Made by a program: the position numbers and the translations under genes. Positions 1 through 64,000 of a DNA stretch of 64,000 nucleotides are shown here, one piece after another. Origin of the DNA: Auanema rhodensis (Eukaryota; Animalia; Nematoda); assembly GCA_964057225.1 (NCBI GenBank), contig OZ059900.1, positions 14,756,001-14,820,000 on the forward strand, read 5' to 3'. Position 1 is the first letter of the stretch; every line of letters starts with the position of its first letter. The notes beneath the pieces were generated by a model. The model did not search any database, was not told the DNA's origin, and saw nothing but the letters and a program-made list of their open reading frames with translations.

Positions 1-456
1 ACCACCCTTATTGAAAGAGAGTTCAAAAAGCTGCCGTTTAAAAGACCAAAACGTGCAGTCACCGAAGGATGTTCTTTCCCACTGGATCAAGATCGGATCA
101 ACGAAGTTGAAGATTATGAAACAGTATTGCTTCACGTCTGTCCATATACTTTCCTAAGACCATTAATGAGTAATCCCGGTATTACTTCAATTATTCCTAT
201 AATCAAAGGAAGACGTTTAGTAGATCCAACATACTCTCTAAAGGCATGGATAACATCACATAAAGAAAAATTCGAATTTTTCTTCAGAATTCAAATAAAT
301 GAACATTCTGTTCGACATTTTCTCAAGTAATACGATTTCAGTGATAAAGAAGAAGCTCTGCTATATTATATAGCACAAAGAGAATTAGCCATTACTACAA
401 AGGCAGCAATATCATACTTAACATCTGAACAGCTTCTCGAACAAATATCAGATCGT

Positions 457-3069
457 TTGACAGTAATCGAATTCGATGAAATCATAAGGAAGAAAGAAGG
501 TTCATATCGCGAACGAATTGAAAGCATAGCTCTCAATTTAACCAATACACCAGTTATAATTGAAGAAGGATTGACAGTTCCATCACGACAAGAAGTCCTA
601 CAAACGTTCATACAAATGCCACCAATAAGGAAACGTATACTAACTGACGAGGAAGAGAAGAAAAGCGAATTCATTAAAGCAACGATCAATTTACTAAGAG
701 AACTAAAAACCCTCACAACAGTACGATGGAATAAAACTGCAGCATTTATTGATGACAGAAAATTTATAAAATTGCCAGCATCACGACAATTCATGCCAAA
801 TACAGATAAACTATTTTATGACAGGAAGAATAATTATGGAATACCGATCGGTCCACACCCTAAGCTGATCAAGCCCAGCAATCTTTCAAAGAAATTATTA
901 TTGGAAATATTTTTACCCCTGCTCAATAATGTAAAAACACCTTATACATCGAGTAGGATAACACAAGAACAACTTCAAATCTTAATGGCAGAGAAAAATG
1001 AAACAAATTTTCGGCAAATCGCAACGCTGACATCCAGCGTCGCGGCAGGCGGCGCGGCTAGCGGCGCGGTTGTGACACCAGTCCAACCTTTGATCGAACG
1101 GAAGGGAACAATCCAATCAGTTACCACAATACAGCCGCAAATAACGAACAATCCTCACACAAATGCAACAACCACCACAAGAGCACCATCATGGAGGCAA
1201 CAGCCATCAACAACGGCGCCTCACACGACCGCTGCGACAACAGCACGCACAACAACATCAACCGCTCGTTCGCCAACAACAACGAGAAGCTATGCCATAT
1301 ACAAAGACGCACAGATTCCAAAAATACAAGAGACAACCGAAGCCTCTCCAACATTGATTCGAAAAAACCGAGCTTCCTCAACACCATCAGTAGAAACCTC
1401 AAATTCAGTGGAAGCAAATGCGAGATACATAGCAACGAAAATTGACTCGGTACAAGAGTTTCGTCAAAATATATCGAACAAAATAGCCCAAGATCATTTA
1501 CAGTATGCTACTACAATGATCCAAGAGGAATTGCAGAAACATTTTGAAGAATCATACGAATCGATTTGCGAGATACAAAATCGGTATCTGGAATTATGGA
1601 AATCAATTCTACAAATTGAACCAACAATCGCAATGCGAACAATACTGGGAAGAGAAGATATAGCCGCACGGTTTGTAGGCAATGAAATTTTGCATATACA
1701 TGTATGCCCTACAGTGCTAGAGAAAACCATTTATCACAATCACACCGTAAATGGCACATGCTATCTCGAAACCCCAGTCTGGACACAAGACGGACAGTTA
1801 CTGTTTGCAGCACCCGGATCCAAGGATCTTTTACCTCATGGTAAAGAAATAAGCTGTGATCACGTACCAACAGATATCTGGTCTAGCGAAGGTGAATGGA
1901 AAGGAATTAATGGGACTGCAAACGTCAATCTTGTATCAATGTGGGACGGACTTCATCACGAAAAAATAACACCATTAAAATTTACCGGAGCTCACTTATA
2001 CACTAATTTATCGTCTCGTGTATACTCAATGACCACAGCCATAGCTTACGGTGCGAGTTTAGCATCGATTCGTCAGAATCACGTTCTTCACACAATTCAC
2101 AATGATCCAAAGATATCAGCTACATTCAGTGTACTAAAGAAAAGTAGCGACTACATATCGAAAGCTCAAGAATTCACCAAGAGCACATGGAAGTCATTCA
2201 TCGATACAATTGCAGGAACGATTGAGCGAACACTAATAACTATCGGTGCAATTACATTATTTACCATCATACTCTTTGTGATAGGTTTCATTGTAAAGAT
2301 CTATTTCTTCAAACCAGTAGGCATACCAGTTATGCATATTGCACTCAAAGATCACGACAGTGATCTACCAACATACGAAGAAACTTTGGAATTAGTTAGT
2401 CATCCGGACCAACCGATTCCAAGACACATAATGAAACAATACTATCCATCAATGCTCGCATTCATACCAATCGCACTACCATTAGTTTGCTCGATTTCCA
2501 AAAAGAAAGATCAAGCGCTACCACTTCTATGGATGACTGTTAACAATAGACTGATCCTAACTTTATGGGACTCAGGTTCGTCCGTCAGTTACATAAGAAT
2601 ATCGACACTACACTACTTAGCTTTGAATGACTTTGTTAAGAAGAATACATCAAGAGCAACAACAGCGAACGGATCAGAATTTGTATTCATTGGTACTATC
2701 GACTTAACCGTCGAAATAGCCGGTTACGAAATCGACCACACATTCTTCATATCAGACGACAAAGACTGTCCATCGCCAGCGTTGATTGGATTAGGTTTCA
2801 TGAAAACACTTGACTGTCAAAACATTGGCATGAAACTAAGACCATACAAAAGAACACTGGAAATTGGAAATCATGTAGTACCTTTGGCTAGCGGAATTAA
2901 CGGGGATATCAACAGGATATCAAAAACTGTTAATTTGATAACCTTGGAACCGCGGAGTCTACTTCCACGACAAGTTTTTAATTTCCAAGTCCAATTAGAG
3001 AACCCAATCGGAGAAGACTTAACCGCTATGATTAAACCAAACGACAATACACCTCTCTCACCTCGATAA
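457..3069 (+). CDS. env: Env-like glycoprotein (gB-like C-terminal half, TM helix) fused to retropepsin aspartic protease; segment of the larger polyprotein
   Basis: T/S/P-rich mucin-like tract ~1120-1410. LQY..IQEE..SICEIQNR..LW..I..IEPT..MR..LGR..IAARFVG..HVC..NGTCY..PV at ~1498-1780 parallels the gB central helix/domain IV pattern. N-glycosylation sequons NHT, NGT, NLS. TM helix ~2230-2310. LWDSGS at 2563-2580. Confidence 0.8.
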   Translation: MTVIEFDEIIRKKEGSYRERIESIALNLTNTPVIIEEGLTVPSRQEVLQTFIQMPPIRKRILTDEEEKKSEFIKATINLLRELKTLTTVRWNKTAAFIDDRKFIKLPASRQFMPNTDKLFYDRKNNYGIPIGPHPKLIKPSNLSKKLLLEIFLPLLNNVKTPYTSSRITQEQLQILMAEKNETNFRQIATLTSSVAAGGAASGAVVTPVQPLIERKGTIQSVTTIQPQITNNPHTNATTTTRAPSWRQQPSTTAPHTTAATTARTTTSTARSPTTTRSYAIYKDAQIPKIQETTEASPTLIRKNRASSTPSVETSNSVEANARYIATKIDSVQEFRQNISNKIAQDHLQYATTMIQEELQKHFEESYESICEIQNRYLELWKSILQIEPTIAMRTILGREDIAARFVGNEILHIHVCPTVLEKTIYHNHTVNGTCYLETPVWTQDGQLLFAAPGSKDLLPHGKEISCDHVPTDIWSSEGEWKGINGTANVNLVSMWDGLHHEKITPLKFTGAHLYTNLSSRVYSMTTAIAYGASLASIRQNHVLHTIHNDPKISATFSVLKKSSDYISKAQEFTKSTWKSFIDTIAGTIERTLITIGAITLFTIILFVIGFIVKIYFFKPVGIPVMHIALKDHDSDLPTYEETLELVSHPDQPIPRHIMKQYYPSMLAFIPIALPLVCSISKKKDQALPLLWMTVNNRLILTLWDSGSSVSYIRISTLHYLALNDFVKKNTSRATTANGSEFVFIGTIDLTVEIAGYEIDHTFFISDDKDCPSPALIGLGFMKTLDCQNIGMKLRPYKRTLEIGNHVVPLASGINGDINRISKTVNLITLEPRSLLPRQVFNFQVQLENPIGEDLTAMIKPNDNTPLSPR
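2515..2900 (+). other. Retropepsin-type aspartic protease domain (boundaries approximate)
   Basis: Active site LWDSGSSVSYI, flap region TTANGS, C-terminal ALIGLGFM motif. Confidence 0.85.
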
Positions 3070-3279
3070 GACACAGCATTTCGCGATGTTAACTCCATCA
3101 ATATTCAATTCCGGAACAATTCTAAAGAATTCATAGAAATACCGGCCGGCACTGTAATTGCAGAAGCCGAAATAGGATCTATACCGGACTATGAAATCTT
3201 CTCAACAGAACAACAGTACGACTATATTCCACCAGAAGCAGACTGGGAAGGCAAATTACCTCACTTCCCTGGTGATTTC

Positions 3280-6216
3280 ATGAAAGAACTTGACCTAAAA
3301 GAGGCTGATCTCACGCAACGACAAAAAGACGAACTACGAAACATCATTCGTCAACGTAAGAAGGCATTCCTCAATGAAGATAAAAAGATAGGATTGTTCA
3401 AAGGACCAGTAGAACACAAGATACCACTACGAACGGATATGGATATGCCAAAGCCACGAATTTCACGTATACCTCTCGGGAAAAAGGAAGAGGTAGAAAG
3501 ACAAGTCCAAGAAATGCTCGAGCAAGGGATAATAGAACGATCGACATCTTTGTTCAACAGCCCTGTCGTTCTCGTTAGGAAAAAAGACGAAACATTCCGT
3601 TTCGTTACGGATTTCCGAGCCTTAAATAACGTTACAAGAAAACAAACATATGTGATTCCTAACATCTCTGATATCATTGACTTAGCGGCTGGATCACAAT
3701 ACTTTTCTAATTTTGATCTTGTTTCTGGCTTTTTCCAAATACCATTATCGAAGAAGGATAGACCACTCACATTCTTTACCACCAATAGTGGGACTTATCA
3801 ATACAGGAGAATGCCTATGGGATTATGTGGTGCGCCACATACCTTTCAAACAGCCGTGAGATATCTCCAAAGTAAATGTAAATGCCGACTATTTGTCTAT
3901 TTGGACGATTTACTAGTCATATCAGACAGCGCAGAACAACACCTCGAAGACATCAAAGAAGTATTACTCGCTGTAGAAAGACTAGGATTTAAGATTAAAC
4001 TCAAGAAATGTTCATTTGCAAGACCAGAAGTGAAATTTCTCGGACTCATTGTCGGAAGAGACGGAGTTAAGCCGGATCAACAGAAAGTTTCCGCCATCCG
4101 CGATTACCCTGCTCCTCAAACACCCACAGGAGTAAGAGCATTCTTAGGAATGGTCGGATTCTTTAGAAAATTTATTAAAGATTTTGCACATATAGCAAGT
4201 CCGCTGTATGACCTTACTAAGCTAGACGCAGACTTCAATTGGACTAGCGAATGTCAACGTTCACTAGATAAGCTAAAGGAACGACTAATCGAAGCACCGG
4301 TATTGAAACCACCACGATCAGACCGAACTTTCATCATTGAAAGTGATGGCAGCAACATCGCCATAGGCGCAGTATTACTGCAGCCCGAAGATCCAAACGA
4401 ACCATTCAAGAACTTACATCCAATTGCTTTCGCAAGTAGGAAATTAGTAAAAGCAGAACGTAACTATGCTCCCATAGAGATAGAAGCCTTAGGCATAGTT
4501 TACACTCTAGCACAGTTTCGAACATACATACTTGGATCACATTCAATTTGCATCACCGATCATCGCCCATTGACAAGCTTACTAACTAGAAGAGACCTAT
4601 TTGGAAGACTAGCAAAGTTCCAATTGGTCATACAGGAATACGATATTGAGATCAAATATCGAGAAGGCAGATTAAACAAAGTCTGTGACGCACTCTCTAG
4701 ATACATTGGAGATGAAGCTAACGATCCAAAGACGTCGAACAAGAAACAAAAGACGAATTCGAAAGAGAAAATTGAGACACAACAAGTAAATGTTGTGAAG
4801 TTACCAGAATTCAGCTCAATCCAACAAAATACTCCTTGGATCAAGAGAACAATAGCTGAGATTGAATACAGAACGAAGAAAAATATGATTCAAAATGATC
4901 GTTATTGTGTTATAAACAACTTACTCTACACAAAACCAAGCGTCAAAAGACCTCATCCAGCGTTAATATTGCCATCGGATAGTGATATAATTAACAAAAT
5001 CATTGAAGAATTTCATGAAGACCCAACAATCGGGGCGCATCAAGGAATCAACAAAACAAAAGAAGCCATATTACGAAGATTTTCCTGGACTAACATGCAG
5101 AACGACATAGCAAAATACGTAAAACAGTGCATCAAATGTGCACAACGAAAGAAAGATCCTCATGCTATGACCGTACAACCAATGGGTCAATTTAACATAC
5201 CAACAAAACCATTTGAGAGAATACATATGGATATCATGGGACCATTCCCAACATCAAAAAGGAACAACAGCTATGTCCTCACAATACAAGACTCTTTCTC
5301 CAAATGGGCTACAACTATCGCCATACCAACAATTGTTAGTGAAGTTGTCATTGATAGATTCCTCAGAAACTTTGTATATGTCTATGGACCACCGAACCGC
5401 TTAATAACAGACCGCGGTTCCAACTTCCTATCAAGGAAATTTGAAGACATGTGCGAAAAACTTGGTATCAAACATGAATCAACACTCCCACATCAGAAGA
5501 ATTCCAATGGACAAGTAGAAAGACTTCATAGAACGTTAGAAGAAGGACTCACACATTATCTCAACGAAGATGTCACTGATTGGGACATGTTTTTGCCAAA
5601 AATTACCTTTGCATTGAACACCACAACGCATGCAACCACAGGAATATCACCATACGTTGTACTATTCGGGAAAGAAAGCCGTTTGAGATTGGATAAAGAT
5701 TTATACCCCGAAACAACTGAACCAAAGGAAATTTCAAAGGAGATTGAAAATATTGAGAAAATCCGAAGCAAACAGAAAACAATCATTCAAGAAAAATTGG
5801 AAAAGCATCAAGAATTAGCAAAAAAGAAACATGATGCTCGATTACGCACTCACGAAAGAGATATACAAGAAGGAGACTGCGTTATGTTAGCTGTGAAAAT
5901 GCACAAGCCAGGACAAAAGCTTCGGAAAGCTTATGATGGACCATTTGAAGTTATTAATGTGAAGGGAAACATGGTTCAAATCAAAAACCTTTTGGGAAAG
6001 ATCCAAGACGTTCACAAGGACAATCTCAAATTATTTAATCGAGAAAAAGATGACGGAATCGCACATAAGCCCAGTACACGTACAGACAGCTCAGACGATG
6101 ACAGCGATATCGAAATCATAGAGGTTATCAACGGAAACAACAACGATGAAGACTCTTATGACGAACCAGAAGACCTTTCGGATACAAATTGGCTACCATC
6201 AAGAAAAAACCATTAA
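3280..6216 (+). CDS. pol: Pol: reverse transcriptase, RNase H, integrase
   Basis: RT YLDD at 3898-3909. RNase H IIESDGS..IGAVL..EALG..TDH..DALSR at ~4330-4700. Integrase H-x7-H (HEDPTIGAH) and CIKC zinc motif, D (IHMDIMGP), D (ITDRGSNF), E (GQVERLHRTL), and GPF motif at ~5938. Confidence 0.95.
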   Translation: MKELDLKEADLTQRQKDELRNIIRQRKKAFLNEDKKIGLFKGPVEHKIPLRTDMDMPKPRISRIPLGKKEEVERQVQEMLEQGIIERSTSLFNSPVVLVRKKDETFRFVTDFRALNNVTRKQTYVIPNISDIIDLAAGSQYFSNFDLVSGFFQIPLSKKDRPLTFFTTNSGTYQYRRMPMGLCGAPHTFQTAVRYLQSKCKCRLFVYLDDLLVISDSAEQHLEDIKEVLLAVERLGFKIKLKKCSFARPEVKFLGLIVGRDGVKPDQQKVSAIRDYPAPQTPTGVRAFLGMVGFFRKFIKDFAHIASPLYDLTKLDADFNWTSECQRSLDKLKERLIEAPVLKPPRSDRTFIIESDGSNIAIGAVLLQPEDPNEPFKNLHPIAFASRKLVKAERNYAPIEIEALGIVYTLAQFRTYILGSHSICITDHRPLTSLLTRRDLFGRLAKFQLVIQEYDIEIKYREGRLNKVCDALSRYIGDEANDPKTSNKKQKTNSKEKIETQQVNVVKLPEFSSIQQNTPWIKRTIAEIEYRTKKNMIQNDRYCVINNLLYTKPSVKRPHPALILPSDSDIINKIIEEFHEDPTIGAHQGINKTKEAILRRFSWTNMQNDIAKYVKQCIKCAQRKKDPHAMTVQPMGQFNIPTKPFERIHMDIMGPFPTSKRNNSYVLTIQDSFSKWATTIAIPTIVSEVVIDRFLRNFVYVYGPPNRLITDRGSNFLSRKFEDMCEKLGIKHESTLPHQKNSNGQVERLHRTLEEGLTHYLNEDVTDWDMFLPKITFALNTTTHATTGISPYVVLFGKESRLRLDKDLYPETTEPKEISKEIENIEKIRSKQKTIIQEKLEKHQELAKKKHDARLRTHERDIQEGDCVMLAVKMHKPGQKLRKAYDGPFEVINVKGNMVQIKNLLGKIQDVHKDNLKLFNREKDDGIAHKPSTRTDSSDDDSDIEIIEVINGNNNDEDSYDEPEDLSDTNWLPSRKNH

Positions 6217-6871
6217 CTCATGAGATTTTATTGTAAATTGTTTTGTAATAACTTTCTTTAAAGTAATACTAGAACACAAATTTTGTAACGAGTCCTCTAA
6301 AACAAGTCACTCTTAAGTCAAAAAGTAAACTAGAGCATAATGAACACGGGAAATGTGAGAAGATAATTCTTTATCATATAGTTCGAACCTTCCTAATTTC
6401 AACTAACTTCCCCATACTAGATGAGATGAAAAATGAAAGACATAGTTTGCAACAATATCTGAGCAACAGTCTTCACTTGAGTAATCAATGACTCAATTTG
6501 GAAGTTATTTGGTATTACGCAAAACTTTTCTTTTTTTTTCTAAACTCACACAAATTGAAACAAACAACCGAGCTCTAGCAAAAAAATAGTTAACTTTTTG
6601 TCTACACTTGTTAGAGCGTTATGCTTAGAAACTTTTTTATTATTATTTTATAAGTATATTTTCGCCAATAAAACATAGTCTAGTATTCGTTAAAGAGGGT
6701 TAAAACTTTCATAATTTGGTTAAAAATTTTTTAATTCTTTTCAGATACTGATGTTTTATATTGTATTATGTTCATATTATAAGAATTTTACGTAAAATAT
6801 TGTATTGTAACATGTACTTTAATACACACATTAACCCTTCTGCTACAGTTAATCAAGTCAAAACTTTTGAT

Positions 6872-6909
6872 TGTCGCGAGGACGCGACATAAACTCGAAA
6901 AAGGGCACG
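6872..6909 (+). promoter_or_regulatory. Pre-PPT stem-loop (TGTCGCG-AGGA-CGCGACA) followed by purine-rich tract GAAAAAGGG (probable polypurine tract)
   Basis: Perfect 7-bp inverted repeat at 6872-6889 containing GAGGAC, a motif commonly seen just upstream of the PPT in gypsy elements. Purine run at 6897-6905. Confidence 0.6.
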
Positions 6910-6951
6910 TTCCATTCGAATGATCAATGCATTACATTCATATGACGAAGC

Positions 6952-7193
6952 TGTAGCAGGCGGGTTAGAGTCAGAGAATGCGATACTGAGAGAAGACGAC
7001 CCGCCCTTTTCCATATTACAACACTTCAGCTTTGCGTCAGGGACGATCATGGATGGTTGGTCGTTCTCTCTCTGTTCTCTATTAGTTTAACCTTTACTTA
7101 GTTATATGTATCTTATTGTAATCACGTAGATATAATAAACCAATCTTTCTCGAGTCTTATGTTTATCCTTATGCTCCATGTTTAACCGCTACA
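6952..7193 (+). repeat. Probable 3' LTR (left boundary uncertain, could be ~6910)
   Basis: TGTAGC (6952) ... GCTACA (7193) terminal inverted repeat. AATAAA at 7134-7139. Located downstream of pol and the purine tract. No second LTR in the window to confirm. Confidence 0.55.
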
Positions 7194-7382
7194 TCTGGAA
7201 TACTACCACGCTCATCTTGTAGACTCCATTGGTCTGTAAGATCGACGCGGGAGCATAACGGAACGAGAGTGTGAGTTTGAATTAAAGTAGAAAAATGAAA
7301 CACTGTCTCTAACTTATATTGATTTATGGCCTACTTTACTCAAAGAGATCACAGAATAACGATGAATCAGAACAAAAACATT

Positions 7383-7454
7383 CTCCCCGGCCGGGAATTG
7401 AACCCGAGTCTCGCATGTGACAGACGCGGATACTCACCACTATACTACCGAGGA
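7383..7454 (-). tRNA. tRNA-Asp(GTC), first copy; C49T variant (U-G wobble in T stem)
   Basis: 72-nt cloverleaf, anticodon loop CTGTCAC; plus strand aacccgagtc instead of aacccgggtc. Confidence 0.9.
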
Positions 7455-7813
7455 TTGAATTTGCACTTAGAAACTTTCATTAAGAGTGTGAGTTTGAATT
7501 AAAGTAGAGAAATGAAACACTTTCTCTAACATATCTTGATTTATGTCCTACTTTACTCAAAGAGCTAATTGAAGTTTGGTGTTACAATTAACGATTGATA
7601 AACGCTGACGTATCAATTTTTTTCATCGTAATTAAGATAGAACACTTAAATTAAATAGAAATGTTTGAAAATTAAAAAAAAAAAACACAAGCTCAAATCA
7701 CTTTTGAAAAAACAGAAAGTTTAAAACAACCTTTTTTCTAATAATTATCTTTTTTATCCGACTTTTGGAAAAAAACAAAAATAGCATAACATTCAATAAC
7801 GATGAATGAGAAC

Positions 7814-7818
7814 AAAAA
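7814..7818 (-). terminator. RNA Pol III T5 terminator (representative; repeated in nearly every unit)
   Basis: Minus strand reads G73-AATG-TTTTT, i.e. 4 nt after the discriminator. Confidence 0.85.
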
Positions 7819-7822
7819 CATT

Positions 7823-7894
7823 CTCCCCGGCCGGGAATTGAACCCGGGTCTCGCATGTGACAGACGCGGATACTCACCACTATACTACCGAGGA
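7823..7894 (-). tRNA. tRNA-Asp(GTC), canonical allele (representative)
   Basis: TCCTCGG TA GTAT AGTGGTGA GTAT C CGCGT CTGTCAC ATGCG AGAC CCGGG TTCAATT CCCGG CCGGGGA G. All stems pair, A box and B box are intact, G73 discriminator present. Confidence 0.97.
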
Positions 7895-8261
7895 TTGAAT
7901 TTGCACTTAGAAACTTTCATTGAGAGTGTGAGTTTGAATTAAAGTAGAAAAATGAAACACTGTCTCTAACATATCTTGATTTATGGCCTACTTTACTCAA
8001 AGAGCTAATTGAAGTTTGGTGTTACAATTAACGATTGATAAACGCTGACGTATCAATTTTTTTCATCGTAATTAAGATAGAACACTTAAATTTAATAGAA
8101 ATGTTTGAAAATTTAAAAACAAATCACAAGCTCAAACCACTTTTGAAAAAGCAGAAAGTTTAAAACAATCTTTTTTCTAATAATTATCTTTTTTATCCGA
8201 CTTTCGGAAGAAAACAAAAATAGCTTAACATTCAATAACGATGAATCAGAACAAAAACATT

Positions 8262-8333
8262 CTCCTTGGCCGGGAATTGAACCCGGGTCTCGCATGTGAC
8301 AGACGCGGATACTCACCACTATACTACCGAGGA
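8262..8333 (-). tRNA. tRNA-Asp(GTC), G68A/G69A allele (representative of ~26 copies)
   Basis: Plus strand ctccttggcc: U4-A69 becomes Watson-Crick while C5-A68 becomes a mismatch. Confidence 0.8.
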
Positions 8334-11300
8334 TTGAATTTGCACTTAGAAACTTTCATTAAGAGTGTGAGTTTGAATTAAAGTAGAAAAATGAAACACT
8401 TTCTCTAACATATCTTGATTTATGGCCTACTTTACTCAAAGAGCTCATTGAAGTTTGGTGTTAAAATGAACAATTGATTAACGCTGACGTTCCGTTTTTT
8501 TTTCATCGTAATTGAGATAGAACATTTAAATTAAATGGAAATGTTTAAAAATTTAGAAAAAAAACACAAGCTCAAATCACTTTTGAAAAAACAGAAAGTT
8601 TAAAACAACCTTTTTTCTAATAATTATCTTTTTTATCCGACTTTTGGAAAAAAACAAAAATAGCATAACATTCAATAACGATAAATCAGAACAAAAACAT
8701 TCTCCTTGGCCGGGAATTGAACCCGGGTCTCGCATGTGACAGACGCGGATACTCACCACTATACTACCGAGGATTGAATTTGCACATAAAAACTTTCATT
8801 AAGAGTGTGAGTTTGAATTAAAGTAGAAAAATGAAACACTGTCTCTAACATATCTTGATTTATGGCCTACTTTACTCAAAGAGCTAATTGAAGTTTGGTG
8901 TTACAATTAACGATTGATAAACGCTGACGTATCAATTTTTTTCATCGTAATTAAGATAGAACACTTAAATTTAATAGAAATGTTTGAAAATTTAAAAAAA
9001 AATCACAAGCTCAAACCACTTTTGAAAAAGCAGAAAGTTTAAAACAATCTTTTTTCTAATAATTATCGTCTTTATCCGACTTTTTGAAGAAAACAAAAAT
9101 AGCATAACATTCAATAACGATGAATCAGAACAAAAACATTCTCCTTGGCCGGGAATTGAACCCGGGTCTCGCATGTGACAGACGCGGATACTCACCACTA
9201 TACTACCGAGGATTGAATTTGCACTTAGAAACTTCCATTAAGAGTGTGAGTTTGAATTAAAGTAGAAAAATGAAACACTGTCTCTAACATATCTTGATTT
9301 ATGGCCTACTTTACTCAAAGAGCTAATTGAAGTTTGGTGTTAAAATGAACAATTGATTAACGCTGACGTTCCGTTTTTTTTTCATCGTAATTGAGATAGA
9401 ACATTTAAATTAAATGGAAATGTTTAAAAATTTAGAAAAAAAACACAAGCTCAAATCACTTTTGAAAAAACAGAAAGTTTAAAACAACCTTTTTTCTAAT
9501 AATTATCTTTTTTATCCGACTTTTGGAAAAAAACAAAAATAGCATAACATTCAATAACGATAAATCAGAACAAAAACATTCTCCCCGGCCGGGAATTGAA
9601 CCCGGGTCTCGCATGTGACAGACGCGGATACTCACCACTATACTACCGAGGATTGAATTTGCACTTAGAAACTTTCATTGAGAGTGTGAGTTTGAATTAA
9701 AGTAGAAAAATGAAACACTGTCTCTAACATATCTTGATTTATGGCCTACTTTACTCAAAGAGCTAATTGAAGTTTGGTGTTACAATTAACGATTGATAAA
9801 CGCTGACGTATCAATTTTTTTCATCGTAATTAAGATAGAACACTTAAATTTAATAGAAATGTTTGAAAATTTAAAAACAAATCACAAGCTCAAACCACTT
9901 TTGAAAAAGCAGAAAGTTTAAAACAATCTTTTTTCTAATAATTATCTTTTTTATCCGACTTTCGGAAGAAAACAAAAATAGCTTAACATTCAATAACGAT
10001 GAATCAGAACAAAAACATTCTCCTTGGCCGGGAATTGAACCCGGGTCTCGCATGTGACAGACGCGGATACTCACCACTATACTACCGAGGATTGAATTTG
10101 CACTTAGAAACTTTCATTAAGAGTGTGAGTTTGAATTAAAGTAGAAAAATGAAACACTTTCTCTAACATATCTTGATTTATGGCCTACTTTACTCAAAGA
10201 GCTCATTGAAGTTTGGTGTTAAAATGAACAATTGATTAACGCTGACGTTCCGTTTTTTTTTCATCGTAATTGAGATAGAACATTTAAATTAAATGGAAAT
10301 GTTTAAAAATTTAGAAAAAAAACACAAGCTCAAATCACTTTTGAAAAAACAGAAAGTTTAAAACAACCTTTTTTCTAATAATTATCTTTTTTATCCGACT
10401 TTTGGAAAAAAACAAAAATAGCATAACATTCAATAACGATAAATCAGAACAAAAACATTCTCCTTGGCCGGGAATTGAACCCGGGTCTCGCATGTGACAG
10501 ACGCGGATACTCACCACTATACTACCGAGGATTGAATTTGCACATAAAAACTTTCATTAAGAGTGTGAGTTTGAATTAAAGTAGAAAAATGAAACACTGT
10601 CTCTAACATATCTTGATTTATGGCCTACTTTACTCAAAGAGCTAATTGAAGTTTGGTGTTACAATTAACGATTGATAAACGCTGACGTATCAATTTTTTT
10701 CATCGTAATTAAGATAGAACACTTAAATTTAATAGAAATGTTTGAAAATTTAAAAAAAAATCACAAGCTCAAACCACTTTTGAAAAAGCAGAAAGTTTAA
10801 AACAATCTTTTTTCTAATAATTATCGTCTTTATCCGACTTTTTGAAGAAAACAAAAATAGCATAACATTCAATAACGATGAATCAGAACAAAAACATTCT
10901 CCTTGGCCGGGAATTGAACCCGGGTCTCGCATGTGACAGACGCGGATACTCACCACTATACTACCGAGGATTGAATTTGCACTTAGAAACTTCCATTAAG
11001 AGTGTGAGTTTGAATTAAAGTAGAAAAATGAAACACTGTCTCTAACATATCTTGATTTATGGCCTACTTTACTCAAAGAGCTAATTGAAGTTTGGTGTTA
11101 CAATTAACGATTGATAAACGCTGACGTATCAATTTTTTTCATCGTAATTAAGATAGAACACTTAAATTTAATAGAAATGTTTGAAAATTTAAAAAAAAAT
11201 CACAAGCTCAAACCACTTTTGAAAAAGCAGAAAGTTTAAAACAATCTTTTTTCTAATAATTATCTTTTTTATCCGACTTTCGGAAGAAAACAAAAATAGC

Positions 11301-14300
11301 TTAACATTCAATAACGATGAATCAGAACAAAAACATTCTCCTTGGCCGGGAATTGAACCCGGGTATCGCATGTGACAGACGCGGATACTCACCACTATAC
11401 TACCGAGGATTGAATTTGCACTTAGAAACTTTCATTAAGAGTGTGAGTTTGAATTAAAGTAGAAAAATGAAACACTTTCTCTAACATATCTTGATTTATG
11501 GCCTACTTTACTCAAAGAGCTCATTGAAGTTTGGTGTTAAAATGAACAATTGATTAACGCTGACGTTCCGTTTTTTTTTCATCGTAATTGAGATAGAACA
11601 TTTAAATTGAATGGAAATGTTTAAAAATTTAGAAAAAAAACACAAGCTCAAATCACTTTTGAAAAAACAGAAAGTTTAAAACAACCTTTTTTCTAATAAT
11701 TATCTTTTTTATCCGACTTTTGGAAAAAAACAAAAATAGCATAACATTCAATAACGATAAATCAGAACAAAAACATTCTCCCCGTCCGGGAATTGAACCC
11801 GGGTCTCGCATGTGACAGACGCGGATACTCACCACTATACTACCGAGGATTGAATTTGCACTTAGAAACTTCCATTAAGAGTGTGAGTTTGAATTAAAGT
11901 AGAAAAATGAAACACTGTCTCTAACATATCTTGATTTATGGCCTACTTTACTCAAAGAGCTAATTGAAGTTTGGTGTTACAATTAACGATTGATTAACGC
12001 TGACGTTCCGTTTTTTTTTCATCGTAATTGAGATAGAACATTTAAATTAAATGGAAATGTTTAAAAATTTAGAAAAAAAACACAAGCTCAAACCACTTTT
12101 GAAAAAGCAGAAAGTTTAAAACAATCTTTTTTCTAATAATGATCGTCTTTATCCGATTTTTGGAAAAAAACAAAAATAGCATAACATTCAATAACGATGA
12201 ATCAGAACAAAAACATTCTCCCCGGCCGGGAATTGAACCCGGGTCTCGCATGTGACAGACGCGGATACTCACCACTATACTACCGAGGATTGAATTTGCA
12301 CTTAGAAACTTTCATTAAGAGTGTGAGTTTGAATTAAAGTAGAAAAATCAAACACTTTCTCTAACATATCTTGATTTATGGCCTACTTTACTCAAAGAGC
12401 TAATTGAAGTTTGGTGTTAAAATGAACAATTGATTAACGCTGACGTTCCGTTTTTTTTTCATCGTAATTGAGATAGAACATTTAAATTAAATGGAAATGT
12501 TTAAAAATTTAGAAAAAAAACACAAGCTCAAATCACTTTTGAAAAAACAGAAAGTTTAAAACAACCTTTTTTCTAATAATTATCTTTTTTATCCGACTTT
12601 TGGAAAAAAACAAAAATAGCATAACATTCAATAACGATGAATGAGAACAAAAACATTCTCCCCGGCCGGGAATTGAACCCGGGTCTCGCATGTGACAGAC
12701 GCGGATACTCACCACTATACTACCGAGGATTGAATTTGCACTTAAAAACTTTCATTAAGAGTGTGAGTTTGAATTAAAGTAGAAAAATGAAACACTGTCT
12801 CTAACATATCTTGATTTATGGCCTACTTTACTCAAAGAGCTAATTGAAGTTTGGTGTTACAATTAACGATTGATAAACGCTGACGTATCAATTTTTTTCA
12901 TCGTAATTAAGATAGAACACTTAAATTTAATAGAAATGTTTGAAAATTTAAAAAAAAATCACAAGCTCAAACCACTTTTGAAAAAGCAGAAAGTTTAAAA
13001 CAATCTTTTTTCTAATAATTATCGTCTTTATCCGACTTTTTGAAGAAAACAAAAATAGCATAACATTCAATAACGATGAATCAGAACAAAAACATTCTCC
13101 TTGGCCGGGAATTGAACCCGGGTCTCGCATGTGACAGACGCGGATACTCACCACTATACTACCGAGGATTGAATTTGCACTTAGAAACTTTCATTAAGAG
13201 TGTGAGTTTGAATTAAAGTAGAAAAATGAAACACTTTCTCTAACATATCTTGATTTATGGCCTACTTTACTCAAAGAGCTAATTGAAGTTTGGTGTTACA
13301 ATTAACGATTGATAAACGCTGACGTATCAATTTTTTTCATCGTAATTGAGATAGAACATTTAAATTAAATGGAAATGTTTAAAAATTTTGAAAAAAAACA
13401 CAAGCTCAAATCACTTTTGAAAAAACAGAAAGTTTAAAACAACCTTTTTTCTAATAATTATCTTTTTTATCCGACTTTTGGAAAAAAACAAAAATAGCAT
13501 AACATTCAATAACGATAAATCAGAACAAAAACATTCTCCCCGTCCGGGAATTGAACCCGGGTCTCGCATGTGACAGACGCGGATACTCACCACTATACTA
13601 CCGAGGATTGAATTTGCACTTAGAAACTTCCATTAAGAGTGTGAGTTTGAATTAAAGTAGAAAAATGAAACACTGTCTCTAACATATCTTGATTTATGGC
13701 CTACTTTACTCAAAGAGCTAATTGAAGTTTGGTGTTACAATTAACGATTGATAAACGCTGACGTATCAATTTTTTTCATCGTAATTAAGATAGAACACTT
13801 AAATTTAATAGAAATGTTTGAAAATTTAAAAACAAATCACAAGCTCAAACCACTTTTGAAAAAGCAGAAAGTTTAAAACAATCTTTTTTCTAATAATTAT
13901 CTTTTTTATCCGACTTTCGGAAGAAAACAAAAATAGCTTAACATTCAATAACGATGAATCAGAACAAAAACATTCTCCTTGGCCGGGAATTGAACCCGGG
14001 TCTCGCATGTGACAGACGCGGATACTCACCACTATACTACCGAGGATTGAATTTGCACTTAGAAACTTTCATTAAGAGTGTGAGTTTGAATTAAAGTAGA
14101 AAAATGAAACACTTTCTCTAACATATCTTGATTTATGGCCTACTTTACTCAAAGAGCTAATTGAAGTTTGGTGTTACAATTAACGATTGATAAACGCTGA
14201 CGTATCAATTTTTTTCATCGTAATTAAGATAGAACACTTAAATTTAATAGAAATGTTTGAAAATTTAAAAAAAAATCACAAGCTCAAACCACTTTTGAAA

Positions 14301-17300
14301 AAGCAGAAAGTTTAAAACAATCTTTTTTCTAATAATTATCGTCTTTATCCGACTTTTTGAAGAAAACAAAAATAGCATAACATTCAATAACGATGAATCA
14401 GAACAAAAACATTCTCCTTGGCCGGGAATTGAACCCGGGTCTCGCATGTGACAGACGCGGATACTCACCACTATACTACCGAGGATTGAATTTGCACTTA
14501 GAAACTTTCATTAAGAGTGTGAGTTTGAATTAAAGTAGAAAAATGAAACACTTTCTCTAACATATCTTGATTTATGGCCTACTTTACTCAAAGAGCTAAT
14601 TGAAGTTTGGTGTTACAATTAACGATTGATAAACGCTGACGTATCAATTTTTTTCATCGTAATTGAGATAGAACATTTAAATTAAATGGAAATGTTTAAA
14701 AATTTTGAAAAAAAACACAAGCTCAAATCACTTTTGAAAAAACAGAAAGTTTAAAACAACCTTTTTTCTAATAATTATCTTTTTTATCCGACTTTTGGAA
14801 AAAAACAAAAATAGCATAACATTCAATAACGATAAATCAGAACAAAAACATTCTCCCCGTCCGGGAATTGAACCCGGGTCTCGCATGTGACAGACGCGGA
14901 TACTCACCACTATACTACCGAGGATTGAATTTGCACTTAGAAACTTCCATTAAGAGTGTGAGTTTGAATTAAAGTAGAAAAATGAAACACTGTCTCTAAC
15001 ATATCTTGATTTATGGCCTACTTTACTCAAAGAGCTAATTGAAGTTTGGTGTTACAATTAACGATTGATAAACGCTGACGTATCAATTTTTTTCATCGTA
15101 ATTAAGATAGAACACTTAAATTTAATAGAAATGTTTGAAAATTTAAAAACAAATCACAAGCTCAAACCACTTTTGAAAAAGCAGAAAGTTTAAAACAATC
15201 TTTTTTCTAATAATTATCTTTTTTATCCGACTTTCGGAAGAAAACAAAAATAGCTTAACATTCAATAACGATGAATCAGAACAAAAACATTCTCCTTGGC
15301 CGGGAATTGAACCCGGGTCTCGCATGTGACAGACGCGGATACTCACCACTATACTACCGAGGATTGAATTTGCACTTAGAAACTTTCATTAAGAGTGTGA
15401 GTTTGAATTAAAGTAGAAAAATGAAACACTTTCTCTAACATATCTTGATTTATGGCCTACTTTACTCAAAGAGCTCATTGAAGTTTGGTGTTAAAATGAA
15501 CAATTGATTAACGCTGACGTTCCGTTTTTTTTTCATCGTAATTGAGATAGAACATTTAAATTAAATGGAAATGTTTAAAAATTTAGAAAAAAAACACAAG
15601 CTCAAATCACTTTTGAAAAAACAGAAAGTTTAAAACAACCTTTTTTCTAATAATTATCTTTTTTATCCGACTTTTGGAAAAAAACAAAAATAGCATAACA
15701 TTCAATAACGATAAATCAGAACAAAAACATTCTCCTTGGCCGGGAATTGAACCCGGGTCTCGCATGTGACAGACGCGGATACTCACCACTATACTACCGA
15801 GGATTGAATTTGCACATAAAAACTTTCATTAAGAGTGTGAGTTTGAATTAAAGTAGAAAAATGAAACACTGTCTCTAACATATCTTGATTTATGGCCTAC
15901 TTTACTCAAAGAGCTAATTGAAGTTTGGTGTTACAATTAACGATTGATAAACGCTGACGTATCAATTTTTTTCATCGTAATTAAGATAGAACACTTAAAT
16001 TTAATAGAAATGTTTGAAAATTTAAAAAAAAATCACAAGCTCAAACCACTTTTGAAAAAGCAGAAAGTTTAAAACAATCTTTTTTCTAATAATTATCGTC
16101 TTTATCCGACTTTTTGAAGAAAACAAAAATAGCATAACATTCAATAACGATGAATCAGAACAAAAACATTCTCCTTGGCCGGGAATTGAACCCGGGTCTC
16201 GCATGTGACAGACGCGGATACTCACCACTATACTACCGAGGATTGAATTTGCACTTAGAAACTTCCATTAAGAGTGTGAGTTTGAATTAAAGTAGAAAAA
16301 TGAAACACTGTCTCTAACATATCTTGATTTATGGCCTACTTTACTCAAAGAGCTAATTGAAGTTTGGTGTTAAAATGAACAATTGATTAACGCTGACGTT
16401 CCGTTTTTTTTTCATCGTAATTGAGATAGAACATTTAAATTAAATGGAAATGTTTAAAAATTTAGAAAAAAAACACAAGCTCAAATCACTTTTGAAAAAA
16501 CAGAAAGTTTAAAACAACCTTTTTTCTAATAATTATCTTTTTTATCCGACTTTTGGAAAAAAACAAAAATAGCATAACATTCAATAACGATAAATCAGAA
16601 CAAAAACATTCTCCCCGGCCGGGAATTGAACCCGGGTCTCGCATGTGACAGACGCGGATACTCACCACTATACTACCGAGGATTGAATTTGCACTTAGAA
16701 ACTTTCATTGAGAGTGTGAGTTTGAATTAAAGTAGAAAAATGAAACACTGTCTCTAACATATCTTGATTTATGGCCTACTTTACTCAAAGAGCTAATTGA
16801 AGTTTGGTGTTACAATTAACGATTGATAAACGCTGACGTATCAATTTTTTTCATCGTAATTAAGATAGAACACTTAAATTTAATAGAAATGTTTGAAAAT
16901 TTAAAAACAAATCACAAGCTCAAACCACTTTTGAAAAAGCAGAAAGTTTAAAACAATCTTTTTTCTAATAATTATCTTTTTTATCCGACTTTCGGAAGAA
17001 AACAAAAATAGCTTAACATTCAATAACGATGAATCAGAACAAAAACATTCTCCTTGGCCGGGAATTGAACCCGGGTCTCGCATGTGACAGACGCGGATAC
17101 TCACCACTATACTACCGAGGATTGAATTTGCACTTAGAAACTTTCATTAAGAGTGTGAGTTTGAATTAAAGTAGAAAAATGAAACACTTTCTCTAACATA
17201 TCTTGATTTATGGCCTACTTTACTCAAAGAGCTCATTGAAGTTTGGTGTTAAAATGAACAATTGATTAACGCTGACGTTCCGTTTTTTTTTCATCGTAAT

Positions 17301-20300
17301 TGAGATAGAACATTTAAATTAAATGGAAATGTTTAAAAATTTAGAAAAAAAACACAAGCTCAAATCACTTTTGAAAAAACAGAAAGTTTAAAACAACCTT
17401 TTTTCTAATAATTATCTTTTTTATCCGACTTTTGGAAAAAAACAAAAATAGCATAACATTCAATAACGATAAATCAGAACAAAAACATTCTCCTTGGCCG
17501 GGAATTGAACCCGGGTCTCGCATGTGACAGACGCGGATACTCACCACTATACTACCGAGGATTGAATTTGCACATAAAAACTTTCATTAAGAGTGTGAGT
17601 TTGAATTAAAGTAGAAAAATGAAACACTGTCTCTAACATATCTTGATTTATGGCCTACTTTACTCAAAGAGCTAATTGAAGTTTGGTGTTACAATTAACG
17701 ATTGATAAACGCTGACGTATCAATTTTTTTCATCGTAATTAAGATAGAACACTTAAATTTAATAGAAATGTTTGAAAATTTAAAAAAAAATCACAAGCTC
17801 AAACCACTTTTGAAAAAGCAGAAAGTTTAAAACAATCTTTTTTCTAATAATTATCGTCTTTATCCGACTTTTTGAAGAAAACAAAAATAGCATAACATTC
17901 AATAACGATGAATCAGAACAAAAACATTCTCCTTGGCCGGGAATTGAACCCGGGTCTCGCATGTGACAGACGCGGATACTCACCACTATACTACCGAGGA
18001 TTGAATTTGCACTTAGAAACTTCCATTAAGAGTGTGAGTTTGAATTAAAGTAGAAAAATGAAACACTGTCTCTAACATATCTTGATTTATGGCCTACTTT
18101 ACTCAAAGAGCTAATTGAAGTTTGGTGTTACAATTAACGATTGATAAACGCTGACGTATCAATTTTTTTCATCGTAATTAAGATAGAACACTTAAATTTA
18201 ATAGAAATGTTTGAAAATTTAAAAAAAAATCACAAGCTCAAACCACTTTTGAAAAAGCAGAAAGTTTAAAACAATCTTTTTTCTAATAATTATCTTTTTT
18301 ATCCGACTTTCGGAAGAAAACAAAAATAGCTTAACATTCAATAACGATGAATCAGAACAAAAACATTCTCCTTGGCCGGGAATTGAACCCGGGTATCGCA
18401 TGTGACAGACGCGGATACTCACCACTATACTACCGAGGATTGAATTTGCACTTAGAAACTTTCATTAAGAGTGTGAGTTTGAATTAAAGTAGAAAAATGA
18501 AACACTTTCTCTAACATATCTTGATTTATGGCCTACTTTACTCAAAGAGCTCATTGAAGTTTGGTGTTAAAATGAACAATTGATTAACGCTGACGTTCCG
18601 TTTTTTTTTCATCGTAATTGAGATAGAACATTTAAATTGAATGGAAATGTTTAAAAATTTAGAAAAAAAACACAAGCTCAAATCACTTTTGAAAAAACAG
18701 AAAGTTTAAAACAACCTTTTTTCTAATAATTATCTTTTTTATCCGACTTTTGGAAAAAAACAAAAATAGCATAACATTCAATAACGATAAATCAGAACAA
18801 AAACATTCTCCCCGTCCGGGAATTGAACCCGGGTCTCGCATGTGACAGACGCGGATACTCACCACTATACTACCGAGGATTGAATTTGCACTTAGAAACT
18901 TCCATTAAGAGTGTGAGTTTGAATTAAAGTAGAAAAATGAAACACTGTCTCTAACATATCTTGATTTATGGCCTACTTTACTCAAAGAGCTAATTGAAGT
19001 TTGGTGTTACAATTAACGATTGATTAACGCTGACGTTCCGTTTTTTTTTCATCGTAATTGAGATAGAACATTTAAATTAAATGGAAATGTTTAAAAATTT
19101 AGAAAAAAAACACAAGCTCAAACCACTTTTGAAAAAGCAGAAAGTTTAAAACAATCTTTTTTCTAATAATGATCGTCTTTATCCGATTTTTGGAAAAAAA
19201 CAAAAATAGCATAACATTCAATAACGATGAATCAGAACAAAAACATTCTCCCCGGCCGGGAATTGAACCCGGGTCTCGCATGTGACAGACGCGGATACTC
19301 ACCACTATACTACCGAGGATTGAATTTGCACTTAGAAACTTTCATTAAGAGTGTGAGTTTGAATTAAAGTAGAAAAATCAAACACTTTCTCTAACATATC
19401 TTGATTTATGGCCTACTTTACTCAAAGAGCTAATTGAAGTTTGGTGTTAAAATGAACAATTGATTAACGCTGACGTTCCGTTTTTTTTTCATCGTAATTG
19501 AGATAGAACATTTAAATTAAATGGAAATGTTTAAAAATTTAGAAAAAAAACACAAGCTCAAATCACTTTTGAAAAAACAGAAAGTTTAAAACAACCTTTT
19601 TTCTAATAATTATCTTTTTTATCCGACTTTTGGAAAAAAACAAAAATAGCATAACATTCAATAACGATGAATGAGAACAAAAACATTCTCCCCGGCCGGG
19701 AATTGAACCCGGGTCTCGCATGTGACAGACGCGGATACTCACCACTATACTACCGAGGATTGAATTTGCACTTAAAAACTTTCATTAAGAGTGTGAGTTT
19801 GAATTAAAGTAGAAAAATGAAACACTGTCTCTAACATATCTTGATTTATGGCCTACTTTACTCAAAGAGCTAATTGAAGTTTGGTGTTACAATTAACGAT
19901 TGATAAACGCTGACGTATCAATTTTTTTCATCGTAATTAAGATAGAACACTTAAATTTAATAGAAATGTTTGAAAATTTAAAAAAAAATCACAAGCTCAA
20001 ACCACTTTTGAAAAAGCAGAAAGTTTAAAACAATCTTTTTTCTAATAATTATCGTCTTTATCCGACTTTTTGAAGAAAACAAAAATAGCATAACATTCAA
20101 TAACGATGAATCAGAACAAAAACATTCTCCTTGGCCGGGAATTGAACCCGGGTCTCGCATGTGACAGACGCGGATACTCACCACTATACTACCGAGGATT
20201 GAATTTGCACTTAGAAACTTTCATTAAGAGTGTGAGTTTGAATTAAAGTAGAAAAATGAAACACTTTCTCTAACATATCTTGATTTATGGCCTACTTTAC

Positions 20301-23300
20301 TCAAAGAGCTCATTGAAGTTTGGTGTTAAAATGAACAATTGATTAACGCTGACGTTCCGTTTTTTTTTCATCGTAATTGAGATAGAACATTTAAATTAAA
20401 TGGAAATGTTTAAAAATTTAGAAAAAAAACACAAGCTCAAATCACTTTTGAAAAAACAGAAAGTTTAAAACAACCTTTTTTCTAATAATTATCTTTTTTA
20501 TCCGACTTTTGGAAAAAAACAAAAATAGCATAACATTCAATAACGATAAATCAGAACAAAAACATTCTCCCCGTCCGGGAATTGAACCCGGGTCTCGCAT
20601 GTGACAGACGCGGATACTCACCACTATACTACCGAGGATTGAATTTGCACTTAGAAACTTCCATTAAGAGTGTGAGTTTGAATTAAAGTAGAAAAATGAA
20701 ACACTGTCTCTAACATATCTTGATTTATGGCCTACTTTACTCAAAGAGCTAATTGAAGTTTGGTGTTACAATTAACGATTGATTAACGCTGACGTTCCGT
20801 TTTTTTTTCATCGTAATTGAGATAGAACATTTAAATTAAATGGAAATGTTTAAAAATTTAGAAAAAAAACACAAGCTCAAACCACTTTTGAAAAAGCAGA
20901 AAGTTTAAAACAATCTTTTTTCTAATAATGATCGTCTTTATCCGATTTTTGGAAAAAAACAAAAATAGCATAACATTCAATAACGATGAATCAGAACAAA
21001 AACATTCTCCCCGGCCGGGAATTGAACCCGGGTCTCGCATGTGACAGACGCGGATACTCACCACTATACTACCGAGGATTGAATTTGCACTTAGAAACTT
21101 TCATTAAGAGTGTGAGTTTGAATTAAAGTAGAAAAATCAAACACTTTCTCTAACATATCTTGATTTATGGCCTACTTTACTCAAAGAGCTAATTGAAGTT
21201 TGGTGTTAAAATGAACAATTGATTAACGCTGACGTTCCGTTTTTTTTTCATCGTAATTGAGATAGAACATTTAAATTAAATGGAAATGTTTAAAAATTTA
21301 GAAAAAAAACACAAGCTCAAATCACTTTTGAAAAAACAGAAAGTTTAAAACAACCTTTTTTCTAATAATTATCTTTTTTATCCGACTTTTGGAAAAAAAC
21401 AAAAATAGCATAACATTCAATAACGATGAATGAGAACAAAAACATTCTCCCCGGCCGGGAATTGAACCCGGGTCTCGCATGTGACAGACGCGGATACTCA
21501 CCACTATACTACCGAGGATTGAATTTGCACTTAAAAACTTTCATTAAGAGTGTGAGTTTGAATTAAAGTAGAAAAATGAAACACTGTCTCTAACATATCT
21601 TGATTTATGGCCTACTTTACTCAAAGAGCTAATTGAAGTTTGGTGTTACAATTAACGATTGATAAACGCTGACGTATCAATTTTTTTCATCGTAATTAAG
21701 ATAGAACACTTAAATTTAATAGAAATGTTTGAAAATTTAAAAAAAAATCACAAGCTCAAACCACTTTTGAAAAAGCAGAAAGTTTAAAACAATCTTTTTT
21801 CTAATAATTATCGTCTTTATCCGACTTTTTGAAGAAAACAAAAATAGCATAACATTCAATAACGATGAATCAGAACAAAAACATTCTCCTTGGCCGGGAA
21901 TTGAACCCGGGTCTCGCATGTGACAGACGCGGATACTCACCACTATACTACCGAGGATTGAATTTGCACTTAGAAACTTTCATTAAGAGTGTGAGTTTGA
22001 ATTAAAGTAGAAAAATGAAACACTTTCTCTAACATATCTTGATTTATGGCCTACTTTACTCAAAGAGCTCATTGAAGTTTGGTGTTAAAATGAACAATTG
22101 ATTAACGCTGACGTTCCGTTTTTTTTTCATCGTAATTGAGATAGAACATTTAGAATAAATGGAAATGTTTAACAATTTAGAAAAAAAACACAAGCTCAAA
22201 TCACTTTTGAAAAAACAGAAAGTTTAAAACAACCCTTTTTCTAATAATTATCTTTTTCATCCGACTTTTGGAAAAAAACAAAAATAGCATAACATTAAAT
22301 AACGATGAATCAGAACAAAAACATTCTCCCCGTCCGGGAATTGAACCCGGGTCTCGCATGTGACAGACGCGGATTCTCACCACTATACTACCAAGGATTG
22401 AATTTGCACTTAGAAACTTTCATTAAGAGTGTGAGTTTGAATTAAAGTAGAAAAATGAAACACTGTCTCTAACATATCTTGATTTATGGCCTACTTTACT
22501 CAAAGAGCTCATTGAAGTTTGGTGTTAAAATGAACAATTGATTAACGCTGACGTTCCGTTTTTTTTTCATCGTAATTGAGATAGAACATTTAGAATAAAT
22601 GGAAATGTTTAACAATTTAGAAAAAAAACACAAGCTCAAATCACTTTTGAAAAAACAGAAAGTTTAAAACAACCCTTTTTCTAATAATTATCTTTTTCAT
22701 CCGACTTTTGGAAAAAAACAAAAATAGCATAACATTAAATAACGATGAATCAGAACAAAAACATTCTCCCCGTCCGGGAATTGAACCCGGGTCTCGCATG
22801 TGACAGACGCGGATTCTCACCACTATACTACCAAGGATTGAATTTGCACTTAGAAACTTTCATTAAGAGTGTGAGTTTGAATTAAAGTAGAAAAATGAAA
22901 CACTGTCTCTAACATATCTTGATTTATGGCCTACTTTACTCAAAGAGCTCATTGAAGTTTGGTGTTAAAATGAACAATTGATTAACGCTGACGTTCCGTT
23001 TTTTTTTCATCGTAATTAAGATAGAACATTTAGAATAAATGGAAATGTTTAACAATTTAGAAAAAAAACACAAGCTCAAATCACTTTTGAAAAAACAGAA
23101 AGTTTAAAACAACCTTTTTTCTAATAATTATCTTTTTTATCCGACTTTTGGAAAAAAACAAAAATAGCATAACATTCAATAACGATGAATCAGAACAAAA
23201 ACATTCTCCCCGGCCGGGAATTGAACCCGGGTCTCGCATGTGACAGACGCGGATACTCACCACTATACTACCAAGGATTGAATTTGCACTTAGAAACTTT

Positions 23301-24520
23301 CATTAAGAGTGTGAGTTTGAATTAAAGTAGAAAAATGAAACACTGTCTCTAACATATCTTGATTTATGGCCTACTTTACTCAAAGAGCTAATTGAAGTTT
23401 GGTGTTACAATTAACGAATGATAAACGCTGACGTATCAATTTTTTTCATCGTAATTAAGATAGAACACTTAAATTAAATAGAAATGTTTGAAAATTTAAA
23501 AAAAAATCAAAACCTCAAACCACTTTTGAAAAAGCAGAAAGTTTAAAACAACCTTTTTTCTAATGATTATCTTTTTTATCCGACTTTCGGAAGAAAACAA
23601 AAATAGCATAACATTCAATAACGATGAATCAGAACAAAAACATTCTCCCCGGCCGGGAATTGAACCCGGGTCTCGCATGTGACAGACGCGGATACTCACC
23701 ACTATACTACCGAGGATTGAATTCGCACTTAGAAACTTTCATTAAGAGTGTGAGTTTGAAATATAGTAGAAAAATGAAACACTGTCTCTAACATATATTG
23801 ATTTTTGGCCTACTTTACTCAAAGAGCTAATTGAAGTTTGGTGTTACAATTAACGATTGATTAACGCTGATGTTTCAATTTTTTTCATCGTAATTGAGAT
23901 AGAACATTCAAATTAAATGGAAATGTTTAAAATTTAGTAAATATCACAAGCTCAAATTACTTTTGAAAAAACAGAAAGTTTAAAACAACCTTTTTTCTAA
24001 TGATTATCTTTTTTATCCGACTTTCGGAAGAAAACAAAAATAGCATAACATTCAATAACGATGAATCAGAACAAAAACATTCTCCCCGGCCGGGAATTGA
24101 ACCCGGGTCTCGCATGTGACAGACGCGGATACTCACCACTATACTACCGAGGATTGAATTTGCACTTAGAAACTTTCATTAAGAGTGTGAGTTTGAATTA
24201 TAGTAGAAAAATGAAACACTGTTTCTAACATATCTTGATTTATGGCCTACTTTACTCAAAGAGCTAATTGAAGTTTGGTGTTAGAATGAACAATTGATTA
24301 ACGCTGACGTTTCAATTTTTTTCATCGTAATTGAGATAGAACATTTAGAATAAATGGAAATGTTTAACAATTTAGAAAAAAAACACAAGCTCAAATCACT
24401 TTTGAAAAAACAGAAAGTTTAAAACAACCCTTTTTCTAATAATTATCTTTTTCATCCGACTTTTGGAAAAAAACAAAAATAGCATAACATTAAATAACGA
24501 TGAATCAGAACAAAAACATT

Positions 24521-24592
24521 CTCCCCGTCCGGGAATTGAACCCGGGTCTCGCATGTGACAGACGCGGATTCTCACCACTATACTACCGTGGA
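24521..24592 (-). pseudogene. tRNA-Asp(GTC) T4A/T23A/C66A allele, probable pseudogene (representative)
   Basis: Plus strand ccccgtcc, ggattctc and accgtgga give A4-G69, A12-A23 and G7-A66 mismatches. Confidence 0.7.
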
Positions 24593-27500
24593 TTGAATTC
24601 GCACTTAGAAACTTTCATTAAGAGTGTGAGTTTGAATTATAGTAGAAAAATGAAACACTGTCTCTAACATATCTTGATTTATGGCCTACTTTACTCAAAG
24701 AGCTAATTGGATTTGGTGTTAGAATGAACAATTGATTAACGCTGACGTTTTAATTTTTTTCATCGTAATTAAGATAGAACACTTAAATAAAATAGAAATG
24801 TTTGAAAATTTAAAAAAAAATCACAAGCTCAAACCACTTTTGAAAAAGCAGAAAGTTTAAAACAATCTTTTTTCTAATAATTATCGTCTTCATCCGACTT
24901 TTTGAAGAAAACAAAAATAGCATAACATTCAATAACGATGAATCCGAACAAAAACATTCTCCCCGGCCGGGAATTGAACCCGGGTCTCGCATGTGACAGA
25001 CGCGGATACTCACCACTATACTACCGAGGATTGAATTTGCACTTAGAAACTTTCATTAAGAGTGTGAGTTTGAATTAAAGTAGAAAAATGAAACACTTTC
25101 TCTAACATATCTTGATTTATGGCCTACTTTACTCAAAGAGCTAATTGAAGTTTGGTGTTAAAATGAACAATTGATTAACGCTGACGTTCCGTTTTTTTTT
25201 CATAGTAATTGAGATAGAACATTTAAATTAAATGGAAATGTTTAAAAATTTAGAAAAAAAACACAAGCTCAAATCACTTTTGAAAAAACAGAAAGTTTAA
25301 AACAACCTTTTTTCTAATAATTATCTTTTTTATCCGACTTTTGGAAAAAAACAAAAATAGCATAACATTCAATAACGATGAATCAGAACAAAAACATTCT
25401 CCCCGGCCGGGAATTGAACCCGGGTCTCGCATGTGACAGACGCGGATACTCACCACTATACTACCGAGGATTGAATTTGCACTTAGAAACTTTCATTAAG
25501 AGTGTGAGTTTGAATTAAAGTAGAAAAATGAAACACTGTCTCTAACATATCTTGATTTATGGCCTACTTTACTCAAAGAGCTAATTGAAGTTTGGTGTTA
25601 CAATTAACGATTGATAAACGCTGACGTATCAATTTTTTTCATCGTAATTAAGATAGAACACTTAAATTAAATAGAAATGTTTGAAAATTTAAAAAAAAAT
25701 CACAAGCTCAAACCACTTTTGAAAAAGCAGAAAGTTTAAAACAATCTTTTTTCTAATAATTATCGTCTTTATCCGACTTTTTGAAGAAAACAAAAATAGC
25801 ATAACATTCAATAACGATGAATCAGAACAAAAACATTCTCCCCGTCCGGGAATTGAACCCGGGTCTCGCATGTGACAGACGCGGATTCTCACCACTATAC
25901 TACCGTGGATTGAATTCGCACTTAGAAACTTTCATTAAGAGTGTGAGTTCGAATTAAAGTAGAAAAATGAAACACTGTCTCTAACATATCTTGATTTATG
26001 GCCTACTTTACTCAAAGAGCTAATTGAAGTTTGGTGTTAGAATGAACAATTGATTAACGCTGACGTTTCAATTTTTTTCATCGTAATTGAGATAGAACAT
26101 TTAGAATAAATGGAAATGTTTAACAATTTAGAAAAAAAACACAAGCTCAAATCACTTTTGAAAAAACAGAAAGTTTAAAACAACCCTTTTTCTAATAATT
26201 ATCTTTTTCATCCGACTTTTGGAAAAAAACAAAAATAGCATAACATTAAATAACGATGAATCAGAACAAAAACATTCTCCCCGTCCGGGAATTGAACCCG
26301 GGTCTCGCATGTGACAGACGCGGATTCTCACCACTATACTACCGTGGATTGAATTCGCACTTAGAAACTTTCATTAAGAGTGTGAGTTTGAATTATAGTA
26401 GAAAAATGAAACACTGTCTCTAACATATCTTGATTTATGGCCTACTTTACTCAAAGAGCTAATTGAAGTTTGGTGTTACAATTAACGATTGATAAACGCT
26501 GACGTATCAATTTTTTTCATCGTAATTAAGATAGAACACTTAAATTAAATAGAAATGTTTGAAAATTTAAAAAAAATCACAAGCTCAAACCACTTTTGAA
26601 AAAGCAGAAAGTTTAAAACAATCTTTTTTCTAATAATTATCGTCTTTATCCGACTTTTTGAAGAAAACAAAAATAGCATAACATTCAATAACGATGAATC
26701 AGAACAAAAACATTCTCCCCGTCCGGGAATTGAACCCGGGTCTCGCATGTGACAGACGCGGATTCTCACCACTATACTACCGTGGATTGAATTCGCACTT
26801 AGAAACTTTCATTAAGAGTGTGAGTTTGAATTAAAGTAGAAAAATGAAACACTGTCTCTAACATATCTTGATTTATGGCCTACTTTACTCAAAGAGCTAA
26901 TTGAAGTTTGGTGTTAGAATGAACAATTGATTAACGCTGACGTTTCAATTTTTTTCATCGTAATTGAGATAGAACATTTAGAATAAATGGAAATGTTTAA
27001 CAATTTAGAAAAAAAACACAAGCTCAAATCACTTTTGAAAAAACAGAAAGTTCAAAACAACCCTTTTTCTAATAATTATCTTTTTCATCCGACTTTTGGA
27101 AAAAAACAAAAATAGCATAACATTAAATAACGATGAATCAGAACAAAAACATTCTCCCCGTCCGGGAATTGAACCCGGGTCTCGCATGTGACAGACGCGG
27201 ATTCTCACCACTATACTACCGTGGATTGAATTCGCACTTAGAAACTTTCATTAAGAGTGTGAGTTTGAATTAAAGTAGAAAAATGAAACACTGTCTCTAA
27301 CATATCTTGATTTATGGCCTACTTTACTCAAAGAGCTAATTGAAGTTTGGTGTTAGAATGAACAATTGATTAACGCTGACGTTTCAATTTTTTTCATCGT
27401 AATTGAGATAGAACATTTAGAATAAATGGAAATGTTTAACAATTTAGAAAAAAAACACAAGCTCAAATCACTTTTGAAAAAACAGAAAGTTTAAAACAAC

Positions 27501-30500
27501 CCTTTTTCTAATAATTATCTTTTTCATCCGACTTTTGGAAAAAAACAAAAATAGCATAACATTAAATAACGATGAATCAGAACAAAAACATTCTCCCCGT
27601 CCGGGAATTGAACCCGGGTCTCGCATGTGACAGACGCGGATTCTCACCACTATACTACCGTGGATTGAACTCGCACTTAGAAACTTTCATTAAGAGTGTG
27701 AGTTTGAATTATAGTAGAAAAATGAAACACTGTCTCTAACATATCTTGATTTATGGCCTACTTTACTCAAAGAGCTAATTGAAGTTTGGTGTTACAATTA
27801 ACGATTGATAAACGCTGACGTATCAATTTTTTTCATCGTAATTAAGATAGAACACTTAAATTAAATAGAAATATTTGAAAATTTAAAAAAAAATCACAAG
27901 CTCAAACCACTTTTGAAAAAGCAGAAAGTTTAAAACAATCTTTTTTCTAATAATTATCGTCTTTATCCGACTTTTTGAAGAAAACAAAAATAGCATAACA
28001 TTCAATAACGATGAATCAGAACAAAAACATTCTCCCCGTCCGGGAATTGAACCCGGGTCTCGCATGTGACAGACGCGGATTCTCACCACTATACTACCGT
28101 GGATTGAATTCGCACTTAGAAACTTTCATTAAGAGTGTGAGTTTGAATTAAAGTAGAAAAATGAAACACTGTCTCTAACATATCTTGATTTATGGCCTAC
28201 TTTACTCAAAGAGCTAATTGAAGTTTGGTGTTAGAATGAACAATTGATTAACGCTGACGTTTCAATTTTTTTCATCGTAATTGAGATAGAACATTTAGAA
28301 TAAATGGAAATGTTTAACAATTTAGAAAAAAAACACAAGCTCAAATCACTTTTGAAAAAACAGAAAGTTTAAAACAACCCTTTTTCTAATAATTATCTTT
28401 TTCATCCGACTTTTGGAAAAAAACAAAAATAGCATAACATTAAATAACGATGAATCAGAACAAAAACATTCTCCCCGTCCGGGAATTGAACCCGGGTCTC
28501 GCATGTGACAGACGCGGATTCTCACCACTATACTACCGTGGATTGAATTCGCACTTAGAAACTTTCATTAAGAGTGTGAGTTTGAATTATAGTAGAAAAA
28601 TGAAACACTGTCTCTAACATATCTTGATTTATGGCCTACTTTACTCAAAGAGCTAATTGGATTTGGTGTTAGAATGAACAATTGATTAACGCTGACGTTT
28701 TAATTTTTTTCATCGTAATTAAGATAGAACACTTAAATAAAATAGAAATGTTTGAAAATTTAAAAAAAAATCACAAGCTCAAACCACTTTTGAAAAAGCA
28801 GAAAGTTTAAAACAATCTTTTTTCTAATAATTATCGTCTTCATCCGACTTTTTGAAGAAAACAAAAATAGCATAACATTCAATAACGATGAATCCGAACA
28901 AAAACATTCTCCCCGGCCGGGAATTGAACCCGGGTCTCGCATGTGACAGACGCGGATACTCACCACTATACTACCGAGGATTGAATTTGCACTTAGAAAC
29001 TTTCATTAAGAGTGTGAGTTTGAATTAAAGTAGAAAAATGAAACACTTTCTCTAACATATCTTGATTTATGGCCTACTTTAGTCAAAGAGCTAATTGAAG
29101 TTTGGTGTTAAAATGAACAATTGATTAACGCTGACGTTCCGTTTTTTTTTCATAGTAATTGAGATAGAACATTTAAATTAAATGGAAATGTTTAAAAATT
29201 TAGAAAAAAAACACAAGCTCAAATCACTTTTGAAAAAACAGAAAGTTTAAAACAACCTTTTTTCTAATAATTATCTTTTTTATCCGACTTTTGGAAAAAA
29301 ACAAAAATAGCATAACATTCAATAACGATGAATCAGAACAAAAACATTCTCCCCGGCCGGGAATTGAACCCGGGTCTCGCATGTGACAGACGCGGATACT
29401 CACCACTATACTACCGAGGATTGAATTTGCACTTAGAAACTTTCATTAAGAGTGTGAGTTTGAATTAAAGTAGAAAAATGAAACACTGTCTCTAACATAT
29501 CTTGATTTATGGCCTACTTTACTCAAAGAGCTAATTGAAGTTTGGTGTTACAATTAACGATTGATAAACGCTGACGTATCAATTTTTTTCATCGTAATTA
29601 AGATAGAACACTTTAATTAAATAGAAATGTTTGAAAATTTAAAAAAAAATCACAAGCTCAAACCACTTTTGAAAAAGCAGAAAGTTTAAAACAATCTTTT
29701 TTCTAATAATTATCGTCTTTATCCGACTTTTTGAAGAAAACAAAAATAGCATAACATTCAATAACGATGAATCAGAACAAAAACATTCTCCCCGTCCGGG
29801 AATTGAACCCGGGTCTCGCATGTGACAGACGCGGATTCTCACCACTATACTACCGTGGATTGAATTCGCACTTAGAAACTTTCATTAAGAGTGTGAGTTT
29901 GAATTAAAGTAGAAAAATGAAACACTGTCTCTAACATATCTTGATTTATGGCCTACTTTACTCAAAGAGCTAATTGAAGTTTGGTGTTAGAATGAACAAT
30001 TGATTAACGCTGACGTTTCAATTTTTTTCATCGTAATTGAGATAGAACATTTAGAATAAATGGAAAAGTTTAACAATTTAGAAAAAAAACACAAGCTCAA
30101 ATCACTTTTGAAAAAACAGAAAGTTTAAAACAACCCTTTTTCTAATAATTATCTTTTTCATCCGACTTTTGGAAAAAAACAAAAATAGCATAACATTAAA
30201 TAACGATGAATCAGAACAAAAACATTCTCCCCGTCCGGGAATTGAACCCGGGTCTCGCATGTGACAGACGCGGATTCTCACCACTATACTACCGTGGATT
30301 GAATTCGCACTTAGAAACTTTCATTAAGAGTGTGAGTTTGAATTATAGTAGAAAAATGAAACACTGTCTCTAACATATCTTGATTTATGGCCTACTTTAC
30401 TCAAAGAGCTAATTGGATTTGGTGTTAGAATGAACAATTGATTAACGCTGACGTTTTAATTTTTTTCATCGTAATTAAGATAGAACACTTAAATAAAATA

Positions 30501-33500
30501 GAAATGTTTGAAAATTTAAAAAAAAATCACAAGCTCAAACCACTTTTGAAAAAGCAGAAAGTTTAAAACAATCTTTTTTCTAATAATTATCGTCTTCATC
30601 CGACTTTTTGAAGAAAACAAAAATAGCGTAACATTCAATAACGATGAATCCGAACAAAAACATTCTCCCCGGCCGGGAATTGAACCCGGGTCTCGCATGT
30701 GACAGACGCGGATACTCACCACTATACTACCGAGGATTGAATTTGCACTTAGAAACTTTCATTAAGAGTGTGAGTTTGAATTAAAGTAGAAAAATGAAAC
30801 ACTTTCTCTAACATATCTTGATTTATGGCCTACTTTACTCAAAGAGCTAATTGAAGTTTGGTGTTAAAATGAACAATTGATTAACGCTGACGTTCCGTTT
30901 TTTTTTCATAGTAATTGAGATAGAACATTTAAATTAAATGGAAATGTTTAAAAATTTAGAAAAAAAACACAAGCTAAAATCACTTTTGAAAAAACAGAAA
31001 GTTTAAAACAACCTTTTTTCTAATAATTATCTTTTTTATCCGACTTTTGGAAAAAAACAAAAATAGCATAACATTCAATAACGATGAATCAGAACAAAAA
31101 CATTCTCCCCGGCCGGGAATTGAACCCGGGTCTCGCATGTGACAGACGCGGATACTCACCACTATACTACCGAGGATTGAATTTGCACTTAGAAACTTTC
31201 ATTAAGAGTGTGAGTTTGAATTAAAGTAGAAAAATAAAACACTGTCTCTAACATATCTTGATTTATGGCCTACTTTACTCAAAGAGCTAATTGAAGTTTG
31301 GTGTTACAATTAACGATTGATAAACGCTGACGTATCAATTTTTTTCATCGTAATTAAGATAGAACACTTAAATTAAATAGAAATGTTCGAAAATTTAAAA
31401 AAAAATCACAAGCTCAAACCACTTTTGAAAAAGCAGAAAGTTTAAAACAATCTTTTTTCTAATAATTATCGTCTTTATCCGGCTTTTTGAAGAAAACAAA
31501 AACAGCATAACATTCAATAACGATAAATCAGAACAAAAACATTCTCCTTGGCCGGGAATTGAACCCGGGTCTCGCATGTGACAGACGCGGATACTTACCA
31601 CTATACTACCGAGGATTGAATTTGCACTTAGAAACTTTCATTAAGAGTGTGAGTTTGAATTAAAGTAGAAAAATGAAACACTGTCTCTAACATATCTTGA
31701 TTTATGGCCTACTTTACTCAAAGAGCTAATTGAAGTTTGGTGTTACAATTAACGATTGATAAACGCTGACGTATCAATTTTTTTCATCGTAATTAAGATA
31801 GAACACTTAAACCAAATAGAAATGTTTGAAAATTTAAAAAAAAATCACAAGCTCAAATCACTTTTGAAAAAGCAGAAAGTTTAAAACAATCTTTTTTCTA
31901 ATAATTATCGTTTTTATCCGACTTTTTGAAGAAAACAAAAATAGCATAACATTCAATAACGATGAATCAGAACAAAAACATTCTCCCCGTCCGGGAATTG
32001 AACCCGGGTCTCGCATGTGACAGACGCGGATTCTCACCACTATACTACCGTGGATTGAATTCGCACTTAGAAACTTTCATTAAGAGTGTGAGTTTGAATT
32101 AAAGTAGAAAAATGAAACACTGTCTCTAACATATCTTGATTTATGGCCTACTTTACTCAAAGAGCTAATTGAAGTTTGGTGTTAGAATGAACAATTGATT
32201 AACGCTGACGTTTCAATTTTTTTCATCGTAATTGAGATAGAACATTTAGAATAAATGGAAATGTTTAACAATTTAGAAAAAAAACACAAGCTCAAATCAC
32301 TTTTGAAAAAACAGAAAGTTTAAAACAACCCTTTTTCTAATAATTATCTTTTTCATCCGACTTTTGGAAAAAAACAAAAATAGCATAACATTAAATAACG
32401 ATGAATCAGAACAAAAACATTCTCCCCGTTCGGGAATTGAACCCGGGTCTCGCATGTGACAGACGCGGATTCTCACCACTATACTACCGTGGATTGAATT
32501 CGCACTTAGAAACTTTCATTAAGAGTGTGAGTTTGAATTATAGTAGAAAAATGAAACACTGTCTCTAAAATATCTTGATTTATGGCCTACTTTACTCAAA
32601 GAGCTAATTGGATTTGGTGTTAGAATGAACAATTGATTAACGCTGACGTTTTAATTTTTTTCATCGTAATTAAGATAGAACACTTAAATAAAATAGAAAT
32701 GTTTGAAAATTTAAAAAAAAATCACAAGCTCAAACCACTTTTGAAAAAGCAGAAAGTTTAAAACAATCTTTTTTCTAATAATTATCGTCTTCATCCGACT
32801 TTTTGAAGAAAACAAAAATAGCATAACATTCAATAACGATGAATCCGAACAAAAACATTCTCCCCGGCCGGGAATTGAACCCGGGTCTCGCATGTGACAG
32901 ACGCGGATACTCACCACTATTCTACCGAGGATTGAATTTGCACTTAGAAACTTTCATTAAGAGTGTGAGTTTGAATTAAAGTAGAAAAATGAAACACTTT
33001 CTCTAACATATCTTGATTTATGGCCTACTTTACTCAAAGAGCTAATTGAAGTTTGGTGTTAAAATGAACAATTGATTAACGCTGACGTTCCGTTTTTTTT
33101 TCATAGTAATTGAGATAGAACATTTAAATTAAATGGAAATGTTTAAAAATTTAGAAAAAAAACACAAGCTAAAATCACTTTTGAAAAAACAGAAAGTTTA
33201 AAACAACCTTTTTTCTAATAATTATCTTTTTTATCCGACTTTTGGAAAAAAACAAAAATAGCATAACATTCAATAACGATGAATCAGAACAAAAACATTC
33301 TCCCCGGCCGGGAATTGAACCCGGGTCTCGCATGTGACAGACGCGGATACTCACCACTATACTACCGAGGATTGAATTTGCACTTAGAAACTTTCATTAA
33401 GAGTGTGAGTTTGAATTAAAGTAGAAAAATAAAACACTGTCTCTAACATATCTTGATTTATGGCCTACTTTACTCAAAGAGCTAATTGAAGTTTGGTGTT

Positions 33501-36500
33501 ACAATTAACGATTGATAAACGCTGACGTATCAATTTTTTTCATCGTAATTAAGATAGAACACTTAAATTAAATAGAAATGTTCGAAAATTTAAAAAAAAA
33601 TCACAAGCTCAAACCACTTTTGAAAAAGCAGAAAGTTTAAAACAATCTTTTTTCTAATAATTATCGTCTTTATCCGGCTTTTTGAAGAAAACAAAAACAG
33701 CATAACATTCAATAACGATGAATCAGAACAAAAACATTCTCCTTGGCCGGGAATTGAACCCGGGTCTCGCATGTGACAGACGCGGATACTTACCACTATA
33801 CTACCGAGGATTGAATTTGCACTTAGAAACTTTCATTAAGAGTGTGAGTTTGAATTAAAGTAGAAAAATGAAACACTGTCTCTAACATATCTTGATTTAT
33901 GGCCTACTTTACTCAAAGAGCTAATTGAAGTTTGGTGTTACAATTAACGATTGATAAACGCTGACGTATCAATTTTTTTCATCGTAATTAAGATAGAACA
34001 CTTAAACCAAATAGAAATGTTTGAAAATTTAAAAAAAAATCACAAGCTCAAATCACTTTTGAAAAAGCAGAAAGTTTAAAACAATCTTTTTTCTAATAAT
34101 TATCGTTTTTATCCGACTTTTTGAAGAAAACAAAAATAGCATAACATTCAATAACGATGAATCAGAACAAAAACATTCTCCCCGGCCGGGAATTGAACCC
34201 GGGTCTCGCATGTGACAGACGCGGATACTCACCACTATACTACCGAGGATTGAATTTGCACTTAGAAACTTTCATTAAGAGTGTGAGTTTGAATTAAAGT
34301 AGAAAAATGAAACACTGTCTCTAACATATCTTGATTTATGGCCTACTTTACTCAAAGAGCTAATTGAAGTTTGGTGTTACAATTAACGATTGATTAACGC
34401 TGACGTTTCAATTTTTTTCATCGTAATTAAGATAGAACACTTAAATAAAATAGAAATGTTTGAAAATTTAAAAAAAAATCACAAGCTCAAACCACTTTTG
34501 AAAAAGCAGAAAGTTTAAAACAATCTTTTTTCTAATAATTATCGTCTTTATCCGACTTTTTGAAGAAAACAAAAATAGCATAACATTCAATAACGATGAA
34601 TCAGAACAAAAACATTCTCCCCGGCCGGGAATTGAACCCGGGTCTCGCATGTGACAGACGCGGATACTTACCACTATACTACCGAGGATTGAATTTGCAC
34701 TTAGAAACTTTCATTAAGAGTGTGAGTTTGAATTAAAGTAGAAAAATGAAACACTGTCTCTAACATATCTTGATTTATGGCCTACTTTACTCAAAGAGCT
34801 AATTGAAGTTTGGTGTTACAATTAACGATTGATAAACGCTGACGTATCAATTTTTTTCATCGTAATTAAGATAGAACACTTAAATTAAATAGAAATGTTT
34901 AACAATTTAGAAAAAAAACACAAGCTCAAATCACTTTTGAAAAAACAGAAAGTTTAAAACAACCCTTTTTCTAATAATTATCTTTTTCATCCGACTTTTG
35001 GAAAAAAACAAAAATAGCATAACATTAAATAACGATGAATCAGAACAAAAACATTCTCCCCGTTCGGGAATTGAACCCGGGTCTCGCATGTGACAGACGC
35101 GGATTCTCACCACTATACTACCGTGGATTGAATTCGCACTTAGAAACTTTCATTAAGAGTGTGAGTTTGAATTATAGTAGAAAAATGAAACACTGTCTCT
35201 AACATATCTTGATTTATGGCCTACTTTACTCAAAGAGCTAATTGGATTTGGTGTTAGAATGAACAATTGATTAACGCTGACGTTTTAATTTTTTTCATCG
35301 TAATTAAGATAGAACACTTAAATAAAATAGAAATGTTTGAAAATTTAAAAAAAAATCACAAGCTCAAACCACTTTTGAAAAAGCAGAAAGTTTAAAACAA
35401 TCTTTTTTCTAATAATTATCGTCTTCATCCGACTTTTTGAAGAAAACAAAAATAGCATAACATTCAATAACGATGAATCCGAACAAAAACATTCTCCCCG
35501 GCCGGGAATTGAACCCGGGTCTCGCATGTGACAGACGCGGATACTCACCACTATACTACCGAGGATTGAATTTGCACTTAGAAACTTTCATTAAGAGTGT
35601 GAGTTTGAATTAAAGTAGAAAAATGAAACACTTTCTCTAACATATCTTGATTTATGGCCTACTTTACTCAAAGAGCTAATTGAAGTTTGGTGTTAAAATG
35701 AACAATTGATTAACGCTGACGTTCCGTTTTTTTTTCATAGTAATTGAGATAGAACATTTAAATTAAATGGAAATGTTTAAAAATTTAGAAAAAAAACACA
35801 AGCTAAAATCACTTTTGAAAAAACAGAAAGTTTAAAACAACCTTTTTTCTAATAATTATCTTTTTTATCCGACTTTTGGAAAAAAACAAAAATAGCATAA
35901 CATTCAATAACGATGAATCAGAACAAAAACATTCTCCCCGGCCGGGAATTGAACCCGGGTCTCGCATGTGACAGACGCGGATACTCACCACTATACTACC
36001 GAGGATTGAATTTGCACTTAGAAACTTTCATTAAGAGTGTGAGTTTGAATTAAAGTAGAAAAATAAAACACTGTCTCTAACATATCTTGATTTATGGCCT
36101 ACTTTACTCAAAGAGCTAATTGAAGTTTGGTGTTACAATTAACGATTGATAAACGCTGACGTATCAATTTTTTTCATCGTAATTAAGATAGAACACTTAA
36201 ACCAAATAGAAATGTTTGAAAATTTAAAAAAAAATCACAAGCTCAAATCACTTTTGAAAAAGCAGAAAGTTTAAAACAATCTTTTTTCTAATAATTATCG
36301 TTTTTATCCGACTTTTTGAAGAAAACAAAAATAGCATAACATTCAATAACGATGAATCAGAACAAAAACATTCTCCCCGGCCGGGAATTGAACCCGGGTC
36401 TCGCATGTGACAGACGCGGATACTCACCACTATACTACCGAGGATTGAATTTGCACTTAGAAACTTTCATTAAGAGTGTGAGTTTGAATTAAAGTAGAAA

Positions 36501-39500
36501 AATGAAACACTGTCTCTAACATATCTTGATTTATGGCCTACTTTACTCAAAGAGCTAATTGAAGTTTGGTGTTACAATTAACGATTGATTAACGCTGACG
36601 TTTCAATTTTTTTCATCGTAATTAAGATAGAACACTTAAATAAAATAGAAATGTTTGAAAATTTAAAAAAAAATCACAAGCTCAAACCACTTTTGAAAAA
36701 GCAGAAAGTTTAAAACAATCTTTTTTCTAATAATTATCGTCTTTATCCGACTTTTTGAAGAAAACAAAAATAGCATAACATTCAATAACGATGAATCAGA
36801 ACAAAAACATTCTCCCCGGCCGGGAATTGAACCCGGGTCTCGCATGTGACAGACGCGGATACTTACCACTATACTACCGAGGATTGAATTTGCACTTAGA
36901 AACTTTCATTAAGAGTGTGAGTTTGAATTAAAATAGAAAAATGAAACACTGTCTCTAACATATCTTGATTTATGGCCTACTTTACTCAAAGAGCTAATTG
37001 AAGTTTGGTGTTACAATTAACGATTGATAAACGCTGACGTATCAATTTTTTTCATCGTAATTAAGATAGAACACTTAAATTAAATAGAAATGTTTAACAA
37101 TTTAGAAAAAAAACACAAGCTCAAATCACTTTTGAAAAAACAGAAAGTTTAAAACAACCCTTTTTCTAATAATTATCTTTTTCATCCGACTTTTGGAAAA
37201 AAACAAAAATAGCATAACATTAAATAACGATGAATCAGAACAAAAACATTCTCCCCGTTCGGGAATTGAACCCGGGTCTCGCATGTGACAGACGCGGATT
37301 CTGACCACTATACTACCGTGGATTGAATTCGCACTTAGAAACTTTCATTAAGAGTGTGAGTTTGAATTATAGTAGAAAAATGAAACACTGTCTCTAACAT
37401 ATCTTGATTTATGGCCTACTTTACTCAAAGAGCTAATTGGATTTGGTGTTAGAATGAACAATTGATTAACGCTGACGTTTTAATTTTTTTCATCGTAATT
37501 AAGATAGAACACTTAAATAAAATAGAAATGTTTGAAAATTTAAAAAAAAATCACAAGCTCAAACCACTTTTGAAAAAGCAGAAAGTTTAAAACAATCTTT
37601 TTTCTAATAATTATCGTCTTCATCCGACTTTTTGAAGAAAACAAAAATAGCATAACATTCAATAACGATGAATCCGAACAAAAACATTCTCCCCGGCCGG
37701 GAATTGAACCCGGGTCTCGCATGTGACAGACGCGGATACTCACCACTATACTACCGAGGATTGAATTTGCACTTAGAAACTTTCATTAAGAGTGTGAGTT
37801 TGAATTAAAGTAGAAAAATAAAACACTGTCTCTAACATATCTTGATTTATGGCCTACTTTACTCAAAGAGCTAATTGAAGTTTGGTGTTACAATTAACGA
37901 TTGATAAACGCTGACGTATCAATTTTTTTCATCGTAATTAAGATAGAACACTTAAATTAAATAGAAATGTTCGAAAATTTAAAAAAAAATCACAAGCTCA
38001 AACCACTTTTGAAAAAGCAGAAAGTTTAAAACAATCTTTTTTCTAATAATTATCGTCTTTATCCGGCTTTTTGAAGAAAACAAAAACAGCATAACATTCA
38101 ATAACGATGAATCAGAACAAAAACATTCTCCTTGGCCGGGAATTGAACCCGGGTCTCGCATGTGACAGACGCGGATACTTACCACTATACTACCGAGGAT
38201 TGAATTTGCACTTAGAAACTTTCATTAAGAGTGTGAGTTTGAATTAAAGTAGAAAAATGAAACACTGTCTCTAACATATCTTGATTTATGGCCTACTTTA
38301 CTCAAAGAGCTAATTGAAGTTTGGTGTTACAATTAACGATTGATAAACGCTGACGTATCAATTTTTTTCATCGTAATTAAGATAGAACACTTAAACCAAA
38401 TAGAAATGTTTGAAAATTTAAAAAAAAATCACAAGCTCAAATCACTTTTGAAAAAGCAGAAAGTTTAAAACAATCTTTTTTCTAATAATTATCGTTTTTA
38501 TCCGACTTTTTGAAGAAAACAAAAATAGCATAACATTCAATAACGATGAATCAGAACAAAAACATTCTCCCCGGCCGGGAATTGAACCCGGGTCTCGCAT
38601 GTGACAGACGCGGATACTCACCACTATACTACCGAGGATTGAATTTGCACTTAGAAACTTTCATTAAGAGTGTGAGTTTGAATTAAAGTAGAAAAATGAA
38701 ACACTGTCTCTAACATATCTTGATTTATGGCCTACTTTACTCAAAGAGCTAATTGAAGTTTGGTGTTACAATTAACGATTGATTAACGCTGACGTTTCAA
38801 TTTTTTTCATCGTAATTAAGATAGAACACTTAAATAAAATAGAAATGTTTGAAAATTTAAAAAAAAATCACAAGCTCAAACCACTTTTGAAAAAGCAGAA
38901 AGTTTAAAACAATCTTTTTTCTAATAATTATCGTCTTTATCCGACTTTTTGAAGAAAACAAAAATAGCATAACATTCAATAACGATGAATCAGAACAAAA
39001 ACATTCTCCCCGGCCGGGAATTGAACCCGGGTCTCGCATGTGACAGACGCGGATACTTACCACTATACTACCGAGGATTGAATTTGCACTTAGAAACTTT
39101 CATTAAGAGTGTGAGTTTGAATTAAAGTAGAAAAATGAAACACTGTCTCTAACATATCTTGATTTATGGCCTACTTTACTCAAAGAGCTAATTGAAGTTT
39201 GGTGTTACAATTAACGATTGATAAACGCTGACGTATCAATTTTTTTCATCGTAATTAAGATAGAACACTTAAATTAAATAGAAATGTTTGAAAATTTAAA
39301 AAAAAATCACAAGCTCAAATCACTTTTGAAAAAGCAGAAAGTTTAAAACAATCTTTTTTCTAATAATTATCGTTTTTATCCGACTTTTTGAAGAAAACAA
39401 AAATAGCATAACATTCAATAACGATGAATCAGAACAAAAACATTCTCCCCGGCCGGGAATTGAACCCGGGTCTCGCATGTGACAGACGCGGATACTCACC

Positions 39501-40761
39501 ACTATACTACCGAGGATTGAATTTGCACTTAGAAACTTTCATTAAGAGTGTGAGTTTGAATTAAAGTAGAAAAATGAAACACTGTCTCTAACATATCTTG
39601 ATTTATGGCCTACTTTACTCAAAGAGCTAATTGAAGTTTGGTGTTACAATTAACGATTGATTAACGCTGACGTTTCAATTTTTTTCATCGTAATTAAGAT
39701 AGAACACTTAAATAAAATAGAAATGTTTGAAAATTTAAAAAAAAATCACAAGCTCAAACCACTTTTGAAAAAGCAGAAAGTTTAAAACAATCTTTTTTCT
39801 AATAATTATCGTCTTTATCCGACTTTTTGAAGAAAACAAAAATAGCATAACATTCAATAACGATGAATCAGAACAAAAACATTCTCCTTGGCCGGGAATT
39901 GAACCAGGGTCTCGCATGTGACAGACGCGGATACTCACCACTATACTACCGAGGATTGAATTTGCACTTAGAAACTTTCATTAAGAGTGTGAGTTTGAAT
40001 TAAAGTAGAAAAATGAAACACTGTCTCTAACATATCTTGATTTATGGCCTACTTTACTCAAAGAGCTAATTGAAGTTTGGTATTACAATTAACGATTGAT
40101 AAACGCTGACGTATCAATTTTTTTCATCGTAATTAAGATAGAACACTTAAATTAAATAGAAATGTTTGAAAATTTAAAAAAAAATCACAAGCTCAAATCA
40201 CTTTTGAAAAAGCAGAAAGTTTAAAACAATCTTTTTTCTAATAATTATCGTTTTTATCCGACTTTTTGAAGAAAACAAAAATAGCATAACATTCAATAAC
40301 GATGAATCAGAACAAAAACATTCTCCCCGGCCGGGAATTGAACCCGGGTCTCGCATGTGACAGACGCGGATACTTACCACTATACTACCGAGGATTGAAT
40401 TTGCACTTAGAAACTTTCATTAAGAGTGTGAGTTTGAATTAAAGTAGAAAAATGAAACACTGTCTCTAACATATCTTGATTTATGGCCTACTTTACTCAA
40501 AGAGCTAATTGAAGTTTGGTGTTACAATTAACGATTGATAAACGCTGACGTATCAATTTTTTTCATCGTAATTAAGATAGAACACTTAAATTAAATAGAA
40601 ATGTTTGAAAATTTAAAAAAAAATCACAAGCTCAAATCACTTTTGAAAAAGCAGAAAGTTTAAAACAATCTTTTTTCTAATAATTATCGTTTTTATCCGA
40701 CTTTTTGAAGAAAACAAAAATAGCATAACATTCAATAACGATGAATCAGAACAAAAACATT

Positions 40762-40833
40762 CTCCCCGGCCGGGAATTGAACCCGGGTCTCGCATGTGAC
40801 AGACGCGGATACTCACGACTATACTACCGAGGA
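40762..40833 (-). pseudogene. tRNA-Asp(GTC) with G18C A-box/D-loop mutation
   Basis: Plus strand cacgact instead of caccact alters the invariant GG of the D loop. Confidence 0.6.
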
Positions 40834-41200
40834 TTGAATTTGCACTTAGAAACTTTCATTAAGAGTGTGAGTTTGAATTAAAGTAGAAAAATGAAACACT
40901 GTCTCTAACATATCTTGATTTATGGCCTACTTTACTCAAAGAGCTAATTGAAGTTTGGTGTTACAATTAACGATTGATTAACGCTGACGTTTCAATTTTT
41001 TTCATCGTAATTAAGATAGAACACTTAAATAAAATAGAAATGTTTGAAAATTTAAAAAAAAATCACAAGCTCAAATCACTTTTGAAAAAGCAGAAAGTTT
41101 AAAACAATCTTTTTTCTAATAATTATCGTTTTTATCCGACTTTTTGAAGAAAACAAAAATAGCATAACATTCAATAACGATGAATCAGAACAAAAACATT

Positions 41201-41272
41201 CTCCCCGGCCGGGAATTGAACCCGGGTCTCGCATGTGACAGACGCGGATACTCACCACTATACTACCGAGGA
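41201..41272 (-). tRNA. tRNA-Asp(GTC), canonical allele in the homogeneous core of the array
   Basis: Identical to the canonical 72-mer; neighbouring copies to ~45.2 kb also read as canonical. Confidence 0.95.
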
Positions 41273-44200
41273 TTGAATTTGCACTTAGAAACTTTCATTA
41301 AGAGTGTGAGTTTGAATTAAAGTAGAAAAATGAAACACTGTCTCTAACATATCTTGATTTATGGCCTACTTTACTCAAAGAGCTAATTGAAGTTTGGTGT
41401 TACAATTAACGATTGATTAACGCTGACGTTTCAATTTTTTTCATCGTAATTAAGATAGAACACTTAAATAAAATAGAAATGTTTGAAAATTTAAAAAAAA
41501 ATCACAAGCTCAAACCACTTTTGAAAAAGCAGAAAGTTTAAAACAATCTTTTTTCTAATAATTATCGTCTTTATCCGACTTTTTGAAGAAAACAAAAATA
41601 GCATAACATTCAATAACGATGAATCCGAACAAAAACATTCTCCCCGGCCGGGAATTGAACCCGGGTCTCGCATGTGACAGACGCGGATACTCACCACTAT
41701 ACTACCGAGGATTGAATTTGCACTTAGAAACTTTCATTAAGAGTGTGAGTTTGAATTAAAGTAGAAAAATGAAACACTGTCTCTAACATATCTTGATTTA
41801 TGGCCTACTTTACTCAAAGAGCTAATTGAAGTTTGGTGTTACAATTAACGATTGATTAACGCTGACGTATCAATTTTTTTCATCGTAATTAAGATAGAAC
41901 ACTTAAATTAAATAGAAATGTTTGAAAATTTAAAAAAAAATCACAAGCTCAAATCACTTTTGAAAAAGCAGAAAGTTTAAAACAATCTTTTTTCTAATAA
42001 TTATCGTTTTTATCCGACTTTTTGAAGAAAACAAAAATAGCATAACATTCAATAACGATGAATCAGAACAAAAACATTCTCCCCGGCCGGGAATTGAACC
42101 CGGGTCTCGCATGTGACAGACGCGGATACTCACCACTATACTACCGAGGATTGAATTTGCACTTAGAAACTTTCATTAAGAGTGTGAGTTTGAATTAAAG
42201 TAGAAAAATGAAACACTGTCTCTAACATATCTTGATTTATGGCCTACTTTACTCAAAGAGCTAATTGAAGTTTGGTGTTACAATTAACGATTGATTAACG
42301 CTGACGTTTCAATTTTTTTCATCGTAATTAAGATAGAACACTTAAATAAAATAGAAATGTTTGAAAATTTAAAAAAAAATCACAAGCTCAAACCACTTTT
42401 GAAAAAGCAGAAAGTTTAAAACAATCTTTTTTCTAATAATTATCGTCTTTATCCGACTTTTTGAAGAAAACAAAAATAGCATAACATTCAATAACGATGA
42501 ATCCGAACAAAAACATTCTCCCCGGCCGGGAATTGAACCCGGGTCTCGCATGTGACAGACGCGGATACTCACCACTATACTACCGAGGATTGAATTTGCA
42601 CTTAGAAACTTTCATTAAGAGTGTGAGTTTGAATTAAAGTAGAAAAATGAAACACTGTCTCTAACATATCTTGATTTATGGCCTACTTTACTCAAAGAGC
42701 TAATTGAAGTTTGGTATTACAATTAACGATTGATAAACGCTGACGTATCAATTTTTTTCATCGTAATTAAGATAGAACACTTAAATTAAATAGAAATGTT
42801 TGAAAATTTAAAAAAAAATCACAAGCTCAAATCACTTTTGAAAAAGCAGAAAGTTTAAAACAATCTTTTTTCTAATAATTATCGTTTTTATCCGACTTTT
42901 TGAAGAAAACAAAAATAGCATAACATTCAATAACGATGAATCAGAACAAAAACATTCTCCCCGGCCGGGAATTGAACCCGGGTCTCGCATGTGACAGACG
43001 CGGATACTCACCACTATACTACCGAGGATTGAATTTGCACTTAGAAACTTTCATTAAGAGTGTGAGTTTGAATTAAAGTAGAAAAATGAAACACTGTCTC
43101 TAACATATCTTGATTCATGGCCTACTTTACTCAAAGAGCTAATTGAAGTTTGGTGTTACAATTAACGATTGATTAACGCTGACGTTTCAATTTTTTTCAT
43201 CGTAATTAAGATAGAACACTTAAATAAAATAGAAATGTTTGAAAATTTAAAAAAAAATCACAAGCTCAAACCACTTTTGAAAAAGCAGAAAGTTTAAAAC
43301 AATCTTTTTTCTAATAATTATCGTCTTTATCCGACTTTTTGAAGAAAACAAAAATAGCATAACATTCAATAACGATGAATCCGAACAAAAACATTCTCCC
43401 CGGCCGGGAATTGAACCCGGGTCTCGCATGTGACAGACGCGGATACTCACCACTATACTACCGAGGATTGAATTTGCACTTAGAAACTTTCATTAAGAGT
43501 GTGAGTTTGAATTAAAGTAGAAAAATGAAACACTGTCTCTAACATATCTTGATTTATGGCCTACTTTACTCAAAGAGCTAATTGAAGTTTGGTGTTACAA
43601 TTAACGATTGATTAACGCTGACGTTTCAATTTTTTTCATCGTAATTAAGATAGAACACTTAAATAAAATAGAAATGTTTGAAAATTTAAAAAAAAATCAC
43701 AAGCTCAAATCACTTTTGAAAAAGCAGAAAGTTTAAAACAATCTTTTTTCTAATAATTATCGTTTTTATCCGACTTTTTGAAGAAAACAAAAATAGCATA
43801 ACATTCAATAACGATGAATCAGAACAAAAACATTCTCCCCGGCCGGGAATTGAACCCGGGTCTCGCATGTGACAGACGCGGATACTCACCACTATACTAC
43901 CGAGGATTGAATTTGCACTTAGAAACTTTCATTAAGAGTGTGAGTTTGAATTAAAGTAGAAAAATGAAACACTGTCTCTAACATATCTTGATTTATGGCC
44001 TACTTTACTCAAAGAGCTAATTGAAGTTTGGTGTTACAATTAACGATTGATTAACGCTGACGTTTCAATTTTTTTCATCGTAATTAAGATAGAACACTTA
44101 AATAAAATAGAAATGTTTGAAAATTTAAAAAAAAATCACAAGCTCAAACCACTTTTGAAAAAGCAGAAAGTTTAAAACAATCTTTTTTCTAATAATTATC

Positions 44201-45590
44201 GTCTTTATCCGACTTTTTGAAGAAAACAAAAATAGCATAACATTCAATAACGATGAATCCGAACAAAAACATTCTCCCCGGCCGGGAATTGAACCCGGGT
44301 CTCGCATGTGACAGACGCGGATACTCACCACTATACTACCGAGGATTGAATTTGCACTTAGAAACTTTCATTAAGAGTGTGAGTTTGAATTAAAGTAGAA
44401 AAATGAAACACTGTCTCTAACATATCTTGATTTATGGCCTACTTTACTCAAAGAGCTAATTGAAGTTTGGTGTTACAATTAACGATTGATTAACGCTGAC
44501 GTATCAATTTTTTTCATCGTAATTAAGATAGAACACTTAAATTAAATAGAAATGTTTGAAAATTTAAAAAAAAATCACAAGCTCAAATCACTTTTGAAAA
44601 AGCAGAAAGTTTAAAACAATCTTTTTTCTAATAATTATCGTTTTTATCCGACTTTTTGAAGAAAACAAAAATAGCATAACATTCAATAACGATGAATCAG
44701 AACAAAAACATTCTCCCCGGCCGGGAATTGAACCCGGGTCTCGCATGTGACAGACGCGGATACTCACCACTATACTACCGAGGATTGAATTTGCACTTAG
44801 AAACTTTCATTAAGAGTGTGAGTTTGAATTAAAGTAGAAAAATGAAACACTGTCTCTAACATATCTTGATTTATGGCCTACTTTACTCAAAGAGCTAATT
44901 GAAGTTTGGTGTTACAATTAACGATTGATTAACGCTGACGTTTCAATTTTTTTCATCGTAATTAAGATAGAACACTTAAATAAAATAGAAATGTTTGAAA
45001 ATTTAAAAAAAAATCACAAGCTCAAACCACTTTTGAAAAAGCAGAAAGTTTAAAACAATCTTTTTTCTAATAATTATCGTCTTTATCCGACTTTTTGAAG
45101 AAAACAAAAATAGCATAACATTCAATAACGATGAATCCGAACAAAAACATTCTCCCCGGCCGGGAATTGAACCCGGGTCTCGCATGTGACAGACGCGGAT
45201 ACTCACCACTATACTACCGAGGATTGAATTTGCACTTAGAAACTTTCATTAAGAGTGTGAGTTTGAATTAAAGTAGAAAAATGAAACACTGTCTCTAACA
45301 TATCTTGATTTATGGCCTAATTTACTCAAAGAGCTAATTGAAGTTTGGTGTTACAATTAACGATTGATTAACGCTGACGTTTCAATTTTTTTCATCGTAA
45401 TTAAGATAGAACACTTAAATAAAATAGAAATGTTTGAAAATTTGAAAAAAAATCACAAGCTCAAACCACTTTTGAAAAAGCAGAAAGTTTAAAACAACCC
45501 TTTTTCTAATAATTATCTTTTTCATCCGACTTTTGGAAAAAAACAAAAATAGCATAACATTCAATAACGATGAATCAGAACAAAAACATT

Positions 45591-45662
45591 CTCCCCGGCC
45601 GGGAATTTAACCCGGGTCTCGCATGTGACAGACGCGGATACTCACCACTATACTACCGAGGA
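45591..45662 (-). pseudogene. tRNA-Asp with C56A B-box mutation (first of six)
   Basis: Plus strand gggaatttaaccc = minus GGGTTAAATTCCC; invariant C56 lost. Confidence 0.75.
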
Positions 45663-48600
45663 TTGAATTTGCACTTAGAAACTTTCATTAAGAGTGTGAG
45701 TTTGAATTATAGTAGAAAAATGAAACACTGTCTCTAACATATCTTGATTTATGGCCTACTTTACTCAAAGAGCTAATTGAAGTTTGGTGTTACAATTAAC
45801 GATTGATTAACGCTGACGTTTTAATTTTTTTCATCGTAATTAAGATAGAACACTTAAATAAAATAGAGATGTTTGAAAATTTAAAAAAAAATCACAAGCT
45901 CAAACCACTTTTGAAAAAGCAGAAAGTTTAAAACAATCTTTTTTCTAATAATTATCGTCTTTATCCGACTTTTTGAAGAAAACAAAAATAGCATAACATT
46001 CAATAACGATGAATCCGAACAAAAACATTCTCCCCGGCCGGGAATTGAACCCGGGTCTCGCATGTGACAGACGCGGATACTCACCACTATACTACCGAGG
46101 ATTGAATTTGCACTTAGAAACTTTCATTAAGAGTGTGAGTTTGAATTAAAGTAGAAAAATGAAACACTGTCTCTAACATATCTTGATTTATGGCCTACTT
46201 TACTCAAAGAGCTAATTGAAGTTTGGTGTTACAATTAACGATTGATTAACGCTGACGTTTCAATTTTTTTCATCGTAATTAAGATAGAACACTTAAATAA
46301 AATAGAAATGTTTGAAAATTTGAAAAAAAATCACAAGCTCAAACCACTTTTGAAAAAGCAGAAAGTTTAAAACAACCCTTTTTCTAATAATTATCTTTTT
46401 CATCCGACTTTTGGAAAAAAACAAAAATAGCATAACATTCAATAACGATGAATCAGAACAAAAACATTCTCCCCGGCCGGGAATTGAACCCGGGTCTCGC
46501 ATGTGACAGACGCGGATACTCACCACTAAACTACCGAGGATTGAATTTGCACTTAGAAACTTTCATTAAGAGTGTGAGTTTGAATTAAAGTAGAAAAATG
46601 AAACACTGTCTCTAACATATCTTGATTTATGGCCTACTTTACTCAAAGAGCTAATTGAAGTTTGGTGTTAGAATGAACAATTGATTAACGCTGACGTTTT
46701 AATTTTTTTCATCGTAATTGAGATAGAACATTTAAAATAAATGGAAATGTTTAACAATTTAGAAAAAAAACACAAGCTCAAATCACTTTTGAAAAAACAG
46801 AAAGTTTAAAACAGCCCTTTTTCTAATAATTATCTTTTTCATCCGACTTTTGGAAAAAAACAAAAATAGCATAACATTCAATAACGATGAATCCGAACAA
46901 AAACATTCTCCCCGGCCGGGAATTGAACCCGGGTCTCGCATGTGACAGACGCGGATACTCACCACTATACTACCGAGGATTGAATTTGCACTTAGAAACT
47001 TTCATTAAGAGTGTGAGTTTGAATTAAAGTAGAAAAATGAAACACTGTCTCTAACATATCTTGATTTATGGCCTACTTTACTCAAAGAGCTAATTGAAGT
47101 TTGGTGTTAGAATGAACAATTGATTAACGCTGACGTTTCAATTTTTTTCATCGTAATTGAGATAGAACATTTAAAATAAATGGAAATGTTTAACAATTTA
47201 GAAAAAAAACACAAGCTCAAATCACTTTTGAAAAAACAGAAAGTTTAAAACAACCCTTTTTCTAATAATTATCTTTTTCATCCGACTTTTGGAAAAAAAC
47301 AAAAATAGCATAACATTAAATAACGATGAATCAGAACAAAAACATTCTCCCCGTCCGGGAATTGAACCCGGGTCTCGCATGTGACAGACGCAGATACTCA
47401 CCACTATCCTACCGAGAATTGAATTTGCACTTAGAAACTTTCATTAAGAGTGTGAGTTTGAAATATAGTAGAAAAATGAAACACTGTCTCTTACATATAT
47501 TGATTTATGGCCTACTTTACTCAAAGAGCTAATTGAAGTTTGGTGTTAAAATGAACAAATGATTAACGCTGACGTTCCATTTTTTTTCATCGCAATTGAG
47601 ATAGAGTACTTAAATTAAATGGAAATGTTTAAAATTTAGAAAATATCACAAGCTCAAATTACTTTTGAAAAAACAGAAAGTTTAAAACAACCTTTTTTCT
47701 AATGATTATCTTTTTTATCCGACTTTCGGAAGAAAACAAAAATAGCATAACATTCAATAACGATGAATCAGAACAAAAACATTCTCCCCGGCCGGGAATT
47801 TAACCCGGGTCTCGCATGTGACAGACGCGGATACTCACCACTATACTACCGAGGATTGAATTTGCACTTAGAAACTTTCATTAAGAGTGTGAGTTTGAAT
47901 TATAGTAGAAAAATGAAACACTGTTTCTAACATATCTTGATTTATGGCCTACTTTACTCAAAGAGCTAATTGAAGTTTGGTGTTAGAATGAACAATTGAT
48001 TAACGCTGACGTTTTAATTTTTTTCATCGTAATTGAGATAGAACATTTAAAATAAATGGAAATGTTTAACAATTTAGAAAAAAAACACAAGCTCAAATCA
48101 CTTTTGAAAAAACAGAAAGTTTAAAACAGCCCTTTTTCTAATAATTATCTTTTTCATCCGACTTTTGGAAAAAAACAAAAATAGCATAACATTAAATAAC
48201 GATGAATCAGAACAAAAAAAATTCTCCCCGTCCGGGAATTGAACCCGGGTCTCGCATGTGACAGACGCGGATTCTCACCACTATACTACCGAGGATTGAA
48301 TTCGCACTTAGAAACTTTCATTAAGAGTGTGAGTTTGAATTATAGTAGAAAAATGAAACACTGTCTCTAACATATCTTGATTTATGGCCTACTTTACTCA
48401 AAGAGCTAATTGGATTTGGTGTTAGAATGAACAATTGATTAACGCTGACGTTTCAATTTTTTTCATCGTAATTAAGATAGAACACTTAAATAAAATAGAA
48501 ATGTTTGAAAATTTAAAAAAAAATCACAAGCTCAAACCACTTTTGAAAAAGCAGAAAGTTTAAAACAATCTTTTTTCTAATAATTATCGTCTTTATCCGA

Positions 48601-49978
48601 CTTTTTGAAGAAAACAAAAATAGCATAACATTCAATAACGATGAATCCGAACAAAAACATTCTCCCCGGCCGGGAATTGAACCCGGGTCTCGCATGTGAC
48701 AGACGCGGATACTCACCACTATACTACCGAGGATTGAATTTGCACTTAGAAACTTTCATTAAGAGTGTGAGTTTGAATTAAAGTAGAAAAATGAAACACT
48801 GTCTCTAACATATCTTGATTTATGGCCTACTTTACTCAAAGAGCTAATTGAAGTTTGGTGTTACAATTAACGATTGATTAACGCTGACGTTTCAATTTTT
48901 TTCATCGTAATTAAGATAGAACACTTAAATAAAATAGAAATGTTTGAAAATTTGAAAAAAAATCACAAGCTCAAACCACTTTTGAAAAAGCAGAAAGTTT
49001 AAAACAACCCTTTTTCTAATAATTATCTTTTTCATCCGACTTTTGGAAAAAAACAAAAATAGCATAACATTCAATAACGATGAATCAGAACAAAAACATT
49101 CTCCCCGGCCGGGAATTTAACCCGGGTCTCGCATGTGACAGACGCGGATACTCACCACTATACTACCGAGGATTGAATTTGCACTTAGAAACTTTCATTA
49201 AGAGTGTGAGTTTGAATTAAAGTAGAAAAATGAAACACTGTCTCTAACATATCTTGATTTATGGCCTACTTTACTCAAAGAGCTAATTGAAGTTTGGTGT
49301 TACAATTAACGATTGATTAACGCTGACGTTTCAATTTTTTTCATCGTAATTAAGATAGAACACTTAAATAAAATAGAAATGTTTGAAAATTTGAAAAAAA
49401 ATCACAAGCTCAAACCACTTTTGAAAAAGCAGAAAGTTTAAAACAACCCTTTTTCTAATAATTATCTTTTTCATCCGACTTTTGGAAAAAAACAAAAATA
49501 GCATAACATTCAATAACGATGAATCAGAACAAAAACATTCTCCCCGGCCGGGAATTTAACCCGGGTCTCGCATGTGACAGACGCGGATACTCACCACTAT
49601 ACTACCGAGGATTGAATTTGCACTTAGAAACTTTCATTAAAAGTGTGAGTTTGAATTAAAGTAGAAAAATGAAACACTGTCTCTAACATATCTTGATTTA
49701 TGGCCTACTTTACTCAAAAAGCTAATTGAAGTTTGGTGTTAGAATGAAGAATTGATTAACGCTGACGTTTCAATTTTTTTCATCGTAATTGAGATAGAAC
49801 ATTTAAAATAAATGGAAATGTTTAACAATTTAGAAAAAAATCACAAGCTCAAACCACTTTTGGAAAAGCAGAAAGTTTAAAACAACCCTTTTTCTAATAA
49901 TTATCTTTTTCATCCGACTTTTGGAAAAAAACAAAAATAGCATAACATTAAATAACGATGAATCAGAACAAAGACATT

Positions 49979-50050
49979 CTCCCCGTCCGGGAATTGAACC
50001 CGGGTCTCGCATGTGACAGACGCAGATACTCACCACTATCCTACCGAGGA
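49979..50050 (-). pseudogene. tRNA-Asp T11G/C27T/C66A allele with disrupted proximal terminator
   Basis: Plus strand ctatcctacc, cgcagatact and ccccgtcc; flank acaaagacatt breaks the T5 run. Confidence 0.7.
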
Positions 50051-52946
50051 TTGAATTTGCACTTAGAAACTTTCATTAAGAGTGTGAGTTTGAAATATAG
50101 TAGAAAAATGAAACACTGTCTCTAACATATATTGATTTTTGGCCTACTTTACTCAAAGAGCTAATTGAAGTTTGGTGTTACAATTAACGATTGATTAACG
50201 CTGATGTTTCAATTTTTTTCATCGTAATTGAGATAGAACATTCAAATTAAATGGAAATGTTTAAAATTTAGTAAATATCACAAGCTCAAATTACTTTTGA
50301 AAAAACAGAAAGTTTAAAACAACCTTTTTTCTAATGATTATCTTTTTTATCCGACTTTCGGAAAAAAACAAAAATAGCATAACATTCAATAACGATGAAT
50401 CAGAACAAAAACATTCTCCCCGGCCGGGAATTGAACCCGGGTCTCGCATGTGACAGACGCAGATACTCACCACTATCCTACCGAGGATTGAATTTGCACT
50501 TAGAAACTTTCATTAAGAGTGTGAGTTTGAAATATAGTAGAAAAATGAAACACTGTCTCTAACATATATTGATTTTTGGCCTACTTTACTCAAAGAGCTA
50601 ATTGAAGTTTGGTGTTACAATTAACGATTGATTAACGCTGATGTTTCAATTTTTTTCATCGTAATTGAGATAGAACATTCAAATTAAATGGAAATGTTTA
50701 AAATTTAGTAAATATCACAAGCTCAAATTACTTTTGAAAAAACAGAAAGTTTAAAACAACCCTTTTTCTAATAATTATCTTTTTCATCCGACTTTTGGAA
50801 AAAAACAAAAATAGCATAACATTCAATAACGATGAATCAGAACAAAAACATTCTCCCCGGCCGGGAATTTAACCCGGGTCTCGCATGTGACAGACGCGGA
50901 TACTCACCACTATACTACCGAGGATTGAATTTGCACTTAGAAACTTTCATTAAAAGTGTGAGTTTGAATTAAAGTAGAAAAATGAAACACTGTCTCTAAC
51001 ATATCTTGATTTATGGCCTACTTTACTCAAAAAGCTAATTGAAGTTTGGTGTTAGAATGAACAATTGATTAACGCTGACGTTTCAATTTTTTTCATCGTA
51101 ATTAAGATAGAACACTTAAATTAAATAGAAATGTTTGAAAATTTAAAAAAAAATCACAAGCTCAAACCACTTTTGAAAAAGCAGAAAGTTTAAAACAATC
51201 TTTTTTCTAATAATTATCGTCTTTATCCGACTTTTTGAAGAAAACAAAAATAGCATAACATTAAATAACGATGAATCAGAACAAAGACATTCTCCCCGTC
51301 CGGGAATTGAACCCGGGTCTCGCATGTGACAGACGCAGATACTCACCACTATCCTACCGAGGATTGAATTTGCACTTAGAAACTTTCATTAAGAGTGTGA
51401 GTTTGAAATATAGTAGAAAAATGAAACACTGTCTCTAACATATATTGATTTTTGGCCTACTTTACTCAAAGAGCTAATTGAAGTTTGGTGTTACAATTAA
51501 CGATTGATTAACGCTGATGTTTCAATTTTTTTCATCGTAATTGAGATAGAACATTCAAATTAAATGGAAATGTTTAAAATTTAGTAAATATCACAAGCTC
51601 AAATTACTTTTGAAAAAACAGAAAGTTTAAAACAACCTTTTTTCTAATGATTATCTTTTTTATCCGACTTTCGGAAAAAAACAAAAATAGCATAACATTC
51701 AATAACGATGAATCAGAACAAAAACATTCTCCCCGGCCGGGAATTGAACCCGGGTCTCGCATGTGACAGACGCAGATACTCACCACTATCCTACCGAGGA
51801 TTGAATTTGCACTTAGAAACTTTCATTAAGAGTGTGAGTTTGAAATATAGTAGAAAAATGAAACACTGTCTCTAACATATATTGATTTTTGGCCTACTTT
51901 ACTCAAAGAGCTAATTGAAGTTTGGTGTTACAATTAACGATTGATTAACGCTGATGTTTCAATTTTTTTCATCGTAATTGAGATAGAACATTCAAATTAA
52001 ATGGAAATGTTTAAAATTTAGTAAATATCACAAGCTCAAATTACTTTTGAAAAAACAGAAAGTTTAAAACAACCCTTTTTCTAATAATTATCTTTTTCAT
52101 CCGACTTTTGGAAAAAAACAAAAATAGCATAACATTCAATAACGATGAATCAGAACAAAAACATTCTCCCCGGCCGGGAATTTAACCCGGGTCTCGCATG
52201 TGACAGACGCGGATACTCACCACTATACTACCGAGGATTGAATTTGCACTTAGAAACTTTCATTAAAAGTGTGAGTTTGAATTAAAGTAGAAAAATGAAA
52301 CACTGTCTCTAACATATCTTGATTTATGGCCTACTTTACTCAAAAAGCTAATTGAAGTTTGGTGTTAGAATGAACAATTGATTAACGCTGACGTTTCAAT
52401 TTTTTTCATCGTAATTAAGATAGAACACTTAAATTAAATAGAAATGTTTGAAAATTTAAAAAAAAATCACAAGCTCAAACCACTTTTGAAAAAGCAGAAA
52501 GTTTAAAACAATCTTTTTTCTAATAATTATCGTCTTTATCCGACTTTTTGAAGAAAACAAAAATAGCATAACATTAAATAACGATGAATCAGAACAAAGA
52601 CATTCTCCCCGTCCGGGAATTGAACCCGGGTCTCGCATGTGACAGACGCAGATACTCACCACTATCCTACCGAGGATTGAATTTGCACTTAGAAACTTTC
52701 ATTAAGAGTGTGAGTTTGAAATATAGTAGAAAAATGAAACACTGTCTCTAACATATATTGATTTTTGGCCTACTTTACTCAAAGAGCTAATTGAAGTTTA
52801 GAAAAAAAACACAAGCTCAAATCACTTTTGAAAAAACAGAAAGTTTAAAACAACCCTTTTTCTAATAATTATCTTTTTCATCCGACTTTTGGAAAAAAAC
52901 AAAAATAGCATAACATTAAATAACGATGAATCAGAACAAAAACATT

Positions 52947-53018
52947 CTCCCCGTCCGGGAATTGAACCCGGGTCTCGCATGTGATAGACGCGGATTCTCA
53001 CCACTATACTACCGTGGA
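52947..53018 (-). pseudogene. tRNA-Asp-derived copy with ATC anticodon on the T4A/T23A/C66A background
   Basis: Plus strand gtgatagacg (T at 52985) gives minus-strand loop CTATCAC. Confidence 0.75.
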
Positions 53019-56000
53019 TTGAATTCGCACTTAGAAACTTTCATTAAGAGTGTGAGTTTGAATTATAGTAGAAAAATGAAACACTGTCTCTAACATATCT
53101 TGATTTATGGCCTACTTTACTCAAAGAGCTAATTGGATTTGGTGTTAGAATGAACAATTGATTAACGCTGACGTTTTAATTTTTTTCATCGTAATTAAGA
53201 TAGAACACTTAAATAAAATAGAAATGTTTGAAAATTTAAAAAAAAATCACAAGCTCAAACCACTTTTGAAAAAGCAGAAAATTTAAAACAATCTTTTTTC
53301 TAATAATTATCGTCTTCATCCGACTTTTTGAAGAAAACAAAAATAGCATAACATTCAATAACGATGAATCCGAACAAAAACATTCTCCCCGGCCGGGAAT
53401 TGAACCCGGGTCTCGCATGTGACAGACGCGGATACTCACCACTATACTACCGAGGATTGAATTTGCACTTAGAAACTTTCATTAAGAGTGTGAGTTTGAA
53501 TTAAAGTAGAAAAATGAAACACTTTCTCTAACATATCTTGATTTATGGCCTACTTTACTCAAAGAGCTAATTGAAGTTTGGTGTTAAAATGAACAATTGA
53601 TTAACGCTGACGTTCCGTTTTTTTTTCATAGTAATTGAGATAGAACATTTAAATTAAATGGAAATGTTTAAAAATTTAGAAAAAAAACACAAGCTAAAAT
53701 CACTTTTGAAAAAACAGAAAGTTTAAAACAACCTTTTTTCTAATAATTATCTTTTTTATCCGACTTTTGGAAAAAAACAAAAATAGCATAACATTCAATA
53801 ACGATGAATCAGAACAAAAACATTCTCCCCGGCCGGGAATTGAACCCGGGTCTCGCATGTGACAGACGCGGATACTCACCACTATACTACCGAGGATTGA
53901 ATTTGCACTTAGAAACTTTCATTAAGAGTGTGAGTTTGAATTAAAGTAGAAAAATGAAACACTGTCTCTAACATATCTTGATTTATGGCCTACTTTACTC
54001 AAAGAGCTAATTGAAGTTTGGTGTTACAATTAACGATTGATAAACGCTGACGTATCAATTTTTTTCATCGTAATTAAGATAGAACACTTAAATTAAATAG
54101 AAATGTTTGAAAATTTAAAAAAAATCACAAGCTCAAACCACTTTTGAAAAAGCAGAAAGTTTAAAACAATCATTTTTCTAATAATTATCGTCTTTATCCG
54201 ACTTTTTGAAGAAAACAAAAATAGCATAACATTCAATAACGATGAATCAGAACAAAAACATTCTCCCCGTCCGGGAATTGAACCCGGGTCTCGCATGTGA
54301 CAGACGCGGATTCTCACCACTATACTACCGTGGATTGAATTCGCACTTAGAAACTTTCATTAAGAGTGTGAGTTTGAATTAAAGTAGAAAAATGAAACAC
54401 TGTCTCTAACATATCTTGATTTATGGCCTACTTTACTCAAAGAGCTAATTGAAGTTTGGTGTTAGAATGAACAATTGATTAACGCTGACGTTTCAATTTT
54501 TTTCATCGTAATTGAGATAGAACATTTAGAATTAATGGAAATGTTTAACAATTTAGAAAAAAAACACAAGCTCAAATCACTTTTGAAAAAACAGAAAGTT
54601 TAAAACAACCCTTTTTCTAATAATTATCTTTTTCATCCGACTTTTGGAAAAAAACAAAAATAGCATAACATTAAATAACGATGAATCAGAACAAAAACAT
54701 TCTCCCCGTCCGGGAATTGAACCCGGGTCTCGCATGTGACAGACGCGGATTCTCACCACTATACTACCGAGGATTGAATTTGCACTTAGAAACTTTCATT
54801 AAGAGTGTGAGTTTGAATTAAAGTAGAAAAATGAAACACTTTCTCTAACATATCTTGATTTATGGCCTACTTTACTCAAAGAGCTAATTGAAGTTTGGTG
54901 TTAAAATGAACAATTGATTAACGCTGACGTTCCGTTTTTTTTTCATAGTAATTGAGATAGAACATTTAAATTAAATGGAAATGTTTAAAAATTTAGAAAA
55001 AAAACACAAGCTAAAATCACTTTTGAAAAAACAGAAAGTTTAAAACAACCTTTTTTCTAATAATTATCTTTTTTATCCGACTTTTGGAAAAAAACAAAAA
55101 TAGCATAACATTCAATAACGATGAACCAGAACAAAAACATTCTCCCCGGCCGGGAATTGAACCCGGGTCTCGCATGTGACAGACGCGGATACTCACCACT
55201 ATACTACCGAGGATTGAATTTGCACTTAGAAACTTTCATTAAGAGTGTGAGTTTGAATTAAAGTAGAAAAATAAAACACTGTCTCTAACATATCTTGTTT
55301 TATGGCCTACTTTACTCAAAGAGCTAATTGAAGTTTGGTGTTACAATTAACGATTGATAAACGCTGACGTATCAATTTTTTTCATCGTAATTAAGATAGA
55401 ACACTTAAATTAAATAGAAATGTTCGAAAATTTAAAAAAAAATCACAAGCTCAAACCACTTTTGAAAAAGCAGAAAGTTTAAAACAATCTTTTTTCTAAT
55501 AATTATCGTCTTTATCCGACTTTTTGAAGAAAACAAAAATAGCATAACATTCAATAACGATGAATCAGAACAAAAACATTCTCCTTGGCCGGGAATTGAA
55601 CCCGGGTCTCGCATGTGACAGACGCGGATACTTACCACTATACTACCGAGGATTGAATTTGCACTTAGAAACTTTCATTAAGAGTGTGAGTTTGAATTAA
55701 AGTAGAAAAATGAAACACTTTCTCTAACATATCTTGATTTATGGCCTACTTTACTCAAAGAGCTAATTGAAGTTTGGTGTTAAAATGAACAATTGATTAA
55801 CGCTGACGTATCAATTTTTTTCATCGTAATTAAGATAGAACACTTAAACCAAATAGAAATGTTTGAAAATTTAAAAAAAAATCACAAGCTCAAATCACTT
55901 TTGAAAAAGCAGAAAGTTTAAAACAACCCTTTTTCTAATAATTATCTTTTTCATCCGACTTTTGGAAAAAAACAAAAATAGCATAACATTAAATAACGAT

Positions 56001-57776
56001 GAATCAGAACAAAAACATTCTCCCCGTCCGGGAATTGAACCCGGGTCTCGCATGTGACAGACGCGGATTCTCACCACTATACTACCGAGGATTGAATTTG
56101 CACTTAGAAACTTTCATTAAGAGTGTGAGTTTGAATTAAAGTAGAAAAATGAAACACTTTCTCTAACATATCTTGATTTATGGCCTACTTTACTCAAAGA
56201 GCTAATTGAAGTTTGGTGTTAAAATGAACAATTGATTAACGCTGACGTTCCGTTTTTTTTTCATAGTAATTGAGATAGAACATTTAAATTAAATGGAAAT
56301 GTTTAAAAATTTAGAAAAAAAACACAAGCTAAAATCACTTTTGAAAAAACAGAAAGTTTAAAACAACCTTTTTTCTAATAATTATCTTTTTTATCCGACT
56401 TTTGGAAAAAAACAAAAATAGCATAACATTCAATAACGATGAACCAGAACAAAAACATTCTCCCCGGCCGGGAATTGAACCCGGGTCTCGCATGTGACAG
56501 ACGCGGATACTCACCACTATACTACCGAGGATTGAATTTGCACTTAGAAACTTTCATTAAGAGTGTGAGTTTGAATTAAAGTAGAAAAATAAAACACTGT
56601 CTCTAACATATCTTGTTTTATGGCCTACTTTACTCAAAGAGCTAATTGAAGTTTGGTGTTACAATTAACGATTGATAAACGCTGACGTATCAATTTTTTT
56701 CATCGTAATTAAGATAGAACACTTAAATTAAATAGAAATGTTCGAAAATTTAAAAAAAAATCACAAGCTCAAACCACTTTTGAAAAAGCAGAAAGTTTAA
56801 AACAATCTTTTTTCTAATAATTATCGTCTTTATCCGACTTTTTGAAGAAAACAAAAATAGCATAACATTCAATAACGATGAATCAGAACAAAAACATTCT
56901 CCTTGGCCGGGAATTGAACCCGGGTCTCGCATGTGACAGACGCGGATACTTACCACTATACTACCGAGGATTGAATTTGCACTTAGAAACTTTCATTAAG
57001 AGTGTGAGTTTGAATTAAAGTAGAAAAATGAAACACTGTCTCTAACATATCTTGATTTATGGCCTACTTTACTCAAAGAGCTAATTGAAGTTTGGTGTTA
57101 CAATTAACGATTGATAAACGCTGACGTATCAATTTTTTTCATCGTAATTAAGATAGAACACTTAAACCAAATAGAAATGTTTGAAAATTTAAAAAAAAAT
57201 CACAAGCTCAAATCACTTTTGAAAAAGCAGAAAGTTTAAAACAATCTTTTTTCTAATAGTTATCGTTTTTATCCGACTTTTTGAAGAAAACAAAAATAGC
57301 ATAACATTCAATAACGATGAATCAGAACAAAAACATTCTCCCCGGCCGGGAATTGAACCCGGGTCTCGCATGTGACAGACGCGGATACTCACCACTATAC
57401 TACCGAGGATTGAATTTGCACTTAGAAACTTTCATTAAGAGTGTGAGTTTGAATTAAAGTAGAAAAATGAAACACTGTCTCTAACATATCTTGATTTATG
57501 GCCTACTTTACTCAAAGAGCTAATTGAAGTTTGGTGTTACAATTAACGATTGATTTACGCTGACGTTTCAATTTTTTTCATCGTAATTAAGATAGAACAC
57601 TTAAATAAAATAGAAATGTTTGAAAATTTAAAAAAAAATCACAAGCTTAAACCACTTTTGAAAAAGCAGAAAGTTTAAAACAATCTTTTTTCTAATAATT
57701 ATCGTCTTTATCCGACTTTTTGAAGAAAACAAAAATAGCATAACATTCAATAACGATGAATCAGAACAAAAACATT

Positions 57777-57848
57777 CTCCTTGGCCGGGAATTGAACCCG
57801 GGTCTCGCATGTGACAGACGCGGATACTCACCACTATACTACCGAGGA
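57777..57848 (-). tRNA. tRNA-Asp(GTC) G68A/G69A copy whose upstream spacer carries the solo LTR
   Basis: 72-nt cloverleaf; insertion begins 72 bp beyond its 5' end. Confidence 0.8.
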
Positions 57849-57920
57849 TTGAATTTGCACTTAGAAACTTTCATTAAGAGTGTGAGTTTGAATTAAAGTA
57901 GAAAAATGAAACACTGTCTC

Positions 57921-58220
57921 TGTCGCTTCGGCGAAGGTATTCGGTTGTCGGTATTCCGCTGAGAATTAATAGAACAGATAGTCAGTGGTAGAATGCTTTA
58001 TTAAAGAGAAAGTTAACAATATCAACAAAATATAGATCGTCTATACTCCGTTGAAGTAAGTTGAGGTATATCGTATTTTCCGATCCCAAAGATGAAGATA
58101 TGGGAAGGCGGGCCGAAAAGTACAATCTGAAATAGACAAAGTAAAGCAAAACGATAAAAACAAAACTGAAATGGAACAAAACATAGAAAAAAGAATAAAA
58201 AATAATCGCTAACCGCGACA
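57921..58220. mobile_element. 300-bp solo LTR-like insertion with 5-bp target-site duplication GTCTC
   Basis: TGTCGC...GCGACA termini. GTCTC at 57916-57920 and 58221-58225, versus one copy in empty units. Unit spacing here is 744 = 439+305. AATAAA occurs on both strands (57997-58002 minus; 58194-58199 plus). Confidence 0.88.
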
Positions 58221-58520
58221 GTCTCTAACATATCTTGATTTATGGCCTACTTTACTCAAAGAGCTAATTGAAGTTTGGTGTTACAATTAACGATTGATTA
58301 ACGCTGACGTTTCAATTTTTTTCATCGTAATTAAGATAGAACACTTAAATAAAATAGAAATGTTTGAAAATTTGAAAAAAAATCACAAGCTCAAACCACT
58401 TTTGAAAAAGCAGAAAGTTTAAAACAATCTTTTTTCTAATAATTATCGTCTTTATCCGATTTTTTGAAGAAAACAAAAATAGCATAACATTCAATAACAA
58501 TGAATCCGAACAAAAACATT

Positions 58521-58592
58521 CTCCCCGGCCGGGAATTGAACCCGGGTCTCGCATGTGACAGACGCGGATACTCACCACTATACTACCGAGGA
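58521..58592 (-). tRNA. tRNA-Asp(GTC), canonical
   Basis: Canonical 72-mer. Confidence 0.93.
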
Positions 58593-61500
58593 TTGAATTT
58601 GCACTTAGAAACTTTCATTAAGAGTGTGAGTTTGAATTAAAGTAGAAAAATGAAACACTGTCTCTAACATATCTTGATTTATGGCCTACTTTACTCAAAG
58701 AGCTAATTGAAGTTTGGTATTACAATTAACGATTGATAAACGCTGACGTATCAATTTTTTTCATCGTAATTAAGATAGAACACTTAAATTAAATAGAAAT
58801 GTTTGAAAATTTAAAAAAAAATCACAAGCTCAAATCACTTTTGAAAAAGCAGAAAGTTTAAAACAATCTTTTTTCTAATAATTATCGTTTTTATCCGACT
58901 TTTTGAAGAAAACAAAAATAGCATAACATTCAATAACGATGAATCAGAACAAAAACATTCTCCCCGGCCGGGAATTGAACCCGGGTCTCGCATGTGACAG
59001 ACGCGGATACTCACCACTATACTACCGAGGATTGAATTTGCACTTAGAAACTTTCATTAAGAGTGTGAGTTTGAATTAAAGTAGAAAAATGAAACACTGT
59101 CTCTAACATATCTTGATTTATGGCCTACTTTACTCAAAGAGCTAATTGAAGTTTGGTGTTACAATTAACGATTGATTAACGCTGACGTTTCAATTTTTTT
59201 CATCGTAATTAAGATAGAACACTTAAATAAAATAGAAATGTTTGAAAATTTAAAAAAAAATCACAAGCTCAAACCACTTTTGAAAAAGCAGAAAGTTTAA
59301 AACAATCTTTTTTCTAATAATTATCGTCTTTATCCGATTTTTTGAAGAAAACAAAAATAGCATAACATTCAATAACGATGAATCCGAACAAAAACATTCT
59401 CCCCGGCCGGGAATTGAACCCGGGTCTCGCATGTGACAGACGCGGATTCTCACCACTATACTACCGAGGATTGAATTTGCACTTAGAAACTTTCATTAAG
59501 AGTGTGAGTTTGAATTAAAGTAGAAAAATGAAACACTGTCTCTAACATATCTTGATTTATGGCCTACTTTACTCAAAGAGCTAATTGAAGTTTGGTATTA
59601 CAATTAACGATTGATAAACGCTGACGTATCAATTTTTTTCATCGTAATTAAGATAGAACACTTAAATTAAATAGAAATGTTTGAAAATTTAAAAAAAAAT
59701 CACAAGCTCAAATCACTTTTGAAAAAGCAGAAAGTTTAAAACAATCTTTTTTCTAATAATTATCGTTTTTATCCGACTTTTTGAAGAAAACAAAAATAGC
59801 ATAACATTCAATAACGATGAATCAGAACAAAAACATTCTCCCCGGCCGGGAATTGAACCCGGGTCTCGCATGTGACAGACGCGGATACTCACCACTATAC
59901 TACCGAGGATTGAATTTGCACTTAGAAACTTTCATTAAGAGTGTGAGTTTGAATTAAAGTAGAAAAATGAAACACTGTCTCTAACATATCTTGATTTATG
60001 GCCTACTTTACTCAAAGAGCTAATTGAAGTTTGGTATTACAATTAACGATTGATAAACGCTGACGTATCAATTTTTTTCATCGTAATTAAGATAGAACAC
60101 TTAAATTAAATAGAAATGTTTGAAAATTTAAAAAAAAATCACAAGCTCAAATCACTTTTGAAAAAGCAGAAAGTTTAAAACAATCTTTTTTCTAATAATT
60201 ATCGTTTTTATCCGACTTTTTGAAGAAAACAAAAATAGCATAACATTCAATAACGATGAATCAGAACAAAAACATTCTCCCCGGCCGGGAATTGAACCCG
60301 GGTCTCGCATGTGACAGACGCGGATACTCACCACTATACTACCGAGGATTGAATTTGCACTTAGAAACTTTCATTAAGAGTGTGAGTTTGAATTAAAGTA
60401 GAAAAATGAAACACTGTCTCTAACATATCTTGATTTATGGCCTACTTTACTCAAAGAGCTAATTGAAGTTTGGTGTTACAATTAACGATTGATTAACGCT
60501 GACGTTTCAATTTTTTTCATCGTAATTAAGATAGAACACTTAAATAAAATAGAAATGTTTGAAAATTTAAAAAAAAATCACAAGCTCAAACCACTTTTGA
60601 AAAAGCAGAAAGTTTAAAACAATCTTTTTTCTAATAATTATCGTCTTTATCCGATTTTTTGAAGAAAACAAAAATAGCATAACATTCAATAACGATGAAT
60701 CAGAACAAAAACATTCTCCCCGGCCGGGAATTGAACCCGGGTCTCGCATGTGACAGACGCGGATACTCACCACTATACTACCGAGGATTGAATTTGCACT
60801 TAGAAACTTTCATTAAGAGTGTGAGTTTGAATTAAAGTAGAAAAATGAAACACTTTCTCTAACATATCTTGATTTATGGCCTACTTTACTCAAAGAGCTA
60901 ATTGAAGTTTGGTGTTAAAATGAACAATTGATTAACGCTGACGTTCCGTTTTTTTTTCATAGTAATTGAGATAGAACATTTAAATTAAATGGAAATGTTT
61001 AAAAATTTAGAAAAAAAACACAAGCTAAAATCACTTTTGAAAAAACAGAAAGTTTAAAACAACCTTTTTTCTAATAATTATCTTTTTTATCCGACTTTTG
61101 GAAAAAAACAAAAATAGCATAACATTCAATAACGATGAATCAGAACAAAAACATTCTCCCCGGCCGGGAATTGAACCCGGGTCTCGCATGTGACAGACGC
61201 GGATACTCACCACTATACTACCGAGGATTGAATTTGCACTTAGAAACTTTCATTAAGAGTGTGAGTTTGAATTAAAGTAGAAAAATGAAACACTGTCTCT
61301 AACATATCTTGATTTATGGCCTACTTTACTCAAAGAGCTAATTGAAGTTTGGTGTTACAATTAACGATTGATAAACGCTGACGTATCAATTTTTTTCATC
61401 GTAATTAAGATAGAACACTTAAATTAAATAGAAATGTTTGAAAATTTAAAAAAAATCACAAGCTCAAACCACTTTTGAAAAAGCAGAAAGTTTAAAACAA

Positions 61501-63788
61501 TCATTTTTCTAATAATTATCGTCTTTATCCGACTTTTTGAAGAAAACAAAAATAGCATAACATTCAATAACGATGAATCAGAACAAAAACATTCTCCCCG
61601 TCCGGGAATTGAACCCGGGTCTCGCATGTGACAGACGCGGATTCTCACCACTATACTACCGTGGATTGAATTCGCACTTAGAAACTTTCATTAAGAGTGT
61701 GAGTTTGAATTAAAGTAGAAAAATGAAACACTGTCTCTAACATATCTTGATTTATGGCCTACTTTACTCAAAGAGCTAATTGAAGTTTGGTGTTAGAATG
61801 AACAATTGATTAACGCTGACGTTTCAATTTTTTTCATCGTAATTGAGATAGAACATTTAGAATTAATGGAAATGTTTAACAATTTAGAAAAAAAACACAA
61901 GCTCAAATCACTTTTGAAAAAACAGAAAGTTTAAAACAACCCTTTTTCTAATAATTATCTTTTTCATCCGACTTTTGGAAAAAAACAAAAATAGCATAAC
62001 ATTAAATAACGATGAATCAGAACAAAAACATTCTCCCCGTCCGGGAATTGAACCCGGGTCTCGCATGTGACAGACGCGGATTCTCACCACTATACTACCG
62101 AGGATTGAATTTGCACTTAGAAACTTTCATTAAGAGTGTGAGTTTGAATTAAAGTAGAAAAATGAAACACTTTCTCTAACATATCTTGATTTATGGCCTA
62201 CTTTACTCAAAGAGCTAATTGAAGTTTGGTGTTAAAATGAACAATTGATTAACGCTGACGTTCCGTTTTTTTTTCATAGTAATTGAGATAGAACATTTAA
62301 ATTAAATGGAAATGTTTAAAAATTTAGAAAAAAAACACAAGCTAAAATCACTTTTGAAAAAACAGAAAGTTTAAAACAACCTTTTTTCTAATAATTATCT
62401 TTTTTATCCGACTTTTGGAAAAAAACAAAAATAGCATAACATTCAATAACGATGAACCAGAACAAAAACATTCTCCCCGGCCGGGAATTGAACCCGGGTC
62501 TCGCATGTGACAGACGCGGATACTCACCACTATACTACCGAGGATTGAATTTGCACTTAGAAACTTTCATTAAGAGTGTGAGTTTGAATTAAAGTAGAAA
62601 AATGAAACACTGTCTCTAACATATCTTGATTTATGGCCTACTTTACTCAAAGAGCTAATTGAAGTTTGGTGTTACAATTAACGATTGATTAACGCTGACG
62701 TTTCAATTTTTTTCATCGTAATTAAGATAGAACACTTAAATAAAATAGAAATGTTTGAAAATTTAAAAAAAAATCACAAGCTCAAACCACTTTTGAAAAA
62801 GCAGAAAGTTTAAAACAATCTTTTTTCTAATAATTATCGTCTTTATCCGATTTTTTGAAGAAAACAAAAATAGCATAACATTCAATAACGATGAATCAGA
62901 ACAAAAACATTCTCCCCGGCCGGGAATTGAACCCGGGTCTCGCATGTGACAGACGCGGATACTCACCACTATACTACCGAGGATTGAATTTGCACTTAGA
63001 AACTTTCATTAAGAGTGTGAGTTTGAATTAAAGTAGAAAAATGAAACACTTTCTCTAACATATCTTGATTTATGGCCTACTTTACTCAAAGAGCTAATTG
63101 AAGTTTGGTGTTAAAATGAACAATTGATTAACGCTGACGTTCCGTTTTTTTTTCATAGTAATTGAGATAGAACATTTAAATTAAATGGAAATGTTTAAAA
63201 ATTTAGAAAATATCACAAGCTAAAATCACTTTTGAAAAAACAGAAAGTTTAAAACAACCTTTTTTCTAATAATTATCTTTTTTATCCGACTTTTGGAAAA
63301 AAACAAAAATAGCATAACATTCAATAACGATGAATCAGAACAAAAACATTCTCCCCGGCCGGGAATTGAACCCGGGTCTCGCATGTGACAGACGCGGATA
63401 CTCACCACTATACTACCGAGGATTGAATTTGCACTTAGAAACTTTCATTAAGAGTGTGAGTTTGAATTAAAGTAGAAAAATGAAACACTGTCTCTAACAT
63501 ATCTTGATTTATGGCCTACTTTACTCAAAGAGCTAATTGAAGTTTGGTGTTACAATTAACGATTGATAAACGCTGACGTATCAATTTTTTTCATCGTAAT
63601 TAAGATAGAACACTTAAATTAAATAGAAATGTTTGAAAATTTAAAAAAAATCACAAGCTCAAACCACTTTTGAAAAAGCAGAAAGTTTAAAACAATCATT
63701 TTTCTAATAATTATCGTCTTTATCCGACTTTTTGAAGAAAACAAAAATAGCATAACATTCAATAACGATGAATCAGAACAAAAACATT

Positions 63789-63860
63789 CTCCCCGTCCGG
63801 GAATTGAACCCGGGTCTCGCATGTGACAGACGCGGATTCTCACCACTATACTACCGTGGA
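63789..63860 (-). pseudogene. Last tRNA-Asp copy in window (T4A/T23A/C66A allele)
   Basis: Plus strand ccccgtcc, ggattctc, accgtgga. Confidence 0.7.
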
Positions 63861-64000
63861 TTGAATTCGCACTTAGAAACTTTCATTAAGAGTGTGAGTT
63901 TGAATTAAAGTAGAAAAATGAAACACTGTCTCTAACATATCTTGATTTATGGCCTACTTTACTCAAAGAGCTAGTTGAAGTTTGGTGTTAGAATGAACAA

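Follow-up and report, generated by a model that had tools for sequence, protein, structure and literature searches.

Why should a single tRNA gene be repeated head to tail through most of a 64-kb stretch of a nematode chromosome, and is such an array a working gene set, a structural element, or DNA that is merely tolerated? The stretch in question, hereafter the window, comprises 64,000 nucleotides of contig C8 of Auanema rhodense. Within it, ARAGORN identifies 129 tRNA-Asp genes between 7383 and 63860, every one of them on the minus strand; the anticodon is GTC (GUC) in 128 of these and ATC (AUC) in one, located at 52947-53018. The features of the window are as follows.

1 to 7265, plus strand: 3' 7.3 kb of an 11,614-bp Gypsy-type LTR retrotransposon (whole element at C8 14,751,652-14,763,265), with an env-like/protease ORF at 457-3069, an RT-RNaseH-integrase ORF at 3280-6216 and the 3' LTR at 6908-7265
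7266 to 64000, minus strand: head-to-tail array of a 439-bp unit, holding the 129 tRNA-Asp genes, each 72 nt with a 367-nt spacer
7266 to 7382, minus strand: truncated first unit adjoining the retrotransposon, with 7 bp in place of unit positions 101-329
7823 to 8261, minus strand: reference unit, with the majority tRNA-Asp(GUC) allele at 7823-7894, A box TAGTATAGTGG, B box GGTTCAATTCC and a T5 terminator from 4 nt after the 3' end
8262 to 21957, minus strand: sector richest in the "AA" acceptor-stem allele, made of repeated multi-unit blocks
52605 to 53018, minus strand: unit shortened to 342 bp by a deletion within its spacer, beside the sole ATC-anticodon copy
57922 to 58221, minus strand: solo LTR of 300 bp, inserted 68-72 bp upstream of the following tRNA, with unit positions 367-371 duplicated as its 5-bp target site

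The array has a period of 439 bp, with matches of ~95% (TRF), and the spacings between tRNA-Asp genes are distributed accordingly: 439 bp in 78 cases, 440 bp in 30, 438 bp in 12 and 437 bp in six. Two spacings are odd, one of 342 bp resulting from the unit with an internal deletion and one of 744 bp resulting from the presence of the solo LTR. The family to which this solo LTR belongs recurs in two sampled loci (L009 and L012), at unit positions 377-382. When scored against the Rfam tRNA model, the units reach 47.8-55.4 bits (gathering score 29). Among the 126 full-length units, the A box is unaltered in 117 and the B box in 120, while a run of five or more T residues is present in 123 and begins 4 nt past the gene in 122. 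No second RNA was found in the spacer by a permissive Rfam scan. The locus therefore displays both features of a tandem tRNA gene array, namely head-to-tail copies of one unit and, within them, a recognisable gene, promoter boxes and a Pol III terminator. In this respect ARAGORN, TRF, Rfam and the box counts all agree with a preliminary description of this DNA, which had reported 129 tRNA-Asp units in the same orientation, with boxes and terminators, at a period of ~439 bp. That description also considered the array open-ended from 7265. The array does run past 64000, but position 7265 is the end of the retrotransposon, and the array resumes beyond the element.

How far, then, does the array extend? 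A spacer probe has 1,524 matches genome-wide (among the matches listed, all on C8), corresponding to a domain of ~1,524 units that spans roughly 14.24–15.10 Mb of C8, or ~0.86 Mb, and of which the window represents about 8.5%. Consistent with this extent, the sampled loci from 14.30 to 15.10 Mb carry the array. Orientation switches occur in it; at one sampled locus (L001), the possibility that a mirror-image junction arose by recent fold-back duplication was ruled out, the mirrored arms being 96.8% alike, no more so than random pairs of units. A 30-nt core probe detects 1,633 tRNA-Asp cores genome-wide, and the tRNA-Asp genes outside the domain include single copies on contigs C3 and C6 plus a 727-bp array on C3. 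Array DNA on C3, at 15.86-16.6 Mb, combines tRNA-Asp with U1. The dispersed copies and the domain have exactly the same 30-nt core and 3' 25-mer, and the wild-type 3' 25-mer is kept in about 80% of copies genome-wide. The numbers of repeat units and of cores both lie far above ordinary need, bearing out the earlier suggestion that the copy number exceeds what translation requires.

The chromosomal setting of the domain bears directly on what the array may be. Three published X-repeat FISH probes of Auanema rhodense match the assembly exactly at 5,045, 31,326 and 11,199 sites; among the matches listed, those of XR-1, XT-2 and XT-1 are all on C8, and reversed controls gave 0 matches. Judged by these exact probe matches, the genome is that of Auanema rhodense and C8 is its X chromosome. 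Exact cores of the break motif occur on C8 at 5.50 Mb (a pair), at 9.641 and 9.645 Mb and at 10.707 Mb, and a cluster of six identical cores, 3,495 bp apart, lies at 14,217,207-14,234,682. No core was found on C8 to the right of 14,234,682 by an exact-core search, which is not fully sensitive; the same search found none on contig C2, an illustration of its limited sensitivity, and a break site to the right of the array that escaped it is conceivable. A recent preprint describes four break sites on the X as well as five identical motifs in 14 kb, at a 3.5-kb spacing, within eliminated DNA, and the X layout that it gives agrees with the C8 map obtained here (bioRxiv 10.64898/2026.08.27.747507). 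The right-arm break site of the X is probably at 14,217,207, the first of the six motifs. The tRNA-Asp domain begins just past this cluster (14.217-14.235 Mb), and the XT-2 satellite, which is lost from somatic nuclei by FISH (bioRxiv 10.64898/2026.08.27.747507), directly borders tRNA-Asp blocks and alternates with them at 15.016-15.044 Mb and again from 15.101 Mb onward. The position of the domain past the break sites and its interleaving with an eliminated satellite, together with the observations of the preprint, make it very probable that the domain is restricted to the germline and discarded from body cells. The same preprint gives a coverage of 29-fold for the X end blocks versus 146-fold for X gene regions. 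The cut itself is set by a palindromic motif ~20 kb before the first unit and not by the tRNA genes. The idea, also raised in the preliminary description, that the array is a programmed-elimination substrate consequently holds in a passive sense, in that the array lies within DNA that is very probably discarded, but not in the sense that the tRNA genes specify the cut.

Two other placements of the cut were considered and rejected. Firstly, a last X break site at 10,706,800 would put all listed chromosomal exact 18S rDNA 3' ends in discarded DNA, and the X layout in the preprint (bioRxiv 10.64898/2026.08.27.747507) fits the first motif at 14.217 Mb instead. Secondly, a cut at the last of the six motifs with the array side kept was judged unlikely; it would require extra break sites at each tRNA-Asp/XT-2 junction and a somatic chromosome lacking any gene-rich region. 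The ORF content of samples from 13.7-14.1 Mb was of no help in choosing the retained side.

Does selection nonetheless maintain the individual genes? The tRNA accounts for 18 of 126 distinct substitutions in the window and 41 of 246 in a set of 336 units, against an expected share of 16.4% (p = 0.63 and 0.93), and singletons are not depleted in the tRNA-Asp gene. When base class is controlled, the odds of substitution in tRNA versus spacer are ~0.6, a value that is not significant (p = 0.25-0.42) and that would still be compatible with mild constraint. Among distinct stem variants, 20 of 28 break a pair, roughly the frequency that random mutation would produce; at least one broken stem pair is present in 63 of the 126 full-length units of the window, and at least two in 28. 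Since free-energy folding misses the cloverleaf of even the intact allele, fold damage was judged only by the energy of an imposed cloverleaf and by counts of broken pairs. The 130 bp 5' of the gene are more uniform than the gene itself. Neither signature of purifying selection, fewer mutations in the gene than in the spacer or a bias against stem breaks, was observed.

Damaged alleles are moreover copied along with their neighbors. In the window they reach 26 and ~18 copies, amplified as multi-unit blocks, and one block, ABBBJEAABE, is found twice in the sector at 8262-21957. The "AA" allele, G68A/G69A, produces a C5-A68 mismatch in the acceptor stem and is present 42 times genome-wide, exclusively at 14.367-14.853 Mb of C8. 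The block-wise copying of units with broken stem pairs upholds the earlier claim that defective alleles amplify and, together with the equal density of mutations in gene and spacer, fits a relaxation of constraint on the tRNA-Asp genes in this sector. Broken genes are commoner in more diverged blocks (Spearman rho 0.62, p = 0.025). In each block sampled, copies with the intact allele form the majority, and nearly all copies are intact in those at 14.30 and 14.94-15.10 Mb.

Taken together, these data suggest, with a probability that we put at roughly 0.7, that the array in the window is an old, decaying sector of a one-gene tRNA-Asp(GUC) satellite in the eliminated right-hand block of the X, under negligible per-copy selection. 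According to this explanation, the satellite would consist of ~1,500 copies, over ~0.86 Mb, of a single tRNA-Asp(GUC) gene and its flank, situated at the start of a block that would be cut off and lost from all body cells early in embryogenesis. The unit would have been amplified by unequal crossing-over and segmental duplication. Because there are so many copies, because these would be absent from the soma, and because other tRNA-Asp genes exist elsewhere, selection on any one copy would be negligible, such that blocks would be born intact and then decay with age. In germ cells, Pol III factors probably still assemble on the genes of the array, and there is no need for a structural or elimination-directing role to explain the array.

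A hint that Pol III factors occupy the array genes in the germline is provided by the retroelements that interrupt them. The Gypsy-type element has LTRs of 358 bp that are 99.4% identical; it was inserted 28 bp upstream of a tRNA, and its 4-bp target duplication leaves unit positions 408-411 on either side. In total, five of six retroelement interruptions lie between unit positions 367 and 411, or 28-72 bp upstream of a tRNA, and derive from at least three LTR families; the sixth breaks within a tRNA. The chance of such upstream clustering is, as a rough figure, ~6e-4. Since four of the upstream interruptions lie within one 16-bp stretch, local sequence preference may also account for the clustering. 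The five events form what is expected of a Pol III-directed target zone, independent insertions clustered a short distance upstream of a tRNA, and their distances match the range of Pol III-directed integration by yeast Ty1/Ty3 and Dictyostelium TRE5-A and DGLT-A (PMC5006619, PMC6101501, PMC7459421), although, compared with those elements, the array offers five or six events known from sequence alone. No report of tRNA-upstream retroelement targeting in nematodes was found in a limited literature search. The clustering points to an ability of nematode LTR elements to target Pol III genes.

A different reading considers the array a working gene set, of germline or oocyte type, that supplies extra tRNA-Asp during oogenesis and the first cleavages before being removed, physically, rather than silenced, with selection at the level of the array keeping most copies intact. 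Array-level selection for a working pool would likewise give the observed majority of intact alleles in all sampled blocks, including the nearly intact blocks at either end of the sampled range, and the wild-type 3' 25-mer seen in about 80% of copies. Also in keeping with a supply function are the retention of A and B boxes and terminators in more than 90% of units, the sequence identity shared with the dispersed copies, the location of retroelement insertions where Pol III-directed integration would put them, and the presence of 5S, U2 and several tRNA arrays in eliminated DNA (bioRxiv 10.64898/2026.08.27.747507). However, mutations are not depleted in the gene, stem breaks arise at an approximately random rate, and damaged alleles have been amplified in blocks; in addition, eliminated DNA is enriched in H3K27me3, and the preprint favors neutral accumulation (bioRxiv 10.64898/2026.08.27.747507). 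On balance, we regard a germline supply function as possible but unlikely. An extension of the idea, which we offer only tentatively and also hold to be doubtful, is that the discarded chromosome arms carry working, germline-only arrays of tRNA, 5S and U2 genes, which would increase RNA output during oogenesis and the first cleavages and be physically lost at the 12-cell stage; with Pol III factors bound to them in germ cells, these arrays would also constitute a landing zone for tRNA-targeting retroelements at no cost to the soma. In the Xenopus and zebrafish systems, the extra genes stay in somatic DNA in a silenced state, and experiments have demonstrated that oocytes use them. Unlike these, the tRNA-Asp array would be physically removed, and its expression is hypothetical. 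The resemblance lies in the existence of very large tandem Pol III families that are linked to the germline or early embryo and set apart from a smaller somatic set, as in the oocyte 5S and tandem tDNA clusters of Xenopus and the chromosome 4 block of zebrafish (PMC11075544).

The array could instead have a structural role, as a chromatin boundary, a condensin/TFIIIC loading zone, or a chromosome-specific element for pairing or segregation of the X, which behaves unusually in Auanema, in which case its position by the break site would be functional. tRNA genes have boundary and condensin-loading roles in yeast and mammals. The domain does start directly after the break-site cluster and its unit is X-specific (among the spacer-probe matches listed, all are on C8), and the preprint raises the speculation that repeats confined to the X affect its segregation (bioRxiv 10.64898/2026.08.27.747507). 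Nothing in the sequence calls for such a role, however; other break sites of the genome adjoin ordinary satellites rather than tRNA arrays (C8 map and bioRxiv 10.64898/2026.08.27.747507), the array is full of inversions, transposons and decayed units, and the 12-Mb XT-2 block could fill any bulk role as well. A structural role thus appears improbable. Of the functions that the preliminary description had raised, the sequence yielded no evidence for one resembling a centromere or telomere, for condensin loading, for a boundary or for a source of tRNA fragments. That the assembler inflated the copy number or misplaced the array is scarcely credible: long tandem repeats do assemble poorly, and 11 Mb of the assembly is unplaced, but the units show structured, non-random variants and form multi-unit blocks, the transposon insertions are unique and flanked by target duplications, the array switches orientation, and HiFi reads map uniquely in the repeat blocks (bioRxiv 10.64898/2026.08.27.747507).

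Germline-restricted tRNA arrays of Auanema rhodense are already known in outline from the August 2026 preprint cited above (bioRxiv 10.64898/2026.08.27.747507), which annotates 19,554 tRNA loci, 215 of them called pseudogenes, and identifies some of the tandem repeats confined to the germline as arrays of 5S rRNA, of "several" tRNA loci and of U2 snRNA. Those arrays come from the same species and, by the mapping presented here, the same DNA, and the reported tRNA density of <20% per 10 kb is consistent with the 72/439 = 16.4% of the present unit. The accessible portion of the preprint text contains no per-array description and no analysis of constraint, allele structure or transposon insertion sites, and its count of 215 pseudogene loci may be set against the 63 units with a broken stem pair in the window alone. 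The tRNA arrays of Entamoeba, for which a structural role has been proposed, are likewise long, head-to-tail and a sizeable share of the genome (PMC2652664). Their units, however, contain up to five tRNA genes with microsatellite-like spacers, whereas one isoacceptor fills the array described here, and almost all Entamoeba tRNA genes reside in arrays (PMC2652664), whereas Auanema rhodense has dispersed copies too and very probably discards the array from its body cells.

If merely tolerated, the tRNA-Asp array is a clean natural example of an essential gene that, once copied into DNA invisible to the body, multiplies, decays and gathers transposons, and it supports the view, found in the preprint, of eliminated DNA as a zone of weak selection (bioRxiv 10.64898/2026.08.27.747507). 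Alleles found only in the array, such as the 42-copy AA acceptor variant, the A4/A23/A66 allele and C56A, are ready barcodes with which the question of transcription can be addressed by tRNA sequencing. Should germ cells prove to transcribe the array, programmed DNA elimination would at the same time act to switch the dosage of the translation machinery, and a germline-only RNA gene set, if real, would be the DNA-level counterpart of the switch between oocyte and somatic 5S genes in frogs.

Within the 64-kb window, which spans C8 14,756,001-14,820,000 of a 180.9-Mb assembly, ARAGORN identified 129 tRNA-Asp genes between 7383 and 63860, every one on the minus strand (anticodon GTC in 128 and ATC in one), and Tandem Repeats Finder recovered a period of 439 bp at approximately 95% matches, bearing out the copy number, period of about 439 bp, and shared orientation that had been read from the sequence. 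The genes belong to the eukaryote-type tRNA-Asp class and score 47.8 to 55.4 bits against the Rfam tRNA model, for which the gathering score is 29. The promoter boxes and terminators noted in the preliminary description were likewise recovered: among 126 full-length units, the A box (TAGTATAGTGG) is unaltered in 117, the B box (GGTTCAATTCC) in 120, and the T5 run beginning 4 nt past the tRNA 3' end in 122. The array, previously delimited to 7265-64000 and considered open-ended, does run past the right edge and goes on, with interruptions, to ~15.10 Mb of contig C8, but position 7265 is the end of an inserted retrotransposon, beyond which the array resumes, turning to the plus strand only farther left.

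A 30-nt spacer probe matched the assembly 1,524 times (416 forward, 1,108 reverse), with all exact matches, among those listed, on C8; the window accounts for approximately 8.5% of the roughly 1,500 units in this X-specific domain, within which orientation switches at least twice. A 30-nt core of the tRNA gave 1,633 matches genome-wide, and those beyond the spacer-probe set comprise a second tRNA-Asp array (C3 15.86-16.64 Mb), built of a 727-bp unit without the X spacer probe, together with a few isolated copies on C3 and C6.

C8 is identified as the X chromosome because published X-repeat FISH probes, whose sequences are printed in a preprint (bioRxiv 10.64898/2026.08.27.747507), match the genome exactly, with the listed sites on C8: XR-1 has 5,045 exact matches, from C8 7.209 Mb, XT-1 has 11,199, from 0.075 Mb, and XT-2 has 31,326, among them sites at 15.016-15.044 Mb, from 15.101 Mb onward, and at 18.0 Mb. 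Reversed-sequence controls of the three probes have zero matches in the genome, which is therefore that of A. rhodense or one all but identical to it. According to the preprint, ~61% of the germline genome is removed from somatic cells by cutting at a palindromic motif of 29 bases. For the X it gives four break sites and, within 14 kb of eliminated DNA, five identical motifs of high score at 3.5-kb intervals, and its FISH shows XT-2 to be lost from somatic nuclei (bioRxiv 10.64898/2026.08.27.747507). It also describes big repeat blocks at both ends of the X and two smaller ones mid-chromosome, with three central high-coverage non-repetitive regions between them, a layout with which the sampled C8 map agrees. 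The break-motif core, AGGCT-N-AGCCT, occurs at 45 sites genome-wide vs 23 for a control.

Sampled map of C8 and its break-motif cores
0-5.50 Mb: XT-1 satellite
5.50-7.21 Mb: unique DNA
7.21 to ~9 Mb: XR-1 satellite
~9 to 10.71 Mb: unique DNA
10.71-13.6 Mb: satellites and rDNA
13.7-14.2 Mb: unique DNA
Beyond 14.217 Mb: right-hand repeat block
5,500,719 and 5,501,286: motif cores
6,461,053: motif core
9,641,215 and 9,644,885: motif cores
10,706,800: motif core
14,217,207-14,234,682: six motif cores, spaced exactly 3,495 bp, shortly ahead of the first tRNA-Asp unit

The six clustered motifs are identical over 25 nt, an exact-core search found none on C8 to the right of 14,234,682, and the preprint's five motifs spanning 14 kb correspond to 4 x 3,495 = 13,980 bp. 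Since six identical motifs are present and five were counted as eliminated, the sixth would be the true break, and the leftmost was chosen because it alone suits a layout that keeps the left-side unique DNA. The first motif (14,217,207) is thus probably the true X right-arm break, the other five being back-ups in discarded DNA. The tRNA-Asp domain begins directly beyond this cluster and both adjoins and alternates with the XT-2 satellite, and from its position the array is very likely germline-restricted.

A candidate last break site at 10,706,800 was rejected because 18S 3' ends would then fall in discarded DNA, leaving the soma without rDNA, and because the preprint's layout disagrees. Among the matches listed on the assembled chromosomes, exact 18S rRNA 3' ends lie on C8, either left of 5.5 Mb or right of 10.98 Mb, the one exception being a copy near an end of C4 (575,095). 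The main 18S-5.8S-28S rDNA array, of 6,567-bp units in both orientations, occupies C8 10.98-12.6 Mb (sampled loci L018-L025), between two retained unique regions of the X, and a further eight units, repeating every 8.4 kb, are found at the far left end of the X (C8 3,030-66,133), in DNA expected to be discarded. A break-site-like palindrome does occur at C8 10,706,791-10,706,819 (L015 4791-4819), at the exact junction of unique DNA with a 244/157-bp satellite. The preprint mentions four high-scoring motifs that lie unused in retained DNA (bioRxiv 10.64898/2026.08.27.747507), and this palindrome is more likely to be one of them.

The majority allele is found in only 52 of the 129 window copies, and the remainder include several recurrent damaged forms.

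Main variant tRNA-Asp alleles in the window
G68A/G69A (AA): 26 copies, C5-A68 mismatch
U23A + C66A family: about two dozen copies, D-stem and acceptor-stem pairs broken; most members also carry U4A (triple mutant, 14 copies)
C56A: 6 copies, invariant T-loop and B-box base altered
Anticodon mutant ATC: 1 copy

At least one non-standard stem pair is present in 63 of 126 full-length units and at least two in 28, and the energy of the imposed cloverleaf, -22.8 kcal/mol for the intact allele, is -12.8 to -17.7 kcal/mol in multiple mutants. Gene finders overstate gene intactness in this sector. Decay within the domain is greatest in the window sector and the next 70 kb; in blocks sampled at 14.30 Mb and 14.94-15.10 Mb nearly all genes are intact. 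The wild-type tRNA 3' 25-mer occurs 1,333 times genome-wide and its AA counterpart 42 times, in every case within C8 14.367-14.853 Mb. If each unit of the window is coded by its tRNA allele, multi-unit blocks recur (ABBBJEAABE twice, DIM-DIM-DI, and CHAF-HAF), which shows segmental duplication to be spreading damaged alleles, as the preliminary description had anticipated of defective copies.

Selection on the tRNA was assessed by four constraint tests on 336 aligned units. Within the window, the tRNA has a nucleotide diversity of 0.031 and the spacer a higher one of 0.048, mostly because old subfamily differences sit in the mid-spacer. The tRNA share of distinct substitutions, 18/126 in the window and 41/246 in the 336 units, compares with 16.4% expected by length (p = 0.63 and 0.93, respectively), and no depletion of singletons in the tRNA relative to the spacer was found in the aligned units. 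With GC content at 60% in the tRNA and 25% in the spacer, comparison was made within base class, giving odds of a variable site in the tRNA of ~0.6 at GC and AT sites alike, without statistical significance (p = 0.25-0.42). Distinct stem variants break the pair in 20 of 28 cases, roughly the level of random mutation, and the spacer divergence of a block correlates positively with its broken genes (Spearman rho 0.62, p = 0.025). These results exclude strong constraint on individual copies; weak constraint may exist.

Six interruptions were observed in ~200 kb of sampled array. Five are independent LTR-element insertions, in which at least three families are represented; they occupy unit positions 367-371, 373-375, 377-382, 378, and 408-411, or 28-72 bp upstream of the tRNA start; the sixth, of which one end was sampled, breaks the tRNA at position 21 beside another LTR-type element.

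Insertion places and elements
Window 1-7265: 11,614-bp retrotransposon, right-hand part
Window 457-3069, plus strand: upstream ORF of this retrotransposon
Window 57922-58221: insertion
L001 8498-9536 (C8 14,744,498-14,745,536): 1,039-bp piece that contains an ORF and is bounded by perfect 26-bp terminal inverted repeats
L007 3433-3589 and 9725-9881: two occurrences of a 157-bp fragment of the L001 element
L009 5550-5848: insertion
L012 342-640: insertion
L005 3087-10000 (C8 14,883,087-14,890,000): element at the sixth interruption, 979-aa ORF with gag domain

The retrotransposon ending at window 7265 is a complete Gypsy-type LTR element inserted in the array, with 358-bp LTRs 99.4% identical and a 4-bp target duplication; judged by its LTRs, it is young. 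Its upstream ORF encodes an aspartyl protease together with a viral fusion-glycoprotein domain (Pfam Monjiviricetes_fusion; herpes gB matches more weakly), and an RT-RNaseH-integrase ORF follows. The element looks enveloped and retrovirus-like. At C8 14.7445 Mb, the L001 piece forms the core of a mirror-image junction, an orientation switch at which both arms end at unit position 378. A recent fold-back duplication was rejected here since the mirrored arms resemble each other no more than random unit pairs.

Five of the six events fall within a single 45-bp stretch of the 439-bp unit, for which the rough chance is ~6e-4. In yeast and Dictyostelium, retroelements tethered to the Pol III machinery leave such a pattern (PMC5006619, PMC6101501, PMC7459421), and the A. 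rhodense insertions, similarly clustered just upstream of the tRNA, look like Pol III-directed integration. Because heritable insertions arise in germ cells, the clustering hints that array genes may be occupied there by Pol III factors. Local sequence preference is an alternative, since four events lie inside one 16-bp stretch. A limited literature search found no report of nematode LTR elements directed to Pol III genes.

The 130 bp upstream of the tRNA (unit positions 311-439, e.g., window 7895-8023, minus strand) have a diversity of 0.018, vs 0.031 in the tRNA and 0.073 in the mid-spacer. Within the insertion hot zone, at -66 to -59, lies GTGTTTCA, which may resemble the Ruby motif found upstream of C. 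elegans piRNAs, CTGTTTCA.

Together these data favor, with a probability of about 0.72, a satellite of an arm discarded from the soma, amplified from a single tRNA-Asp gene and under relaxed selection. One gene and its flank would have been amplified by unequal exchange in an arm never kept by body cells, where individual copies would be dispensable given ~1,500 copies and tRNA-Asp genes elsewhere; young blocks would be intact, and old blocks such as the window would decay, invert, and gather transposons. The main rival, that the array is maintained as a working germline or oocyte supply and then removed, appears unlikely: the intact allele is the majority one, promoter and terminator are conserved, and the insertion pattern would suit such a role, but the mutation tests do not fit and damaged alleles have been amplified. 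A structural role, raised at the outset, is very improbable, for although the domain is X-specific and adjoins a break site, its sequence contains no feature demanding one.

The array is real, and its outline was already known, as the preprint counts 19,554 tRNA loci, only 215 of them pseudogenes, and includes arrays of 'several' tRNA loci among the germline-restricted repeats (bioRxiv 10.64898/2026.08.27.747507). To this, the present analysis adds a count of 1,524 units, an X map with the right-arm break at 14,217,207 and a probably unused motif at 10.707 Mb, the overstatement of intactness by gene finders in the window sector, a test showing the tRNA gene to be without strong constraint, and array-only barcode alleles together with an insertion hot zone. 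The number of tRNA-Asp genes left to the soma depends on whether the C3 array is kept or discarded.
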